From: a virus | Taxonomy: Duplodnaviria; Heunggongvirae; Uroviricota; Caudoviricetes | Virus record (IMG/VR): IMGVR_UViG_2585427768_000003 | Location: 1 to 26,251 of that record | Reading direction: 5' to 3' (one strand) | Length of the DNA stretch: 26,251 nucleotides | In this document: piece by piece, positions 1 through 26,251 of the stretch | How positions within the stretch are numbered: the stretch's first letter is position 1 | Layout: each line of letters starts with the position of its first letter | Position numbers and translations under genes: made by a program | Notes under the pieces: generated by a model | What the model was told of the DNA's origin: nothing | Seen by the model: only the letters and a program-made list of their open reading frames with translations | Databases searched by the model: none

Positions 1-1254
1 ATGCTGGAACAAATGGGCATTGCCGCGAAGCAAGCCTCGTATAAATTAGCGCAACTCTCCAGCCGCGAAAAAAATCGCGTGCTGGAAAAAATCGCCGATG
101 AACTGGAAGCACAAAGCGAAATCATCCTCAACGCTAACGCCCAGGATGTTGCTGACGCGCGAGCCAATGGCCTTAGCGAAGCGATGCTTGACCGTCTGGC
201 ACTGACGCCCGCACGGCTGAAAGGCATTGCCGACGATGTACGTCAGGTGTGCAACCTCGCCGATCCGGTGGGGCAGGTAATCGATGGCGGCGTACTGGAC
301 AGCGGCCTGCGTCTTGAGCGTCGTCGCGTACCGCTGGGGGTTATTGGCGTGATTTATGAAGCGCGCCCGAACGTGACGGTTGATGTCGCTTCGCTGTGCC
401 TGAAAACCGGTAATGCGGTGATCCTGCGCGGTGGCAAAGAAACGTGTCGCACTAACGCTGCAACGGTGGCGGTGATTCAGGACGCCCTGAAATCCTGCGG
501 CTTACCGGCGGGTGCCGTGCAGGCGATTGATAATCCTGACCGTGCGCTGGTCAGTGAAATGCTGCGTATGGATAAATACATCGACATGCTGATCCCGCGT
601 GGTGGCGCTGGTTTGCATAAACTGTGCCGTGAACAGTCGACAATCCCGGTGATCACAGGTGGTATAGGCGTATGCCATATTTACGTTGATGAAAGTGTAG
701 AGATCGCTGAAGCATTAAAAGTGATCGTCAACGCGAAAACTCAGCGTCCGAGCACATGTAATACGGTTGAAACGTTGCTGGTGAATAAAAACATCGCCGA
801 TAGCTTCCTGCCCGCATTAAGCAAACAAATGGCGGAAAGCGGCGTGACATTACACGCAGATGCAGCTGCACTGGCGCAGTTGCAGGCAGGCCCTGCGAAG
901 GTGGTTGCTGTTAAAGCCGAAGAGTATGACGATGAGTTTCTGTCATTAGATTTGAACGTCAAAATCGTCAGCGATCTTGACGATGCCATCGCCCATATTC
1001 GTGAACACGGCACACAACACTCCGATGCGATCCTGACCCGCGATATGCGCAACGCCCAGCGTTTTGTTAACGAAGTGGATTCGTCCGCTGTTTACGTTAA
1101 CGCCTCTACGCGTTTTACCGACGGCGGCCAGTTTGGTCTGGGTGCGGAAGTGGCGGTAAGCACACAAAAACTCCACGCGCGTGGCCCAATGGGGCTGGAA
1201 GCACTGACCACTTACAAGTGGATCGGCATTGGTGATTACACCATTCGTGCGTAA
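1..1254 (+). CDS. proA: gamma-glutamyl phosphate reductase (glutamate-5-semialdehyde dehydrogenase)
   Basis: 417-aa ORF starting at window position 1 with ATG; length and sequence match my recall of enterobacterial ProA (aldehyde dehydrogenase fold); lies directly upstream of thrW as in E. coli. Confidence 0.93.
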
Positions 1255-1258
1255 ATAA

Positions 1259-1323
1259 AACCGGGTGATGCAAAAGTAGCCATTTGATTCACAAGGCCAT
1301 TGACGCATCGCCCGGTTAGTTTT
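1259..1323 (+). terminator. putative proBA operon terminator (13-bp stem, large loop, U-rich tail)
   Basis: arms 1259..1271 AACCGGGTGATGC and 1305..1317 GCATCGCCCGGTT pair with one G-U, followed by AGTTTTAA; begins 5 nt after the proA stop. Confidence 0.35.
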
Positions 1324-1368
1324 AACCTTGTCCACCGTGATTCACGTTCGTGAACATGTCCTTTCAGG

Positions 1369-1444
1369 GCCGATATAGCTCAGTTGGTAGAGCAGCGCAT
1401 TCGTAATGCGAAGGTCGTAGGTTCGACTCCTATTATCGGCACCA
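1369..1444 (+). tRNA. thrW: tRNA-Thr (anticodon CGU)
   Basis: 76-nt sequence GCCGATATAGCTCAGTTGGTAGAGCAGCGCATTCGTAATGCGAAGGTCGTAGGTTCGACTCCTATTATCGGCACCA; acceptor stem GCCGATA/TATCGGC, anticodon loop TTCGTAA, T-loop GGTTCGACTCC, encoded CCA. Confidence 0.92.
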
Positions 1445-1446
1445 TT
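1399..1446. repeat. attL core: 48 bp identical to 25669..25716 (3' part of thrW)
   Basis: exact 48-bp direct repeat ATTCGTAATGCGAAGGTCGTAGGTTCGACTCCTATTATCGGCACCATT; flanking bases diverge on both sides. Confidence 0.85.
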
Positions 1447-1458
1447 TAAATCAATAAG

Positions 1459-2622
1459 TTACACATCATTAGTACCTTCCTTATTTTTTGACTGGGACAA
1501 ATTTGGGACCGATGGGTTCAGGATCGAGTCTATTTGCCGTGCGTGTTCGGTAAGGTGATTAGGTGCAAGGTGAGCATATCGACGAACCATTTCGATAGAC
1601 TCCCAGCCTCCCATTTCCTGTAACACTGACAACGGGACTCCGGCTTGAACCAGCCAACTTGCCCAGGTGTGTCTCAAGTCGTGAAATCTGAAATCATCAA
1701 TATCAGCCCGTCTCAGCGCCGCTTTCCAGGCTGTGTTTGCGTCATACCGCATCTTCCTTACTGTTGGCGCTTTCGTTCCGTCTGGTTTGGTACAGCTTTC
1801 CTTGTACACAAATACCCAACGGTGATGATTCCCGATTTGTTTTTTCAATACGCGACATGCAGTATCATTCAGCGCAACGCCAATTGCGCGGTTTGATTTA
1901 CTCTCTTCCGGGTTTATCCATGCCACCCGGCGCTGCATATCTATTTGTTGCCATTCAAGGTTGATGATGTTCGAGCGTCTTAAACCTGTTGCCAGTGCAA
2001 ATTCAACAACAGACTTTAATGGCTCCGGACATTCATCAATCAGCCTTTGTGCTTCATGGGGCTCCAGCCAGCGGATCCGTTTATTCTTTGGTTGAGGCAC
2101 TTTAATAATTGGTGCCTTATCCAGCATTTTCCATTCACGCTCTGCGGCTCTTAGTAGGGCCTTTATAAATGAAAGATGCGTAGCCTTCGTTGCAACGGAC
2201 GCTGGTTTTGGCGTGTATTCTGGAACAGGTTTCCCTTTTTTTCTGCATGCTTCTGCCCTGAGTCTCCAGTTTTCCTCATGACGCCGGTTCGTCATTTTCT
2301 GCATTGCTGAATAAATTTTTGATTCAGTAATGTCTCTTAGTTGCATTCCTGCGAAATGTTGAAGCCAGAATCCGATCCGGCTTTTGTCATCGTCCAGTGA
2401 TTTTTTATGTGCTTTCTCTTCAAGCCACCTGACACACGCTTCCTCGAACGTTATATCAGGTATTTCACCAAGTTTGCTGACCCGCCATGCTTCAGCCTTT
2501 AGCTTGTCATGGAGTTCTGTCGCCTGCCTTTTGTCCTTTGTTCCAAGAGACTGTTTAAATCTTTTACCGTTCGGCAATGTGAAACTGGCGTACCATATTT
2601 CACCTCTGCGGAAGAGTGACAT
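1459..2622 (-). CDS. int: tyrosine site-specific integrase (P22-like)
   Basis: 387 aa; C-terminal [10 protein letters not shown] and RRYAHL motifs typical of tyrosine recombinases; N-terminus matches my recall of P22 Int; ATG at 2622 with GAGGA Shine-Dalgarno; adjacent to tRNA att site. Confidence 0.9.
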
Positions 2623-2849
2623 TTTCTTTCCTCTGTTATGCCATCACCCGCGCTCACCTGGACAGTATGCAGCGGAGACTGAAGAGCCGCAATGCAGGCT
2701 TGTCGTGTTGTGAGGTAAGGAGATTTATTCTTAGTGGGATCTTTGCGTGTTGCCTGAAGACGCCCTGTGCGTATCCAGTTAATGGCAGTCGGTCTGGATA
2801 TCTTGAGAAAATGACAGGCCTCATCGAGTGTGAGGCTGTATGGCTCCAT
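2499..2849 (-). CDS. xis: excisionase / AlpA-like helix-turn-helix protein
   Basis: 116 aa starting [31 protein letters not shown] (AlpA/Xis-type HTH); ATG at 2849 shares one base with the upstream stop (TAATG); 3' end overlaps int start as in lambdoid xis-int. Confidence 0.7.
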
Positions 2850-3154
2850 TATTTCACCTCTTGCTGTGACATTGTTGAAAAATGGATACCAGCTCGTTGC
2901 TGCCAGACGATCCAACCGAGAGTCATATCCCATGCCATGTATTCGTTATCGCCGTTTTTTGCTCTCCGACGATCTACTAAGTCACCGAAACGCTTTTCCA
3001 TGAATAATTCATAAGCTTCGCGTTCATCTGGTTCTACTTCCAGAGATAGGAGTGCGATTTCATAAGCACGGCGCTCAATATCGTCTCGCACGTCAAGGCT
3101 GTTGATACGCTCTTTAATTTCTTTAATCAGTTCTTTGTCGGTAAAAGTGGTCAT
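2849..3154 (-). CDS. hypothetical early-region phage protein (acidic, 101 aa)
   Basis: ORF with ATG at 3154 preceded by GGAG; start overlaps upstream stop (TAATG) indicating translational coupling. Confidence 0.6.
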   Translation of the reverse strand: MTTFTDKELIKEIKERINSLDVRDDIERRAYEIALLSLEVEPDEREAYELFMEKRFGDLVDRRRAKNGDNEYMAWDMTLGWIVWQQRAGIHFSTMSQQEVK

Positions 3155-3516
3155 TATGCTCCAGCCTCCGGTGCTTTTGGCATTACTGCCCAGTGAGTGA
3201 TATTGACGTTTTCAAGGTCCCCGACCTGAAATGTCCACTGCCATTCTCCGGTTTCTTTTTGTCCCCAGGTGTACCAGAGAGAACGCCAGCCAATTAGCCA
3301 GCCTTCTCCGTTAGCATCGAATAACAAAACACTTTCATTTGCTGGTGGCAGTTCAGTTGACACTGGTATTACTTTGTTTTCCTGTGCTGCACATTTAGCT
3401 TCAAGCGCATCGAATTTACGCACCAGGTATTCAGCATCTGTTTCATTTACTTTCAGATCTCGCGGTACACATCTCCCACGAAGAAACCCTTCCATTTCGA
3501 AAACATTCATGCGCAT
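3154..3516 (-). CDS. hypothetical early-region phage protein (Trp-rich C-terminus, possibly DUF551-like)
   Basis: 120-aa ORF, ATG at 3516 with GGAG upstream; overlaps the HD-domain gene stop by 10 nt. Confidence 0.6.
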   Translation of the reverse strand: MRMNVFEMEGFLRGRCVPRDLKVNETDAEYLVRKFDALEAKCAAQENKVIPVSTELPPANESVLLFDANGEGWLIGWRSLWYTWGQKETGEWQWTFQVGDLENVNITHWAVMPKAPEAGA

Positions 3517-4043
3517 TTGCGTAACTCCGATAACTCGTTAAAGCGTTCCATAAACATCCCGTAGGCATGGCCCGGTGCCAGTGGAATCACGTTGAACATC
3601 TCTGTTGCCGGGATACCTTCCAGTACAGGCCAGAAAGAGCCATCATCAAGCCCGAGATCGCGGCGTTCGGTTGCCAGCATGATGAGATCGGCATATTTCA
3701 CGGGCGTACTCATAACTGGGGGTAACCCGTATTTCTCACGGATTACGGCGTCTATTTTTTCTTCCATTTGTTTATAGTCAGGAAGAAGGCGTTTCAGTGG
3801 TGCGGGAATGTCCTGGCAATACGCTTCTGTTGCATCATGCATTAACGCTTCAAAAGCAAATTCCTGCGGCACCAGCTGGCTGCAAAGAACCGCATGTTGG
3901 GCGACGCTGTAGAAGTGCGAAAGATGACCGGCAAAGCGACAGATATTTGAAAGGGAAACCGCGATATCGTTAATATCGATGTCGTCTTTATTTATCCTGT
4001 CATAATAAAAATGCTTCCCGGAAAAAGTTTTAATAAATGACAT
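3507..4043 (-). CDS. HD-domain phosphohydrolase (YfdR-like 5'-deoxynucleotidase family)
   Basis: metal-binding His in SVAQHAVL and HD dyad in LMHDATEAY; ORF track start 4070 is GTG, I prefer ATG at 4043 (MSFIKTF) preceded by GGAG at 6-nt spacing. Confidence 0.75.
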   Translation of the reverse strand: MSFIKTFSGKHFYYDRINKDDIDINDIAVSLSNICRFAGHLSHFYSVAQHAVLCSQLVPQEFAFEALMHDATEAYCQDIPAPLKRLLPDYKQMEEKIDAVIREKYGLPPVMSTPVKYADLIMLATERRDLGLDDGSFWPVLEGIPATEMFNVIPLAPGHAYGMFMERFNELSELRKCA

Positions 4044-4137
4044 TTTGTTCTCCACGTATATGCGCTGCACCGCGCTGAATTCTGGTAAAAAGAATCCCTC
4101 ACCATCCGGCGATTATTGAGTAAATTACGTTTCCATA

Positions 4138-4159
4138 AATGCCCCCGCAGGGGCATTTG
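4138..4159 (-). other. 9-bp-stem hairpin AAATGCCCC-CGCA-GGGGCATTT between two early genes
   Basis: perfect 9-bp inverted repeat with 4-nt loop, 12 nt after the 4171 stop; no clear U-tract, so possibly an RNA stability or processing element rather than a terminator. Confidence 0.3.
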
Positions 4160-4170
4160 CAGTAATGAAA

Positions 4171-4995
4171 TCAGGCGGTGAAAGTACCAATAAAGGTTTC
4201 TACTTTGCTGTCCTTGAATTTCTCAACAAGCAGATCACGAAATTCGTTAGCCATTTCTTCCTGCACCGCCTCCAGCTGAATAATGCGCAGAACCAGTACA
4301 GGACGATCGCCAGTGATAATACTGAGGCGTAATTTAAACGGACGTTCTTTCAGACCTTCAAACGGAACGCATTTAAATTCAAATGCCACTGGCATAATGT
4401 CTTTGGTCTTCGCTTCGACAGACTCCATCAGGGAGCGTTTGCCGCTGAAGTCATTATCTTCAAAATCAGCGGTCTGGTTTGCTTCAATCGTGATTTTACG
4501 GACAGCCGCAGCCGCTTTTGTTGCCTGAATAGCGTCACCATTAGCATCAAAGCCCACAAGATAGTCTGCCCAGTCTTCAATCCATTCTGCTAGTGACTTC
4601 TGGGAGTTACGCTCGCCGTTAATAGACAACAGAGCAGAGAACGGTGCTGTCTTTTTCAGTTTGAGTGTGGCGGTGTTATCTGCGTGACCTGGTTCATCAA
4701 TAGTACCCAGGTTAAGCACACTGACGGCTCGCATATTATCGGCATCGATAAAGCAGCGGGTGCCTTCATCTGCAAGATCTTTAGAATAACGGGTAAAGTC
4801 ATCGATGCTGGCAGTGGAAAGCGCACCACGGAAACGGAAGCGATTTAAATTAAATTTTTCCAGATCATGAATGCGGAAATTCTCAGGCAATGCCACAGCA
4901 TCGGCACCAATCTTACTGATAATTTCATTAACACCCTGAGCAGAAATAAGGGCATGGATTTGATTAATTGCGGTTGCGTCTAAGTTCTGAGACAT
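4171..4995 (-). CDS. conserved phage protein, YfdQ-like (DUF2303-type)
   Basis: 274-aa ORF, ATG at 4995 with GAGGA upstream; position between the YfdP-like and HD-domain genes mirrors CPS-53 yfdP-yfdQ-yfdR order; family assignment from recall only. Confidence 0.55.
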
Positions 4996-5060
4996 AATAA
5001 GTCCTCACTATATAAAGATATTCAGTGATGAGATAAATAATCGGTTAATTAAGAACGATA

Positions 5061-5423
5061 TTAATGACCTGCTGCGCGGAGTTTTCCGTCAGGTTCACCG
5101 GCAAGAGTCAGTAATTGTCCCTGGTCTTCCTGCAGAATAGTCAGGCGACCACCGCGATTGACATACATCGGCGTTTCGGTGGTGTCTTCTTCGGAAATTT
5201 TCCCGCGGTTAGTCGGGCGAACATATGAGAGTTTGTGTTTGATTTTCACACGGTTCTCATCAAATGGTTCGATTTCCAGGTTGAGTGAGACCTTACCTTT
5301 GGTTTTCGTGTTCATCACACCGGAAGCGACTTCACTGAGAACTGCGCCGATTTTGGTTTCAAATACGCCGCCGTCCAGCTCCCCAATAAATGCCTGCACA
5401 TCAGTACTGCGTTCGCTAGCCAT
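5061..5423 (-). CDS. hypothetical early phage protein (YfdP-like)
   Basis: 120 aa from ATG at 5423 (MASERSTDVQ...) preceded by AGGAG at 7-nt spacing; the ORF-track extension to 5741 runs through GC-rich structured noncoding DNA and is rejected. Confidence 0.65.
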   Translation of the reverse strand: MASERSTDVQAFIGELDGGVFETKIGAVLSEVASGVMNTKTKGKVSLNLEIEPFDENRVKIKHKLSYVRPTNRGKISEEDTTETPMYVNRGGRLTILQEDQGQLLTLAGEPDGKLRAAGH

Positions 5424-5471
5424 TTTTCTGCTCCTAATCATATCGACCCTGCAAGGTCGGTTGGTTTCTCC

Positions 5472-5560
5472 ACAAAACAGAGAAGAACACCTGCGGTGGC
5501 AGCCGCCCGGATGGATTGGGTTATGAGCCCGTCGTCCGGTGATGTTCTTCTCTGTTTTGT
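5472..5560. repeat. 18-bp perfect inverted repeat (ACAAAACAGAGAAGAACA / TGTTCTTCTCTGTTTTGT) with 53-nt GC-rich spacer
   Basis: arms 5472..5489 and 5543..5560 are exact reverse complements; sits in a ~440-bp noncoding interval upstream of the YfdP-like gene. Confidence 0.8.
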
Positions 5561-5861
5561 AAAAAGAGCGGTACCAGCCGGAAGCAAGTGTACAAACTGG
5601 TACCGCGAGGACTACACACAGCATAAAGTTGTGGTGCCGGGTGCCTCCCGGTGCCTGGCGAAAGTTGCACACCAGGCGGGTGGGTATCCACAGAAGGTCG
5701 ACTGTCAGCCTCAACCTTAACCCGCGTGCGCTGAGCCGCATTCACCACAACGCTAAGGATTCTCTCTGGTTGAAAATACTTAGCTGTTATGTGCCTGTCT
5801 TTTCACCACTTCAGGCTCGGTGGTATCTTGGTGTTTTCATATAGCCAAGAAGGAAATAGTT

Positions 5862-6053
5862 ATGACCAAAGAAGAAAAAATTCTTTATTTATTCCAACTA
5901 TCGGTTAAGACTCACACTGCATATCAGACTGCTGCCATGACATCAGATAAAAATTACAGTACGTCAGAAAACCCGATAGACGACATAAGCAAGCTTTACG
6001 ATAAGTTCGAAGCACTACTCGATAAAAAGTTTGCTGAGGCTGGGCTTGAGTGA
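5862..6053 (+). CDS. small hypothetical protein (63 aa), opposite orientation to the early-left operon
   Basis: ATG at 5862 preceded by AAGGAA; AT-richer than neighbours; 3' end overlaps the convergent ORF 6015..6221. Confidence 0.45.
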   Translation: MTKEEKILYLFQLSVKTHTAYQTAAMTSDKNYSTSENPIDDISKLYDKFEALLDKKFAEAGLE

Positions 6054-6221
6054 TTGTTGAATAATCGACAAAACCCAACTTAAATTTTCGTCAGTGGGCT
6101 CGATGCCATGTGCGGTGAGCTCACTTTTCAAAACTCCAAGCAATTCAGAGCTGATTTTCAATATATCTGCTTGATTTCTAACTATTCCCACTTTTTCCTC
6201 CCTTGGTCTACGCGCGGTCAT
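6015..6221 (-). CDS. small hypothetical protein (68 aa), first ORF downstream of the putative leftward early promoter
   Basis: ATG at 6221; basic N-terminus MTARRPREEK; weak Shine-Dalgarno; positional analogue of lambda N or rex, no family recognised. Confidence 0.35.
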   Translation of the reverse strand: MTARRPREEKVGIVRNQADILKISSELLGVLKSELTAHGIEPTDENLSWVLSIIQQSLKPSLSKLFIE

Positions 6222-6399
6222 GTTTTACGCCCAAACGACTTCACAGTTATTGTTTAAAATCTGGACTTTCATTTCATACACCTGCTTTAACATGAGTGCC
6301 TAGTGGCACAACATGACTCAACGAATCATCCTGGACTTCATATGCCCCAGGCGGCTACTTCGTGGGCGTCCTGCCTGTTCGTTATCTTTGATATAAAAT

Positions 6400-6464
6400 C
6401 TAACTTAACTTAGTTATTATGGCAAGAGAAAACACCAAACTTTTCTTAGTTCGGTGCCTTAGTT
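6400..6464. promoter_or_regulatory. OL-like operator cluster (CTTAGTT half-sites at 6409, 6445, 6458; dyad CTAAC-TTAA-CTTAG at 6400..6413)
   Basis: same 7-mer recurs in the cI-cro intergenic region; AT-rich interval immediately downstream of cI. Confidence 0.4.
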
Positions 6465-6478
6465 AGAGAAGAGAGGTC

Positions 6479-7105
6479 TTAGAGTTCGTATTGAACTCCT
6501 TTGACTACACCAATGATAAGGCAATTACCATTGATAGGGATGTTGGGATACCGAGGATTTAATGGCACTAAAAACTTTTGAGGGCCATCGATGACTAATT
6601 TTTTTACTGTAGCTTCGTTTGTTCCATCAAGTCGAGCGATGACTATTTTTCCATGACGAGGTTCTGCATCTGGATCTACAATCACTGTTGCGCCTTCTGG
6701 TATTGTTGGGAGGCCATTAGGGTTAGTCATGGAGTCACCTTTAACCTCTAATGCAAATGAGTTATCACCAATCTTTAATGATGTATCTACCCACTTGTCC
6801 ACTTCACTAAACACTTCTGCTGCCCTGCACTCAGTAAACTGCCCAGCCTGAACCCACGATATTACAGGAACTCTGCGCATGTTTGTGACGAGTTTGCCTT
6901 CAAACTCAGCACCATAAAGAATGTAATCTATTGACGTATTGAAGAACTTCGCTAATTTCGAAAGTGCCTCCCCACCAGGGGTATTGATGTCTTTCTCCCA
7001 GTACCCCACAGCAACGTCGCTTACTCCACAAAATTTACCCAATTCTTTCTGGGACGTTCCGGTAACTCTTCTCAGAGCTTTTATACGCTGACCAACCGTT
7101 TCCAT
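6479..7105 (-). CDS. CI-like prophage repressor (HTH_XRE N-terminus, S24 LexA-type peptidase C-terminus)
   Basis: 208 aa; N-terminal HTH (QKELGKFCGVSDVAVGYWEKD), C-terminal GDSM serine motif and downstream Lys; ATG at 7105 has no Shine-Dalgarno, compatible with a leaderless PRM-type transcript. Confidence 0.88.
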   Translation of the reverse strand: METVGQRIKALRRVTGTSQKELGKFCGVSDVAVGYWEKDINTPGGEALSKLAKFFNTSIDYILYGAEFEGKLVTNMRRVPVISWVQAGQFTECRAAEVFSEVDKWVDTSLKIGDNSFALEVKGDSMTNPNGLPTIPEGATVIVDPDAEPRHGKIVIARLDGTNEATVKKLVIDGPQKFLVPLNPRYPNIPINGNCLIIGVVKGVQYEL

Positions 7106-7127
7106 AGGAGCACCATTTCTTGAATTG

Positions 7128-7192
7128 CTAAGTAATCTTAGTTTTTATTGACCAAAGATAGATTTGTAATTAGCATCTAATAAAACTTAGTT
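7128..7192. promoter_or_regulatory. OR-like operators and putative PR promoter (-35 TTGACC 7148..7153, -10 TAGCAT 7171..7176)
   Basis: dyads CTAAG-TAAT-CTTAG (7128..7141), ATTAG-CAT-CTAAT (7169..7181), CTAAT-AAAA-CTTAG (7177..7190) in the 97-bp interval between divergent cI and cro. Confidence 0.5.
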
Positions 7193-7202
7193 TGGAGGGC
7201 GT

Positions 7203-7403
7203 ATGACAACTGACGATATCGAAAGCTACTTCGGCAGTATTGAGAAAGTTGCTGCTTTTTTCGGCATAACAACTGAAGCCGTTTATCAGTGGCGAAACCG
7301 TCCGGGCCAGTTAATTCCAAAAGGACGTGCAGCAGAAGCTGCATATAGAACTTGCGGACGGTTGCCATTTAAACCTGAGCTTTATGAAAAATCTAATGGA
7401 TAA
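7203..7403 (+). CDS. Cro-like small HTH regulator
   Basis: 66 aa, divergent from cI, ATG at 7203 preceded by GGAGGG; HTH-like segment IEKVAAFFGITTEAVYQWRNR. Confidence 0.75.
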   Translation: MTTDDIESYFGSIEKVAAFFGITTEAVYQWRNRPGQLIPKGRAAEAAYRTCGRLPFKPELYEKSNG

Positions 7404-7992
7404 ATCGATTAACAGAAACCACAGAACGATGAGGCTAACCGTGGGTAAGCATCACTGGAAAGTAGAAAAACAGCCTGAGTGGTACGTGAAAGCTGTCAGA
7501 AAAACTATCGCAGCGTTGCCGGGTGGTTACGCTGAAGCAGCTGACTGGCTGGATGTAACAGAAAACGCATTATTTAACCGTCTTCGTGCCGATGGCGATC
7601 AGATTTTCCCGCTGGGATGGGCAATGATTTTGCAACGTGCTGGTGGAACTCACTTCATTGCTGACGCTGTGGCGCAGTCTGCAAATGGCGTCTTTGTGTC
7701 TCTTCCTGACGTCGAGGATGTGGACAACGCCGATATTAACCAGCGCCTGCTGGAAGTCATTGAACAGATTGGCAGTTATTCCAGACAGATTCGTTCGGCA
7801 ATCGAAGACGGTGTGGTGGAACCGCATGAGAAGACAGCAATTAACGACGAGCTGTATCTCTCAATTTCGAAGCTGCAGGAGCATGCAGCACTGGTCTACA
7901 AAATCTTTTGCATTTCAGAAAGTAATGACGCCCGCGAGTGTGCAGCTCCGGGCGCCGTGGCGTGTCGTGACTGTGGAGAAACTAACGCATGA
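7384..7992 (+). CDS. CII-like / YdaT-family-like phage regulatory protein
   Basis: ORF downstream of cro in the CII position; start uncertain (ATG at 7384, 7396 or 7429, all weak Shine-Dalgarno; the track start 7327 overlaps cro and is rejected); family from recall only. Confidence 0.45.
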
Positions 7993-8327
7993 ACAGTTTA
8001 ACAACACACTACCGTCGCTCGCAACTGATTGCGCTTCCTGTACCGGGTGGAAAAGCGAAGGTGGAGTATTGCTATGCAGTTAATGTACCAGGTGACAGGG
8101 AAATTGTAACCCACAGCTTTGCTGAGTGGGCTGTGGGTGATTTCAACCGGCAGAAGGAGACAGTCCTTTGCGACAAGTTAACCGCTGGTTCAAAGATCAC
8201 TACGGAGTGCCCGTCAGAGTCATTCGTTGGGAGCCGGAAACACAACGAGTTATCTACCTCCGCGAAGGCTATGAGCATGAGTGCTTCAGCCCGCTCGAAC
8301 AGTTTCGTCGTAAATTCAGGGAAATAG
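7989..8327 (+). CDS. hypothetical protein, possibly frameshifted (alternative frame open 8141..8347)
   Basis: ATG at 7989 overlaps upstream stop (ATGA); C-terminal part in this frame is Ser/Ala-rich low complexity while the -1 frame from 8141 reads protein-like ([36 protein letters not shown]...). Confidence 0.4.
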
Positions 8328-8336
8328 AGGTCGGTC

Positions 8337-9278
8337 ATGAGCACTAAATTAACCGGCTATGTATGGGATGGTTGCGCTGCATCAGGCATGAAATTATCCA
8401 GCGTGGCAATTATGGCCCGCCTGGCTGATTTCAGTAATGACGAAGGTGTGTGCTGGCCATCAATTGAAACTATTGCCCGTCAGATTGGCGCGGGGATGAG
8501 TACCGTCAGGACGGCTATCGCACGGCTGGAAGCAGAAGGCTGGTTAACACGTAAGGCGCGTCGCCAGGGTAACCGCAATGCGTCGAATGTTTATCAGCTT
8601 AACGTTGCGAAGCTTCAGGCAGCGGCATTTTCTCAACTGTCAGATTCTGACCCGTCAAAATCTGACGCATCAAAATCTGACCCGTCAAAATTTGATGCGT
8701 CGAAATCTGGCAAAAAAGCGGGTTTTCACCCGTCAGAATCTGGCGGGGATCCGTCAGTAAAATCAAAACATGATCCGTCAGATAAAAAACCTTCTCGTCC
8801 GGACGCTTCGCAACCGGACACGCAGACGGATGAACAGGATTTTTTAACTCGCCATCCTGATGCGGTTGTATTCAGCCCTAAAAAGCGCCAGTGGGGAACG
8901 CAGGATGATTTGACCTGCGCACAGTGGCTCTGGAAAAAAATCATCGCCCTGTACGAGCAAGCCGCCGAATGTGACGGCGAGGTGGTTCGTCCCAAAGAAC
9001 CGAACTGGACAGCCTGGGCAAACGAAATTCGCCTGATGTGTGTGCAGGATGGTCGTACTCACAAACAAATCTGCGAGATGTACAGCCGCGTCAGCCGCGA
9101 TCCGTTCTGGTGCCGTAACGTGCTCAGCCCGTCGAAGTTGCGGGAAAAATGGGATGAGCTTTCCCTGCGCTTATCACCGTCCGTCAGCACGTACACCGAA
9201 AAACGCGAAGACCCGTACTTCAAAGCCAGTTACGACAACGTGGACTACAGCCAGATCCCGGCAGGATTCAGGGGGTGA
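8337..9278 (+). CDS. phage replication initiation protein (N-terminal HTH, C-terminal DnaT-like domain)
   Basis: 313 aa; ATG at 8337 with AGAGG upstream; N-terminus typical of replication-initiator HTH proteins; C-terminus ends ...DYSQIPAGFRG, resembling the DnaT C-terminal ...SQIPPGFRG; central linker encoded by an iteron array. Confidence 0.75.
   Translation: MSTKLTGYVWDGCAASGMKLSSVAIMARLADFSNDEGVCWPSIETIARQIGAGMSTVRTAIARLEAEGWLTRKARRQGNRNASNVYQLNVAKLQAAAFSQLSDSDPSKSDASKSDPSKFDASKSGKKAGFHPSESGGDPSVKSKHDPSDKKPSRPDASQPDTQTDEQDFLTRHPDAVVFSPKKRQWGTQDDLTCAQWLWKKIIALYEQAAECDGEVVRPKEPNWTAWANEIRLMCVQDGRTHKQICEMYSRVSRDPFWCRNVLSPSKLREKWDELSLRLSPSVSTYTEKREDPYFKASYDNVDYSQIPAGFRG
8639..8744 (+). repeat. 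iteron array (putative origin) inside the replication gene: 13-bp GTCARAATCTGAC-like repeats
   Basis: five copies at exact 15-bp phasing starting 8639, 8654, 8669, 8684, 8699 and a sixth at 8732; first copy GTCAGATTCTGAC is palindromic; degenerate copies to ~8780 followed by A-rich tract. Confidence 0.7.
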
Positions 9279-9280
9279 TC

Positions 9281-9769
9281 ATGAGTCTTTTGAATGACGT
9301 TCAGAAATTCATTGAAGCCCATCCGGGGTGTACTTCCGGAGACATTGCAGATGCTTTTGCTGGTTACTCACGGCAGCGCGTTCTGCAGTCAGCAAGCAAG
9401 TTACGTCAGAGTGGGCGTGTGGCTCACCGTTGTGAAGGGGATACACGCAGACATTTCCCGCGCCTGACTGAGAGAGCGCAGGAGCCGGAACCACAACCAG
9501 TTCGTGAAACCAGACCTGTGCGCAATTTCTATGTCGGCACTAACGACCCCCGGGTGATTTTGTGCCTGACCCGCCAGGCTGAAGAACTGGAGTCCAGGGG
9601 CTTATTCCGTCGAGCTGCAACGGTGTGGATGGAGGCATTCCGTGAAAGCCACTCCCAGCCAGAACGAAACAATTTTCTGGCGCATCGTGAGCGGTGCTTA
9701 CGGAAAAGCAGCAAGCGCGCTGCATCGGGTGAAGAGTGGTATCTGTCAGGGAATTACGTGGGGGCTTAA
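9281..9769 (+). CDS. hypothetical protein with putative winged-helix N-terminus
   Basis: 162 aa from ATG at 9281 (track start 9275 is GTG); upstream stop overlaps; weak resemblance to wHTH regulators, function not established. Confidence 0.55.
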   Translation: MSLLNDVQKFIEAHPGCTSGDIADAFAGYSRQRVLQSASKLRQSGRVAHRCEGDTRRHFPRLTERAQEPEPQPVRETRPVRNFYVGTNDPRVILCLTRQAEELESRGLFRRAATVWMEAFRESHSQPERNNFLAHRERCLRKSSKRAASGEEWYLSGNYVGA

Positions 9770-10422
9770 TGAGTAATAAATATTGCCAGGCGCTGGTGGA
9801 GCTGCGAAACAAACCAGCCCATGAACTGAAGGAAGTGGGCGATCAGTGGCGCACGCCGGACAACATTTTCTGGGGAATTAACACCCTGTTTGGCCCGTTT
9901 GTTCTGGATCTGTTCACTGATGGTGATAACGCCAAATGTGCCGCTTATTACACTGCGGAAGACAACGCGCTGGCGCATGACTGGTCTGAACGTCTTGCGG
10001 AGCTTAAAGGTGCTGCCTTTGGTAATCCCCCGTACAGCCGCGCCAGTCAGCATGAGGGGCAATACATCACCGGCATGCGTTACATCATGAAACATGCCAG
10101 TGCTATGCGTGATAAAGGCGGGCGCTATGTTTTCCTGATCAAAGCTGCCACCAGCGAAGTTTGGTGGCCGGAAGATGCAGACCATATTGCTTTTATTCGC
10201 GGGCGTATTGGTTTTGAACTGCCAGCCTGGTTTATCCCGAAGGATGAGAAGCAGGTTCCGACAGGAGCTTTCTTCGCTGGTGCTATTGCTGTTTTCGACA
10301 AGACCTGGAAGGGACCGGCAATCAGCTACATCGGGCGCGATGAACTTGAGGCATGTGGTGAGGCCTTTCTGGCGCAGGTTCGCCAGCAGGCAGAAAAACT
10401 GGTCAGGGAGATGGTGGCATGA
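9769..10422 (+). CDS. phage DNA N6-adenine methyltransferase (Dam-like, orphan)
   Basis: 217 aa from ATG at 9769 (TAATG overlap with upstream stop); catalytic NPPY motif in AAFGNPPYS; no adjacent restriction endonuclease gene. Confidence 0.85.
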   Translation: MSNKYCQALVELRNKPAHELKEVGDQWRTPDNIFWGINTLFGPFVLDLFTDGDNAKCAAYYTAEDNALAHDWSERLAELKGAAFGNPPYSRASQHEGQYITGMRYIMKHASAMRDKGGRYVFLIKAATSEVWWPEDADHIAFIRGRIGFELPAWFIPKDEKQVPTGAFFAGAIAVFDKTWKGPAISYIGRDELEACGEAFLAQVRQQAEKLVREMVA

Positions 10423-10868
10423 CGACGTTAACTCAATGCCAGCAGCAGGTGCTGGATATGCTGATTTCTTATCAGAAAGAACGTGGCTTCCCGCCAACCA
10501 ATCAGGAGGTGGCAACCATGCTGGGATATCAGACCGGACGCCTGGCACGTTCGATTGGTTACATGGTACCCAGAGCCAGTAAACATCGCCCTGGTTTTAT
10601 GGCACGTATAGCCCCTAACCAGCGTAATGGAGAGGGAAACCGCCGTATCACCGGTGATTTTTATCCGGCTTTTTTGTTCTATGGCGTGAGGCGAGGGGCA
10701 AAGCGTCGTCGCAGCCATCATCGTGGTGCATCCGGTGGCAGCGGCTGGCGACTGGCTCCACGTAATAACTTCATGGTGGAAACGCTTGAAAAGAACCGCA
10801 GCTGGACACGCTATTTTCTGGCGCGGGAATTGCGTAAATCACTGAAGCCGGAGCGACGACGCAGATGA
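10419..10868 (+). CDS. protein with LexA-like N-terminal DNA-binding domain and highly basic C-terminal half; possible chimeric junction ORF
   Basis: N-terminus MTTLTQCQQQVLDMLISYQKERGFPPTNQEVATMLGYQ resembles the LexA N-terminal wHTH; C-terminal half Arg/Gly-rich with no recognisable fold; ATGA overlaps at both ends. Confidence 0.5.
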   Translation: MTTLTQCQQQVLDMLISYQKERGFPPTNQEVATMLGYQTGRLARSIGYMVPRASKHRPGFMARIAPNQRNGEGNRRITGDFYPAFLFYGVRRGAKRRRSHHRGASGGSGWRLAPRNNFMVETLEKNRSWTRYFLARELRKSLKPERRRR

Positions 10869-11425
10869 AACTGACGCCTGTTATTGCTGCGCTGCGTGCC
10901 CGCTGCCCGTATTTTGAAAACCGGGTGGCAGGCGCGGCACAGTTCAAAAATCTGCCGGAGGTCGGAAAGTTGAGACTCCCGGCGGCGTATGTGGTACCGG
11001 GTGATGACTCTCCGGGAGAAAACAAAAGCCAGACCGACTACTGGCAGGAGCTGAAAGAGGGCTTCTCCGTGGTTGTCATACTGAGTAACGGGCGTGATGA
11101 GCGCGGTCAGTTTGCCTCGTATGATGTGGTGGACGATGTCCGGCAGATGCTCTTTAAGGCCCTGCTGGGCTGGAACCCGGAAGCGTGCGGTAACCCGATT
11201 ACCTATGACGGCGGCACGCTGCTGGATCTGAATCGTCATGAGCTGATTTATCAGTTCGATTTTTCGGTCATCAGCGAGCTGACCGAAGACGATCCCCGCC
11301 AGCAGGATGAGCTGAACAATCTGGATGAACTGCGAACGCTGGCGATTGATGTTGATTATCTCGATCCCGGTAACGGGCCTGACGGCGATATCGAACATCA
11401 CACCGAAATAACCCTTCCTTCCTGA
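10865..11425 (+). CDS. putative virion / tail-completion protein (Mu gp37-like position)
   Basis: 186-aa acidic protein; ATGA overlap with upstream gene; immediately precedes the sheath gene cluster; the overlapping antisense ORF 10811..11401 is rejected. Confidence 0.5.
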   Translation: MKLTPVIAALRARCPYFENRVAGAAQFKNLPEVGKLRLPAAYVVPGDDSPGENKSQTDYWQELKEGFSVVVILSNGRDERGQFASYDVVDDVRQMLFKALLGWNPEACGNPITYDGGTLLDLNRHELIYQFDFSVISELTEDDPRQQDELNNLDELRTLAIDVDYLDPGNGPDGDIEHHTEITLPS

Positions 11426-11433
11426 GAATCTTC

Positions 11434-11604
11434 ATGTTTGTGAAACCTGTTAAAGGGCGGTCAGTGCCTGACCCTGCCCGCGGTGACCTTTTGCCCGCCG
11501 AAGGGCGAAATGTTGACGAGAACAACTACTGGCTGCGCCGTGAAGCAGCGGGTGATATCCGGCGCGTGAATAAAAAGGTGAACACCGATGACGATAAGCT
11601 TTAA
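11434..11604 (+). CDS. small conserved protein preceding tail sheath (DUF2635-like)
   Basis: 56-aa ORF MFVKPVKGRSVPDPARGDLLPAEGRNVDENNYWLRR... not in the ORF track (under 60 aa); family from recall; 3' end overlaps the sheath start. Confidence 0.5.
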   Translation: MFVKPVKGRSVPDPARGDLLPAEGRNVDENNYWLRREAAGDIRRVNKKVNTDDDKL

Positions 11605-13084
11605 CACCATTCCGTCGAATACGCTGGTTCCGCTGTTTTATGCGGAAATGGATAACTCGGCGGCGAATACTGCACAGGACAGCGGGGCATCGTTGCTGAT
11701 TGGTCACGCCAATAACGGTGCAGAGATTGTTGCCAACAGTCTGGTGCTGATGCCGTCGGCAGACTATGCACGCCAGATTTGTGGTGCGGGAAGTCAGCTG
11801 GCGCGTATGGTCGAGGCTTATCGCCAGACCGACCCGTTTGGCGAGCTGTATGTGATTGCCGTTCCGGAAGCCACAGGCGCGGCGGCAACGGTTACGCTGA
11901 CGGTGACCGGAGCAGCAACCGAAACCGGCACGGTGAATGTGTATGTGGGACGTACCCGCGTGCAGGCACCGGTGACCAACGGCGATAACGTCACGACGAT
12001 TGCCAGCAGTATCAAAGATGCCATCAATGCCGTTCCGGCCCTGCCGTTTACGGCCTCATCTTCGGCAGGCGTGGTCACACTGACCGCGCGTCATAAGGGG
12101 CTTTGCGGGAATGAAATTCCTGTCAGCCTCAATTACTACGGCTTTGGTGGGGGCGAAGTGCTGCCAGCGGGTGTACAGATTGCCGTGGCGACGGGGACCG
12201 CCGGAACGGGCGCTCCGGTTCTCACCGGTGCGGTGGCTGCAATGGCGGATGAGCCGTTTGATTATATCGGTCTGCCGTTCAACGACACGGCCTCCGTTAA
12301 CACGCTGGTGACCGAGATGAACGATACCAGCGGTCGCTGGAGCTATGCGCGTCAGCTGTATGGTCATGTGTATACGGCAAAGATCGGCACGCTGTCAGAA
12401 CTGGTGACCGCAGGTGACCAGTTTAACCAGCAGCACATCACCCTGGCGGGGTACGAAAAAGAGACCCAGACGCCTGCCGACGAGCTGGCGGCAAGCCGTA
12501 CCGCCCGCGCAGCGGTGTTTATCCGCAACGATCCGGCACGTCCCACGCAGACCGGTGAGCTGGTGGGTATGCTGCCTGCGCCGAAGGGGAAACGGTTCAC
12601 GATGACCGAGCAGCAGACCCTGCTGTCTCATGGCGTGGCAACGGCGTATGTCGAAAGCGGGGTGCTGCGCATTCAGCGTGATGTCACCACGTACAGGAAA
12701 AATGCTTACGGGGTTGCGGATAACAGCTACCTCGACAGCGAGACGCTGCATACCAGTGCGTATGTACTGCGCAAACTGAAATCCGTCATTACCAGTAAGT
12801 ACGGGCGTCACAAGCTTGCCTGTGACGGTACCCGCTTTGGTCCCGGTCAGGCGATTGTCACCCCGGCGGTGATCAAAGGGGAACTGCTGGCAACCTACCG
12901 TCAGCTCGAGCGTGCGGGGATCGTGGAAAACTACGAACTGTTCAAGCAGTACCTGGTTGTGGAGCGTGATGCCAGCGATCCGAACCGCCTGAACACGCTG
13001 TTCCCGCCTGACTATGTTAACCAGTTGCGTGTCTTTGCCGTGGTTAACCAGTTCCGTCTTCAGTATTCAGAGGAGTCTGCATAA
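11588..13084 (+). CDS. contractile tail sheath protein (Mu L-like)
   Basis: 498 aa; size, position and N-terminus consistent with Mu-type sheath; followed by tube, chaperone and tape-measure genes. Confidence 0.85.
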   Translation: MTISFNTIPSNTLVPLFYAEMDNSAANTAQDSGASLLIGHANNGAEIVANSLVLMPSADYARQICGAGSQLARMVEAYRQTDPFGELYVIAVPEATGAAATVTLTVTGAATETGTVNVYVGRTRVQAPVTNGDNVTTIASSIKDAINAVPALPFTASSSAGVVTLTARHKGLCGNEIPVSLNYYGFGGGEVLPAGVQIAVATGTAGTGAPVLTGAVAAMADEPFDYIGLPFNDTASVNTLVTEMNDTSGRWSYARQLYGHVYTAKIGTLSELVTAGDQFNQQHITLAGYEKETQTPADELAASRTARAAVFIRNDPARPTQTGELVGMLPAPKGKRFTMTEQQTLLSHGVATAYVESGVLRIQRDVTTYRKNAYGVADNSYLDSETLHTSAYVLRKLKSVITSKYGRHKLACDGTRFGPGQAIVTPAVIKGELLATYRQLERAGIVENYELFKQYLVVERDASDPNRLNTLFPPDYVNQLRVFAVVNQFRLQYSEESA

Positions 13085-13440
13085 TGGCCCGTATCGGGGG
13101 AACCTGTTATTTCAAAATTGACGGTCAGCAGCTATCGCTGACCGGCGGCATTGAGGTGCCCATGAACAGGACGGTCAATGATGACATCATCGGCCTGGAC
13201 GGTTCAGTGGACCGCAAGGAAACTCACCGTGCGCCTTATGTCAAAGGGACCTTCAAGGTGCCGAAGAATTTTCCGGTGAGCAAAATCACCTCGTCTGATG
13301 AGATGACCATCACTGCCGAGCTGGCGAACGGTCAGGTCTATGTACTGTCGTCTGCCTGGCTGCACGGCGAAGCGAACCATAATGCCGAAGAAGGCACGGT
13401 CGATCTTGAGTTCCACGGTGAAGAAGGGGATTACCAGTAA
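13084..13440 (+). CDS. tail tube protein (Mu M-like)
   Basis: 118 aa; TAATG overlap with sheath stop; canonical position between sheath and chaperone. Confidence 0.8.
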   Translation: MARIGGTCYFKIDGQQLSLTGGIEVPMNRTVNDDIIGLDGSVDRKETHRAPYVKGTFKVPKNFPVSKITSSDEMTITAELANGQVYVLSSAWLHGEANHNAEEGTVDLEFHGEEGDYQ

Positions 13441-13709
13441 TGAAAGAGCTTGAGTTAAAGAAACCGATTACCGCTCATGGCGAGACACTCTCCGTACTGG
13501 AGTTTGATGAGCCCACCGGGAAAGATGTCCGCGAGCTGGGGTATCCCTACCAGATGAATCAGGATGAGTCCGTCAGACTTCTGGCGCATGTGGTATCGAA
13601 ATATATTGTGCGGCTGGCGAAAGTGCCGCAAAGCTCTGTCGACCAGATGTCTCCGGCAGACCTGAATGCAGCGGCGTGGCTTGTGGCTGGTTTTTTCCTC
13701 CAGGCCTGA
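13440..13709 (+). CDS. tail assembly chaperone (short, in-frame product)
   Basis: 89 aa; position before the tape measure gene; contains slippery heptamer T TTT TTC at 13691..13697 near its 3' end. Confidence 0.8.
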   Translation: MKELELKKPITAHGETLSVLEFDEPTGKDVRELGYPYQMNQDESVRLLAHVVSKYIVRLAKVPQSSVDQMSPADLNAAAWLVAGFFLQA

Positions 13710-13858
13710 CGGCTGAATACCTTACTGATCGCTTCTTTGATTGCGCCAGCTACTGGCGCATTAATCCCTTCGAATTGCTGAATATGCCGATCAGTGAAAT
13801 TCCCTTGCTGGTCAGTCAGGCAAACAGGATAGAGCAGGAGAAACGCACACATGGCTGA
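13440..13858 (+). CDS. tail assembly chaperone, predicted -1 frameshift fusion product
   Basis: -1 frame after the slippery site stays open to 13858 (FFPPGLTAEYLTDRFFD...) and overlaps the tape-measure start, the conserved G/GT-type arrangement. Confidence 0.65.
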
Positions 13859-15683
13859 ATTTGAGCTTAAGGCGTTGATCACCGGTGTCGACAGGCTTTC
13901 TCCCGCGCTGTCGAAAATGCAAAAGAAAATCCGGGGATTTAAACGCCAGGCGGAAGAAGCGTCACAGGGTGGGCTGGCGCTTGGTGGCGGACTGGCAGCG
14001 GGTCTGACGCTTTCCCTGAAATCTTATGCCGATCAGGAAAACGCCGCCACCGGGCTGAAAGTCGCCATGATGGATGCGAATGGCGAGGTTGGAAAGAGCT
14101 TTCAGGACATCAATAAACTGGCTATTGGCCTGGGTAACCAGCTACCCGGTACAACGGCTGATTTCCAGAACATGATGCAGATGCTGGTGCGTCAGGGGAT
14201 CCCGGCAGAAAACATTCTTGGCGGTGTGGGTAAAGCGACAGCTTATCTTGCGGTACAACTGAAAAAAACACCGGAAGCGGCTGCTGAGTTTGCTGCAAAG
14301 ATGCAGGATGCTACCGGAACGGCGTCAGAAGACATGATGGGGCTGTTCGACACTATCCAGAAGGCGTTTTATCTGGGCGTTGACGATACCAACATGTTGT
14401 CCTTCTTCACTAAAACCAGTTCTGTTCTGAAGATGGTGAACAAGGACGGTCTTCAGGCTGCACAGAGCCTTGCCCCCATCAGCGTCATGATGGATCAGAT
14501 GGGGATGAACGGGGAGTCGGCAGGTAATGCCCTGCGAAAAGTTATCCAGTCCGGATTAAGCGTTAAGAAAATCAGGGACGTCAATAAAATCATGGCCCGC
14601 CAGAAACTCGGGGTACAGCTCGATTTTACTGACGGCAAAGGAAGTTTTGGCGGTCTTGATAACATGTTCAGGCAACTGGCAAAGCTGCGAAAACTGACCG
14701 ACGTTAAGCGAACAGGTGTACTTAAGGCAATATTTGGTGATGATGCCGAAACCCTTCAGGTGGTCAATGCACTAATCGATAAAGGAAAGGATGGCTACGA
14801 TCAGATCCAGCAGAAGATGAATAAACAGGCCAGCCTGAATAAACGTGTTCAGGCCCAGCTTGGTACGCTGTCCAACCTGTGGGAGGCAATGACGGGGACC
14901 GCAACTAACGGCCTTGCGGCTATTGGCGGCGCATTTTCTGGTGACGCCAAAAATATCACGCAATGGCTGGGGGAGTTGGGGGAGAAATTCACGAAGTTTG
15001 CGGATGAAAATCCCCGGGTTATTCGCGGCGTCGTCGGGCTTGCTGCCGGTCTTGCGATTCTGAAACTGGGATTGATGGGCGTGGGCAGTGCCATCAGTAT
15101 CGTCAGCAGGATCATGTCGATGACGCCGATTGGCATGATTGCGACGGCGATTGCCCTGGCTGCGGGATTAATTATCACTAACTGGGATGTTGTCGGACCT
15201 TATTTTAAGAAACTCTGGGAAACCATTAGTCCTTATTTTGAGGCTGGCTGGGAACTTCTGAAGAAGGTTTTTGCCTGGTCGCCGCTGGGGATGGTGATCA
15301 ATAACTGGGGACCGGTTGTTAAGTGGTTTCAGGATATGTGGGATAAGCTGAAGCCGATTATTGAATGGTTTACCGACAGTTCCGGTGACACGGTCGATGC
15401 CATTAACTCGGCGCAGTGGGGCGCGGGTGCTTATGATGCTTATGGGACGGGAATACCGGCACGGGGATACACGCCTTATCCGGCGGTGGATCCGGCTCAG
15501 GCAAACAACGCCTCCGATGCCACAGGCTCGAATCCCTTCATGATTAATAAAGCTACCGCGCCAAAAGTTGATGGTGAGATCAAGGTATCATTTATAAATA
15601 TGCCACCAGATATGCGGGTTACGGAAACACGCTCCAGTGGCATTGATATAAATCACGATGTTGGCTATACCCGATTTTGGTAG
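13851..15683 (+). CDS. tail tape measure protein
   Basis: 610 aa; Ala/Gly/Leu-rich with long hydrophobic central segments typical of tape measure proteins; located after the chaperone pair. Confidence 0.85.
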   Translation: MAEFELKALITGVDRLSPALSKMQKKIRGFKRQAEEASQGGLALGGGLAAGLTLSLKSYADQENAATGLKVAMMDANGEVGKSFQDINKLAIGLGNQLPGTTADFQNMMQMLVRQGIPAENILGGVGKATAYLAVQLKKTPEAAAEFAAKMQDATGTASEDMMGLFDTIQKAFYLGVDDTNMLSFFTKTSSVLKMVNKDGLQAAQSLAPISVMMDQMGMNGESAGNALRKVIQSGLSVKKIRDVNKIMARQKLGVQLDFTDGKGSFGGLDNMFRQLAKLRKLTDVKRTGVLKAIFGDDAETLQVVNALIDKGKDGYDQIQQKMNKQASLNKRVQAQLGTLSNLWEAMTGTATNGLAAIGGAFSGDAKNITQWLGELGEKFTKFADENPRVIRGVVGLAAGLAILKLGLMGVGSAISIVSRIMSMTPIGMIATAIALAAGLIITNWDVVGPYFKKLWETISPYFEAGWELLKKVFAWSPLGMVINNWGPVVKWFQDMWDKLKPIIEWFTDSSGDTVDAINSAQWGAGAYDAYGTGIPARGYTPYPAVDPAQANNASDATGSNPFMINKATAPKVDGEIKVSFINMPPDMRVTETRSSGIDINHDVGYTRFW

Positions 15684-15711
15684 CCAGGATTCCCCTCACA
15701 GGTATTGCTGG

Positions 15712-15739
15712 TTGTAAGTCATAAATAGAGTGATAGAAT
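15712..15739 (+). promoter_or_regulatory. putative sigma70 promoter for the moron gene (-35 TTGTAA, 16-bp spacer, -10 TAGAAT)
   Basis: TTGTAA at 15712..15717 and TAGAAT at 15734..15739, about 36 bp upstream of the ATG at 15775, in an AT-rich insert. Confidence 0.5.
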
Positions 15740-15774
15740 TAATGCACATTTAGAAAAATGTTAATAGGCGAAAA

Positions 15775-16305
15775 ATGAAAGGCTATATCACAGCAAGTGT
15801 AATTCTTGGAGCAGCGGCTATTTTTTCATCTCTCATAATCTCTGGCAACATCTCCTTTAAAGATGAACATATTATTCAGTTATCTGGAGGAGCCATAAAA
15901 CTTGGTGATGTTTATAAAGAAAATAAATTGATAAGTGCAAAGATTATTTTTCCAGATAATCAGGGTGAACAGATTCTTGTTGTCGACGGCAATCCTGAAA
16001 ACTTTAAGGAGGATTTTCAGGAGAAATTAAATAAAGTAATAAAAACTTTAAATGCGTCAAAGAAAAAAGATGAAGAGAAAGTTAGCCTGGATAATTTAAG
16101 TGTTATTGAAGAGTCTAAACTAGAGCTCGTTTCTGCGGTGCGTTACTCTGCTCAGTATGTTCCTATGTTTACTCTGACGCTGGACAAAAAAGAAATTACC
16201 ATGCCTAAAAATACGGTAATATTTCCATTTGCCAGCGATGAAACAGCTAAGTATTTAAATGAACAACAGCAAAAGTATAAAGATTCGTTGTTTCTGACTC
16301 GCTAA
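15775..16305 (+). CDS. moron-encoded hypothetical membrane-anchored or secreted protein
   Basis: 176 aa; N-terminal hydrophobic segment ITASVILGAAAIFSSLIISG; Lys/Glu-rich remainder; strongly AT-rich relative to flanking tail genes; own promoter-like and terminator elements. Confidence 0.7.
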   Translation: MKGYITASVILGAAAIFSSLIISGNISFKDEHIIQLSGGAIKLGDVYKENKLISAKIIFPDNQGEQILVVDGNPENFKEDFQEKLNKVIKTLNASKKKDEEKVSLDNLSVIEESKLELVSAVRYSAQYVPMFTLTLDKKEITMPKNTVIFPFASDETAKYLNEQQQKYKDSLFLTR

Positions 16306-16322
16306 TTAATAAAATTCATTAC

Positions 16323-16356
16323 AAGGCCACCTTCTAATAGGTGGCTTTTTTATTTT
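16323..16356 (+). terminator. Rho-independent terminator after the moron gene
   Basis: stem GCCACC (16326..16331) / GGTGGC (16340..16345), 8-nt loop, followed by TTTTTTATTTT. Confidence 0.7.
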
Positions 16357-16366
16357 CGGAGTGTAT

Positions 16367-17695
16367 ATGACGTGGAAAGACAGGCTTCAGGATGCGTCAT
16401 TTCGAGGTGTGCCGTTTAAGGTTGAAGAAGAAAGTGCGGGAACCGGTCGCCGTGTGGAAACACATGAATACCCGAACCGCGACAAGCCCTATACCGAAGA
16501 TCTGGGAAAAGTCACTTTCCGCCCGTCCATCACAGCTTATGTGGTGGGAGATGACTGCTTTGACCAGCGCGATCGCCTGATTGAAGCGCTGAATAAACCC
16601 GGTCCCGGCAAGCTTGTCCACCCGACATATGGTGAGCTGAAAGTCTGTGTTGACGGGGAAGTTCGGGTCAGCACATCGAAAAGTGAAGGGCGTATTGTCC
16701 GCTTTGACCTGAAGTTTGTCGAAGCAGGAGAACTCTCTTACCCCACATCAGGTGCGGCGACGGCGCAGACGCTGATGTCATCCTGTTCTGCACTGGATGA
16801 CTGCATCAGTGACAGTTTCAGTGGTTTCAGTATCGATGGCGTGGCGGATTTTGTGCAGAACGACGTCGTCGGTAATGCCAGCACAATGCTTGGGTATGTT
16901 TCTGATGCGATGAAAGTGGTGGATTCTGCCGTATCGGATGCCGCCAGACTGTTGCAGGGGGATATCTCGGTACTTCTGCCGCCGCCATCGTCAGGCAAAA
17001 ATTTCGTTGAGCAGGTGCAGAAAATGTGGCGTACCGGGAAGCGCCTTTATGGTAACGCCAGCGACCTGGTCACCATGATCAAAACGCTTTCCGGTGTCAG
17101 CCTCGGCAGCGATCTGCAACCGCGCGGCGTCTGGAAAACGGACAGTAAAACCACCGCCACGGCTACGCAGCAGCGTAACGTGGTTGCCAGCACCCTTCGT
17201 ACGACCGCAATCAGCGAAGCGGCGTATGCCGTCACCCGATTGCCTGCGCCAACAACTTCCGCGGTGATGCAGAATGCCGCAGTGGGGCAGGCAACAACAC
17301 CTGCGCAGAGCACTGGCTGGCCTTCCGTCACGCATCCGGCACTGAACAATGCACCGGCGGTGAAAAACACAGTTGACCTGCCGACGTGGGAAGAACTGAC
17401 TGACATTCGCGACACACTGAATACGGCAATTGATAAGGAGTTGTCCCGTACAACCAGTGATGCGCTGTTTCTGGCGCTGCGCCGGGTGAAAGCAGATCTG
17501 AATGCGGATATCAACACGCGCCTTGAACAGTCTGCACGGATCATTCAGCGCACGCCGGATGAGGTTTTACCCGCGCTGGTGCTGGCGGCGACCTGGTTTG
17601 ATAACGCGGCGCGTGACGCGGACATTATCCGGCGTAATGCCATTACGCATCCCGGCTTTGTGCCGGTGATCCCTCTGAAGGTGCCAGTGCAATGA
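16367..17695 (+). CDS. DNA circularisation protein (Mu N-like) of the tail/baseplate module
   Basis: about 443 aa; ATG at 16367 preceded by GGAG at 5-nt spacing (track start 16361 is GTG); N-terminus WKDRLQDASFRGVPFKVEEE typical of Mu N family. Confidence 0.8.
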   Translation: MTWKDRLQDASFRGVPFKVEEESAGTGRRVETHEYPNRDKPYTEDLGKVTFRPSITAYVVGDDCFDQRDRLIEALNKPGPGKLVHPTYGELKVCVDGEVRVSTSKSEGRIVRFDLKFVEAGELSYPTSGAATAQTLMSSCSALDDCISDSFSGFSIDGVADFVQNDVVGNASTMLGYVSDAMKVVDSAVSDAARLLQGDISVLLPPPSSGKNFVEQVQKMWRTGKRLYGNASDLVTMIKTLSGVSLGSDLQPRGVWKTDSKTTATATQQRNVVASTLRTTAISEAAYAVTRLPAPTTSAVMQNAAVGQATTPAQSTGWPSVTHPALNNAPAVKNTVDLPTWEELTDIRDTLNTAIDKELSRTTSDALFLALRRVKADLNADINTRLEQSARIIQRTPDEVLPALVLAATWFDNAARDADIIRRNAITHPGFVPVIPLKVPVQ

Positions 17696-18771
17696 ACGAT
17701 AACGTCACGCTACGGGTAAATGGCCGGGAGTGGAATGGCTGGACATCGGTGCGCATCGGTGCCGGTGTTGAACGACTGGCGCGGGATTTCAGTGTGGAGA
17801 TCCCCCGCCAGTGGCCGGGAGATGATGGTATCACCACGCTTCAGCCGCGCATTAAAAATGGTTCAAAAGTGGAAGTGCTGATTGGTGATGAGCTGGTGAT
17901 CACCGGCTGGGTGGAGGCGACCCCCGTTCGTTACGATGCCCGTTCGGTCAGCACCGGTATTGCCGGACGTAGTCTGACCGCTGACCTGATTGACTGTGCA
18001 GCCGAACCGACACAGTTTAACGGACGATCGCTGGTACAGATTGCGCAGGCGCTTGCTGCGCCTTTCGGCATTGAGGTGGTGAACAGCGATGCGCCGTCGG
18101 GTGTTATTCCGGATGTCCAGCCTGATCACGGTGAAACGGTGATCGAGGTGATCAACAAAATACTCGGTCAGCAGCAGGCGCTGGCTTATGACGACCCGCA
18201 CGGCAGGCTGGTGATTGGTGGTATTGGCTCAACGCGGGCACATACCGCGCTGGTACTTGGGGAAAACATCCTTTCCTGTGATACGGAGAAGAGTATCCGG
18301 GAGCGGTTTTCAGTTTACCAGGTGGCGGGGCAGCGTGCCGGAAACGACGATGATTTCGGTGAGGCCACCACCACCGCGCTGCGGGCCCGCACAGAGGATG
18401 CATTTATTGCCCGTTACCGTCCGATGTATATCAGGCAGACAGGGCAGGCTACGGGGGCAGGCTGTATTGCGCGTGCTGACTTTGAAGCCCGACAACGGGC
18501 GGCGCGGACGGATGAAACCACCTATGTGGTGCAGGGCTGGCGACAGGGTAACGGTACGCTGTGGCAGCCCAACCAGCGGGTGATTGTCTTCGATCCGGTC
18601 TGTGGTTTCGACAATACCGAACTGCTTGTCTCGGAAGTCACGTTTACTCAGGACCAGAATGGCACCCTGACGGAAATCCGTGTCGGCCCGCCTGATGCTT
18701 ATCTGCCTGAACCCGAAGATCCCGGCGCGCGGAAAAAGAAAAAAGCCAGAGTACAGGAGGACCCGTTCTGA
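17692..18771 (+). CDS. baseplate hub protein (Mu P / P2 gpD-like)
   Basis: 359 aa; ATGA overlap with upstream gene; position and sequence flavour of gpD-type hub proteins. Confidence 0.8.
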   Translation: MNDNVTLRVNGREWNGWTSVRIGAGVERLARDFSVEIPRQWPGDDGITTLQPRIKNGSKVEVLIGDELVITGWVEATPVRYDARSVSTGIAGRSLTADLIDCAAEPTQFNGRSLVQIAQALAAPFGIEVVNSDAPSGVIPDVQPDHGETVIEVINKILGQQQALAYDDPHGRLVIGGIGSTRAHTALVLGENILSCDTEKSIRERFSVYQVAGQRAGNDDDFGEATTTALRARTEDAFIARYRPMYIRQTGQATGAGCIARADFEARQRAARTDETTYVVQGWRQGNGTLWQPNQRVIVFDPVCGFDNTELLVSEVTFTQDQNGTLTEIRVGPPDAYLPEPEDPGARKKKKARVQEDPF

Positions 18772-19319
18772 TGAGGACGATTGAAGCAATGCAGCGACAA
18801 CTTCTCGGCCTGATTGGGCGGGCAGTGGTGAAAAGCATCAGTGCCGCCACGAAATGTCAGACCGTGGATGTGTCCCTGATTGCCGGTGAACCCAAAGCCG
18901 GGGTTGAACATCTTGAACCCTACGGTTTTACCGCAAGGGCAAACAGCGGTGCGGAAGCGGTGGTGTTGTTTCCGGATGGCGACCGTTCTCACGCGGTGGT
19001 TGTTACGGTGTCGGACCGTCGCTACCGCCTGAAAGGGCTGCAGACGGGTGAGGTGGCTGTCTATGACGATCAGGGGCAGTCCGTGACGCTGACCCGGGAG
19101 GGGATCGTGGTGGACGGTGCAGGTAAAACGATCACGTTTCGCAATTCACCTAAAGCACGTTTTGAAATGGACCTTGAAGTGACCGGACAGGTGAAAGACC
19201 TGTGCGACTCCGGCGGTACCACCATGTCAGCGATGCAGCTTGCCTATAACGGGCATCGTCACAGAGAGAACGGTCAGGGCAGTAACACCGACAAACCTGA
19301 TAAAGCGATGGAGGCATGA
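18771..19319 (+). CDS. baseplate assembly / spike protein (gpV-like, Mu gp45-like)
   Basis: 182 aa; TGATG overlap; follows the hub gene as in Mu and P2 baseplate clusters. Confidence 0.75.
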   Translation: MRTIEAMQRQLLGLIGRAVVKSISAATKCQTVDVSLIAGEPKAGVEHLEPYGFTARANSGAEAVVLFPDGDRSHAVVVTVSDRRYRLKGLQTGEVAVYDDQGQSVTLTREGIVVDGAGKTITFRNSPKARFEMDLEVTGQVKDLCDSGGTTMSAMQLAYNGHRHRENGQGSNTDKPDKAMEA

Positions 19320-19744
19320 TGGAACTGTGGCTGACGGTGAACGGTAAACGCACCTGCGCCAGCGCACAGCTGGATCCGCTGACCCGCGCCGTGGTGATTT
19401 CCCTGTTTACCTGGCGGCGGGCGGAGCCTGATGACAACGCCGACGTCCCGATGGGATGGTGGGGGGATACCTGGCCTGCGGTACAGAATGACCGTTACGG
19501 CTCCCGACTGTGGCTGCTTCAGCGCAGCAAACTGACCAATCAGCTGGTGCAGACGGTAAGGGGGTATATCCGCGAATGCCTGCAATGGATGATTGATGAC
19601 GGCGTGGTGTCCCGTATTGATCTGGATATCCGCCGCACCGGGATTAATGAACTGGGTAACAGTATCACTCTCTGGCGTCGTGACGGACCGGTAATGATTT
19701 CTTTTGATGATCTGTGGAGTGCGATAACGCATGGCGGACAGTGA
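19316..19744 (+). CDS. baseplate protein (Mu gp46 / gpW-like)
   Basis: 142 aa; overlaps neighbours at both ends; order conserved with Mu gp46. Confidence 0.7.
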   Translation: MMELWLTVNGKRTCASAQLDPLTRAVVISLFTWRRAEPDDNADVPMGWWGDTWPAVQNDRYGSRLWLLQRSKLTNQLVQTVRGYIRECLQWMIDDGVVSRIDLDIRRTGINELGNSITLWRRDGPVMISFDDLWSAITHGGQ

Positions 19745-20790
19745 ATTTCAGCGCCCGACGCTGGCAGAAAATATCAGTATGCTCCGTAACGATTTATTCG
19801 CCAGGCTGGACGTCAGCAACACGCTCCGGCGCATGGATGAAGACGTGCGGGCAAAGGTGTATGCGGCGGCGCTGCATACGGTTTACGGGTACATCGATTA
19901 TCTGGCAATGAACATGCTGCCTGACCTGTGCGATGAGTCCTGGCTGGCGCGACATGCTGCGATGAAACGGTGTCCGCGCAAGGGGGCCACGGCTGCCAGC
20001 GGGTATATGCGCTGGGAAGGTGTCAGCGATGGCCTGAAGGTGACCGCCGGGAGTGTTATTCAGCGCGATGACCTGGTGCAGTACACGGCAACTGCCGATG
20101 CAACCAGCTCCGGTGGTGTCCTGCGCGTGCCGATCGCCTGCTCAAGTGCAGGCGCGGTCGGTAACGCTGACGACGGTACGTCATTAATCCTGGTCACGCC
20201 GGTGAATGGTCTGCCGTCTTCCGGCGTGGCAGATACACTGACAGGTGGATTTGATACTGAAGAGCTGGAAACGTGGCGCGCCCGCGTCATTGAGCGGTAT
20301 TACTGGACGCCTCAGGGCGGGGCTGACGGGGACTATGTCGTCTGGGCTAAAGAAGTGCCCGGCATTACCCGCGCATGGACATACCGACACTGGATGGGAA
20401 CGGGGACTGTCGGTGTGATGATTGCCAGCAGTGACCTGATTAATCCCATTCCGGAAGAATCAACGGAAATGGCGGCAAGACAACATATCGGGCCACTGGC
20501 CCCGGTGGCAGGCTCTGATTTGTATGTGTTCAGGCCGGTGGCGCATACGGTGGATTTTCATATCCGTGTGACGATCGGATACACCAGAAATACGGGCTGC
20601 CATCACCGCCGAGTTGCGTTCGTTCCTGCTGCGTGATGGTTATCCGCAGGGAGAACTGAAGGTGTCGCGTATCAGTGAAGCGATTTCCGGTGCGAACGGG
20701 GAATACAGCCATCAGTTGCTTGCACCGGCAGACAATATCTCCATTGCAAAAAATGAACTGGCGGTACTGGGGACGATTTCATGGACGTGA
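19731..20790 (+). pseudogene. baseplate J-like protein (Mu gp47-like), interrupted by a +1 frame change near 20572..20585
   Basis: frame 0 ORF 19731..20636 ends in a basic tail unlike the rest (…RNTGCHHRRVAFVPAA); the +1 frame opens at 20572 and reads a protein-like C-terminus (TPEIRAAITAELRSFLLRDGYPQGELKVSRISEAISGANGEY...) ending in a stop that overlaps the next gene start (ATGGACGTGA). Confidence 0.6.
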
Positions 20791-21365
20791 CAAACGATGA
20801 TTACATCCGTCTGTTGTCGGCACTGTTGCCCCCCGGTCCGGCGTGGTCAGCCAGCGATCCGGCGATTGCCGGTGCGGCACCGTCATTAACCCGCGTTCAT
20901 CAGCGTGCGGATGCCCTGATGCGGGAGCTGGATCCGCGCACCACCACTGAACTGATAAACCGCTGGGAGCGTCTGTGCGGCCTGCCGGATGAATGTATTC
21001 CTACAGGGACACAGACCCTTCGCCAGCGTCAGCAACGGCTGGATGCGAAGATTAATCTGGCGGGCGGCATTAATGAGGATTTTTACCTTGCACAGCTTGC
21101 TGCCCTGGGCAGACCAGACGCCACCATCACGCGATACGATAAAAGCACGTTCACCTGCTCATCTGCCTGTACTGACGCGGTGAATGCGCCGGAATGGCGG
21201 TATTACTGGCAGGTCAACATGCCAGCCGCCACCAACACCACCTGGATGACATGTGGCGATCCCTGTGATTCCGCACTGCGTATCTGGGGCGACACCGTTG
21301 TCGAGTGTGTGCTTAACAAACTCTGCCCTTCGCATACCTACGTAATTTTTAAATATCCGGAGTAA
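20781..21365 (+). CDS. tail protein (Mu gp48 / YmfQ-like, DUF2313-type)
   Basis: 194 aa; located between baseplate J-like and tail fiber genes; family from recall. Confidence 0.7.
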
Positions 21366-21368
21366 TCC

Positions 21369-22469
21369 ATGCATCGTATAGACACGAAAACCGCGCAGAA
21401 GGATAAGTTCGGCGCGGGTAAGAACGGTTTTACCCGTGGTAACCCCCAGACCGGCACGCCTGCCACCGATCTGGATGATGACTACTTTGACATGTTGCAG
21501 GAAGAACTCTGCAGCGTGGTGGAGGCATCCGGTGCCAGCCTGGAGAAGGGGCGGCACGATCAGCTTCTTACCGCGCTTCGTGCGCTGCTGTTAAGCCGCA
21601 AGAATCCGTTTGGCGATATCAAATCGGATGGCACTGTGCAAACGGCTCTCGAAAACCTGGGAATGACAGACATTCTGAATGATAAACAGGATAAAAATGA
21701 TAATCTGACATCATTGTCGAGCTTAACAGGAATACCGGATGGGCTGGCATTTTTTACAGGTGCTGGAACAATGGATATGACAGCGCTGACTCAAAATGGT
21801 AGGGAAATTTTAAGTAAAAAAAACGTATCGGAAACTCTACAATATTTAACACTTGGTGATGGAACAGGAAGGCTTTTGGGGGTTCAGGTATTTGGATCAT
21901 CTGGGACTTATCACAAATCACCTGGTGTAACGAAAATTATAGTGGAAGCCGTTGGCGGTGGTGGTGCCAGTGGCAATTTATCAGCAACAGCCTCAAATAA
22001 CTGTGGTGTAAGTGCTGCCGGTTCCAACGGGGCATATGCTAAAGCATTTTTTTATCAGTCTATACCTGAATCCGTGCAAGTAACTATTGGAAGCGGTGGT
22101 GTAGCAGGAACAGGACCAGGAGGCTCTGGAGGTGACGGCGGGAATACAAGCTTTGGTGATTTGCTTGTATGCCCGGGAGGAAGGGGATCAACTCAAGTTC
22201 AGCAGGTACCTCCATTTTCAGGGGGAAGTGCAACAGAAGCACCAATTCCTACAGGGCAAGGGATTCTGTTCCATTCAGTTTCACGATCAAATTTATGTGG
22301 GGCACTTGGACTTGGTGATGATCAGGCGATTGGCGTTGAAAGTATAACCACTACTATGCTTGGGACATACGGTATTGGCGGGGCAGGGAAATACAATAAG
22401 GCGTCATCAGGCCCAGCGACAGGAAATAATGGAAATCAGGGATATATTCTTGTGTGGGAGTATCAGTAA
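21369..22469 (+). CDS. tail fiber protein with conserved N-terminal anchor and AT-rich glycine-rich C-terminal receptor-binding region
   Basis: 366 aa; N-terminus [17 protein letters not shown]...[19 protein letters not shown] typical of tail fiber anchors; composition shifts to AT-rich near 21660; C-terminal Gly-rich motifs ([25 protein letters not shown]). Confidence 0.8.
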
Positions 22470-22648
22470 TGAGCGATATTTATGCAGTCGTACAAAATGG
22501 TGTCGTTACAAATCTTGTTGTATGGGATGGTAAGTCAGAGTTTAAGCCAGAAAAAGCGGATATAGTTAAATGTGTTGGAGATGTTGGTATTGGCTGGTCA
22601 TATGACGGTAAAAAATTCATCAAGCCTGAAGATAAAACCGCGCAATAG
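22469..22648 (+). CDS. small protein downstream of tail fiber (possible fiber chaperone/accessory), 59 aa
   Basis: ATG at 22469 overlaps the fiber stop (TAATG), GGGAG 8 nt upstream; track start 22454 is GTG; AT-rich like the fiber C-terminus. Confidence 0.55.
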   Translation: MSDIYAVVQNGVVTNLVVWDGKSEFKPEKADIVKCVGDVGIGWSYDGKKFIKPEDKTAQ

Positions 22649-22664
22649 CGCGGTTTTATTTATT
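22634..22664. terminator. bidirectional Rho-independent terminator between convergent genes
   Basis: stem AACCGCGC/GCGCGGTT with AATA loop, A-tract 5' and T-tract 3'; both convergent stop codons (22646..22648 and 22660..22662) lie inside the element. Confidence 0.7.
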
Positions 22665-23679
22665 TTACTGCTAAAATTCGTTTTCTTAGCATCAGCTCTA
22701 AAGGCTCCTCAACTAATTTATAAAGTATGATTGAGACTATGGTTATTATAACAAGGAGCGCTATTAAATAGAGTGGTCCGGGGTTATGTCCAAAGATTTT
22801 AAAGCAAAATAATATAATGGGTTGATGAATTAAATAAAAAATAAATGATGATTTCCCTAATAGCTCTAGGGTTTTTGAACTGAGGATAGTATGAATGACT
22901 CCATTTCTTAGATAGATGCATGAAGTAAAGAATATTACCATGGGGAGTAAATAATATAACGAATAACGTAGACTATTATTTATGTTGTTGCTATAATATA
23001 TAGCTATTAGCAGAGGTAATAGTGAAATTAAAAACAAAAGGCTGTCGACTGTCTGCTGTCGGCTGTTTTTCCAGCAAGCGTAAATAATCATGCCGCAAAT
23101 AAATTCTACCAAGCGGCTTACTGGGAATATATAATATAACCAGTGATTAAGTTCTTCTGTTTGTATAATTTTTAAAAAATATATAGTTAATAGTAGAGTT
23201 ATAATTGATATTGCAGTGATTACTTTCTTTGTAATTGATGTATAAATCAACGGAATAAACATTAAATAAAAAAACAGCTCATCAGACAAAGACCATGATA
23301 CACCATTTAATGAGAAGTAGTAATCCTCCTTTGGTATCCAACTTTGCATTAATAAAATATTTGTTAAGGTTTTTGAAAAATCAAAGTTCTTTAAGTGAAT
23401 GGTTAGTAAAATAAATGGCATGGCTAATAATAGATGCATTGGAACAATTCTTGCCAATCTTAAAAGAATAAACTGTCTTTTACTTGTTACTTCATTTTTT
23501 AGCTTGTCTTCATATGAATATGAAAGAATGAAGCCAGATAAAATAAAGAAAAAGGAAACGCCAATAAATCCCTGGGAAAACATTTCTTTTACAAAAACAC
23601 CAAAATAGTCTGTATTTAAATGGCATAAATAAACCATTAATGCAGCTATAAATCTGAGTCCTGTTAAGTGGCGAAGCAT
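22660..23679 (-). CDS. membrane acyltransferase family 3 (O-antigen acetyltransferase Oac/OafA-like), likely serotype-conversion gene
   Basis: 339 aa from ATG at 23679 (AAGAGG Shine-Dalgarno; track start 23709 also possible); multiple predicted TM helices; N-terminal RHLTGLRFIAALMVYLCH motif typical of acyltransferase-3; very AT-rich. Confidence 0.8.
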   Translation of the reverse strand: MLRHLTGLRFIAALMVYLCHLNTDYFGVFVKEMFSQGFIGVSFFFILSGFILSYSYEDKLKNEVTSKRQFILLRLARIVPMHLLLAMPFILLTIHLKNFDFSKTLTNILLMQSWIPKEDYYFSLNGVSWSLSDELFFYLMFIPLIYTSITKKVITAISIITLLLTIYFLKIIQTEELNHWLYYIFPVSRLVEFICGMIIYACWKNSRQQTVDSLLFLISLLPLLIAIYYSNNINNSLRYSLYYLLPMVIFFTSCIYLRNGVIHTILSSKTLELLGKSSFIFYLIHQPIILFCFKIFGHNPGPLYLIALLVIITIVSIILYKLVEEPLELMLRKRILAVK

Positions 23680-23982
23680 CAATAACCTCTTGTTATGAAG
23701 ATAAAGCAATTCAAAAGAGGCATTTTATGACTGTAGGGGATTGGTGTCTATATGAATGAGTAATCTGGTTTTTAAAATCTTCTTTAATTACAAAATAAAC
23801 CTTTCTTAGGCTATAGATTTGTGGCTGTAACACTGTGTGTCCACGACATTGAGACATCCTTCCGCTTTGCTATAGATGTGGAATTCAGGATCAAGCGATA
23901 TCGGACTCATCCTCAGCACCACCCGGTTAATCTGGATAACGGGAGAAGGGAAGCGCTGCCAGAAGATGATGATGGTTACAGT

Positions 23983-24010
23983 TCTGCACTGGCTATTCTG
24001 CACTGGCTAT
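23983..24010. repeat. perfect tandem duplication of 14 bp (TCTGCACTGGCTAT x2)
   Basis: two identical adjacent units 23983..23996 and 23997..24010 in the noncoding cargo region. Confidence 0.8.
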
Positions 24011-24414
24011 ATTCGTGGTGATCACTTACATAATTAATGACGCCAGGAATACGGAGTTTGATGATTGCCTGGTGATGTGAGAAAAAACTCATACACACAA
24101 AGCTTTGCACTGGATTGCAAGGCTTTGTGCTATTCGATAGCACGAGTTTGAATGAAAATCAGCCGTTATCGATTTTACGTATTTTTGTATGAGAGGATTT
24201 TTACCTCCTCCCACCGATCCTCCATAACTTTACGACACTGTCTCTAGGACTGCTATGTGCCAAGAGCGGAATTTTCTAATATTATGCTGCATTCGTTTAA
24301 GGGGAGCAGATCAGCTAACGACTCCTACGTCCTGGGGAAAGGTCACATATGCTAAACAGCAGCTCAGCAAAGAGAAGAGCGAATTTGGTAACGGGAAACC
24401 GTTATGATATGAAT

Positions 24415-24442
24415 AAGGCTCCCAATGGGAGCCTTATTTTTT
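24415..24442 (+). terminator. Rho-independent terminator (9-bp stem AAGGCTCCC / GGGAGCCTT, 3-nt loop, ATTTTTT)
   Basis: perfect hairpin followed by T6 on the plus strand; lies 18 nt beyond the stop of the minus-strand 57-aa gene, so may act bidirectionally. Confidence 0.65.
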
Positions 24443-24459
24443 GATAGGGATGATGAATA

Positions 24460-24633
24460 TTATCCGAGGCTTACTGGCTTTACACCTTTCTTCGGCCCGA
24501 CCATATCCATGTCTTTTTCCTTCTGACCAACTTTGGCAAGTTTGTTGCCGTCGATGGAAGCCCAGAAGTCGAGAGAGCGTCTTGCACTAGCCATAGCTTT
24601 ATCAGAAGTGATTTTTTTATGTTGTTTGATCAT
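24460..24633 (-). CDS. small Lys-rich hypothetical protein (57 aa)
   Basis: ATG at 24633 preceded by AGAGG at 6-nt spacing; below the ORF-track size cutoff; sequence MIKQHKKITSDKAMASARRSLDFWASIDGNKLAKVGQKEKDMDMVGPKKGVKPVSLG. Confidence 0.5.
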   Translation of the reverse strand: MIKQHKKITSDKAMASARRSLDFWASIDGNKLAKVGQKEKDMDMVGPKKGVKPVSLG

Positions 24634-24723
24634 GGTTAACCTCTTTGGCTATAGACTTTACGGATAATTTTATAACAAATGCGTTCATTAAACAAACAGC
24701 CCATCGACTGCTGATTGAGATTG

Positions 24724-25296
24724 TCATTCTTCAACTGGGTCAATGCCATTCACTTTCCGTCGTATGGTGTCGAGGATGTCGTGCACATCTGCAGACATCT
24801 TACTGTGGTCATGCCATACTTGGGCAAATCCGTAGCTCCTGTAACGCGGTTGTGCATCTTCAGTAGGATCTTGAATATAAACGTCGTCAAGCTCCGCGAT
24901 CTGGCAGAAGGTAGTCGCGTAAATAAGTGCGATGATCAACACATTGCCTGTTAGGTCGGTATCCTCATCTGAAATGAAGTTTTCTAACATGCAAATTGAG
25001 AATTGCTCACGGCGCCAGTCGTATTTACAAATGATAACCGCATGAAGCTGTTCGGGCTCATCACGGTCGATCAGCTTTAACGTTATATCCAGTATTCCAT
25101 CTACAGCGTCACCGCGATAGGTCTGCATCGCCCATCGCCAGTCCAAGTGGCTTTGTAAACTTGCATCTTCAAGCTGGCGTCTCTCTTCATCGCTCAAAAC
25201 GCCTACAGAGATATTAGTCCATCCAAGTGATTCAATAGCTTTTTGTGTTGTTGCTAGACATTGATCATGTATTTGCTGAGTAGATAGGAAGCTCAC
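24724..25296 (-). CDS. hypothetical acidic protein (190 aa), unknown function
   Basis: GTG start at 25296 with AAGGA upstream; protein-like composition; only a weak GNAT-like C-terminal Y-x-x-Y-G-F, no canonical acetyl-CoA motif. Confidence 0.5.
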   Translation of the reverse strand: MSFLSTQQIHDQCLATTQKAIESLGWTNISVGVLSDEERRQLEDASLQSHLDWRWAMQTYRGDAVDGILDITLKLIDRDEPEQLHAVIICKYDWRREQFSICMLENFISDEDTDLTGNVLIIALIYATTFCQIAELDDVYIQDPTEDAQPRYRSYGFAQVWHDHSKMSADVHDILDTIRRKVNGIDPVEE

Positions 25297-25668
25297 TTCA
25301 TGTCATCCTTTATCTTTTGTCCCACAGCAATTATATCGTTCAAGTGTGAAAGTAGGCGAGTTATTCTGACCTACGCCTCTCGCTATACGTGGTTTTAGAG
25401 GGCTGACATGACTGTTCCCAGCTGATTGCCACACGGCATTGTTCGCAAGATTTATGTCGACTCAATTATGAACGTCTGCTGATCGCTCATAACAGGCATT
25501 CACTACATTTATCTTCATTGGCTATGCAAGTCGTAATACAAGTTGGGACAAAACTGAGACACATAAGGCCTCACAATGGCTTGCAAGGCTTTACATGTTT
25601 TGATGTGATGGGACGTGTGAGCGCAGTGTTGATGGGGTAATGCTTTGAATTAGAAACGGATTCTTATA

Positions 25669-25716
25669 ATTCGTAATGCGAAGGTCGTAGGTTCGACTCC
25701 TATTATCGGCACCATT
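25669..25716. repeat. attR: partial copy of thrW 3' end (anticodon loop to acceptor 3' end)
   Basis: 48 bp identical to 1399..1446; lacks the tRNA 5' half, so not a functional tRNA. Confidence 0.85.
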
Positions 25717-25840
25717 AAAATCAAAGAGTTACCCCATATTTAAATACACCACGTTTCCTCCTGTGCCGTATTTGTGCCATTGTAACCTTGGCAATTCATC
25801 AAAATACTGTTCTGACATCAGGCAGTGCAGGTGCAGACAT

Positions 25841-26251
25841 TTAAGCCAATTGCTGCCGCCATTCTTTGACGTAGTCAATCAGGGCGCGGAGCTTTGGTGC
25901 AATATTGCGACGCTGTGGGAAATACAGATAGAAGCCCGGAAATTGTGGAAGAAAGTCATCAAGCAGCGATACAAGCTTACCGCTTTCAATATATGGCCTG
26001 AAAGTTTCCTGAGTGGCAATTGTTATTCCTCCGCCGGCAAGAGCCAGCCTCAACATCAGACGCAGATCATTAGTCGTAATCTGCGGTTCAATCGCAAGGT
26101 CGAAAGTTCTCCCGTTTTCTTCAAATGGCCAGCGATAAGGCGCACCCTCCGGGGACTGACGCCAGCCGATACACTTATGGGTATTTCCCCCGGAGGCGAG
26201 AAAGCGCTCTCCACGCCCGGCCGCAAGGATCAGGACGACGGGGGCAGGCAT
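25841..26251 (-). CDS. LysR-family transcriptional regulator, C-terminal part only (gene continues beyond window end)
   Basis: C-terminus ...KLVSLLDDFLPQFPGFYLYFPQRRNIAPKLRALIDYV typical of LysR substrate-binding domains; the Met at 26251 is a window-edge artefact. Confidence 0.6.
   Translation of the reverse strand: MPAPVVLILAAGRGERFLASGGNTHKCIGWRQSPEGAPYRWPFEENGRTFDLAIEPQITTNDLRLMLRLALAGGGITIATQETFRPYIESGKLVSLLDDFLPQFPGFYLYFPQRRNIAPKLRALIDYVKEWRQQLA

Follow-up and report, generated by a model that had tools for sequence, protein, structure and literature searches.

A defective SfV/SfII/SfIV-family prophage in thrW of Escherichia coli, very probably truncated by a recent deletion

Overall description

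The 26,251-nucleotide stretch of DNA analysed here (the window) contains what is, judging from its sequence, very probably a defective prophage of the SfV/SfII/SfIV family that lies in thrW of E. coli and was recently truncated by a deletion. It is an ordinary defective prophage of a familiar type of Shigella/E. coli phage, placed in a tRNA gene. It can no longer produce virus particles, the head, packaging, lysis and late-switch genes being gone. In this family, lambdoid regulation goes together with a head of the HK97 type, packaging from cos and a contractile tail of the Mu type. The element itself has int/xis and early genes, cI/cro/cII, an O-like gene that contains iterons, Dam and a contractile-tail module of the Mu type. 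The early region and the tail module are collinear with those of the SfV/SfII family at high identity, with 97–98% nucleotide identity to SfII, SfV and SfIV across 62–72% of the element. None of what a virion requires beyond the tail (terminase, portal, protease, capsid and connector genes, cos, Q and the lysis genes) was found by six-frame tblastn or blastn, and the element is therefore a defective derivative rather than a viable member of the family. The data directly show which genes are present, where exactly the deletion begins and ends, how nearly identical the element is to an intact relative, and that both the deletion junction and a frameshift in the baseplate J gene are private.

Integration site

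The sole tRNA in the window is tRNA-Thr(CGT), thrW (1369–1444, plus strand; ARAGORN; Rfam tRNA, 71.8 bits), the 3′ 46 nt of which form the att core; the attP of SfI, SfIV and SfV is reported to be 46 bp long (PMC3851460). As in the SfV/SfII family, integration is in thrW with the 46-bp core duplicated at both ends of the element, attL (1399–1462) and attR (25669–25732) being a pair of 64-nt direct repeats (family D2) that are 95% identical overall and perfectly so over the first 48 nt. The two arms together cover the SfV attP region (window 1399–5827 with SfV 20592–25020 and window 25544–25732 with SfV 20467–20655) and overlap on the core. The sequence outside both repeats is chromosomal, which upholds the earlier placement of the element boundaries at the tRNA-derived repeats. 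On the left is proA (1–1254, plus strand; a 417-aa ORF with an Aldedh domain; KSC1031, MSI001, DLI.5a and EC31 have an annotated proA at this position) and on the right a LysR′ fragment beside paoD (25841–26251, minus strand; LysR_substrate), in a flank that is 99.8% identical in many E. coli genomes.

Early region and accessory genes

Next to attL on the minus strand are a tyrosine integrase (1459–2622; Phage_integrase, E = 1e-47; DNA 100% identical in KSC1031), an HTH_17 excisionase identified by Pfam and collinear with SfV xis (2499–2933), and early-left genes (2849–5741; YfdT-like, DUF551, YfdR 5′-deoxynucleotidase, YfdQ/DUF2303 and the YfdP region, from Pfam, PHROG and the KSC1031 annotation). 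A cI-type repressor with HTH_3 and Peptidase_S24 Pfam domains, of the SOS-cleavable type (6479–7105, minus strand), is followed on the plus strand by cro (7203–7403; P22_Cro, E = 4e-11), a cII-like/YmfL gene (7441–7992; Phage_CP76, at the position to which the KSC1031 ymfL CDS maps), an O-like replication initiator (8337–9278; HTH_36 and DnaD_N matches) with ori iterons inside it (8625–8747; six repeats at 15-nt spacing, family D1), a PerC-family regulator (9275–9769; Pfam PerC) and a Dam N6-adenine methyltransferase (9769–10422; Pfam Dam, E = 1e-45; also annotated in KSC1031), which is the last intact early-right gene.

A low-GC moron (15775–16305, plus strand; GC 0.385), matching phrog_5485 (no assigned function) and with a hydrophobic N-terminus that could be a membrane anchor or signal, has no counterpart in SfV or SfII; the promoter and terminator scan assigned it a promoter-like site of its own (15712–15739) and a terminator-like hairpin with a 10-bp stem (16323–16348), situated between the tape measure and the baseplate genes. 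An acyltransferase-3 family protein, probably an O-antigen acetylase (22660–23709, minus strand; Acyl_transf_3, E = 2e-30; phrog_3333 O-acetyltransferase; GC ∼0.31), occupies the conversion-gene slot, which holds gtrABC in the Shigella phages; tblastn of gtrA/B/V gave no match in the window. A 190-aa protein adjoining attR (24724–25296, minus strand) matches phrog_4350 and has no Pfam, PADLOC or NCBIfam match.

Tail module

All of the tail genes are on the plus strand: the tail terminator (10865–11425; Phage_tail_terminator, E = 2e-26), a DUF2635 protein resembling Mu gp38 (11434–11604; Pfam), the contractile sheath (11588–13084; three sheath domains), the tail tube (13084–13440; Tail_tube, E = 2e-33), the assembly chaperone (13440–13709; Phage_TAC_7), an intact tape measure protein (13851–15683; PhageMin_Tail, TIGR01760), a Mu gpN-like DNA circularisation/baseplate protein (16361–17695; DNA_circ_N, E = 5e-34), the Mu gpP-like baseplate hub (17692–18771; GpP-like domains), the Mu gp45 spike (18771–19319; Phage_Mu_Gp45), the gp46 wedge (19316–19744; GP46), baseplate J/gp47 (19731–20790), the gp48 wedge (20781–21365; Phage_Mu_Gp48) and a tail fibre (21369–22469) with an SfV-like N-terminus (tblastn of SfV orf21 residues 1–99) and a glycine-rich C-terminal domain (Gly_rich_2; tail-fibre PHROGs).

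Of the 16 genes in the tail module, 14 are intact, with 99.9% identity to their counterparts in the intact relative. The earlier note had described a complete contractile tail; most of the tail genes are indeed present, but baseplate J is frameshifted and the tail-completion/Neck1 gene lacks its first 54 codons. In baseplate J, alignment to SfV, SfII and KSC1031 places a +1 frameshift at 20574–20575, where ‘AT’ replaces ‘C’ outside any homopolymer; tblastn splits the gene accordingly (residues 1–281 at 19731–20573 and residues 283–352 at 20578–20787), leaving a 301-aa truncated protein and a 58-aa out-of-frame ORF. The extra base is not in the best E. coli matches and no relative has the same frameshift, which together with the non-homopolymer site favours the earlier suggestion that it is a sign of decay, although it could also be a sequencing error. 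Apart from this damage, the tail module has all of its genes and almost no mutations, so that it bears no independent sign of long-term decay, which counts against a defective prophage.

The deletion

Alignment shows that a single 14,372-bp deletion separates the element from the full-length prophage of KSC1031. It starts 106 nt past the end of the Dam gene and ends inside the tail-completion/Neck1 gene, the first tail-proximal connector gene. The earlier note had preferred a cryptic prophage with a loss of roughly 12–15 kb after the methylase gene and before the genes for the tail connector, and this is exactly where the loss is found; in alignments to the family phages the equivalent gap measures 13,147 bp against SfV and 15,396 bp against SfII. 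The blastn coordinates (window 7416–10528 with SfII 29721–32831; window 10524–15677 with SfV 6447–11600 and SfII 6753–11906) put the junction at 10524–10528, with only 2–5 nt of microhomology: the window has GGATA in common with SfV/SfII but only GG.TA/TA in common with KSC1031. A fusion ORF (10419–10868, plus strand) spans the junction and joins codons 1–35 of the LexA-like orf42 in frame to tail-completion/Neck1 codons 55–168. Its residues 1–39 match phrog_362 positions 1–39 and its residues 36–149 match phrog_879 positions 55–168 of 168, and both halves are also matched by tblastn of SfV orf42 and orf8. The region 10419–11425, earlier considered a possible source of head or terminase homologs, thus consists of this fusion ORF and the tail terminator (10865–11425), neither of which is a head or terminase gene. 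With the early-right operon fused in frame to the tail operon, tail genes may be expressed to some extent on SOS induction, which also counts against a plain defective prophage.

Twenty-two whole genes were removed. The missing 14,372 bp are annotated in KSC1031 as encoding Q, holins, a GH19 endolysin, HNH, terS, terL, portal, protease, the major capsid protein (MCP), a connector and head closure. The event would have taken, on the regulatory and lysis side, RusA, KilA-N, DUF968, the Q antiterminator with the late promoter region, two holins, the endolysin, a spanin-like gene and HNH, and, on the packaging and head side, cos, terS, terL, portal, protease, the major capsid protein, the head–tail adaptor and head closure. 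Cos packaging and Q-dependent late expression have been described for the SfV/SfII/SfIV family (PMC3851460).

The lack of head, packaging and lysis genes reported in the earlier note was borne out by Pfam and PHROG scans of the ∼40 ORFs of the window and by six-frame tblastn of SfV proteins. Queries with terS, terL, portal, protease, MCP, Ad1, head closure, RusA and Q, and with the orf48 methylase, S, R, Rz, Rz1, HNH and gtrA/B/V, gave chance-level matches only in all six frames, the best being one 19-residue stretch with the head-closure query (E = 0.002; all others E ≥ 0.08). No holin, endolysin or spanin was found in the window by Pfam, PHROG or tblastn, and the lysis cassette of KSC1031 lies within the deleted block. 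The cos region of SfV and KSC1031 likewise has only chance 10–15-mer matches in the window, and no late-promoter DNA is left there.

Comparison with related prophages

The closest relative is the full-length prophage of E. coli KSC1031 (NZ_CP019560.1, 4249938–4288643), which is integrated in thrW at the same proA–thrW/LysR′–paoD site with the same flanks. Window 1–10528 corresponds to positions 2041–12568 of the KSC1031 locus (L004) with seven mismatches, all in proA, so that the prophage part is 100% identical; window 10524–26251 corresponds to 26936–42663 with 12 mismatches and two indels. The two prophages differ by six substitutions in 24.3 kb and two single-base indels, all in the right arm, and have the same immunity region, moron, tail fibre and acyltransferase. 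The 14,372 bp absent from the window are present in KSC1031, with cos and the genes for late regulation, lysis, packaging and the head, and baseplate J is intact there. The KSC1031 tape measure gene, in contrast, is annotated as frameshifted and has an extra A at window position 15592, where the window copy is intact; given this annotation, the KSC1031 prophage may itself not be viable.

The Shigella flexneri serotype-converting phages SfV, SfII, SfIV and SfI share with the element the thrW att core, int/xis, the early-left genes, replication, dam and the whole Mu-type tail module (97–98% nucleotide identity, same gene order). The element differs from them in its immunity region (about 6383–7416), in the extra moron (15677–16343), in the fibre C-terminus, in an acyltransferase that is unrelated to SfII_25 and replaces gtrABC, and in the absence of a 13.1–15.4 kb late/lysis/head block.

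Several remnants of the same family (e14 of E. coli K-12, AH65, DLI.5a, EC31 and MSI001) have arisen through large internal deletions or IS events and retain the repressor and scattered late genes, with different endpoints in each. In e14 and AH65 a terminase/portal remnant is joined to a baseplate J remnant, with the head and most of the tail lost; DLI.5a has lost the region from cro to mid-MCP; in EC31 the loss runs from HNH to mid-MCP and spares Q and lysis; and MSI001 has lost Q′ to HNH through IS1. The window junction is found in none of them. Headless, tail-retaining deletions recur in this thrW prophage family, and EC31 even keeps Q together with the lysis cassette.

The junction is covered at no place in 5,426 complete E. 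coli genomes, and a 39-mer across it has no exact match in three contig collections (genome, viral and metagenome). In this family terS to sheath is normally one contiguous segment, as it is in 829 E. coli genomes. Divergence from KSC1031 is ∼25 times higher in the flanks (12/1917) than in the prophage (6/24334; Fisher p = 3e-10), which fits a phage that arrived recently, while still active, and underwent the deletion in place.

Alternative interpretations

An assembly or sequencing artefact, in which the prophage of the real genome is intact and assembly produced the deletion and/or the frameshift, is very unlikely. The junction and the frameshift are each found in no other sequence and the single-base indel in the KSC1031 tape measure gene indicates that assemblies do differ in this way, but the joined sequences have only 2–5 nt in common, whereas assemblers collapse long repeats, not dinucleotides, and the longest repeat in the window is 64 nt. 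In addition, the change from C to AT lies outside a homopolymer, and independent, different deletions of the same kind in finished genomes indicate natural events. A rearrangement could in principle have moved the 14.4 kb to another part of the genome instead of their being lost; the comparison concerns the window only.

The element resembles R-type tailocins (e.g. the Pseudomonas R-pyocins) in having a contractile-tail set without head or packaging genes beside an SOS-cleavable repressor. It could accordingly be read as an accidental or domesticated R-type tailocin, a functional tail-only element transcribed from pR after SOS cleavage of cI and released by, for example, the lysis genes of another prophage, with the frameshift a sequencing error; we consider this most improbable. 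Besides the absent head and packaging genes and the 14 intact tail genes, such a reading could appeal to the in-frame fusion that now puts the tail operon immediately behind the early-right operon and its SOS control, and to the independent tail-keeping head-region deletions of DLI.5a and EC31, which were found with a query biased towards tail-retaining matches. However, tailocins have no replication or packaging genes and depend on lysis for their release (PMC12090994), whereas the element has no holin, endolysin, spanin, Q or late promoter and keeps int, xis, the O-like initiator and iterons. Tailocin loci have a lysis cassette and a dedicated activator, have no integration or replication genes and occupy a fixed locus conserved across strains (PMC12090994); none of this applies to the element, and baseplate J and Neck1, two genes of its tail module, are damaged. 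The hairpin at 16323–16348 splits the tape measure from the baseplate genes, the uniqueness of the junction gives no sign of retention or spread of a headless locus, and other decayed relatives (K-12 e14 and AH65) have lost the tail too. There is a slim chance that the deletion wired the Mu-type tail operon to the SOS-controlled early-right promoter and that, if the frameshift is a sequencing error, contractile particles would form on induction; if so, the element would show the domestication of a tailocin at its very first step.

That the element is a phage satellite (P4-like, PICI, cf-PICI and PLE classes were considered) making its own tail and borrowing capsids and packaging from an SfV-like helper is scarcely credible: it does encode an integrase, an excisionase and a repressor of its own, has a replication origin and lacks head and terminase genes, but that module is inherited unchanged from the parental phage, every gene that it retains has a nearly identical, collinear counterpart in an ordinary full-length phage, no ORF has a capsid-size redirection, helper derepression or interference function (Pfam and PHROG; no PADLOC match), and the element is private to one sequence. 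Moreover, cos of the SfV-family phages lies between HNH and terS (PMC3851460), inside the deletion, and a helper terminase would therefore have nothing to recognise. The tailocin-like and tail-making satellite alternatives raised in the earlier note thus find no support, with no lysis cassette, Q/late promoter or cos, a frameshifted baseplate J and a junction found nowhere else.

Proposed history and remaining functions

A recently truncated, defective prophage remains the preferred interpretation. A complete phage of ∼38.7 kb would have entered thrW of an E. coli strain and, after lysogeny, a single illegitimate (microhomology-level) recombination would have removed the 14,372 bp that lie between codon 35 of the LexA-like gene, which follows dam closely, and codon 55 of tail-completion/Neck1; the +1 frameshift truncating baseplate J would be a separate event. 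DNA packaging, head building and cell lysis should be impossible for the element. The tail operon would lack Q-dependent late transcription and be expressed only by read-through from pR, which would meet the hairpin terminator at 16323–16348 ahead of the baseplate genes; functional tails are therefore unlikely. The element would still confer immunity through cI and probably modifies the O antigen through its acyltransferase. Once cI is cleaved in the SOS response, the element may also still be able to excise and replicate, since the intact relative has identical int, xis, att sites, O-like gene and iterons.

Boundaries and gene content

The earlier note bounded the integrated element by tRNA-derived repeats, and these limits hold. 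A 64-nt direct repeat is present at 1399–1462, starting within tRNA-Thr(CGT) (1369–1444, the sole tRNA in the window), and at 25669–25732; the copies are 95% identical, with no mismatch in the first 48 nt. The left repeat with its inner DNA (1399–5827) corresponds to SfV 20592–25020 on one side of the SfV attP region, and the right repeat with its inner DNA (25544–25732) to SfV 20467–20655 on the other. Chromosomal proA (1–1254) occupies the left end of the window, and a LysR' fragment adjoining paoD, 99.8% identical to the chromosome in many E. coli strains, lies to the right of attR. The attP matches inside the repeats, together with the chromosomal right flank, show that the element stops at the repeats, giving a length of 24,334 bp without extension beyond them. 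For SfI, SfIV and SfV, the reported integration site is a 46-bp attP in thrW (PMC3851460). A tandem element was rejected, as a search for a second integrase remnant found none.

Gene content was defined by scanning about 40 ORFs with Pfam and PHROG. The early-left genes run in the order integrase, HTH excisionase, YfdT-like, DUF551, YfdR and YfdQ/DUF2303, and the immunity genes follow, encoding a cI-type repressor that carries an S24 autoprotease domain, then Cro and a cII-like protein. An O-like initiator, PerC and Dam make up the early-right genes; six iterons with 15-nt spacing (8625–8747) form a lambda-style origin embedded in the O-like gene. The tail module comprises tail terminator, DUF2635, sheath, tube, tail chaperone and tape measure, followed by Mu gpN-like, gpP, gp45, gp46, baseplate J/gp47, gp48 and tail fibre. 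An acyltransferase-3 protein and a 190-aa unknown protein are encoded on the opposite strand. A match to the Rfam sRNA STnc100 (5559–5781, minus strand; 48.5 bits against a gathering score of 47) falls among the early-left genes and overlaps the ORF upstream of yfdP, which PGAP calls frameshifted in E. coli KSC1031.

The absence of head, packaging and lysis genes reported previously was borne out. No ORF of note matched terminase, portal, protease, capsid, holin, lysozyme or spanin families in Pfam, PHROG or NCBIfam, and profile and six-frame searches for terminase, portal, capsid, holin and endolysin detected none. SfV proteins queried against all six frames of the window (terS, terL, portal, protease, MCP, adaptor, head closure, RusA, Q, the orf48 methylase, S, R, Rz, Rz1, HNH and GtrA/B/V) gave chance-level matches only, the best being a 19-residue stretch with the head-closure query (E = 0.002; remainder E ≥ 0.08). 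Hidden head or lysis genes were rejected on these results. PADLOC assigned no defence-system role to the unknown ORFs.

The deletion

The element shares 97–98% nucleotide identity with the Shigella phages SfII, SfV and SfIV over 62–72% of its length, and local blastn against SfV and SfII shows one discontinuity. Window 7416–10528 is collinear with SfII 29721–32831 (with SfV up to 30373), and window 10524–15677 with SfV 6447–11600 and SfII 6753–11906; there is a 5-nt overlap (GGATA) between these blocks, and the missing DNA amounts to 13,147 bp relative to SfV and 15,396 bp relative to SfII.

A search with the non-SfV right arm found KSC1031 (locus L004, NZ_CP019560.1), which matches window 21600–25700 at 100% and whose proA–thrW/LysR'–paoD site, the same as here, is occupied by a full-length prophage. 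Window 1–10528 aligns without gaps to L004 2041–12568 with seven mismatches, all in proA, so that the left arm of the prophage is identical in both; window 10524–26251 aligns to L004 26936–42663 with 12 mismatches and two single-base indels. The sole large difference is a clean 14,372-bp deletion (38,706 versus 24,334 bp from att to att), in agreement with the loss of roughly 12–15 kb from a cryptic prophage that the earlier note preferred. These alignments place the element in the SfV/SfII family as a defective member, with the KSC1031 prophage as its sibling. Since only TA (GG.TA) is common to the two sides of the junction relative to KSC1031, the deletion arose by illegitimate recombination, neither repeat-mediated nor an IS event.

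According to the KSC1031 annotation of the missing block, 22 whole and two partial genes were lost: the 3' two-thirds of a LexA-like gene, RusA, KilA-N, DUF968, a Q-type antitermination protein, two hypothetical genes, two holins, a GH19 endolysin, a DUF2514 spanin-like gene, two more hypotheticals, HNH, terS, terL, YmfR, portal, HK97 protease, major capsid protein, another hypothetical, head–tail connector, head closure and the first 54 codons of the tail-completion/Neck1 gene. The cos site lies inside this block (the joined SfV ends align with the KSC1031 HNH–terS intergenic region at 86% over 270 nt). No counterpart of that region or of the Q-to-holin late-promoter region remains in the window, where searches for residual cos or late-promoter DNA returned chance 10–17-mers only. 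The two truncated genes are fused in frame as ORF 10419–10868, of which residues 1–39 match repressor family phrog_362 and residues 36–149 match Neck1/tail-completion family phrog_879 (positions 55–168 of 168). The stretch 10419–11425, where head or terminase homologs had been thought possible, contains none and consists of this fusion ORF and the tail terminator.

A second lesion affects baseplate J. SfV gp47 residues 1–281 map to window 19731–20573 and residues 283–352 to 20578–20787, the frameshift arising from 'AT' in the window versus 'C' in SfV, SfII and KSC1031. It cuts the last 70 residues off the baseplate wedge protein. The context, GACGATCGG, contains no homopolymer, and, among 1,376 E. 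coli genomes with the gp47 gene, the best hits align over 200 nt to a 201-nt query and thus lack the extra base.

Timing and relatives

Relative to KSC1031, the flanks (window 1–1398 and 25733–26251) carry 12 differences in 1,917 nt (0.63%) and the prophage (1399–25732) six in 24,334 (0.025%), an approximately 25-fold disparity (Fisher p = 3 × 10⁻¹⁰), which indicates that the prophage is far younger than the split of the two hosts. Evidently the same phage recently lysogenised two different E. coli lineages, or else proA recombined. The seven proA differences cluster at 162–289. A copy without cos and head genes would be unpackageable, so in the simplest history an intact phage would have lysogenised the host and the deletion would have followed in situ. 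The KSC1031 tape measure gene has one extra A (window 15592, L004 32004) and is annotated as frameshifted, while that of the window is intact (610 aa); either the KSC1031 prophage is also defective or the extra A is a sequencing error in that assembly.

The headless state is not conserved. A 300-nt junction probe against 5,426 complete E. coli genomes was never covered past its left half, and a junction-spanning 39-mer had no exact match in GTDB species representatives, IMG/VR or JGI metagenome contigs. In 829 genomes the KSC1031 terS-to-sheath segment is unbroken (coverage of at least 80%); members of this very common family normally carry both head and tail.

The family also includes other decayed copies, whose endpoints differ from case to case. 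In MSI001, IS1 mediated loss of the segment from the end of Q through HNH. In DLI.5a (NZ_CP103972.1), an independent deletion from cro to mid-capsid left a truncated cro abutting the capsid gene's 3' end (13258–13722), removing replication, Q, lysis and packaging genes and leaving the connectors and whole tail; its cargo slot holds a cytosine methyltransferase paired with a type II restriction endonuclease. In EC31 (NZ_CP095836.1, 19221–36430, thrW), the deletion runs from just past the lysis genes to the middle of the major capsid gene and removes HNH, terS, terL, portal and protease; Q, holin, endolysin, lysis protein and an apparently intact tail module are kept, a layout much nearer to a tailocin than that of the window's element. 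K-12 e14 and AH65 have terminase/portal remnants joined to a baseplate J remnant, with the head and most of the tail lost. Systematic tail retention was rejected because the tail is lost in e14 and AH65 as well; an early-plus-tail DNA query, biased toward such copies, had brought up the tail-retaining examples.

Cargo genes

A low-GC (0.385) moron region absent from SfV and SfII lies between the tape measure and gpN-like genes (15677–16343), with a promoter-like site (15712–15739) and a terminator-like hairpin with a 10-bp stem (16323–16348). Its 176-aa product has a hydrophobic N-terminal anchor and matches only phrog_5485 (function unknown); Pfam, NCBIfam, PADLOC and the PDB gave no match, and no relative of solved structure was found. 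The acyltransferase-3 gene (22660–23709, minus strand; GC ∼0.31) occupies the serotype-conversion slot beside attP in place of gtrABC. Kinship with the SfII acyltransferase of the same length (349 aa) was rejected, the sequences being unrelated. Window 23869–24126 is an S24-peptidase pseudogene fragment by the KSC1031 annotation, and its segment 24078–24126 (49 nt) is 78% identical to the attP-proximal 25544–25592, suggesting that remnants of a second phage, or of a previous exchange of cargo, persist at the att-proximal end.

Present function and interpretation

The element and its full-length relative have identical repressor, operator region, int, xis, att cores, O-like gene and iterons, so immunity should persist, and possibly also SOS-triggered excision and replication. 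The prophage should express the acyltransferase, which lies on its own strand, and the 176-aa moron; virion production would be impossible. Late transcription in the SfV/SfII family is Q-dependent (PMC3851460). With Q gone, the tail genes would be reachable solely by read-through from pR, which, lacking Q modification, should halt at the moron terminator, upstream of the baseplate genes. The damaged baseplate J and Neck1 and the lack of lysis genes make release of functional tails very unlikely.

The element is an ordinary, recently truncated prophage of a well-known family, and the cryptic prophage that the earlier note had favoured is the correct reading. A one-step accidental tailocin, which would require the baseplate J frameshift to be an error, is highly improbable: the tail module is retained, but the evidence points the opposite way, and the element fails four of the five defining features of R-type tailocins (PMC12090994) that could be assessed, namely an intact tail set, a lysis cassette, freedom from replication and integration genes, and conservation. 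An assembly artefact is unlikely, given that the joined sequences have only 2–5 nt in common and that the window lacks long repeats. A phage satellite fails on its key feature, as the element has no packaging signal, and no satellite-specific genes were found in the window.

The significance is small beyond correct annotation of the locus, as a defective prophage of the SfV/SfII family whose 14.4-kb deletion is mapped and as neither tailocin nor satellite. The low-probability tailocin reading, if true, would show a one-step origin of a tailocin. The truncated prophage offers a clean, datable case of inactivation, with a single microhomology-level deletion and a single frameshift in a phage that is otherwise unmutated, and its kept cargo (repressor immunity, a probable O-antigen acetylase and a membrane-anchored moron) may still influence host phenotype.

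Follow-up and report, generated by a model that had tools for sequence, protein, structure and literature searches.

A long inverted repeat in a prophage early-left leader forms helix P1 of a three-way-junction RNA

Described leader RNAs and the setting of the locus

Structured or processed leader RNAs of phage early operons are a known general kind. The nearest described systems are the RNase III hairpin of the lambda N leader, which lies between nutL and the N ribosome-binding site, and the R-sites of T7. Like the lambda N-leader hairpin, the element described here is a long, near-perfect hairpin in the untranslated leader of a lambdoid early-left operon, with an RNA signal before it and the ribosome-binding site of the first gene after it, and like RNase III sites it has a duplex of at least 22 bp (PMC6212723). 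However, it shares no sequence kinship with the lambda N leader, and the ribosome-binding site lies outside the helix here. Its helix ends in a branched top that is conserved and bears an invariant hairpin, a feature that RNase III sites do not need, and its cleavage is a proposal. The thrS operator and other anticodon-arm mimics of mRNA leaders provide a further comparison, in that a 5'-leader hairpin reproduces the upper stem and anticodon loop of one specific tRNA, here with 14/14 nt of tRNA-fMet. The thrS operator, however, overlaps the ribosome-binding site and has as its ligand the synthetase that the downstream gene encodes, whereas the tRNA-like tip of the element lies ~90 nt from the start codon and the genes downstream of it vary and are unrelated to methionine or initiation.

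The sRNAs STnc100, sRNA-17 and PasD are the immediate neighbours of the element, and the U-tract of the sRNA terminator supplies the first pairs of its long helix, P1. The element also exists apart from STnc100, after other terminators or immediately after a promoter. It resembles HK022 put as a folded leader RNA of a lambdoid early operon for which no dedicated protein is known, but no sequence or covariance-model similarity to put was found, and both the architecture and the placement relative to the terminator differ. It also resembles P1/P7 c4, P4 CI and N15 CA, which are structured RNAs in prophage operon leaders beside a terminator. These RNAs act through loops complementary to downstream targets, whereas no such complementarity was found for the element, and the Rfam C4 model gave no match to it. 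Relatives of the window phage carry C4 and isrK elsewhere in their genomes.

The window, by which we mean the whole 26,251-nt stretch of DNA that was analysed, is 100% identical over positions 5400-5900 (a 501-nt query) to the SfV-like prophage at thrW of E. coli KSC1031. The features that surround the element are as follows.

7105..6479, minus strand: LexA-type CI repressor
6425..6397, minus strand: PL-like promoter, found by promoter scan
6381..6320: conserved RNA-like leader directly behind the PL-like promoter, different from the element studied here
6221..6015, minus strand: 68-aa open reading frame
5784..5858, minus strand: conserved element 5' of the sRNA, with the core GAUACCACCGAGCCUGAAGUGGUGAAAAGACAGGCACAUAACAG and 85-94% identity in Klebsiella, Cronobacter and Salmonella phages
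5781..5559, minus strand: STnc100-family prophage sRNA gene (Rfam RF02076), filling the upstream half of the interval
5561..5606, minus strand: intrinsic terminator of the sRNA, with a 10-12 bp stem (5606-5597/5577-5568) and UCUUUUU at 5567..5561
5421..5436, minus strand: Shine-Dalgarno AGGAG (5435..5431) and ATG (5423..5421) of yfdP, annotated by PGAP as a 120-aa YfdP in the identical strain
5423..5061, minus strand: yfdP, the first early-left gene after the module, followed by yfdQ and yfdR, with xis and int farther on
1369-1441: thrW tRNA, the sole match of the tRNA covariance model in the window

This gene order on the minus strand identifies the interval as the untranslated leader of the early-left operon and the minus strand as the relevant one. 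A PHROGs scan of seven neighbouring open reading frames returned no antiterminator annotation, and the early-left proteins were all listed as 'unknown function', giving no hint of a protein partner. The conserved element at 5784..5858 could be a promoter or a 5' hairpin. It is kept although those Klebsiella, Cronobacter and Salmonella phages otherwise differ.

The inverted repeat is helix P1 of a folded RNA

The leader contains two exact reverse-complement arms of 18 nt each (5472-5489 and 5543-5560) with a 53-nt spacer, and we reproduced both the coordinates and the complementarity reported in the original prediction. A repeat search extends the arms to 25 nt (5472-5496 and 5536-5560) at 88% DNA complementarity, and among inverted repeats that span no more than 150 nt, 5472-5560 is the longest of the 26-kb window. 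The claim that such a repeat is unlikely by chance also held, with ~6e-5 perfect 18-mer inverted repeats expected at spacers of up to 150 nt in random 26 kb (26251 x 150 x 4^-18). The spacer had been credited with pairing potential of its own, and we indeed observed that it folds alone into two hairpins, which the predicted fold contains. Compared with shuffled sequence, the minimum free energy (MFE) fold of the element gave z = -6.0 on the minus strand and -6.3 on the other.

We show here that the two arms pair as helix P1 of an RNA of ~100 nt with a three-way junction, which is transcribed leftward as part of the early-left 5' leader. Its parts and the hairpin that follows it are listed below; columns are those of alignment A1.

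5567..5464, minus strand: three-way-junction RNA consisting of P1, P2 and P3 with GGAGAAAC at its 3' end, delimited by covariance model R1, covariation and the MFE fold
5565..5541, minus strand: 5' strand of P1 (columns 3-27), containing the arm 5543-5560
5539..5507, minus strand: P2, with outer stem CCGGA/UCCGG, two small internal loops and the apical hairpin GGGCUCAUAACCC at 5530..5518
5506..5493, minus strand: P3, GCGG-CUGCCA-CCGC, short and of variable length
5491..5467, minus strand: 3' strand of P1 (columns 103-127), containing the arm 5472-5489
5471..5464, minus strand: near-invariant GGAGAAAC directly 3' of P1, seen in alignment A1
5459..5444, minus strand: downstream hairpin CGACCU-UGCA-GGGUCG, between the element and the Shine-Dalgarno sequence of yfdP

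P1 comprises 24 pairs, 18 of them consecutive Watson-Crick pairs in the window, and 6 to 8 pairs are changed on both sides. The first 5 nt of its 5' strand are the U-tract of the upstream terminator, and GGAGA pairs with this tract through column pairs 3-127, 4-126, 5-125 and 7-123, which are kept in most of the 53 sequences of A1. The outer stem of P2 covaries, with G-C replaced by A-U in 16-17 sequences and with CCAGG/CCUGG variants. P3 reaches ~40 nt in relatives, where it often has a UUGCAG loop, and shows both-side changes in 3/4 of its pairs. The length of the element ranges from 104 to 131 nt across relatives.

For the covariation analysis, viral contigs were searched with the 'spacer' motif, which yielded at least 120 loci and, among the matches listed, 57 distinct versions of the element; 53 sequences were aligned on the basis of MAFFT (A1). 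The scored structure consisted of 24 pairs in P1, 10 in P2 and 4 in P3, and the controls were partners slid by 1-3 columns together with 500 shuffles. In A1, 95.5% of the cells were paired compared with 41-54% in the slid controls, both-side changes occurred at 10 pairs, and the observed covariation score was reached by 0/500 shuffles. The arms themselves covary, with C-G replaced by A-U (27 versus 20), G-C by C-G (36 versus 16) and A-U by G-C at two positions (41 versus 9 and 48 versus 5). Because this first set had been drawn through the P2 loop, two independent retrievals were made, one with the YfdP protein in one genome per species and the other with the 3' arm of P1 alone in viral contigs. 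A second, model-guided alignment of 100 hits, mostly retrieved by the 3' arm alone, contained 85 distinct sequences, in which 94.0% of the cells were paired compared with 39-57% in the slid controls. Here 15 pairs, with 138 cells, were changed on both sides, and 0/500 shuffles matched the observed values on all five measures. The fit of the 85-sequence alignment to a model favours the structure somewhat, and the MAFFT-based A1 agrees with it. The original prediction had proposed a covariation test in related prophages; the compensatory changes at 15 pairs among 85 distinct relatives are its outcome.

The conservation is specific to one strand. G-U pairs are frequent in A1, with U-G in 48/53 sequences at columns 26/104 and G-U in 17/53 at columns 23/107, and the window itself has an example in U5542-G5490, a pair that is valid in minus-strand RNA alone. 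Since these positions are mismatches on the opposite strand and in duplex DNA, what is conserved is RNA on the minus strand. Consistent with this, covariance model R1 scored the window at 118.4 bits on the minus strand and 46.1 bits on the plus strand, and every relative was likewise strand-biased. The uninterrupted 18 bp of the window are a peculiarity of its lineage, as an A-U of the window is G-U in most E. coli relatives, and in 80/85 distinct relatives a G-C of the window is replaced by a 1x1 mismatch in the middle of the helix. Taken together, the covariation, the strand-specific G-U pairs and the conservation in at least eleven genera bear out the proposal of a structured RNA, and we conclude with high confidence that the element is a conserved structured RNA of the minus strand.

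The same data weigh on a role of the repeat at the level of DNA, as a cruciform, a recombination site or a dyad operator. The perfect 18-bp DNA arms of the window would suit such a role, but Watson-Crick symmetry is not kept in the homologues, in which G-T/A-C positions and the conserved mismatch are common. Relatives thus lose the symmetry of the DNA and keep the pairing of the RNA through G-U pairs and compensatory changes, and operators conserve sequence and do not covary. The perfect repeat being confined to one lineage, and the mismatch of the relatives, count against a cruciform as well as a dyad operator. The proposed protein-binding dyad is therefore not supported, because relatives preserve neither DNA symmetry nor sequence and the model favours the minus strand by 72 bits; the suggested cruciform-prone recombination site is unsupported given the same strand preference and the replacement of DNA symmetry by G-U pairs and compensatory changes. 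We regard a DNA-level function as highly improbable.

A coding function of the same interval is exceedingly improbable. It would consist of an N-terminal extension of YfdP, the 226-aa open reading frame formed by yfdP and sequence upstream of it, or of a YmfH-like protein. The frame is indeed open for 106 codons upstream of the yfdP ATG in the E. coli and Shigella copies, and RefSeq lists the same region of the K-12 prophage e14 as the CDS ymfH. However, among homologues the reading frame of YmfH or of the extended YfdP is not conserved: 14/19 loci, covering most of the other genera, have a stop in frame 1-13 codons before the conserved ATG, and 13/53 variants have length differences not divisible by three. 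YfdP homologues of other genera begin at the equivalent ATG, and the substitutions are paired across the helix. In the identical strain, PGAP starts YfdP at the ATG at 5423 and treats the ymfH-like frame over the RNA as a frameshifted pseudogene. The upstream stops, the frame-breaking lengths and the PGAP start support the earlier view of the 226-aa frame as an artefact, and we read the ymfH annotation as spurious. The DNA-level and the coding readings are both essentially excluded.

The neighbouring sRNA and proposed read-through into the element

The upstream half of the 440-bp interval belongs to a known sRNA family, which had gone unrecognised in the original prediction. The Rfam model RF02076 (STnc100) matched at 48.5 bits (gathering score 47, E = 8.6e-8), its positions 1-206 mapping to 5781..5559 and ending at the 5' edge of the inverted repeat. 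Because the match stops at 5559, the inverted repeat lies outside that family; the model overlaps only ~7 nt of the 5' strand of P1 and nothing of P2 or P3. Relatives with an RNA in the same slot scored below the threshold for STnc100: SfV 39.5 bits, phiES15 40.6, 118970_sal3 37.5, ST64B 35.1 and a Klebsiella phage 35.0.

The sRNA ends in an intrinsic terminator. The hairpin at 5606..5568 has arms that are perfect over 10 nt, agrees with the predicted fold and is followed by a U-run, which abuts the inverted repeat on its 5' side and pairs into the base of the long helix. For the inverted-repeat hairpin itself, the sequence after the 3' arm is GGAGAAAC (minus strand) or AAAAAGAG (plus strand), with no U-run on either side; neither strand therefore offers the G+C-rich hairpin with a direct U-run of an intrinsic terminator. 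The earlier statement that the absence of a U-tract argues against a simple terminator was thus correct for the hairpin, but it overlooked the adjacent terminator, whose UCUUUUU borders the repeat on the minus strand.

As judged from position and partial sequence similarity, the sRNA of the window appears to be a homologue of sRNA-17 of E. coli K1 RS218. sRNA-17 lies in an mEp460-like prophage, measures 193 nt by 5'/3' RACE and was detected by Northern blotting, and the strain of the window is among the partial homologues tabulated for it (PMC7719688). We located it through the published primers, which were designed from the RACE-mapped ends (PMC7719688, Table S2). By this primer placement, sRNA-17 spans CGUUGUGGUGAAUGCG... 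to ...GGUACCGCUCUUUU on the early-left strand, in the same slot and with the same terminator as in the window. In the RS218 lysogen, yfdP is nearly silent in the wild type and rises 96-fold after replacement of the sRNA region by a cassette (PMC7719688); part of this rise may come from read-through out of the inserted Cm cassette.

That sRNA-17 ends at the terminator and that yfdP is nearly silent in the lysogen speak for a leader that is made on read-through (PMC7719688). The best overall explanation, plausible and somewhat short of probable, is a read-through-dependent leader RNA in which a conserved structured element includes a helix for RNase III-type processing or stability. In a lysogen, transcription of the sRNA would halt at the terminator and the element would not be made. 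On induction or infection, leftward read-through would allow the U-tract and the next 20 nt to pair with the 3' arm in a helix of ~24 bp. Such a helix is of the size of an RNase III substrate, and cleavage, or mere stability, would separate the sRNA from the mRNA. The separated yfdP mRNA would gain a defined, structured 5' end, as with the RNase III hairpin of the lambda N leader, and the invariant P2 tip, which looks like the anticodon arm of initiator tRNA, would be recognised by a protein or by the ribosome.

The RNase III and leader-processing step of this account is tentative. RNase III accommodates ~22 bp (PMC6212723), and the 24 pairs of P1 reach the duplex length of ~20-22 bp or more that marks its substrates. 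Against this reading, a plain RNase III site needs neither a near-invariant P2 nor conserved positions in P1, and most relatives have the mid-helix mismatch and many G-U pairs. Moreover, the yfdP ribosome-binding site is not sequestered by the helix, which counts against the lambda N-leader parallel. The text of the RNase III cleavage atlas (PMC6212723) does not mention e14.

The place of the element beside a verified Hfq-type sRNA gene also raises another idea, namely that it is an independent trans-acting sRNA, or an extended 3' form of the STnc100-type sRNA, that base-pairs with host or phage mRNAs. The prophage leaders P1 c4 and P4 CI release regulatory RNAs, which gives a precedent. However, in the promoter scan the stretch from the terminator to P1 contained no sigma-70 site, the element is not followed by a terminator, and the window holds no site complementary to the P2 loop. 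Pairing of the CAU loop with the start region of its own gene was tried as a candidate and rejected: across 155 loci, duplex energies compared with shuffles gave a mean z of 0.02, so that complementarity to the downstream start region is at chance level. With no promoter, no following terminator and no complementary target found, a trans-acting role is decidedly improbable.

With model R1, the element was located ~40 nt ahead of yfdP in each of eleven genera (Escherichia, Shigella, Leclercia, Kosakonia, Enterobacter, Phytobacter, Mangrovibacter, Atlantibacter, Superficieibacter, Scandinavium and Pseudocitrobacter), the folded element was confirmed in SfV, ST64B and mEp460-like phages, and the interval matches 2785/5426 complete E. 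coli genomes. Among 211 distinct modules, the U-tract is directly 5' of P1 in 204, a strong hairpin precedes the U-tract in 209, and 201 have a downstream hairpin with a GCA-containing loop (GGCA in 66, UGCA in 47, GUGCAGA and others), its stem differing in sequence between modules. Most modules are followed first by the gene for YfdP, others by that for an RdgC-like protein, YfdR or Xis. The RNA upstream of the module also varies between loci. At one locus (L077), the module starts ~25 nt past a PL-like promoter with operators and has no sRNA ahead of it, and phiES15 and Klebsiella phages have the STnc100-like RNA and lack the module. These varying neighbours, together with L077 and the phages that lack it, indicate that the module is a separable cassette of early-left leaders. 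The defective prophage e14 of K-12 has a decayed copy (83.7 bits) with a mutated P2, and this decay fits a role tied to the active phage life cycle.

A folded RNA so close behind an early-left promoter as at L077 could also be a processive antitermination RNA like put of HK022, which would bind RNA polymerase and let transcripts ignore later early-left terminators; put suppresses downstream terminators through the beta' zinc-binding domain of RNA polymerase. In keeping with this analogy, no N-like protein was recognised among the neighbouring open reading frames, and put, too, is a folded leader RNA that acts independently of a protein (PMC9378689). However, comparison of the element with positions 19.0-33.5 kb of HK022 by blastn and R1 gave chance-level hits only, and a three-way junction of ~100 nt differs from the two stem-loops of put (~70 nt). 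The element is also downstream, not upstream, of the only strong terminator of the leader, and the leader at 6381..6320 behind the PL-like promoter is a better put candidate. Since no similarity to HK022 was found, we consider a put-like function improbable. A nut site of the lambda type was not seen either, as no boxA of the CGCUCUUA type is conserved by eye among the loci compared and the terminator tails vary.

The literature searched covers only the neighbouring sRNA, and the element is undescribed there. In Rfam 15 no family was found for 5464-5558 even at E <= 10, save chance-level hits to MIR1094 and the hairpin ribozyme. The RNA svsR (PMC12803456) was considered and set aside as a different RNA, which sits at the 3' end of cI.

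The P2 tip and the significance of the element

Conservation is highest in the region that had been described as a spacer, and within it at the tip of P2. The 14 nt CGGGCUCAUAACCC (5531..5518, minus strand) are identical to the anticodon stem-loop of E. coli tRNA-fMet and comprise three G-C pairs and the loop CUCAUAA; each of the 5426 E. coli genomes contains the tRNA-fMet sequence at 100% identity, under the annotation tRNA-Met. We calculated a chance of ~6e-5 that any 14-mer of the element matches any E. coli tRNA anticodon arm. In ~215 instances retrieved through the 3' arm alone, and so independently of the loop, the tip reads CGGGCUCAUAACCC in 116, CGGGCUCAUUCCCC in 61 and CGGCUCAUAACCC in 15. 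CAU is kept in ~95% of these instances, with minor CCCAU/UUCAU variants and a handful without CAU. An invariant P2 argues that something specific may bind it.

One reading of this resemblance is that the P2 tip mimics tRNA-fMet and is a decoy or docking site for a factor that recognises the anticodon arm, with P1 and P3 as mere scaffold. Candidate partners would be MetRS, the 30S P site together with IF3, or an anticodon nuclease specific for tRNA-fMet, for example the Shigella and Salmonella toxins VapC/MvpT. VapC reportedly cleaves tRNA-fMet, in work by Winther and Gerdes of 2011. Besides the 14-nt identity and the conservation of CAU, RNAs next to the element in some leaders fit this picture. 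In two loci (L093 and L087) the RNA in the STnc100 slot is tRNA-like; that of L093 has canonical D and T arms and reaches 43.9 bits with the tRNA model of Rfam. In both, the acceptor stem GUUGUGG/CCACAAC is identical to the stem that closes the STnc100-like RNA, and a UCAUAACC hairpin lies internally. Sequence derived from tRNA thus appears to be a recurring theme in these leaders. However, the match is limited to the top three pairs and the loop, and the likeness ends below the third G-C pair with a C-A mismatch and a bulged A. A quarter of the members have UC in place of AA at loop positions 37-38, and a few are without CAU. The tRNA covariance model gave no hit overlapping the element even at E <= 10, and ARAGORN found no tRNA in 12 element-bearing loci of relatives. 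Judged from sequence, mimicry of tRNA-fMet by the P2 tip is an unlikely reading.

We know of no three-way junction that bears the anticodon hairpin of an initiator tRNA. The broader proposition, that temperate phages of Enterobacterales use a long helix of the early-left leader to present a working copy of the anticodon arm of initiator tRNA, is doubtful. If true, the copy would be a decoy for a tRNA-fMet-specific nuclease, either of the VapC/MvpT type or an unknown anti-phage anticodon nuclease, or alternatively a built-in P-site ligand that holds a 30S subunit in place on the leader. Taken with the tRNA-like variants in the STnc100 slot, it would then point to a family of regulatory RNAs of lambdoid prophages that derive from tRNA and had escaped recognition.

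Seeing the element as an RNA corrects current annotations, in which it has no Rfam family and is a protein gene, ymfH, in K-12. The element also occupies the stretch between the virulence-associated sRNA-17/STnc100 and the early-left genes that rise when the sRNA locus is deleted. The RNA is compact and covaries strongly, its tip has the same sequence as the anticodon hairpin of initiator tRNA, and, if this resemblance is functional, it would represent a new route by which phages reach translation initiation or tRNA-targeting toxins.

Leader and convergent ORFs of the early-left operon

Window 6320-6381, minus strand: leader AACAGGCAGGACGCCCACGAAGUAGCCGCC...GAUGAUUCG
Window 6221..6015, minus strand: 68-aa ORF, phrog_15476
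Window 5862-6053, plus strand: 63-aa ORF, phrog_2605, unknown function

The leader lies directly downstream of the PL-like promoter and is 84-95% conserved in ST64B, e14 and phages of Yersinia, Pantoea, Citrobacter, Pectobacterium and Providencia. Its position is that of a nut or put site, which makes it a candidate for a leader RNA that acts in cis; it has no sequence similarity to HK022. Farther along the operon leader, the phrog_2605 ORF points against the operon; its convergent overlap with the 3' end of the phrog_15476 ORF could give rise to antisense RNA.

Repeats and RNA genes of the early-right region

Window 8641-8742: inverted-repeat cluster
L001-L004 (relatives), early-right regions, as at L003 321-509: C4 antisense RNA and isrK RNA genes

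The cluster includes arms of 20 nt (85%) and of 18 nt (89%), and its appearance is that of a replication origin or an iteron-type feature. The C4 and isrK genes are adjacent and lie near rha/antirepressor genes in SfV, ST64B, mEp460 and 118970_sal3 (L001-L004); neither was found in the window at the gathering threshold.

P3 and the downstream hairpin

L150 (a relative locus), about 2420-2500: near-identical P3 and downstream hairpins

The short P3 hairpin of the inverted-repeat element can be nearly identical to the hairpin that follows the element, at L150 (GGCGGUUGCAGCCGC(C)) and at other loci. Loops of UUGCAG, UGCA or GGCA are frequent in both hairpins. This likeness could reflect a common binding factor or alternative pairing.

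The STnc100/sRNA-17-type RNA and the tRNA-like cores of L093 and L087

Window 5784-5858, minus strand: conserved stretch GAUACCACCGAGCCUGAAGUGGUGAAAAGACAGGCACAUAACAG
Window 5559-5781, minus strand: STnc100/sRNA-17-type RNA
L158 (E. coli K-12-type e14 prophage) 2600-2911: annotated CDS ymfH
L093 (a relative locus) 1077-1203, minus strand: RNA with tRNA-like core
L087 (a relative locus), upstream of its element: RNA with tRNA-like core

The conserved stretch, always immediately upstream of the STnc100-like RNA, retains 85-94% conservation across Klebsiella, Cronobacter and Salmonella phages of otherwise dissimilar sequence. It repeats the GUGGUGAA motif of the sRNA, and may serve as a promoter or in alternative pairing. 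In e14, the ymfH annotation, probably a spurious protein, covers both the sRNA copy, whose core carries a deletion, and the inverted-repeat element, whose P2 loop is mutated (GGGUUAAUAACCC).

The ends of the sRNA are invariant (CGUUGUGG ... CCACAAC), and the cores between them differ widely. The cores at L093 and L087 genuinely fold like a tRNA; that of L093 scores 43.9 bits against the Rfam tRNA model, with canonical D and T arms and an insertion of ~64 nt replacing the anticodon arm. Taken together, the invariant ends and these tRNA-like cores suggest that the STnc100/sRNA-17-type family derives from tRNA or can be exchanged for a tRNA-like RNA.

Follow-up and report, generated by a model that had tools for sequence, protein, structure and literature searches.

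A convergent, overlapping gene pair at the sieB position of an SfII/SfV/e14-type prophage: a candidate exclusion protein and its probable matched partner

The P22 prophage produces the exclusion protein SieB, from which the phage is itself protected by a cognate antidote together with antisense RNA (PMC12197685), the translation of sieB being switched by the P22 sas antisense RNA (PMC12197685). In phage lambda, sieB converges on N (35037..35438), and the P22 gene converges on gene 24. Defence genes accompanied by a cognate inhibitor have also been described outside this locus. In S. aureus 80alpha, the defence gene tha is paired with ith, a small overlapping antisense gene that encodes its inhibitor (PMC11087260). 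In phi80, TaiEcA is specified by an opposite-strand defence gene within a lytic operon, beside the gene for AtiEcA, a cognate counter-defence protein that is confined to the lytic cycle and binds TaiEcA; Tai/Ati pairs are, moreover, version-specific (PMC11364771). Finally, RNA-seq coverage has led to the listing of the ymfI-ymfJ pair of E. coli K-12 e14 as a convergent excludon (PMC12288877). Both ymfJ and the YmfJ protein are induced late in SOS along with ymfM, a gene on the PR side, and ymfI shows little change (PMC11002266).

The gene pair described here was analysed in a window of 26,251 nucleotides, by which we mean the whole of IMG/VR record IMGVR_UViG_2585427768_000003 from position 1 to position 26,251. 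This E. coli prophage is lambdoid, of the SfII/SfV/e14 type, and adjoins tRNA-Thr(CGU). Its int, xis and yfdT..yfdP genes are located on the minus strand, as is the gene for an S24-peptidase cI-like repressor (6479..7105), and a P22_Cro-type cro (7203..7403) on the plus strand is followed downstream by ymfL-like and replication genes. E. coli KSC1031 matches the 801 bp around the gene pair with 100% identity, and Shigella phage SfII shows 99.6% identity to the window over 5700..6383. Homology to SfII ends at 6383/6384, which places the early-left promoter and operators (PL/OL) in an immunity-specific module. The cassette formed by the two genes has a GC content of 40.0%, compared with 49.8% in the window. 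Conserved flanks are found in 1944 of 5426 complete E. coli genomes (about a third), and this particular cassette is present in 63 of the 5426. Neither the cassette nor the conserved non-coding element that lies upstream of it (block A, see below) was found in ST64B, a relative with published transcriptomes.

Coding capacity and conservation of the two genes

The plus-strand gene (5862..6053, 63 aa) had been described in the first-pass annotation as an AT-rich ORF with a good Shine-Dalgarno sequence, and both features are confirmed by the GC content of the cassette and by the presence of AAGAAGGAAAT before the ATG. The protein is listed in RefSeq as WP_000159356.1 ("hypothetical protein") and matches phrog_2605, a PHROG family of unknown function, with E = 1.4e-33 over a span of 1-63/69. 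Homologues with 64-84% identity are encoded in Atlantibacter and Klebsiella, and the homologue in Edwardsiella phage EPP-1 is 40% identical.

When read as the longest ORF, the minus-strand gene starts at ATG 6221 and encodes 68 aa (6015..6221). Both ORFs are present in the form first reported, and their 3' ends share 39 bp of dual-coding sequence (6015..6053). Nearly all homologues of the minus protein are 58-59 aa long, however, and have their first residue aligned with residue 11 of the 68-aa reading. This residue corresponds to GTG 6191 in the window, and the sequence GGGAGG (6202..6197) is located upstream of it with a 5-nt spacer. On the basis of the homologue starts and this Shine-Dalgarno sequence, the minus gene probably begins at GTG 6191 and occupies 6015..6191, giving a protein of 58 aa that belongs to phrog_15476. 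The weak ribosome-binding site previously ascribed to the gene is a consequence of calling the longest ORF, in that ATG 6221 is indeed without a Shine-Dalgarno sequence but is not the start that the homologues support. The match to phrog_15476, also a PHROG family of unknown function, has E = 7.4e-50 and spans 1-68/68, and homologues are found at 64-81% identity, for example in Kluyvera. In addition, a 121-aa gene in EPP-1 has a C-terminus with 41% identity to the last 51 residues of the minus protein, and this gene itself converges on the EPP-1 homologue of the plus protein.

Adjoining the 10 extra codons of the 68-aa reading, the minus strand at 6225..6293 encodes MLKQVYEMKVQILNNNCEVVWA followed by a stop, which comparison with the SfV orf33 translation identifies as a remnant of the 5' end of an SfV-type orf33. 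The window matches SfV in two pieces, and the remnant is a recombination scar, showing that this cassette replaced one of the SfV type.

The idea that one or both ORFs are chance open frames is hardly credible, even though both are very short, neither belongs to a Pfam family, and RefSeq/PGAP and the SfII record annotate the plus ORF but leave the minus ORF unannotated. In a three-way comparison of the window with two diverged relatives, L005 (Atlantibacter-type) and L012 (metagenomic), dN/dS in the non-overlapping parts of the genes is 0.10-0.16 (plus ORF) and 0.12-0.21 (minus ORF), and the called frame is the sole stop-free one of the six in the non-overlapping part of each gene. Length and sequence are conserved down to approximately 40% identity, and strong Shine-Dalgarno sequences precede both corrected starts. 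Both ORFs are under purifying selection and are real genes. The conservation in related prophages on which their status had earlier been made to depend is seen in Atlantibacter, Klebsiella, Kluyvera and Edwardsiella, the pair being present in phage EPP-1 at ~40% identity. The 3' overlap measures 27-39 bp in every relative examined and 15-27 bp in three more distant loci, and in all 27 loci of the plus family among those listed the minus gene is present, convergent and overlapping.

Searches of Pfam, NCBIfam and PADLOC with both proteins and the 121-aa EPP-1 relative returned nothing meaningful, including any match to a toxin-antitoxin family for either protein; the genes are convergent, and do not form the co-directional operon that characterizes type II toxin-antitoxin systems. 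Both proteins are acidic. AlphaFold2 predicts a two-helix hairpin for the plus protein (pLDDT 76.6, helices 3-28 and 38-59) and a helical hairpin for the minus protein (pLDDT 74.1, helices 7-27 and 34-53). Foldseek searches of the PDB gave 0 matches with the plus-protein model and only matches with E > 1 with that of the minus protein. As both models are plain helical hairpins and the PDB comparison is uninformative, the predicted folds provide no lead on function.

The early-left transcript and the conserved non-coding elements

A PL-like promoter with the sequence TTGCCA-17-TAGATT was identified by promoter scan on the minus strand at 6425..6397. The OL operator repeats that overlap it (6398..6416 and 6434..6451) belong to families (D2/D3) that recur at OR (7128..7144 and 7175..7193). 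SfV, e14 and EPP-1 have an equivalent promoter, TTGACA-17-CATAAT, with operators. Given the promoter and operators upstream of it, the early-left transcript has the minus gene as its first intact gene, in agreement with its original placement directly after the leftward early promoter. The 5' leader of this transcript comprises block B (about 6322..6383, minus strand), which alignments reveal to be common to phages with different repressors and different cassettes. Along the minus strand the order is PL, the minus gene, the antisense of the plus gene, and then yfdP..int. The opposite-strand plus gene is embedded in the operon, and the PL transcript is antisense to it, as is characteristic of an excludon or noncontiguous operon.

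The location of the minus gene immediately after PL, where lambda has N and P22 has gene 24, invites the reading that it encodes the phage's N-type antiterminator. Moreover, the leftward transcript meets strong terminator-like structures before yfdP, so that some mechanism of antitermination is probably needed. We nevertheless regard it as very improbable that the minus protein has this role. Its pI is 5.2 and its net charge -2.4, compared with values of 11.0 and +14.6 for lambda N, and it is predicted to be folded rather than disordered. The conserved 58-aa protein has no arginine-rich motif, the RRPR stretch being confined to the 10 codons before the conserved start. No boxA-like sequence is present within several kb of PL or PR, and the PR side did not yield a repeat of the PL leader block. 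In SfV and e14, unrelated proteins are encoded in place of the minus gene even though the flanking non-coding blocks, including the leader, remain conserved. Correcting the start of the minus gene is accompanied here by removal of the tempting but wrong label of "N-equivalent".

Block A (TGCCTGTCTTTTCACCACTTCAGGCTCGGTGGTAT followed by CTT, 5792..5829) is located directly upstream of the plus gene, and alignments show that it is conserved across phages differing in repressor and cassette. Its core element of ~35 nt (5792..5826) exhibits 94% identity over 35 nt to lambda 34395..34429 and to P22 29650..29684, which lie just upstream of sieB in both phages, and this similarity places the plus gene of the window at the sieB locus. 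The proposal that the plus ORF is an immunity-region moron running antisense to the early-left operon is strengthened by the presence of the same element upstream of lambda and P22 sieB. Within block A there are two interleaved 5-nt inverted repeats, GCCTG/CAGGC and ACCAC/GTGGT. Single-sequence folds of block A and of the PL leader are no better than those of shuffled sequences (z about -0.4), and an Rfam scan of 5400..6480 gave no match on block A, block B or the adjacent hairpin. Inspection of the minus strand of block A by eye for a sigma-70 or sigma-54 promoter for STnc100 revealed none that was convincing.

Block A also contains a putative plus-gene promoter of the extended -10 type, which consists of TTCACC (5802..5807), a 16-nt spacer, TG (5821..5822) and TATCTT (5824..5829) on the plus strand. 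It has 8/12 consensus matches and was not called by the promoter scan. We infer from these sequences that TG-G-TATnCT, with TTnACC 16 nt upstream, is the sole plausible plus-gene promoter in loci of the SfV/e14/SfII type. Lambda and P22 do not have the "TAT" of GGTGGTAT and carry about 37 extra bases at this point that are missing in the window. The P22 record places the sieB promoter and transcription start site downstream of block A and the adjoining hairpin.

The latter feature, which we term hairpin H (TCTTGG-N13-CCAAGA, 5826..5850), is located between block A and the Shine-Dalgarno sequence of the plus gene. When stems were detected sequence by sequence with a shuffle control, a Watson-Crick stem of at least 6 bp was present in 84% of 58 distinct sequences, compared with 2.9% of shuffles. 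The structure is kept while the sequences of the arms vary, with 24 different arm pairs being represented (TTCTCG/CGAGAA in lambda and P22). RNAalifold, when applied to block A and the hairpin, did not capture this variable element, the registers of which differ. The minimum free energy of hairpin H is lower on the minus strand in 49/56 sequences, but the counts of internal G.T and A.C (10 and 9) are almost equal and do not separate the strands. Because it lies upstream of the mapped start site of P22 sieB, the hairpin probably functions either in the leftward RNA or as a DNA element.

A hypervariable slot and the possible roles of its genes

A pattern scan of IMG/VR for block A, together with further loci, yielded at least 136 instances of this element, and a plus-strand ORF begins 27-38 nt past it in nearly all of the instances listed. 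These ORFs represent at least 26 unrelated families, among which are zinc ribbons, a two-TM membrane protein and many small helical proteins. In most of the plus families among the instances listed, a minus ORF converges on the plus ORF with an overlap of 4-170 nt; several families have no credible minus partner. The SfV cassette comprises orf33 (98 aa, minus strand) and an unannotated plus ORF of 81 aa with an overlap of 83 bp, and the E. coli K-12 e14 cassette comprises ymfI (plus) and ymfJ (minus) beside the repressor gene ymfK, with an overlap of 63 bp. No similarity was found among the cassette proteins of the window, SfV and e14. The gene pair is one cassette in a hypervariable slot delimited by the conserved non-coding blocks A and B.

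The minus proteins of the slot are modular. When they were clustered separately by their first 60 and last 45 residues, the C-terminal clusters corresponded almost one-to-one with plus families, whereas each N-terminal cluster was common to 2-3 different plus families. The Pfam domain zf-C4_ClpX scored above its gathering threshold in 4/10 of the minus partners tested. An exhaustive profile search with the minus family of the window retrieved only 15 representatives, in which this domain is always C-terminal and occurs in five N-terminal contexts: none, a coiled-coil "KQEP" type, MEFKDLP, the EPP-1 type, and a ClpX-like zinc finger. The minus protein of the window is the counterpart of the C-terminal "specificity" domain of longer relatives (121-201 aa). 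All three loci that were retrieved by means of the minus C-domain alone carry a convergent, overlapping gene of the plus family (3/3), which indicates that the pair behaves as a unit; one of the three is a Rac/Qin-like prophage without block A.

These patterns bear on whether the two genes are functionally connected at all. If they were independent accessory genes sharing a cassette, the overlap would matter solely through transcriptional interference or antisense RNA, as in an excludon. Antisense control alone is documented at this locus for P22 sas (PMC12197685), some plus families have no minus partner, and linkage through the overlap is sufficient by itself to yield co-occurrence. The co-variation of C-domain and plus gene is indeed partly a trivial product of physical linkage and overlap. 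Nevertheless, N-terminal modules have been exchanged repeatedly by recombination, and the ~50-aa C-domain has never been parted from the plus gene, even though only 9-13 codons overlap. Moreover, the intact pair has moved into a different phage backbone. Independence of the two genes is, as a result, improbable in our assessment.

The fact that the two genes always occur together, and at the sieB position of lambda and P22, makes an accessory protein with a matched partner the most likely interpretation. In its specific form, for which we see about an even chance by analogy with described systems, the pair would comprise an exclusion or accessory protein expressed from the prophage and a cognate antidote expressed from PL, arranged as an antisense noncontiguous operon. 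A weak promoter of its own, in or next to block A, would drive the plus gene in opposition to the PL operon, and the location of this promoter suggests that the protein is made in the lysogen. As the first gene on the repressor-controlled PL transcript, the minus gene would be expressed only on infection or induction, as its position here and the expression data for its e14 analogue ymfJ indicate. Firing of PL would then produce a leftward RNA that is antisense across the whole plus gene, thereby silencing it, and the minus protein, which here consists of the "specificity" domain alone, may bind the matched plus protein. The logic would be the same as that of P22 SieB/Esc/sas, S. aureus Tha/Ith and phi80 Tai/Ati. 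The suggestion, made in the first-pass annotation, that convergent overlap allows antisense regulation finds support by analogy in the e14 ymfI-ymfJ excludon (PMC12288877) and the SOS induction of ymfJ (PMC11002266).

A serious rival, albeit a less likely one, is that the roles are reversed, with the PL-expressed minus protein being an early-lytic effector (for host take-over, kil-like or anti-defence) and the plus protein being an inhibitor made in the lysogen. The variable C-domain would then be the active part of the effector, and the plus protein would buffer leaky PL expression or block superinfecting relatives that need the same effector. A conserved N-terminal part, a variable C-terminal part and a small co-varying neighbour fit this assignment equally well, and the pattern resembles that of polymorphic toxin-immunity modules. 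The minus gene is, moreover, under PL control, and ymfJ is strongly induced in SOS (PMC11002266). A 58-aa acidic helical hairpin that has no catalytic motif is, however, an unlikely effector on its own, and the documented prophage precedents give the role of inhibitor to the small antisense gene. In addition, the homologous locus of lambda and P22 has its exclusion function on the plus strand.

In a broader reading, which we put forward only tentatively, the sieB-position slot would be a general hypervariable hotspot for dozens of unrelated cassettes of exclusion protein and antidote, all having one architecture. The same reserve applies jointly to its component parts. The prophage-expressed plus gene would sit at a constant spacing from the ~35-nt element and its covarying hairpin, which are conserved from lambda to Edwardsiella phages, a generalization in which we have limited confidence. 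With similar caution, the C-domain of the PL-expressed minus protein might be supposed to recognise the plus protein, with interchangeable N-terminal modules (ClpX-type zinc finger, coiled coil and others) serving a common function. Block A could conceivably be an undescribed regulatory RNA or DNA signal, its repeats allowing for an H-type pseudoknot in the leftward RNA, but this too is speculative. If this reading is correct, the pair would exemplify a widespread and largely unannotated reservoir of matched small prophage proteins, the minus genes of which are often absent from RefSeq annotation. A simple genomic search rule, looking 27-38 nt downstream of the conserved element, could then locate numerous new candidates for phage exclusion along with their natural inhibitors, and the principle of defence with cognate self-immunity seen in S. 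aureus and phi80 would extend to the classical sieB locus of lambda and P22.

Comparison with known systems

Of the systems introduced at the outset, Tha/Ith involves an unrelated host and unrelated proteins, Tha being a HEPN RNase, and its promoter logic is inverted in that tha is carried by the cI transcript and ith is transcribed constitutively from a promoter of its own. Its function has also been demonstrated, whereas that of the pair in the window is putative. The Tai/Ati proteins are likewise unrelated to those described here; they are encoded in a Q-controlled late operon rather than the PL operon, and no 3' coding overlap has been reported for them. Lambda N and P22 gp24 occupy the same place as the minus protein, as products of the first gene after PL, but differ from it in charge, predicted fold, nut sites and replaceability.

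The sieB genes of lambda and P22 are in the same slot and on the same (plus) strand as the plus gene, converge on the first PL gene, and have the same ~35-nt element and hairpin upstream. SieB is a protein of ~190 aa, however, without sequence similarity to the 63-aa plus protein; BLASTP gave no alignment of the latter with lambda SieB at E ≤ 100, and no match was obtained in Pfam or NCBIfam. The SieB antidote Esc is an in-frame truncated SieB, whereas the candidate antidote here is encoded by a separate, opposite-strand gene that overlaps at the 3' end, and the convergent neighbour of sieB is N or gene 24 rather than a cognate inhibitor. Moreover, the P22 sieB promoter has been mapped downstream of the conserved element, in contrast to the candidate promoter of the window, which lies inside block A. 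The uncharacterised e14 ymfI/ymfJ and SfV pairs encode proteins that are non-homologous to those of the window, but their layout is identical with regard to block A, the hairpin, the convergent pair, PL/OL and the cI-like repressor, and they represent alternative cassettes of the same slot.

A conserved element with complementarities of a possible pseudoknot

Block A, the conserved element of about 35 nt that lies upstream of the plus gene and also upstream of sieB in lambda and P22, contains two interleaved and invariant 5-nt complementarities, GCCTG...CAGGC and ACCAC...GTGGT, in the window (5792..5826), in lambda (34395..34429) and in P22 (29650..29684). On the leftward strand, these complementarities would fold into a pseudoknot of the H type, whose loop 1 has 3 nt and whose loop 3 has 7 nt and is rich in A; the variable positions of the element map to the predicted loops. 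Covariation support for the pseudoknot is absent because the arms never vary. The records of lambda and P22 leave block A unannotated; it may correspond to the "boundary sequences" of the HK620 genome paper.

The leftward transcript ahead of yfdP

Directly downstream of block A on the leftward strand, an Rfam match to STnc100 (RF02076) spans 5559..5781 on the minus strand, with a score of 48.5 bits that is barely above the gathering score of 47. STnc100 is an already known family of prophage-associated sRNAs for which a relation to PasD has been stated (bioRxiv 10.64898/2026.05.13.724894). Ahead of yfdP, the leftward transcript also contains a pair of highly stable structures (5455..5625, minus strand), which together have an MFE of -72 kcal/mol and a z-score of -6.0. 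The first of these lies at the 3' end of STnc100 and consists of a 12-bp stem and, after it, UCUUUUU; the second is a hairpin of about 25 bp with arms at 5472..5496 and 5536..5560. Expression of the genes from yfdP to int requires that the phage read through both, probably by some form of antitermination. The PGAP annotation has a pseudogene with a frameshift, named "hypothetical protein", on the minus strand (5061..5741; 3739..4049 in locus L001), which covers the STnc100 and inverted-repeat region upstream of yfdP. The long open frame of 226 aa in this region is probably not a gene but a by-product of structured, GC-rich RNA.

The PL leader and the minus partners

Block B, the leader of the PL transcript (6322..6383, minus strand), is kept among phages with unrelated repressors and cassettes and contains an internal hairpin, CAGGC...GCCUG. 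The leader is not present in the Edwardsiella phage EPP-1, and a search for a second copy on the PR side found none. A recombination scar at 6225..6293 (minus strand) preserves the 5' end of SfV orf33 as 22 codons followed by a stop codon, which sits 3 nt before the ATG at 6221; this remnant may act as an upstream ORF. Among the early-left proteins encoded convergently with plus genes, those of the viral loci L018, L027, L052, L083, L092 and L102, together with protein P0035, all carry a zinc-finger domain of the ClpX C4 type (Pfam PF06689, 28.6-45.3 bits) at the N-terminus and differ in their C-terminal domains. The zinc finger suggests a module for dimerisation or else some connection with ClpX.

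Related phages, a probable origin and a possible attachment site

In ST64B (L138, 1705..2520), block B and an STnc100-like region are retained, block A and the cassette are both missing, and these approximately 800 bp hold no credible ORF. In the region downstream of its repressor, Owen et al. (PMC7067206) describe the ncRNA STnc1310 together with two genes that are induced. Within the replication-initiator-like gene of the window (8337..9278), six tandem repeats of about 15 bp (TCAAAATCTGAC-like), with inverted copies, occupy 8625..8747 and are probably origin iterons. At the prophage end, a plus-strand tRNA-Thr gene (anticodon CGT, 1369..1444) is consistent with thrW, the attachment site of SfII/SfV-type phages. 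SfV itself (U82619) has an unannotated 81-aa plus-strand ORF with a Shine-Dalgarno sequence (4162..4407), which is convergent with orf33 over an 83-bp overlap and is conserved as seven variants among 19 loci. The "putative rho-independent terminator" annotated by the SfV authors at 4142..4174 is the covarying hairpin that, in the window, lies between block A and the plus gene (5826..5850).

Follow-up and report, generated by a model that had tools for sequence, protein, structure and literature searches.

The locus is the replication gene of an SfII/SfIV-type Shigella/E. coli prophage contained in a stretch of 26,251 bp (the window, which denotes the whole of the DNA analysed). The surroundings are those of a lambdoid early region, comprising a cI-like repressor gene (6479-7105, minus strand), a CII/CP76-like gene, an ORF of 112 aa, the replication initiator gene (rep) and, downstream of rep, a PerC-like gene and then a Dam gene. 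By synteny with gp38 of SfIV, a short ORF at 7203-7403 appears to occupy the cro position. The prophage in the window is a deletion derivative, and this copy may therefore never replicate as a phage.

The initiator gene and its repeats

The initiator ORF is 98-99.7% identical at the nucleotide level to genes of SfIV, SfII and vB_EcoM-689R6 annotated as 'replication protein O / primosomal protein', and several E. coli phages also carry a near-identical gene. The whole protein matches PHROG 391 ('replication initiation O-like') with E=1e-135. An N-terminal helix-turn-helix had been proposed in the initial annotation, and Pfam HTH_36 (PF13730) indeed matches residues 23-70 (E=4e-11, 42.9 bits against a cut-off of 25). 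Weaker matches of the N-domain are to GntR, MarR and DnaD_N, and a PDB sequence search with the protein returned MarR-type HTH proteins only. Residues 1-100 are presumed to form the domain that reads the repeats described below.

On the plus strand, the pattern GTCARAATCTGAC, with up to two mismatches, occurs at the six iteron starts listed in Table 1 and nowhere else in the 26,251-bp window. Both strands together give 9 matches where 1.16 are expected, and nine or more were obtained in 0/100 shuffles. The six 13-bp repeats are contained within 106 bp (8639-8744), five of them at 15-bp phasing, with successive spacings of 15, 15, 15, 15 and 33 bp in a repeat search; Tandem Repeats Finder reports a period of 15 (4.3 copies, 8646-8709) and also a period of 30. 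Each unit is palindromic and of the form GTCA-N5-TGAC, and in iteron 1 (GTCAGA-T-TCTGAC) the arms are perfectly inverted on both sides of a single central base. Beyond the sixth repeat lies a degenerate palindromic copy, ATCAAAACATGAT, and GATCCGTCAG is present twice, at 8747 and 8771. The array occupies nucleotides 302-407 of the 942-nt ORF and is in frame, encoding ...SDSDPSKSDASKSDPSKFDASKSGKK... within a linker whose full peptide is SDSDPSKSDASKSDPSKFDASKS. Thus, the initial description of this array, as 13-bp repeats recurring every 15 bp with a sixth at 8732, a perfectly palindromic first copy, degenerate copies further on and a coding role in the linker of the initiator, holds in all these respects, with all six positions recovered by pattern match.

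Directly to the right of the repeats, the G+C content of the initiator gene falls to its minimum, 35% over the 40 bp at 8760-8799, a segment in which synonymous sites are conserved. As an A+T-rich element it is weak, and much less A+T-rich than its counterpart in lambda. The conserved right arm that contains this segment is a candidate unwinding region.

Table 1. Positions of the features of the initiator gene within the window
Feature	Position	Strand	Remarks
Replication initiator gene	8337..9278	+	313 aa; SfII/SfIV-type prophage
N-terminal winged-helix DNA-binding domain	8337..8636	+	aa 1-100; Pfam HTH_36
Iteron 1	8639..8651		GTCAGATTCTGAC; perfect 6-bp arms
Iteron 2	8654..8666		GTCAAAATCTGAC; pattern match and codon conservation
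Iteron 3	8669..8681		ATCAAAATCTGAC; pattern match and codon conservation
Iteron 4	8684..8696		GTCAAAATTTGAT; pattern match and codon conservation
Iteron 5	8699..8711		GTCGAAATCTGGC; degenerate
Iteron 6	8732..8744		GTCAGAATCTGGC; within the most conserved block of the region
Conserved right arm	8745..8816		GGGGATCCGTCAGTAAAATCAAAACATGATCCGTCAGATAAAAAACC...; two GATC sites; degenerate iteron 8762-8774; lowest G+C of the gene
C-terminal globular domain	8850..9167	+	homologous to the C-terminal (P-binding) domain of lambda O
C-terminal tail SQIPAGFRG	9249..9275	+	8/9 positions identical to the end of E. coli DnaT

Constraint on the repeat DNA

Relatives of the N-terminal 100 residues are encoded at 79 loci in bacterial assemblies sampled at one genome per species, and 67 distinct sequences were placed in a codon alignment, in which constraint was measured as the share of identical residues encoded by the codon used in the window. 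In over 60 prophages, which represent some 25 genera of Enterobacterales and have N-domains 72-100% identical, the motif stands at unchanged distances from the start codon (302/317/332/347/362/395 nt), and more than 60 loci keep it despite several different C-domains. In the N-terminal domain (codons 2-97), an identical residue is encoded by the same codon in 42% of cases (2072/4932). The figure rises to 81% (890/1095) across the iterons (codons 102-125), to 85% in iteron 6 (codons 132-136) and to 84% past the repeats (codons 137-165). Serine, which is six-fold degenerate, is encoded by TCA in 66/66, 62/62 and 65/66 loci, and the iteron 2 codons TCA, AAA and TCT are kept in 66/66, 49/49 and 52/53 of the loci having the same residue. 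Conversely, the most variable residues, P106, P116, A111 and A121, correspond to the 2-bp spacers that separate the iterons (residue conservation 0.15 for P106 and 0.25 for P116).

The majority base at third codon positions has a frequency of about 0.5 over 8339-8636, as opposed to 0.7-0.89 over 8639-8816, reaching 0.79-0.89 in the right arm. Columns 8728-8760 are at least 85-95% invariant among the 67 sequences, and the constraint runs for approximately 70 bp past the peptide repeat, through GGGGATCCGTCAGTAAAATCAAAACATGATCCGTCAGATAAAAAACC. The rise in synonymous codon identity from 42% to 81-85%, together with variation at the spacer-encoded residues, argues that selection acts on the repeat DNA, a pattern opposite to that of selection on the protein. 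A purely peptide-level repeat is ruled out by the synonymous-site pattern. That the repeats are a functionless by-product of a low-complexity linker of SDxSK pentapeptides, arisen by slippage, agrees with a period that is a multiple of three and translates into regular pentapeptides within a linker predicted to be flexible, but is scarcely credible when synonymous positions are about twice as conserved in the repeats as in the folded N-domain, the variable residues come from the inter-repeat spacers, the DNA constraint extends well beyond the peptide repeat and related genes have arrays with periods of 22-23 bp, which cannot encode peptide repeats.

The related genes also show that the repeats are inherited together with the N-terminal winged-helix domain, independently of the C-domain. 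Citrobacter phage phiNP shares with the window the N-domain, the six repeats and their spacing, and its C-domain is of another type (Phg_2220_C). In phage mEp460_4F5, on the other hand, the C-domain is that of the window, with a junction near 8779, and the N-domain differs; the position of the array is taken by a repeat of its own, 23 nt long and in four copies, whose spacing of 23-24 bp means that it cannot be a peptide repeat. In SfV, orf39 combines a third N-domain with a third set of repeats. Symmetric alteration of the palindromes is seen in diverged members of the N-domain family of the window. In a Trabulsiella prophage (L072; N-domain 69% identical) they read TTCAGAWTCYGAA, and in phiP27 (60% identical) GTCA and TTCA left half-sites are mixed and the right half-sites are TGAA; both keep the 15-bp phasing. 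More distant HTH_36 initiators (34-41% identity) have arrays of their own 280-400 nt into the gene, typically spaced at 22 bp, and compared with this spacing, or with the 20-24 bp of lambda, a phasing of 15 bp is much tighter. In a spread sample of 40 out of the 195 phage records that the N-domain search listed, phi80 gp15 did not appear.

Constraint on the DNA could also be imposed by a nucleic-acid structure, such as a hairpin in the mRNA or an antisense RNA or a hairpin for single-strand initiation or primosome assembly, or by the overlapping ORFs at 8578-8760 (plus strand) and 8599-8766 (minus strand). The region does fold strongly (-53.2 kcal/mol, z=-4.9 against shuffles), the minus-strand frame is open for at least 45 codons in 66/66 loci, and the symmetric changes in the variant palindromes would preserve hairpins as well as binding sites. 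However, tandem palindromes at a 15-nt period automatically give both strong folding and open alternative frames, and these frames are fully open in just 7/66 and 28/66 loci. In addition, no Rfam family matches the site and no promoter-like site is predicted in 8300-9400. An overlapping gene or RNA element is therefore unlikely, and the explanation as a whole is given very little weight. The single-strand folding, being a consequence of the palindromes, could nevertheless matter once the DNA is unwound, and a hairpin with such a role is compatible with an origin.

A putative origin of the lambda type

Within the initiator gene, the segment 8639-8816 is probably the replication origin of the phage, organised as ori-lambda is in gene O. 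This assignment is well supported by sequence comparison and places the locus in a well-known, lambda-style kind. A literature search, which did not extend to the SfV genome paper, found no experimentally defined origin for phages of the SfII/SfIV/SfV type, and the SfIV genome paper names merely a "replication module".

The closest parallel is lambda itself, as the initial annotation had recognised. In both, the iterons lie inside the initiator gene, between the sequences for the N- and C-domains and some 300-430 nt from its start; the annotated lambda iterons are 348-432 nt into O, against 302-407 nt for the sites of the window. Iterons with dyad symmetry are common to both, as are a segment richer in A+T on their right, weak in the window, the exchange of N-domain and iterons as a module independently of the C-domain, and a C-domain that is homologous between the two. 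The differences are also clear. The N-domain of the window protein is of the HTH_36 type and has no match to Phage_rep_O (PF04492), the only family matched by lambda O, and the two N-domains are not aligned by BLASTP. The iterons of the window are 13 bp long, phased at 15 bp and read as in-frame pentapeptides; those of lambda are 18 bp long and spaced at 20-24 bp. Moreover, the window has a weaker A+T-rich element, lacks a P gene and encodes an initiator with a DnaT-type tail, whereas lambda O ends in ...DWIYGVDL. The block 8728-8760 has only the heptamer CGTCAGA in common with the segment to the right of the lambda A+T-rich region, and homology of the DNA is not claimed.

There are also similarities to the origins of theta plasmids (P1 oriR, F, R6K, pSC101), in which a winged-helix initiator acts at direct repeats adjoining an A+T-rich region; for the window, such binding is a prediction. 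P1 oriR contains GATC sites in the unwinding region and is dependent on Dam methylation, and the right arm of the window likewise has two conserved GATC sites, with a Dam gene just downstream. Plasmid iterons are, however, 17-22 bp long, phased at about 22 bp, intergenic and usually accompanied by DnaA boxes, unlike the 13-bp intragenic sites spaced at 15 bp described here, and no DnaA box (TTWTNCACA) is present in the 26-kb window.

The most serious competing possibility is that the repeats bind the initiator, or another phage regulator, in gene regulation or copy-number control, for example as an autoregulatory roadblock or by handcuffing, and that the origin lies elsewhere. Co-variation with the N-domain indicates that protein and sites belong together and is silent on the outcome of binding, and plasmid iterons also act in control. 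Against this, the motif recurs neither near the early promoters nor anywhere else in the window, a tandem-repeat scan of the window reported no other such array, the conserved A+T-richer flank has the expected look of an unwinding element, and the layout matches that of lambda, in which the iterons within the gene form the origin. With this parallel, and with no other candidate array, a regulatory role for the sites is less likely, and we regard it as improbable.

As an origin, the locus could operate as follows. Dimers of the N-terminal winged-helix domain would bind the 13-bp palindromic iterons through the half-sites GTCA...TGAC at up to six sites, and the resulting nucleoprotein complex would destabilise the adjoining conserved, A+T-richer segment with its two GATC sites (approximately 8745-8800). 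A centre-to-centre distance of 15 bp is tight for winged-helix dimers, so that the sites are perhaps not all filled together; alternate occupancy or a functional unit of 30 bp is possible. The C-terminal part of the protein, comprising a helical domain of the lambda O type and a flexible tail with the ending IPAGFRG, would then bring in the replicative helicase of the host.

The C-terminal tail and its proposed role in helicase loading

The initial annotation had described the C-terminus as DnaT-like, and this is correct for the last nine residues and incorrect for the domain that precedes them. The C-domain is 31% identical to lambda O over 216 residues (E=7e-26), with long identical runs (WGT..DLT.A.W, PN...WAN.IRLM..DGR.H and FW..NVLSP.KLR.KW). 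The three-helix ssDNA-binding C-terminal domain of DnaT was not recognised in the window protein, for which the search against the Pfam DnaT profile (PF17948) gave no match even at E values up to 1; E. coli DnaT, as a control, matches that profile at 3.7e-21. Searches of Pfam, NCBIfam and PDB sequences likewise gave no support for a DnaT-like domain, and Foldseek against the PDB returned nothing significant. By BLASTP, the protein has no similarity to DnaT beyond the last 9 residues, and the N-terminal oligomerisation and PriB-binding domain and the acidic linker of DnaT are absent. A homologue search with the C-domain only found mostly partial sequences and no DnaT. The AlphaFold2 model of residues 160-313 has a mean pLDDT of 84, the helical core exceeding 90 and the tail being of low confidence (51-62). 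The C-terminal half is thus best described, from these comparisons, as a lambda-O-type domain with a DnaT-type tail.

The tail itself, SQIPAGFRG, closely resembles the SQIPPGFRG that ends E. coli DnaT (primosomal protein i, which functions in replication restart), and in both proteins the motif is at the extreme C-terminus. Among the DnaT orthologues retrieved, the terminal IP[PR]GFRG is nearly invariant; some end instead in ...PDK.IP.GFRGAK, a variant that also ends the phage initiators L031 and L035. In initiators with a Phg_2220_C-type C-domain the resemblance to DnaT is longer, covering residues 128-179 (E=5e-8). The motif closes a C-terminal tail of DnaT that a review describes as 20 residues long and highly flexible, and whether DnaT recruits DnaB or DnaB-DnaC directly is still unknown according to the same review (PMC5778457). 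A 2026 cryo-EM study of the preprimosome also describes the recruitment of DnaB-DnaC by DnaT as mechanistically unknown, and no mention of the flexible tail was found in parts of that study (sections and text terms; PMC13377028). From these sources, the partner of the tail appears to be unknown even for DnaT (PMC5778457, PMC13377028).

Loader genes were sought with phmmer, using E. coli DnaC, lambda P and the DnaC and helicase of phiP27 as queries against six-frame ORFs of the window and of every locus. In agreement with the initial annotation, in which no loader of the P or DnaC type had been found, no homologue of DnaC, lambda P or a phage helicase/DnaB was detected in the window or in the SfIV, SfV, phiNP and 4F5 loci, and in intact SfIV there is no helicase or loader gene between rep and Q. 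Matches were restricted to L047 (lambda P), L051, L053 and L083 (DnaC-like), L084 (P), L081 (helicase) and phiP27, in which rep, with its variant iterons, is followed by DnaC and helicase genes. None of the initiators at these loci ends in GFR[GSTC]. Where the initiator is complete and at least 1 kb of sequence follows it, a nearby loader accompanies 0/42 initiators with a GFR tail and 5/28 with other tails (Fisher one-sided p=0.008, a value that ignores shared ancestry). Moreover, L047 and L051 share the N-domain and iterons of the window and have other tails, followed by lambda P in the former and a DnaC-like ATPase in the latter, so that tail and loader vary jointly while the origin module stays the same. 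Nevertheless, 23/28 initiators without the GFR tail also have no recognisable loader, so that the tail is not the sole loader-free solution.

The combination of domains has a precedent in DopC, an O-like protein that begins with HTH_36 and carries a DnaT motif at its C-terminus; together with DopE it constitutes a domesticated pair resembling lambda O and P (Brezellec et al. 2017, PMC5509034). DopC differs from the window initiator in being chromosomal and in having a P-like partner in DopE, whereas the window initiator has none; its authors reported no iterons in the DopC gene, whereas the window gene has them (PMC5509034).

As these phages encode no analogue of P, DnaC or DnaB, the tail would be expected to engage whatever the DnaT tail engages, which may be DnaB-DnaC itself or the restart-primosome proteins PriA/PriB. 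The distribution of the tail suggests, but does not prove, that it recruits the host helicase-loading machinery. A broader proposal, which we put forward as tentative and somewhat doubtful, is that IPxGFRG, with which the flexible tail of DnaT conservedly ends, is a portable peptide for the recruitment of helicase loading, through DnaB-DnaC directly or through PriA/PriB, which temperate phages of Enterobacterales may have grafted repeatedly onto at least three initiator C-domains (the lambda-O, Phg_2220_C and SfV types), letting their origins fire on host proteins alone, without a P, DnaC or DnaB gene of their own. If this were true, the phage initiators would be a natural minimal system pointing to the element that mediates the handover from the restart primosome to DnaB-DnaC.

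The locus provides a concrete candidate origin for the serotype-converting Shigella phages SfII, SfIV and SfV and for many related prophages, whose genes of this kind have so far carried no annotation beyond "helix-turn-helix domain-containing protein", "replication protein O" or "primosomal protein". It also offers a clean example of how selection on DNA can be told from selection on peptide in an in-frame repeat. As an origin it is of modest interest, being another case of the well-known lambda-type arrangement, and the unusual part is the DnaT-type tail in the absence of a phage-encoded loader. This mimicry of the tail and its mutual exclusion with loader genes most merit attention, since a nine-residue DnaT ending that is found on loader-less initiators with unrelated C-domains, and is absent where P or DnaC is supplied, is a candidate recruitment element.

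Deletion and presumed integration end of the prophage

Comparison with SfII indicates that the window prophage is a deletion derivative. Positions 9700-10523 align with the dam/repressor region of SfII and positions 10524-11700 with SfII 6753-7929 (tail completion and sheath), so that ~16 kb is missing between them, a stretch taking in rusA and Q as well as the genes for lysis, terminase, portal and head. In ORF 10419-10868, 39 residues of a repressor-like protein are fused to a tail-completion protein. At the presumed integration end, the 387-aa ORF is probably the integrase, as judged from its position beside an SfIV-type excisionase region, and the tRNA-Thr gene is presumably the attachment site of the prophage. 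In the leftward early region, ORF 5061-5741 is overlapped in its 5' part by a match to STnc100, a gammaproteobacterial sRNA.

Coordinates of features in the window prophage
Feature	Position	Strand	Remarks
tRNA-Thr (anticodon CGT)	1369-1444		Immediately upstream of 387-aa ORF
387-aa ORF	1459-2622	-	Adjoins SfIV-type excisionase region
STnc100 match	5559-5781	-	Rfam, 48.5 bits vs gathering score 47
112-aa ORF, function unknown	7989-8327	+	PHROG 1170; directly upstream of rep
Terminator-like hairpin	8719-8732	-	CGGGTGAAAACCCG then T run; consensus match only
Two GATC sites	8747-8750, 8771-8774		Each within motif GATCCGTCAG; right arm of putative origin
Dam-family methylase gene	9736-10422		Just downstream of rep
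Deletion junction	near 10523/10524		Match to SfII switches regions

Initiator endings and loader genes

Initiator tail and loader type seem to vary together. The initiator with a lambda P gene downstream of it ends in ...PEGWDQTL, and those of two prophage loci in which a DnaC-like ATPase gene comes next downstream (L051 and L083) carry the acidic/aromatic tails ...GGTDDDFI and ...EDIDAMPF, which are reminiscent of the C-terminal tip of SSB. A rarer variant of the DnaT-type GFR ending, ...PDK.IP.GFRGAK, terminates the initiators of two Enterobacter prophages (L031 and L035) and is also present in some DnaT orthologues (P0248, P0293, P0299 and P0346); this shared ending hints that phage initiator tails may follow the dnaT variants of their hosts or derive from them by copying.

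A third class of initiators, encoded at ~22 loci (L018, L024, L041, L057 and others), has the N-domain and iterons found in the window, with a length of 335-350 aa and endings of WKE.QR... or WQQAAEQAA...; at these loci the initiator lacks a GFR tail and no loader gene lies nearby. Two representatives were tested: L018, of the WKE type, matches Phg_2220_C and has a C-terminal extension of ~90 residues, and L057, of the WQQ type, gave no Phg_2220_C match. Among the loci, L015, L037 and L042 come from assemblies labelled Vagococcus, Chryseobacterium and Martelella and encode the enterobacterial prophage initiator type of the window (82-88% identity), and are probably contaminant contigs in these genome records.

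Surroundings of rep and possible methylation control at the putative origin

The 112-aa ORF preceding rep gave no match in a Pfam search. An ORF of equal length (339 nt) stands in its place in SfIV and mEp460_4F5, a likeness of length and position, although mEp460_4F5 has a differing rep N-domain. Within rep, a terminator-like hairpin lies between iterons 5 and 6. Both GATC sites, which fall in the putative origin's right arm, are conserved in the alignment of related rep sequences. In addition, most related loci have an N6-adenine methylase gene downstream of rep at a distance of up to ~1.5 kb, the methylase clusters there being of Dam type (n = 32 ORFs) and MT-A70 type (n = 8). The conserved GATC pair, together with the nearby Dam-family and other N6-adenine methylase genes, suggests that the putative origin may be under methylation control, a proposed likeness to P1 oriR and oriC.

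What the first reader, a model, noticed from the sequence alone, without database searches (positions are those of the whole stretch)
15684..16366. AT-rich moron with its own promoter and terminator inserted between tape-measure and DNA-circularisation genes
A 683-bp AT-rich insert interrupts an otherwise tightly overlapping GC-rich tail operon. It encodes a 176-aa protein with one N-terminal hydrophobic anchor or signal segment and a Lys/Glu-rich soluble part that I cannot assign to any family. It is preceded by a TTGTAA-16-TAGAAT promoter-like element and followed by a clean intrinsic terminator, the standard architecture of lysogen-expressed morons. Envelope-located morons in tail operons are often superinfection-exclusion, injection-blocking or abortive-infection factors, so this is my top candidate for an undescribed function.
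Basis: partly seen in the sequence, partly recalled or inferred. Interest (0 to 1): 0.72.

Follow-up and report, generated by a model that had tools for sequence, protein, structure and literature searches.

The report
Exported-protein moron in prophage tail operon
An AT-rich add-on gene wedged between two tail genes of a defective SfV-like E. coli prophage encodes a small exported protein of an uncharacterised family with no known structural relatives; it is most likely a phage-exclusion or other host-benefit factor, but nobody has tested that.

Summary
ORF 15775-16305 (176 aa, GC 0.34 against about 0.55 in the flanks) fills the gap between the tape-measure gene and the DNA-circularisation gene of an SfV/SfI/SfII-type prophage.

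It is an accessory cassette. About 1,090 of 5,426 complete E. coli genomes carry this tail backbone, and about 175 carry this gene. SfV, SfI and SfII have an empty 60-bp spacer. Other prophages carry unrelated small genes at the same site: a Sec-secreted protein, a lipoprotein, a TM-anchored OB-fold protein and a bacterial PH-domain protein.

All 55 aligned relatives keep an N-terminal export helix. Relatives recur as AT-rich gene-plus-terminator cassettes in two myovirus tail types. Others sit beside a prophage repressor and a Lamassu system, or in small integrative elements.

The promoter-like motif is no better than chance. The terminator also exists in empty sites.

Best reading: a periplasm-facing superinfection-exclusion-type moron, analogous to HK97 gp15. 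This is inferred, not shown. It is a new member of a known kind, of moderate interest.

The parts
13851..15683 (+). Tail tape-measure protein gene (upstream backbone flank); its stop codon is the left boundary of the cassette
   Evidence: ORF list. Annotated as TMP in identical E. coli records. Homology among filled and empty sites ends right after this stop codon.
15684..15774 (+). 91-nt AT-rich leader of the cassette, with an AGG Shine-Dalgarno-like element 6 nt before the ATG
   Evidence: Sequence. No similarity to the empty-site spacer. There are 7 polymorphic positions among 74 viral-contig copies, none inside 15712-15739.
15712..15739 (+). Sigma-70 promoter-like motif TTGTAA-16 nt-TAGAAT with TG extension (candidate only)
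   Evidence: 9/12 match; 3 sites found against 3.0 expected by shuffling. Not conserved upstream of orthologues. Invariant in 74 copies, which is weak evidence.
15775..16305 (+). Moron CDS: 176-aa exported protein, member of PHROG 5485 (WP_000679479.1 in RefSeq, 'hypothetical protein')
   Evidence: 77 cluster representatives in a search of 1.8 billion proteins. pN/pS about 0.2. AlphaFold pLDDT 91.3.
15778..15843 (+). Codons 2-23: N-terminal hydrophobic helix (signal peptide or type II signal-anchor, N-in/C-out)
   Evidence: AlphaFold helix 2-23. The uncharged hydrophobic segment preceded by K/R is conserved in all 55 aligned relatives. There is no Cys, so no lipobox.
16323..16356 (+). Intrinsic-terminator-like GC hairpin (10 bp stem, 6-nt loop) plus T-run
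   Evidence: dG -15.6, z -3.55. An equivalent hairpin plus T-run follows the gene in L002, L006, L104, L103 and L105. It also occurs in empty and other-cargo sites.
16357..17695 (+). RBS (GGAG 16358-16361) and DNA-circularisation / Mu gp43(N)-like tail gene (downstream backbone flank; ATG at 16367)
   Evidence: The sequence TTTTTTAT.T.CGGAGTTTATATGACGTGG is shared by empty and filled sites and marks the right boundary.

Best explanation
The 683-bp segment is a horizontally exchanged moron cassette (leader + gene + terminator). It occupies a cassette-swap site between the tape-measure and DNA-circularisation genes of an SfV-type prophage with an HK97-like head and a Mu-like contractile tail.

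Its product is exported by its N-terminal hydrophobic helix. A compact alpha/beta domain of about 145 residues therefore sits in the periplasm, either tethered to the inner membrane or released.

The most likely role is superinfection exclusion at the envelope. Made in the lysogen, and unavoidably also during late transcription, the protein would interfere with the step after adsorption. At that step the tail tip, tape-measure protein and hub of an incoming, probably related, contractile-tailed phage cross the periplasm and open the inner-membrane channel. DNA would then not enter.

Shown: the accessory nature, the exchange site, the export signal, purifying selection, a novel fold and recurrence on mobile elements.

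Inferred: periplasmic location, expression in lysogens, and the exclusion function and its target.
For: (1) Accessory, not structural.
- It is absent from SfV, SfI and SfII, whose flanks are 95% identical.
- About 175 of about 1,090 backbone-carrying E. coli genomes have it.
- There is no DNA or protein match in 50,697 phage records.

(2) The same site carries unrelated alternative cargos, most of them envelope-targeted and AT-rich.
- A Sec-signal protein in 85 genomes and in phage SKA5.
- A TM-anchored OB-fold protein in 72 genomes.
- A lipoprotein in 55 genomes.

(3) It is a real, selected protein family.
- 77 cluster representatives, almost all 165-200 aa and full length.
- Conserved motifs.
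- pN/pS about 0.2 among 26 alleles.
- AlphaFold pLDDT 91.3.

(4) The export signal is universal. All 55 relatives have an N-terminal segment of about 23 uncharged residues, preceded by K/R and almost never by D/E.

(5) The contexts are of the 'guilt by association' kind.
- In a Tolumonas P2/186-like prophage the homologue lies between the S24 CI-type repressor and a Lamassu/ABC-3C system and integrase.
- In Pseudomonas-type integrative elements it lies beside a resolvase and an Mrr-type nuclease.
- An orphan copy persists in the Enterobacter asburiae chromosome without phage genes.

(6) It recurs as an AT-rich gene-plus-terminator cassette next to tail-tip genes in two different myovirus tail architectures. 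Exclusion genes are known to be linked to the entry apparatus they match. The precedent is HK97 gp15, a moron next to the TMP gene whose inner-membrane product blocks DNA entry in a tail-dependent way (PMC3594210).

(7) It evolves faster than its structural neighbours. It is 53-54% identical between E. coli and Leclercia orthologues, against 75-86% for sheath, tube and baseplate P.

(8) The only structural neighbour is a phage 'lipoprotein' from Pseudomonas phage ventosus (Foldseek E 1.8e-6, TM 0.56/0.66).
Against: - There is no functional test.
- The promoter needed for lysogen expression is only a chance-level motif and is not conserved. In L105 the gene overlaps the upstream baseplate gene, which suggests late-operon expression.
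- Some genomes carrying this gene hold 2-3 copies of the same tail backbone. Strict self-exclusion is therefore not evident.
- Not all cargos at the site are envelope proteins. Phage EPP-1 carries a bacterial PH-domain protein.
- Cleavage versus anchoring of the N-terminal helix could not be predicted with the available tools.
Confidence: 0.4

Rival explanations
1. It is a lysogenic-conversion envelope protein whose benefit has nothing to do with phages. One possibility is an orphan periplasmic immunity protein against a periplasm-acting bacteriocin or T6SS/CDI effector, like the membrane-anchored colicin M immunity protein. Another is a stress, adhesion or serum-resistance factor like lambda Bor or Lom.
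For: - Exported small protein carried on several kinds of mobile element.
- An orphan copy is retained in the Enterobacter asburiae chromosome.
- Purifying selection.
- Morons with such roles are well documented (PMC3594210).
Against: - No structural similarity to any solved immunity, adhesin or Bor-like protein.
- No toxin gene nearby in any context.
- Repeated physical linkage to tail-tip genes and to defence genes fits a phage-directed role better.
- The family occurs in environmental taxa (marine Pseudomonas-type MAG, Tolumonas), which argues against an animal-host virulence role.
Confidence: 0.27
2. It is a late-expressed lytic-cycle helper rather than a lysogen-expressed moron. Transcribed with the tail operon, the exported protein would modify the envelope of the infected cell. 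It might prevent progeny or secondary phages from injecting into the dying cell or its debris (as T5 Llp does), or it might modulate lysis.
For: - Same strand as the late tail operon in every tail context, and overlapping the upstream gene in L105.
- No supported promoter of its own.
- Viable phages tolerate cargo at this site (SKA5, EPP-1).
Against: - Relatives also sit in a lysogeny operon downstream of a CI-type repressor, and in non-phage integrative elements and chromosomal islets where no late transcription exists.
- In this window the late regulatory, lysis and head genes are deleted, yet the ORF is intact.
- The terminator downstream would be pointless for a simple operon member.
- The fold is alpha/beta rather than a spanin-like coiled coil, and no embedded o-spanin ORF exists.
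Confidence: 0.15
3. It is a structural or assembly component of the contractile tail, such as a tail-tip or ejection protein whose hydrophobic helix inserts into the target membrane.
For: - It sits among tail-tip and baseplate genes in three different prophage lineages.
- One of 55 relatives gives a weak hit to a 'tail protein' PHROG (E 0.0016).
Against: - Absent from SfV, SfI and SfII and from most E. coli prophages with near-identical tail genes.
- Replaced at the same site by unrelated proteins.
- AT-rich foreign composition in all tail contexts.
- An N-terminal export-type signal would route it out of the cytoplasm, where tails assemble.
- Also found outside any tail module.
Confidence: 0.04
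4. It is a decaying or neutral passenger ORF with no current function.
For: - The prophage in this window is itself defective.
- Truncated or frameshifted alleles exist (L088; P0005, P0020, P0022 and P0103).
Against: - The family is conserved at full length across 77 clusters down to about 20% identity, with invariant motifs.
- pN/pS about 0.2.
- A high-confidence fold driven by co-variation.
- The orthologue has been kept at the same site at 53% identity across genera.
Confidence: 0.04

Closest known systems
HK97 gp15 moron (superinfection-exclusion protein; YebO-related)
   Same: An AT-rich extra gene inserted in a tail operon directly adjacent to the tape-measure gene, encoding a small envelope protein. 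gp15 inserts in the inner membrane and blocks DNA entry in a way that depends on the incoming phage's tail (PMC3594210).
   Different: - No sequence relationship (no Pfam hit at all).
- It sits on the other side of the TMP gene and in a contractile (Mu-like) tail rather than a siphovirus tail.
- The protein is larger, with a folded periplasmic alpha/beta domain.
- Function and lysogen expression are untested here.
T4 Spackle (Sp) and Imm; P22 SieA
   Same: Small membrane- or periplasm-located phage proteins that stop a superinfecting phage after adsorption. Spackle inhibits the tail-tip lysozyme, and Imm and SieA block DNA transfer. This rests on general knowledge; SieA is described in PMC10883804 (abstract).
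   Different: No sequence or fold similarity was detected. Those genes are not tail-operon cassettes.
Lipoprotein exclusion factors: T5 Llp, phi80/N15 Cor, Streptococcus TP-J34 Ltp
   Same: Exported proteins of temperate or virulent phages that block entry. Their genes are often linked either to tail or receptor-binding genes or to the lysogeny module, the same two positions seen for this family (Ltp: PMC3952083 abstract; Cor: PMC3594210). The only structural neighbour of the model is annotated as a phage lipoprotein.
   Different: This protein has no cysteine and hence no lipobox. There is no homology, and no receptor is known.
PHROG 5485 / PHROG 34391 (unknown function)
   Same: Full-length HMM match (E 3.8e-108). 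All 55 aligned relatives hit PHROG 5485. This is the family it belongs to.
   Different: The family has no annotation, so membership adds no function.
Prophage defence hotspots (e.g. P2-like hotspots); SNIPE membrane nuclease
   Same: A fixed site between conserved phage genes where unrelated accessory genes are swapped. SNIPE shows that membrane-located defences can recognise tape-measure proteins during injection (PMC13190303 abstract).
   Different: The site here lies inside the tail operon and carries single small, mostly exported proteins rather than multi-gene cytoplasmic systems. The protein has no nuclease motifs, and the weak endonuclease PHROG hit was not reproduced in relatives.

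Membership tests
Moron (Juhala/Hendrix sense) | Extra gene absent from otherwise collinear relatives | tested here: met
   Empty 60-bp spacer in L010 and in SfV, SfI and SfII with 94-95% identical flanks.
Moron (Juhala/Hendrix sense) | Base composition different from surrounding genes | tested here: met
   GC 0.343 against 0.52-0.57 in the flanks. The same dip is seen in five other tail contexts.
Moron (Juhala/Hendrix sense) | Own promoter | tested here: inconclusive
   A 9/12 match with TG extension at 15712-15739, but 3 sites found against 3.0 expected. Only 2 of 10 family contexts have such a match.
Moron (Juhala/Hendrix sense) | Own terminator | tested here: met
   A hairpin plus T-run follows the gene in all six tail contexts. 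Caveat: a comparable terminator is also present in empty sites.
Moron (Juhala/Hendrix sense) | Expression from the repressed prophage | not testable with these tools
   Needs RNA-seq or 5'-RACE in a lysogen.
PHROG 5485 | Full-length match to the family HMM | tested here: met
   E 3.8e-108, residues 1-176 on profile 1-176. 55 of 55 relatives match.
HK97 gp15 / YebO family | Sequence homology to YebO/gp15 | tested here: not met
   No Pfam family at E up to 10. No NCBIfam hit.
Superinfection-exclusion proteins (functional class) | Blocks infection after adsorption (DNA entry) when expressed alone | not testable with these tools
   Requires a phage challenge with adsorption and DNA-entry assays.
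Known anti-phage defence systems (PADLOC-DB 2.0) | HMM match to a catalogued defence protein | tested here: not met
   0 families at E up to 10. The alternative cargos B, C and D also gave 0.
Bacterial lipoprotein exclusion factors (Llp/Cor/Ltp type) | Lipobox with an invariant Cys after the signal peptide | tested here: not met
   The protein contains no cysteine. Alternative cargo D at the same site does have LLGGC.
Tail structural / assembly protein of the Mu-like tail | Present in every functional phage with this tail module | tested here: not met
   Absent in SfV, SfI, SfII and vB_EcoM-689R6. No match in 50,697 phage records.
i-spanin (Rz-like) | N-terminal TM anchor + periplasmic coiled-coil + embedded or adjacent o-spanin lipoprotein gene, within a lysis cassette | tested here: not met
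   The TM anchor is present, but the domain is a mixed beta-sheet/helix fold. No overlapping or adjacent ORF of 50 aa or more exists. The location is the tail operon, and intact relatives of this prophage have their own Rz/Rz1-type genes.

The most novel reading that the evidence does not exclude
PHROG 5485 would be a structurally new family of periplasmic superinfection-exclusion proteins. It would travel as a gene-plus-terminator cassette with the tail-tip modules of temperate myoviruses and target the tape-measure/hub complex of incoming phages. The tape-measure | DNA-circularisation junction of SfV-type prophages would be a compact cassette-swap hotspot. Its other cargos (a secreted protein, a lipoprotein, a TM-anchored OB-fold protein and a bPH protein) would be further undescribed envelope-level anti-phage factors.
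Probability: 0.33. Interest if true: 0.7.

Novelty: new member of a known kind. Interest (0 to 1): 0.5.

Why it matters
Envelope-level defences that stop phage DNA before it enters are much less catalogued than cytoplasmic systems, because the proteins are small, fast-evolving and family-less.

This locus offers a defined, easily cloned candidate: 176 aa, a confident and apparently new fold, and a conserved export signal.

It also offers a mapped exchange site present in about 20% of complete E. coli genomes. At least five alternative cargos can be compared on one isogenic tail backbone.

If the exclusion role holds, it would add a family acting against contractile-tailed phages. It would also point to the tail-tip proteins that cross the periplasm as its target. 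That matters for phage-therapy host range in E. coli and Shigella and for understanding polylysogeny.

If it does not hold, the finding remains an ordinary, well-delimited moron of unknown function.

Tried and rejected
- Homology and profile searches found nothing: Pfam, NCBIfam and PADLOC with the protein, Pfam with all 55 relatives, and the family profile against PDB sequences.
- Structure: the first AlphaFold run, with 14 close sequences, was poor (pLDDT 63). The second, with 55 diverse sequences, was confident.
- Phage records: blastn and tblastn with the insert found nothing.
- Related loci: the alignment was too diverse for the genome scan. Two distant subfamilies had no relatives in IMG/VR.
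- Literature: no paper mentions WP_000679479. The SfIV paper's moron is at a different site. PMC13407855 is not relevant.
- Rfam gave only sub-threshold leader hits caused by the terminator hairpin.
- No direct or inverted repeats flank the insert, so there is no transposition signature. Boundaries coincide with conserved flanks, which suggests cassette replacement by recombination.
- The spanin, lipoprotein and structural-protein readings were considered and rejected (see the membership tests).

Full report
OBSERVATION

The window carries an ATG-initiated ORF at 15775-16305 (+, 176 aa). It lies between the stop codon of a 610-aa tape-measure gene (13851-15683) and the start of the DNA-circularisation (Mu gp43/N-like) gene. 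That gene has its ATG at 16367 and a GGAG RBS at 16358-16361.

GC falls to 0.32-0.35 across the ORF (0.343 for the CDS), against 0.51-0.62 in the neighbours. The neighbouring tail genes abut or overlap by 1-4 nt.

The TTGTAA-16-TAGAAT motif with a TG extension is at 15712-15739. A 10-bp GC hairpin plus T-run is at 16323-16356. The hairpin folds at -15.6 kcal/mol, z = -3.55, and 0 of 200 shuffles fold as well.

The promoter-like motif is not more than chance. The scan found 3 such sites in the region against 3.0 expected.

WHAT THE ELEMENT SITS IN

The window starts in proA, followed by tRNA-Thr (1369-1444), an integrase and lambdoid early genes. The tail genes match SfV, SfI and SfII-type phages (HK97-like head, Mu-like contractile tail) at about 95% identity.

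Compared with the same prophage in E. coli KSC1031, the window lacks 14,372 bp. The junction is near 10524-10528. The Q-type antiterminator, lysis genes, terminase, portal, protease, capsid and connector genes are all missing. None of 5,426 complete E. coli genomes has this junction. The prophage here is therefore defective, yet the 176-aa ORF is intact.

IT IS AN ACCESSORY CASSETTE AT A SWAP SITE

About 1,070-1,093 of 5,426 complete E. coli genomes contain the flanking tail sequence. Only 171-175 contain this insert.

- Most of the others have an empty 60-bp spacer, for example L010. Phages SfV, SfI, SfII and vB_EcoM-689R6 are also empty.
- Other prophages carry unrelated genes at exactly the same place.
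  - A 164-aa protein with a classical Sec signal peptide is found in 85 genomes and in the viable phage SKA5.
  - A 148-aa minus-strand TM-anchored tRNA_anti-like OB-fold protein is found in 72 genomes.
  - A 225-aa lipoprotein with an LLGGC lipobox is found in 55 genomes.
  - Edwardsiella phage EPP-1 carries a bacterial PH-domain protein.
- All four E. coli cargos are AT-rich (GC 0.31-0.42).

The left boundary of every cassette is the TMP stop codon. The right boundary is the conserved T-run and RBS of the DNA-circularisation gene. No flanking repeats exist. Exchange therefore looks like cassette replacement by recombination in the conserved flanks.

A GC hairpin plus T-run directly upstream of the DNA-circularisation RBS is present in the empty site and with the plus-strand cargos examined; the stem sequences differ. 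The minus-strand OB-fold cargo (L011) lacks it there and instead has a GC hairpin next to the tape-measure stop codon. The SfII annotators marked this hairpin as a putative rho-independent terminator. The terminator is thus as much a property of the site as of this insert.

THE PROTEIN

There is no Pfam, NCBIfam or PADLOC match. It matches PHROG 5485 (unknown function) over its full length. RefSeq calls it hypothetical (WP_000679479.1), and no paper mentions that accession. No isolated phage in 50,697 records encodes it.

The word-indexed search found only Enterobacteriaceae relatives. An exhaustive profile search of 1.84 billion representatives found 77 clusters, 48 of them at E below 1e-10. 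Nearly all are 165-200 aa and align end to end.

Conserved features of the family:
- an N-terminal hydrophobic helix;
- the motif N-[IV]-[IL]-x3-G-x-V-x-L-G-x-[VI]-Y-x-E;
- Asn93;
- the motif Y-x-S-E-x-x-P-x-F-x-L.

All 55 aligned members have an uncharged N-terminal segment (median 23 residues, mean hydropathy 2.2). It is preceded by 1-2 K/R and almost never by D/E. That is the signature of a signal peptide or an N-in/C-out signal-anchor. Several distant members show A-x-A/S-x-A-like cleavage motifs. The window protein has no cysteine, so it is not a lipoprotein.

Among 74 near-identical viral-contig copies (26 alleles) there are 13 synonymous and 10 non-synonymous polymorphic sites. With 111 synonymous and 417 non-synonymous sites, pN/pS is about 0.2.

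With the 55-sequence alignment AlphaFold gives a confident model (pLDDT 91.3, pTM 0.76):
- helix 2-23;
- a beta-hairpin (33-42);
- strands 46-58 and 67-72;
- helix 74-93;
- strands 114-126 and 132-143;
- helix 149-171.

WHERE RELATIVES LIVE

(a) The same TMP | X | DNA_circ_N position is used in Leclercia and Lelliottia-type prophages at 53-54% identity. It is also used in a more distant prophage at about 30% identity (L104). Across these orthologous tails the moron protein is less conserved than most neighbours:
- sheath 75-76%;
- tube 79-86%;
- baseplate P 82-83%;
- DNA-circularisation protein 69-73%.

(b) Relatives lie inside the baseplate and spike gene cluster of a different myovirus tail type, E217/Pam3-like (L103, L105).

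In all six tail contexts the gene is AT-rich (0.33-0.39 against 0.51-0.57) and is followed by a hairpin plus T-run just before the next tail gene.

(c) In a Tolumonas P2/186-like prophage the gene follows the S24 CI-type repressor. It precedes a Lamassu/ABC-3C system (CTD9, MC5, LmuB-like ATPase at E 1.5e-41) and the integrase.

(d) In small integrative elements of a marine Pseudomonas-type MAG and a metagenome contig it lies next to a resolvase, an Mrr-type nuclease and a DUF5906 primase-like gene.

(e) An orphan AT-rich copy lies in the Enterobacter asburiae chromosome beside an omptin fragment.

INTERPRETATION

The presence/absence data, the foreign composition, the export signal and the non-tail contexts exclude a structural tail role. 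Conservation, selection and the confident fold exclude a junk ORF.

The gene is therefore a bona fide moron-type accessory gene encoding a periplasm-facing protein. Three things point to an envelope-level anti-phage role:
- its repeated linkage to tail-tip genes;
- its appearance in a lysogeny operon next to a defence system;
- the predominance of envelope proteins among alternative cargos at the site.

The best documented analogue is HK97 gp15. That moron lies adjacent to the TMP gene, and its inner-membrane product blocks DNA entry in a tail-dependent manner (PMC3594210). TP-J34 Ltp, T5 Llp/Cor, P22 SieA and T4 Spackle/Imm are analogues in mechanism but not in sequence. SNIPE shows that membrane-located defences can use tape-measure proteins as their cue (PMC13190303).

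I put this reading at about 0.4. The rivals are:
- a phage-unrelated lysogenic-conversion or immunity function (about 0.27);
- a late-expressed lytic helper (about 0.15);
- a structural protein (about 0.04);
- a neutral passenger (about 0.04).

WEAK POINTS

- Expression in lysogens is not shown.
- The promoter-like motif is at chance level. A comparable motif is found upstream of only 2 of 10 family members. Its 28 bp are, however, invariant in 74 copies while 7 of the other 63 leader positions vary (about p = 0.07 by my estimate).
- In one context the gene overlaps the upstream baseplate gene.
- Some genomes carrying the gene hold two or three copies of the same tail backbone, so strict self-exclusion is not evident.
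- Cleavage of the signal could not be predicted with the available tools.

VERDICT

The moron interpretation is supported except for the promoter. The exclusion function is plausible, now better motivated, but untested.

This is a new member (an uncharacterised family with an apparently new fold) of a known kind (a tail-operon moron encoding an envelope protein). The added value of this analysis is the definition of a cassette-swap site in a very common E. coli and Shigella prophage tail module, and of a wider family (PHROG 5485) that can be tested directly.

Noticed in passing
window 10419-10868 (junction near 10524-10528): Relative to the same prophage in E. coli KSC1031, the window lacks 14,372 bp. 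The deletion fuses a LexA-like regulator gene to the gene preceding the tail terminator. It removes the antiterminator, lysis, terminase, portal, protease, capsid and connector genes, so the prophage is defective. No complete E. coli genome of 5,426 has this junction.
   Followed up: partly
window 1-2622: The prophage is integrated next to proA at tRNA-Thr(cgt) (1369-1444), with a tyrosine integrase on the minus strand (1459-2577/2622). The same cassette also occurs in an ssrA-integrated prophage in strain EC1515.
   Followed up: partly
window 22660-23709 (minus strand): An Acyl_transf_3 family acyltransferase gene lies downstream of the tail-fibre region. It is a second moron-like, probably O-antigen-modifying lysogenic-conversion gene of the kind typical for SfV-type serotype-converting phages.
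   Followed up: partly
L010:788-850; L102:900-938 (SfII); window 16323-16356: The empty TMP | DNA-circularisation spacer of SfV-type phages already contains an intrinsic-terminator-like hairpin plus T-run inside the late tail operon. Stem sequences differ between cargo states, while the T-run and RBS are conserved. Whether it attenuates baseplate-gene expression or is a scar or landing pad for cassettes is unexplained.
   Followed up: partly
L009:884-1378, L011:817-1263 (minus), L013:815-1492, L101:989-1366: Four unrelated alternative cargos occupy the same site: a Sec-secreted 164-aa protein, a TM-anchored OB-fold (PF12869) protein, a 225-aa lipoprotein and a bPH_1 protein. None has a PADLOC hit. 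All are candidates for the same kind of test.
   Followed up: partly
L099:6950-14068 (Tolumonas sp. MAG): A P2/186-like prophage lysogeny region is arranged as S24 repressor, PHROG-5485 homologue, two unknown ORFs, a three-gene Lamassu/ABC-3C system (CTD9, MC5, LmuB-like ATPase) and integrase. This is a defence hotspot downstream of the repressor.
   Followed up: partly
L014:5434-8534 (Pseudomonas-type MAG): In a small integrative element the family member is preceded by another secreted 180-aa protein of unknown function and by a resolvase/invertase and an Mrr-type nuclease. A possible two-gene exported module was not examined.
   Followed up: no
L018:28223-30056 (E. coli KSC1031): In KSC1031 the tape-measure gene next to the same cassette is annotated as frameshifted (1-bp difference from the window), so that otherwise complete prophage may also be tail-defective.
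   Followed up: no

Follow-up and report, generated by a model that had tools for sequence, protein, structure and literature searches.

The DNA analysed here is a stretch of 26,251 nucleotides, referred to throughout as the window. It matches contig JORV01000094.1 of Escherichia coli 7-233-03_S3_C3 (GCA_000713355.1) at 100% identity, with contig coordinates equal to window coordinates plus 22744, and the deposited record is a 2014 draft assembly. The isolate belongs to a set of colonies from Tanzanian children, handled as single-colony isolates, sequenced on the HiSeq 2000 with 100-bp reads and assembled with MaSuRCA 2.3.2 (PMC6222053). Only two colonies from this child are of type ST10 O128:H10, namely S3_C1 (5.26 Mb) and S3_C3 (4.96 Mb, SRS568336); the other colonies are different strains (PMC6222053 Table S1). 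The window runs from proA through the tRNA-Thr gene thrW (1369–1444) into an SfV/SfII/SfIV-type prophage, whose contractile tail is Mu-like; attR and chromosomal xdh-like genes follow. A direct repeat of 64 bp with three mismatches forms attL (1399–1462), which overlaps the 3' end of tRNA-Thr(CGT), and attR (25669–25732); the two bound a defective prophage of about 24.3 kb.

Measured against the complete prophage of its relative CH4790, the prophage in the window lacks 12.8 kb, and that of the sister colony S3_C1 (GCA_000713235.1) is undeleted. The missing segment holds RusA, KilA-N, DUF968, the Q antiterminator, holin, endolysin, spanin and HNH genes, together with both terminase subunits, the portal, the protease, the major capsid protein and the head-tail connectors. 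The ends of the deletion meet at a GGATA/GGTTA microhomology, where a LexA-like gene runs on in frame into a head-tail gene as a fusion ORF of 149 aa (10419–10868, plus strand; junction at approximately 10524–10528). We regard the deletion as real because it is present both in the GenBank assembly and in an assembly of the Logan collection, and it separates two ST10 O128:H10 colonies of one stool sample. Because packaging, head and lysis genes are lost, the prophage would be unable to make particles, whatever the state of any single tail gene, including the one discussed below.

Three other genes of the prophage deserve mention. The attR-proximal end of the prophage encodes an acyltransferase of 339 aa (22660–23679, minus strand; Acyl_transf_3, E=1.4e-30). 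In serotype-converting phages, genes that modify the O-antigen are located there; the in-silico serotype of the isolate is given as an ambiguous "O128ab/ac" (PMC6222053). Between the tape-measure and DNA-circularisation genes lies an ORF of 176 aa (15775–16305, plus strand), which has no Pfam match and hits PHROG 5485 (E=4e-108), a family of unknown function. The prophage of CH4790 lacks this ORF, but at least ten other loci have it at the equivalent place, and it may be a moron-like cargo gene. The product of the tail fibre gene (21369–22469, plus strand) has 366 aa, and its C-terminal domain is rich in glycine (Gly_rich_2, E=9e-8); an ORF of 59 aa comes next. Many relatives carry an invertible fibre/tfa/pin cassette at this position, which implies that the present prophage lineage has a different host-range module.

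The baseplate genes follow the order of Mu-type wedge modules: a gpP-like gene, Phage_Mu_Gp45, GP46, Baseplate_J and Phage_Mu_Gp48. The gp46-like wedge gene (19316–19744, plus strand; PHROG 180, E=1.5e-55) overlaps the start of the Baseplate J gene, and a YmfQ/Mu gp48-like wedge gene (20781–21365, plus strand; PHROG 203, E=1.4e-84) overlaps its end. In the deposited sequence the J gene is broken. Translation of the window in frame 0 gives an ORF from an ATG at 19731 to a stop codon at 20634–20636 (19731–20636, plus strand; GenBank KEN09257.1, 301 aa), composed of 281 native residues and an out-of-frame tail of 20 residues, IGYTRNTGCHHRRVAFVPAA. The +1 frame, closed by a TGA at 20569–20571, reads through from 20572 until it meets the TGA at 20788–20790; its product begins with RSDTPEIRAAITAELRSFLL and ends in GTISWT. 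In GenBank this frame is represented by a fragment of 58 aa with a TTG start (20614–20790, plus strand; KEN09258.1). The true end of J and the next gene, whose ATG is at 20781, share 10 nt.

Alignment to related loci resolves the lesion to the base. The window reads GACGATCGGA where homologs read GACG-CCGGA, that is, AT stands for C at 20574–20575 (positions 43318–43319 of the contig), with a net gain of one base. A single C occupies the site in 22 of 22 aligned related loci (E. coli KSC1031, M8 and CH4790, and 19 further loci), and the site lies outside any homopolymer. The replacement destroys codon 282 from its first base (CCG, Pro, to ATCG); residues 1–281 keep frame 0, and the 70 native residues 283–352, with the stop codon, are shifted into the +1 frame (20578–20790, plus strand). 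With the extra base removed, the gene that should be read here (19731–20790, plus strand) encodes a Baseplate J/Mu gp47-like wedge protein of 352 aa. Reverting the whole replacement yields the KSC1031 allele base for base, from which the deposited gene differs in two alignment columns (99.8% identity). The preliminary description, made from the sequence alone, placed the end of frame 0 at 20636, the opening of the +1 frame at 20572 and the stop of J over the start of the next gene, and ORF translation returned the same coordinates. Its proposal of one gene, 19731–20790, with a 1-nt indel near GTGACGATCGGATACACC was likewise correct, the event being more precisely a replacement of C by AT in codon 282, inside that motif; the alignment to intact J homologs that it recommended is what placed the lesion at exactly 20574–20575.

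Membership of the J family is clear on both sides of the break. The deposited 301-aa ORF matches Pfam Baseplate_J (PF04865) over profile positions 2–221 of 255 (E=2.7e-48, 164.9 bits), and the repaired 352-aa protein over positions 2–255 of 255 (E=1.8e-52, 178.6 bits), against a curated cut-off of 21.1 bits. Precomputed Pfam hits place Baseplate_J_C on the downstream 58-aa ORF. Because the Baseplate_J and Baseplate_J_C matches are split between them, the frame-0 and +1 stretches are consecutive parts of one J gene. The repaired protein also matches the baseplate wedge subunit family PHROG 6 (E=1.4e-86) and aligns with Mu gp47 (PDB 9ki1_H) from residue 7 to 351 against 4 to 359 (E=3e-38) without a break across the lesion; the stretch of residues 283–352, represented by the 58-aa ORF, corresponds to the C-terminus of Mu gp47. 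The likeness to the class of Mu gp47, PF04865, P2 gpJ and T4 gp6 therefore comprises end-to-end alignment, a full profile match and a Mu-type gene order, whereas in the window the ORF covers the profile no further than position 221 of 255, and the last 70 residues are in another frame. Judged by sequence, J is a routine Baseplate_J/gp47 member in an SfV/SfII/SfIV-like prophage and brings no new biology. The J genes of SfIV, SfII, SfV and SfI and of E. coli thrW prophages share 96.9–98.5% nucleotide identity with it across the whole gene, and these prophages have the same neighbouring genes and the same proA–thrW integration site; unlike the gene of the window, their J genes are all 1059 nt long and uninterrupted.

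The break is confined to the one deposited sequence in every collection searched. A full-length J match was found in 1077 complete E. coli genomes, and among the matches listed (the best 30) all but one are 1059 nt long; in 12 phage records, including SfIV, SfII, SfV and SfI, J is a single ORF of 1059 nt. No listed locus among these 1077 genomes or 12 phages carries the AT allele, and a 22-mer spanning AT had zero exact matches in genome and metagenome contig collections. The intact KSC1031-type protein of 352 aa (P0031) is encoded on 195 contigs, and the 301-aa and 58-aa products are each found on one contig among approximately 15 billion proteins, with NCBI as the sole source; no Logan assembly in that collection gives either product.

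The two-frame layout could in principle be natural, either through programmed ribosomal frameshifting or because J is genuinely split into a large subunit and a small C-terminal protein. Half-length J families do exist in PHROGs (phrog_2103 covers residues 5–166 and phrog_1608 residues 171–351), and C-terminal J fragments of 73 aa are present on 401 contigs, but the breaks in such fragments are at the 5' end or near residue 170, and residue 281 is not among them. The inspected close homologs are single ORFs of 1059 nt, except for one genome with a different frameshift, and none of the 22 aligned loci has the two-frame layout, which was seen in no other sequence. The Baseplate_J profile and the Mu gp47 alignment cross the site unbroken. 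Reading by eye, we found no X_XXY_YYZ heptamer and no prfB-like CUU_UGA context at 20560–20640, and no in-frame stop or hungry-codon context at 20565–20580. Programmed frameshifting and a naturally split J were rejected on the single-frame homologs and the absent shift motif, and we grant them practically no chance of being correct. The same evidence disposes of the scenario that the preliminary description had named as its own refutation, in which residue 285 or so would be the normal end of J proteins and a separate small gene would follow: the listed homologs are single ORFs, save for the one genome with a different frameshift, and Mu gp47 runs through the site.

Damaged J genes of other kinds were encountered in the survey. 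The C-terminal J-like fragments of 73 aa (P0018 and others, on approximately 400 contigs) come from other E. coli, are labelled "hypothetical" or "phage tail protein", and are probably 5'-truncated J remnants from decayed prophages of other lineages. In E. coli APEC E123 (NZ_CP126955.1, 15220–16277; locus L031), whose allele is 99.2% identical, J is also broken by a length change of one base; there, a homopolymer of five G is reduced to four at nt 252, and PGAP annotates the gene as "frameshifted". That is a classic site of slippage or of long-read error, whereas the lesion of the window lies outside any homopolymer. The jayE gene of the cryptic K-12 prophage e14 belongs to the same family, has ymfQ downstream as in the window, and is a bona fide decayed J in a defective prophage; it is a remnant of 792 nt, deletion-fused to a portal remnant and fixed in the K-12 lineage, whereas the break in the window is a single small replacement in one assembly. 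In GCA_943733335.1 (locus L030), the gp45-like gene is cut by an IS-type transposase (rve/DDE) and J is absent, a case of genuine decay of the tail module.

The deletion provides a marker by which a second assembly, almost certainly of the same isolate, can be recognized. Among approximately 15 billion proteins, the fusion protein encoded at 10419–10868 occurs in exactly two places, GCA_000713355.1 and the Logan contig SRR1186738_117. Since the marker is confined to one GenBank assembly and one Logan run, SRR1186738 almost certainly represents the reads of S3_C3 itself; the Logan contig cannot stem from S3_C1, because S3_C1, the only clone-mate in the study, lacks the deletion. The run identifier was not found in PMC6222053 or its supplements, where Table S1 gives SRS568336 for S3_C3. 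On the Logan contig, J is a single intact ORF of 352 aa. The alignment of this contig to the window extends over 17,357 bases and shows differences only at 11294, 17803 and 20574–20575. The sister colony S3_C1, with its undeleted prophage, also has an intact J. The single ORF of about 350 aa expected of the family, which is replaced in the window by ORFs of 301 and 58 aa, is accordingly present in both, and the lesion is reproduced neither in the independent assembly nor in the clone-mate.

The three assemblies of this clone were also compared with each other and with related loci for further discrepancies, counting substitutions that differ among the three assemblies or that are common to both GenBank assemblies against the relatives. 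There are six. At 11294 the window alone has C for A (minus strand CTGGCGGG[T>G]), which changes Thr144 of the tail terminator to Pro; 13 of 13 other loci, including Logan and S3_C1, have A. At 13691 (position 6000 of locus L008), the odd allele is that of the S3_C1 GenBank assembly only, and the window, Logan and all 11 other loci have T. At 17803 both GenBank MaSuRCA assemblies have C for A (minus strand CTGGCGGG[T>G]), giving T38P in the gpP-like baseplate protein; the Logan contig has A, and 14 other loci differ from the GenBank C. Two sites fall in the tail fibre gene: A to G at 22383, found in the window only (14 of 14 others differ), and T to G at 22388, found in the window and the sister GenBank assembly only (13 others differ), at a position outside the reach of the Logan contig. 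The sixth, A to C at 26145 (minus strand CCGGAGG[T>G]), lies in a chromosomal LysR-like gene and is again private to the window, with A in nine of nine other loci.

All six are changes to G after GG on one strand, a class that makes up 3.2% of the possible substitutions in the window (p approximately 1e-9). GGC stands just upstream in five of them, and the context TGGCGGG[T/A>G] is common to three. The four changes in prophage genes that are private to the window or shared by the GenBank assemblies are all non-synonymous, two of them being Thr to Pro; codon 339 of the tail fibre encodes Thr in relatives and Ala in the window, whose 366-aa product is a singleton. Throughout, the protein variants produced by odd alleles are either singletons or limited to both GenBank assemblies. 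Sequence-specific errors of the Illumina platform start downstream of GGC, with miscalls that copy the preceding base, and they lead to spurious SNPs and make assembly harder (Nakamura et al. 2011, PMC3141275). The six substitutions follow this description, since all copy a preceding G and five lie just downstream of GGC, and they look like consensus errors of that type; the deposited contig would on this count carry roughly one consensus error per 4–6 kb. If the C at 17803 were real, a reversion in the deletion-bearing genome would be needed; parsimony hence favors a recurrent artefact of the GenBank pipeline, with Logan giving the true sequence of S3_C3, and the pattern at this site also speaks for SRR1186738 being the run of that isolate.

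The lesion in J itself does not have this form. C to AT is a replacement with a length change and not a lagging-base substitution. The base before it is not copied, and the site partly coincides with GGC or GCC instead of following it. No second error of the indel type was found in the 26 kb, over which the pipeline is seen to make substitution errors and not indel errors. Two possible sources of the AT were considered and set aside. The product of the J site includes GATCGGA, identical to bases 2–8 of the TruSeq adapter; no insert end reproduces GTGACGATCGGATACACC by adapter read-through, and the match was left as a coincidence. Templating by a quasi-palindrome or a local repeat was rejected on inspection, as the new 6-bp palindrome CGATCG does not extend and the nearby arms offer no template. 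The sites at 11294, 17803 and 20574, which are all the differences between the window and Logan, touch or create GATC, probably also by coincidence.

We consider it very probable that the frame break in J is a consensus or assembly artefact of the draft genome and not biology. This is favored because an independent, read-derived assembly that bears the isolate's unique deletion has J intact. The bacterium's J gene would be whole, with GACGCCGGA at the site in place of the deposited GACGATCGGA, and the C would have been replaced by AT in the MaSuRCA consensus, an event that may have arisen during error correction or consensus calling. The preliminary description had left the choice between a sequencing error and a real inactivating mutation that immobilises the tail module. 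An error is the arm favored by the intact J of the Logan contig; the immobilised tail is moot, because the head, packaging, lysis and Q genes had already been lost.

The main rival to this reading is a real mutation. The C to AT change would then have occurred privately in the S3_C3 lineage after the 12.8-kb deletion, truncating J at residue 281 and leaving no functional wedge. The deposited sequence does carry the lesion, which is of a type unlike the changes to G after GG; in a prophage without Q, lysis, terminase, portal, protease and capsid genes, the tail genes would be under no purifying selection, and real decay of J is known from jayE beside ymfQ. Yet the Logan contig with the identical deletion has an intact J, as has the sister colony, and in all the searches the AT allele stood alone. 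The same 26 kb hold at least four other changes that are private, non-synonymous and marked by an error signature, a number much too high for clone-mates of a single stool sample, and spontaneous mutations that combine a substitution with an insertion in one step are uncommon. We therefore hold a real mutation to be unlikely. Were the frameshift real, two colonies of the same day's stool would capture the step-wise decay of a prophage in vivo, with C1 complete and C3 having undergone first the 12.8-kb deletion and then the replacement in J, a sequence of events that we regard as similarly doubtful, if anything slightly more so. The truncated protein would lack the part that aligns with the last 70 residues of Mu gp47, from which failure of the wedge would be expected, and in an already dead prophage the mutation would have no selective effect. 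Another conceivable reading is a mixed culture with both alleles. Provided that the two assemblies stem from the same reads, their disagreement would be explained if MaSuRCA fixed a minor or equally frequent AT and Logan, which assembles from k-mers, retained C as the majority allele. The isolates are single colonies, however (PMC6222053); the other assembly-private sites are better explained by the error signature than by mixture, and we judge this reading very improbable.

With the frame break attributed to the assembly, the consequences concern mainly the deposited proteins. KEN09257.1 and KEN09258.1, the two parts of the split J, are probably artefacts, and so, probably, are KEN09246.1 (T144P), KEN09254.1 and KEM78790.1 (T38P) and the 366-aa tail fibre. 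Calling a pseudogene or an "immobilised tail" at this locus would be unfit for analyses of prophage decay without a check of the reads. Drafts of the HiSeq-2000/MaSuRCA era can hold approximately one consensus error per 4–6 kb at GGC/GGG contexts, and such errors can hit the same position in independent isolates, which then seem to share a SNP. The main value of the present analysis is in data quality, in that artefactual GenBank proteins are flagged and a within-host prophage deletion is recorded: the sole real biological difference in the window is the loss of 12.8 kb between clone-mates of a single stool sample.

Follow-up and report, generated by a model that had tools for sequence, protein, structure and literature searches.

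The right end of the thrW-integrated, SfV-like Escherichia coli myovirus prophage in our window (the whole 26,251-nt stretch of DNA that was analysed) appears to be a stack of exchangeable modules held between two conserved recombination joints: a linker with the motif NPFGDIKxDG...ALENLG inside the tail fibre gene on the left, and a hairpin element of ~60 bp next to the att site on the right (Table 1). We consider it probable, at roughly two chances in three, that two of these modules are a fibre tip that re-targets the virion, accompanied by a miniature chaperone, and a lysogenic-conversion gene, or moron, for an acyltransferase that most likely O-acetylates the O-antigen. Modules of this kind are ordinary in phages, and the helper family and the enzyme are uncharacterised so far. 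Tail fibre tips and O-antigen-modifying genes decide phage host range and lysogen resistance, and this locus shows, at base-pair breakpoints, both traits moving together among unrelated E. coli prophages via two short joints. Such information helps to predict host range from the sequence of a prophage and to engineer fibres.

Table 1. Features at the right end of the prophage. Positions are those of the window.
Feature	Position	Strand	Basis
Chimeric tail fibre gene, 366 aa, one unbroken ORF	21369..22469	+	ORF list
Fibre N-terminus, aa 1-75, the SfV-like backbone's own, GC3 0.67	21369..21593	+	Nucleotide identity, GC3
Conserved linker, left recombination joint	21594..21679	+	blastn breakpoints, GC3 change point
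Imported fibre C-terminus, GC3 0.28-0.29	21680..22466	+	Predicted fold, composition, breakpoints
Candidate single-domain tail fibre chaperone, 59 aa	22469..22648	+	Start overlaps fibre stop (TAATG); GGGAG Shine-Dalgarno 8 nt upstream
Bidirectional intrinsic terminator, common to the convergent 59-aa gene and acyltransferase	22630..22661	.	14-bp stem, then T-run; fold z-scores -5.2, -3.6
AT3-only membrane acyltransferase, 339 aa, putative lysogenic-conversion moron, GC 0.30	22660..23679	-	PF01757, phrog_3333
Candidate sigma-70-like promoter for acyltransferase, TAGACA-17-TAAAAT	23722..23750	-	Consensus scan, 10/12 matches; consensus match only
Frameshifted C-terminal remnant of S24/LexA-type peptidase gene; moves with acyltransferase module	23869..24080	+	Identical sequence so annotated by NCBI in KSC1031, E41, CP52E, TW10590, 300709
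Conserved hairpin element, ~60 bp, right recombination joint of the cassette	24078..24140	.	Match ends, alignment; fold z-scores -3.9, -4.4
Second cargo block, separate origin, GC3 0.45-0.47, flanked by both element copies	24141..25546	-	ORFs
57-aa ORF in second cargo block	24460-24633	-	ORF list
190-aa ORF in second cargo block	24724-25296	-	phrog_4350
Degenerate second hairpin-element copy, att-proximal as in HK542	25547..25592	.	83-84% identity to HK542 and AW1.7 copies
attR, prophage end; 48-bp exact repeat of thrW 3' end (1399-1446)	25669..25716	+	Exact repeat search; 92% identity to HK542 attP

The first-pass annotation, which was made from the sequence alone, had correctly called the 366-aa fibre, the 59-aa ORF and the convergent PF01757 acyltransferase, and had read the three as a single horizontally acquired cassette. 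By nucleotide comparison, the block recurs in no fewer than three further prophage contexts and chromosomal locations. Copies lie at argW, pphA/yebW and bioA/ybhB, in addition to the E41 copy, and all of them have an identical or almost identical acyltransferase. From ~21594-21679 to 24140 it is 98-100% identical in E41, TW10590 and 300709; the baseplates of E41 and TW10590 are of the DUF2612 type, and 300709 is a remnant without baseplate genes. CP52E carries a small gene and an acyltransferase that are 100% identical to those in the window, on a Mu-like gp44-48 baseplate. A diverged form of the trio is found in Citrobacter (83% identity for the acyltransferase, 61% for the small protein), and its conservation as a unit there points to a linkage that predates the recent spread in E. 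coli. To this extent the idea of one cassette stands, but the cassette is made of two separable modules. Loci in AW1.7 (O128ac:H12) and O111:H2 12A share the fibre tip and have a small gene of 68 aa, but lack the acyltransferase, and in CP52E the distal fibre tip is replaced while the acyltransferase is unchanged. Because the modules separate in both directions, these loci show no obligatory pairing of receptor and immunity.

The acyltransferase matches PF01757 over residues 15-330 of a 349-aa ORF (E 2e-30; 106.3 bits against a cut-off of 31) and the O-acetyltransferase family phrog_3333 (E 7.5e-51). PF01757 was the sole Pfam family matched, there is no fused SGNH domain, and a crude hydropathy scan gave ~9-10 hydrophobic segments. 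The motifs that define AT3 proteins, namely R/K-X10-H in the first transmembrane helix, an FFXISG-type motif in helix 2 and RXXR (PMC7448272), are all intact (R9-X10-H20; F44FILSG, F44-G49; R74LAR, R74-R77). An NCBIfam scan returned no equivalog, PADLOC returned nothing, and a PDB search found no sequence relative. The start is most likely the ATG at 23679, which has an AAGAGG Shine-Dalgarno sequence 6 nt upstream and gives the same 339-aa form as the identical protein on 499 contigs; a TTG start at 23709 (349 aa) was rejected. Beyond those contigs, the next relative is the 83% identical Citrobacter protein and the rest are at most 45% identical, one of them, at 41%, lying in a polysaccharide biosynthesis cluster. 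The enzyme, which occurs on hundreds of E. coli contigs, some of them from enterotoxigenic strains, may alter serotyping or vaccine epitopes.

Module 2 (22628-24083) has the make-up of a classic moron, with a candidate promoter, a Shine-Dalgarno sequence and a bidirectional terminator of its own, and it encodes the AT3-only acyltransferase. Its GC content is deviant (0.30 for the acyltransferase, 0.58 for the neighbours), and it is present or absent independently of the adjacent module, being missing from the AW1.7 and O111:H2 12A loci that share that module. Loci with and without the acyltransferase diverge in the alignment directly after ...AAGCCT, placing the left joint of the module at 22627/22628, within codon ~53 of the small gene; the terminator is part of the module.

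The location of the moron suggests what the enzyme acts on. Between the receptor-binding gene and att/int, the prophage has its presumed glycan-modifying gene in the slot used by Sf101, K-12 CPS-53 and three sister SfV-like prophages (L026-L028), the last of which have a Gly_rich_2 fibre, Tfa, a convergent gtrC-gtrB-gtrA, the hairpin element and int. As in serotype-converting Shigella and E. coli phages, the gene is read leftwards and has the same ~60-bp element upstream: its distance to gtrA (yfdG) is 77 bp in K-12 CPS-53 and its distance to oacB 75 bp in Sf101, and it also precedes gtrA in the sister prophages. The cargoes of the known systems are gtrABC in SfV, SfX, SfI and SfII, oac in Sf6, oacB in Sf101 and yfdGHI in K-12 CPS-53. 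The logic of serotype conversion suggested by the first-pass annotation thus fits by position. Given the gtrABC/oacB slot and orientation, the most likely substrate of the acyltransferase is the lipopolysaccharide O-antigen of the lysogen, which it would O-acetylate. O-acetylation would change a surface epitope and hinder adsorption of phages that use that glycan, and so may provide superinfection exclusion. The parallel has limits: the AT3 cargo is only 26% identical to OacB of Sf101, tblastn found no match of the acyltransferase in Sf6, and a 370-bp stretch with the peptidase gene remnant separates the acyltransferase from the element, unlike in the serotype-converting phages. The nearest homologue on a phage, with 35% identity across 86% of the length, is an enzyme of TL-2011b annotated as an O-acetyltransferase; it too is encoded next to a receptor-binding gene, directly 3' of a putative tailspike. 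However, the phiV10/TL-2011b group is another type of phage, the two genes share an orientation rather than converging, and the identity is low. For phiV10, O-acetylation of LPS is reported to prevent infection (PMC11854483).

An alternative, which we regard as unlikely though worth keeping in view, is that the pairing of fibre and acyltransferase is positional only. The acyltransferase would then be one interchangeable cargo of a moron slot between tail fibre genes and att, and its acceptor would be a glycan unrelated to the fibre receptor (enterobacterial common antigen, LPS core, capsule, colanic acid or another), or the enzyme would serve the host. The fibre-plus-small-gene module without the acyltransferase, the slot with other or no cargo, the replaced fibre tip of CP52E and the low identity to the O-antigen acetylases of Sf101 and TL-2011b would all be consistent with this. 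Moreover, AT3 enzymes act on many acceptors, including enterobacterial common antigen, capsules, peptidoglycan and other glycans (PMC9558356). The same fibre tip occurs in O111 and O128ac hosts, while an O128 host has a variant one, and the presence of the same tip in hosts of several O-serogroups argues against one O-antigen as the receptor; in the literature, a host O-serogroup is stated for CP52E only (O128:H12; PMC10060365), which is too few for a test. By contrast, the conservation of the trio as a unit in Citrobacter and the identical GC3 of all three genes speak against a purely positional pairing, as does the slot itself, which is taken by known O-antigen-modifying genes in all the characterised relatives examined. 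Pam3-like fibres, moreover, recognise LPS where tested, as reported for Pam3-gp24-like fibres of Klebsiella phages (PMC12671077).

The fibre gene is the chimera that the first-pass annotation had supposed. Residues 1 to ~110 match PHROG tail fibre families, and the N-terminal part is 96-97% identical at the nucleotide level to the 'short tail fiber' genes of SfI, SfII, SfIV and SfV; the match stops at 21658-21661. The prophage shares its backbone and its thrW att site with SfV, SfI and SfII, and the N-terminus presumably attaches the fibre to the baseplate. The C-terminus is joined elsewhere to three other N-termini, with crossovers at 21594, 21647 and 21679 (blastn against E41, 300709, AW1.7 and TW10590). 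The linker in which they fall also precedes receptor-binding modules in other family members, and has a 65-nt match to side-tail-fibre genes that are otherwise unrelated (H38-H40). Beyond it, residues 180-358 match PF21722 Gly_rich_2 (32.8 bits against a gathering cut-off of 24.3); an NCBIfam scan of the fibre gave no match. The NCBI pipeline wrongly calls the fibre a truncated stfP pseudogene in related genomes (L001, L005); 3' of it, a 'glycine-rich domain' protein is annotated separately in some cases and nothing in others.

In the structural model, which is of a monomer of a trimeric protein and has low confidence for the first 70 residues, the C-terminus is predicted to form a short helical stalk followed by the TNF-like beta-sandwich and polyglycine (glycine-rich) lattice characteristic of Pam3 gp24-type fibres, the latter being a receptor-binding domain. 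According to this model, the glycine-rich motifs that had been noted as reminiscent of adhesins belong to a genuine receptor-binding fold. They alternate with variable segments, as glycine-rich motifs do with the variable receptor-contacting loops of the gp38 adhesin (polyglycine sandwich) of Salmonella phage S16 and T2-type phages, and the Pam3 paper relates the fold of its fibre to the gp38-type sandwich (PMC9608196). Variability is concentrated at 22000-22470 and between invariant glycine motifs, such that the distal part (~22000-22470) is a hypervariable sub-module. Module 1 (~21680-22627) is proposed to re-target the virion by supplying a Pam3-gp24-type tip, with the variable loops of the polyglycine domain contacting the receptor. 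The likeness to Pam3 is detectable at the level of the fold only: searches of PDB sequences with profiles of the fibre and 59-aa families linked neither protein to Pam3 chains and gave artefacts only (designed 'Cake' repeat proteins, RNase H; E>0.3), so the connection rests on fold comparison. There are also differences from Pam3, in that the fibre N-terminus here is an SfV-type baseplate adaptor, the phage is temperate with an enterobacterial host whereas Pam3 is a cyanophage, and the helper lacks the whole C-terminal helical trimerisation domain of the gp24 chaperone gp25 (residues 64-162; PDB 7YPX; PMC9608196).

This helper, the 59-aa protein, had been described as much shorter than canonical tail fibre assembly proteins. 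It is indeed one third of their usual length, but it is no oddity of unknown nature: it corresponds to the lone fibre-binding domain of such a protein. Its domain is the N-terminal part of 127-137-aa proteins with a PF02413 Caudo_TAP C-terminus, and short and long forms both sit directly 3' of Gly_rich_2 fibres. The 59-aa gene abuts that of its presumed client, a similar order being seen at related loci (L008, L009, L010-L014, L024, L026-L027). The protein has the N-terminal fibre-binding beta-sandwich of tail fibre assembly proteins; it has no PF02413 match, ends 6 residues past the N-domain and lacks the helical, trimerising Caudo_TAP region that relatives (P0259, P0260, P0262, P0263) do carry and that defines the lambda Tfa/Mu U/P2 G class (TfaMu, PDB 5YVQ). 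[quoted passage not shown]

That the 59-aa ORF is instead a functionless stump, left when insertion of the acyltransferase module cost a two-domain assembly gene its 3' half, is improbable. The left joint of that module does lie within the small gene, at its 3' end, two-domain forms adjoin related fibres, and the trimerising domain is regarded as the conserved part of such chaperones (PMC9608196). However, loci free of the acyltransferase also have a short form (68 aa), a 61-aa form lies 3' of Gly_rich_2 fibres on unrelated backbones, and the start overlaps the fibre stop codon behind a good Shine-Dalgarno sequence. Prediction of the fold is confident (pLDDT 87.5), and dN/dS shows purifying selection on the small gene (0.29) as on the acyltransferase (0.14). 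Short forms are also common in the family: an exhaustive HMMER search matched 362 clusters at 50% identity (E<=1e-3), and among the best 150 cluster representatives, which are mutually <50% identical, 90 are of 80 aa or less. The family surfaced solely in that search; a word-indexed protein search with the 59-aa protein returned 11 near-identical relatives only, tblastn against 50,697 phage records found no match, and NCBIfam and PADLOC scans gave nothing.

A functional single-domain chaperone would give widespread, very small proteins, currently annotated 'hypothetical' or as PHROG 'unknown', a testable function. We put forward only tentatively, as a possibility short of even odds, that proteins of 55-80 aa form an unrecognised class of minimal tail fibre chaperones consisting of the client-binding beta-sandwich only, and that tip and acyltransferase are matched to each other as receptor and immunity functions and move jointly among unrelated myovirus backbones. 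In the former case, fibres with glycine-rich domains could do without the trimerising helical domain, which is regarded as the conserved core of Tfa proteins; in the latter, a recipient phage would gain host range and protection of its lysogen against phages with the same tip in one event.

The import of both modules into the prophage is also recorded in their composition. In 300-nt windows, GC is 0.52-0.62 across 17000-21650, followed by 0.39 (21650-21950), ~0.50 (21950-22400), 0.26-0.34 (22550-23750) and, from 23750 to the prophage end, 0.42-0.45. The rebound to 0.50 within the fibre is due to glycine GGN codons; in the glycine-rich domain, GC at codon positions 1 and 2 is 0.57 and GC3 is uniform. 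A single whole-GC change point at 22422 was rejected as misleading owing to these codons, and GC3 was used instead. Compared with 0.62-0.67 in the baseplate genes and fibre N-terminus, GC3 is 0.28 for both the fibre shaft and the acyltransferase, and 0.29 for both the glycine-rich domain and the 59-aa gene. Within the fibre ORF, the maximum-likelihood change point falls after codon 103 (nt 21677), where GC3 drops from 0.64 to 0.28 (Fisher p=4.8e-10), <20 nt from the position near 21660 at which the first-pass annotation had placed a sharp drop. The GC and codon-usage profile of 21000..24000 that it had suggested as a check thus shows a step at synonymous sites (p=5e-10) rather than a uniform composition, and the AT-richness that it had seen continuing through the small gene and the acyltransferase is confirmed for both. 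That the drop reflects amino acid content or chance rather than horizontal acquisition is refuted, for although total GC returns to 0.50 in the glycine-rich domain and GC along the backbone of the window itself varies (0.42-0.59 per kb), the shift sits in synonymous third positions, is uniform over three genes and two strands, and falls where recombination breakpoints were mapped.

The element that forms the right joint is present in 1820 of 5426 E. coli genomes. Among seven aligned copies, both flanks differ in five distinct genomic contexts; in HK542 and JEP4, the element lies between the tail fibre or tailspike and attP/int, and in an SfX fragment it is beside int. The match to the cassette ends at 24131-24140 in CP52E, 300709 and TW10590, and in E41 runs through the element to 25720. 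An Rfam scan of 21000-26251 gave sub-threshold matches only (Leu_leader, RsmY, RmaA), all due to terminator hairpins, and the region therefore holds no known RNA family. The tRNA-Thr gene lies at 1369-1444. Collinearity of the window with KSC1031 was considered and rejected: a 14.4-kb segment with lysis, terminase and head genes is absent from the window, and because this copy is defective, its fibre cannot serve a complete virion here. Beyond the element, a milder low-GC zone with different genes starts at 24141 and reaches the att site at 25669 (GC3 0.45-0.47). The 57-aa and 190-aa proteins encoded there have no Pfam, NCBIfam or PADLOC match, and this second cargo block accompanies the cassette in E41 and KSC1031 only.

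The right end of this Escherichia coli prophage is a horizontally exchanged block of host-range and predicted lysogenic-conversion functions, of the same sort as those of Shigella and Salmonella converting phages. The first-pass annotation, which had read a composition drop near 21660 as a single cassette pairing a receptor-binding domain with a surface-polysaccharide-modifying enzyme, was largely right in kind. The drop within the fibre gene is borne out by GC content in 300-nt windows, which is 0.52-0.62 from 17000 to 21650, falls to 0.39, returns to ~0.50 at 21950-22400 because of glycine codons, and is 0.26-0.34 at 22550-23750. GC3 is 0.62-0.67 in the baseplate genes and fibre N-terminus, and 0.28, 0.29, 0.29 and 0.28 in the fibre stalk, glycine-rich domain, 59-aa gene and acyltransferase gene, respectively; the likeliest change point in the fibre ORF follows codon 103, at nt 21677 (0.64 versus 0.28; Fisher p=4.8e-10). 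Genes past 24141 have a GC3 of 0.45-0.47, and therefore form a compositionally separate block.

The stretch that begins at 21594-21679 and ends at 24131-24140 is found again, at 98-100% identity, in several contexts among complete E. coli genomes: on an SfV-like backbone at thrW, as in the window (KSC1031); on SfV-like backbones, 93-100% identical per 100 nt, at a site adjoining bioA/ybhB (CP52E and LHM10-1); on a different myovirus backbone (baseplate J plus DUF2612), either followed by a thrW-type att remnant and then another integrase (E41) or at argW/intS (TW10590); and on a remnant backbone near pinE/pphA (300709). A new result is that the exchange joints of the block are placed to the base. 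The left crossovers, at 21594, 21647 and 21679, all fall within a conserved fibre linker. Over 65 nt the linker matches side-tail-fibre genes that are unrelated elsewhere, and its motif also stands in front of other receptor-binding modules in the family. In E41 (locus L002, 10127-11501), the match extends through the thrW-type att core, to window position 25720; directly after the core are another integrase and P4-like genes (antirepressor, Icd-like), an arrangement that suggests tandem elements at one att site.

The proposal of a single cassette holds in that fibre tip, small gene and acyltransferase are co-inherited in several prophages, but these parts are separable. Strains AW1.7 (O128ac:H12) and 12A (O111:H2) have the same fibre C-terminus and a 68-aa small gene, with the acyltransferase absent. 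Sequences with and without the acyltransferase split exactly after ...AAATTCATCAAGCCT at 22627, around codon 53 of the small gene, so the final codons of that gene come with the acyltransferase module, as does the shared terminator. Over the distal fibre tip (22000-22470), CP52E has 62-78% nucleotide identity to the window, with flanks of 96-100% on both sides, and 22500-24131 is 99-100% identical per 100 nt. The block is composite; given the acyltransferase-free loci and the swapped CP52E tip, tip and enzyme are often co-inherited, and their pairing is not obligatory. Even so, the tip-enzyme linkage predates the recent spread: in Citrobacter, prophages whose baseplate is of a further type combine a Gly_rich_2 fibre with a 61-aa gene and an 83%-identical convergent acyltransferase. 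Values of dN/dS (0.29 for the small protein, 0.14 for the acyltransferase) indicate purifying selection on both.

Features of the prophage and its right-end block (window coordinates)
Feature	Position	Strand	Details
thrW	1369-1444		tRNA-Thr
Fibre ORF	21369-22469	+	366 aa
59-aa gene	22469-22648	+	
Bidirectional terminator	22630-22661		of acyltransferase module
Acyltransferase gene	22660-23679	-	
Acyltransferase start	23679	-	ATG, AAGAGG ahead
Candidate sigma-70-like promoter	23750-23722	-	acyltransferase; TAGACA-17-TAAAAT
Peptidase gene remnant	23869-24080	+	S24/LexA-type, C-terminal, frameshifted
Hairpin element	24078-24140		~60 bp, right end of block; strong fold, z -3.9 and -4.4
Strong hairpin terminator	24408-24442		second cargo block
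57-aa ORF	24460-24633	-	second cargo block
190-aa ORF	24724-25296	-	second cargo block; phrog_4350, function class unknown
Second hairpin-element copy	25547-25592		degenerate; shortly before attR

Fibre residues 180-358 match PF21722 (Gly_rich_2) above the Pfam threshold. The glycine-rich motifs between variable segments reported earlier are also seen when 28 relatives, drawn from Escherichia, Citrobacter, Salmonella and Yersinia, are aligned, and there the glycine motifs are invariant; the N-termini of these relatives are mutually unrelated. In fold comparisons the tip scored 16.5 against Pam3 tail fibre gp24 (7ypx_A; 26% identity, 192 residues), 16.0 against mycobacteriophage Bxb1 gp33, 10.2 against Bxb1 tail spike gp29, 8.6-8.9 against the glycine-rich domains of ALK receptors, and below 5 against all others. 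A new finding is that the tip is a member of the Pam3-gp24 fold class. The TNF-like plus glycine-rich unit of Pam3 has been proposed as its receptor-binding end (PMC9608196), and in Klebsiella phages LPS is recognised by a gp24-like fibre, whose glycine-rich domain is where host-range mutations map (PMC12671077). The serogroups of the few typed hosts (O111, O128ac and O128) do not point to one O-antigen as fibre receptor. Comparison of the window with CP52E shows that the glycine-rich domain has a hypervariable sub-module as its distal half (22000-22470). The intact 366-aa fibre ORF is split or truncated by the NCBI annotation pipeline (L001 8670-8966 and, in CP52E, L005 5670-6770), which labels the first 99 codons 'stfP pseudogene, missing C-terminus' and either leaves the remainder unannotated or gives it as a separate 268-aa 'glycine-rich domain-containing protein'.

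The 59-aa protein has no significant Pfam (one match was sub-threshold), NCBIfam or PADLOC match, and its sole family is phrog_14370 (function class unknown). Its start codon overlaps the fibre stop (TAATG), with a GGGAG Shine-Dalgarno ahead. An exhaustive HMMER search yielded 362 representative clusters; among the best 150, 90 are of at most 80 aa and 33 of 120-145 aa. In those 127-137-aa forms that were tested, the N-terminus is the 59-aa domain and the rest is PF02413 (Caudo_TAP, a tail-fibre assembly family); in the 146-210-aa forms, the rest is DUF4376 in four of five (those of 175-198 aa). Both 61-aa and 134-aa forms lie directly 3' of Gly_rich_2 fibres, on SfV-like and other backbones. 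The protein model is all-beta and confident (pLDDT 87.5). In the Pam3 complex, gp25 residues 1-55 grip the TNF-like/glycine-rich junction of gp24 and residues 64-162 trimerise (PMC9608196); the domain matched by the 59-aa protein is residues 1-55, and fibre tip and 59-aa protein independently match the two partners of this one solved complex. We concluded that the 59-aa protein is a candidate one-domain fibre chaperone or adaptor, which most probably acts in the manner of a Caudo_TAP protein's client-binding half. The defining Caudo_TAP feature is missing, and the protein is therefore not filed in that family; also new is that this putative fibre helper belongs to a large family lacking annotation and is related, in minimal one-domain form, to tail-fibre assembly proteins.

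The acyltransferase matches PF01757 at 106 bits and phrog_3333 (O-acetyltransferase) at E 7.5e-51, has no SGNH domain, and contains all of the R9-X10-H20, FFILSG and RLAR motifs, of types common to characterised AT3 enzymes (defined in PMC7448272). Its own candidate promoter, ribosome-binding sequence, start codon and terminator make it a self-contained moron. The protein (WP_000943925.1) is identical in window-type, CP52E, E41 and TW10590 loci, and its exact sequence occurs on 499 contigs of a large collection. Its E. coli relatives are identical or almost identical to it, after which identity drops to 83% in Citrobacter and then to at most 45%, with a 41% relative sitting in a polysaccharide biosynthesis cluster; the enzyme is a newly recognised, uncharacterised AT3 clade. 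Among phages, the closest homologue, at 35%, is the TL-2011b protein annotated as an O-acetyltransferase, which is encoded directly after that phage's putative tailspike; identity to OacB is 26%. The best argument for a putative O-antigen role is positional: SfV-like sister prophages that share backbone, fibre type and joints with this one have gtrC-gtrB-gtrA in the same slot and orientation.

The window is part of the E. coli chromosome: proA and thrW are followed by integrase, early genes, a module for the contractile tail and Mu-like baseplate (gp44-48 homologues), the cassette, and a LysR-gene fragment adjoining paoD. The 3' end of thrW is repeated exactly over 48 bp (1399-1446 and 25669-25716), which sets the prophage limits, and the tail region to nt 21658 has 96-97% identity with the serotype-converting Shigella phages SfI, SfII, SfIV and SfV. 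Relative to the otherwise 99.9% identical KSC1031 prophage, ~14.4 kb is absent at 10524-10528 (window 1-10528 corresponds to 4248540-4259067 of the KSC1031 record, and window 10524 onward to 4273435 onward, with a 5-nt overlap), including genes for late regulation, holins, endolysin, terminase, portal, protease, capsid and head-tail functions. This copy is a head-less, lysis-less deletion derivative, unable to make virions by itself since these genes are missing, and hence nothing but the acyltransferase is likely to matter to the present host.

The hairpin element at the right joint occurs in 1820 of 5426 complete E. coli genomes and matches no Rfam family. When seven copies, representing five different genomic contexts, are aligned, their flanks differ on both sides. 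Across P22-like, HK97-like, SfV-like and CPS-53 prophages, its position is invariably between att/int and the receptor-binding or conversion (O-antigen-modification) genes: it is upstream of gtrA both in K-12 CPS-53 (yfdG; 77 bp) and in three sister prophages, is upstream of oacB in Sf101 (75 bp), separates the fibre or tailspike from attP/int in HK542 and JEP4, and adjoins int in an SfX fragment. Its possible roles are to terminate leftward (int-side) transcription, to serve as a conversion-gene promoter region, or both. With the degenerate second copy, it encloses a further cargo block (24141-25546), whose GC3 indicates an origin other than that of the cassette; its 57-aa and 190-aa proteins gave no match in Pfam, NCBIfam or PADLOC. 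The peptidase remnant, placed between the hairpin element and the promoter region of the acyltransferase, accompanies the acyltransferase module in all copies and may have been left over from the donor context.
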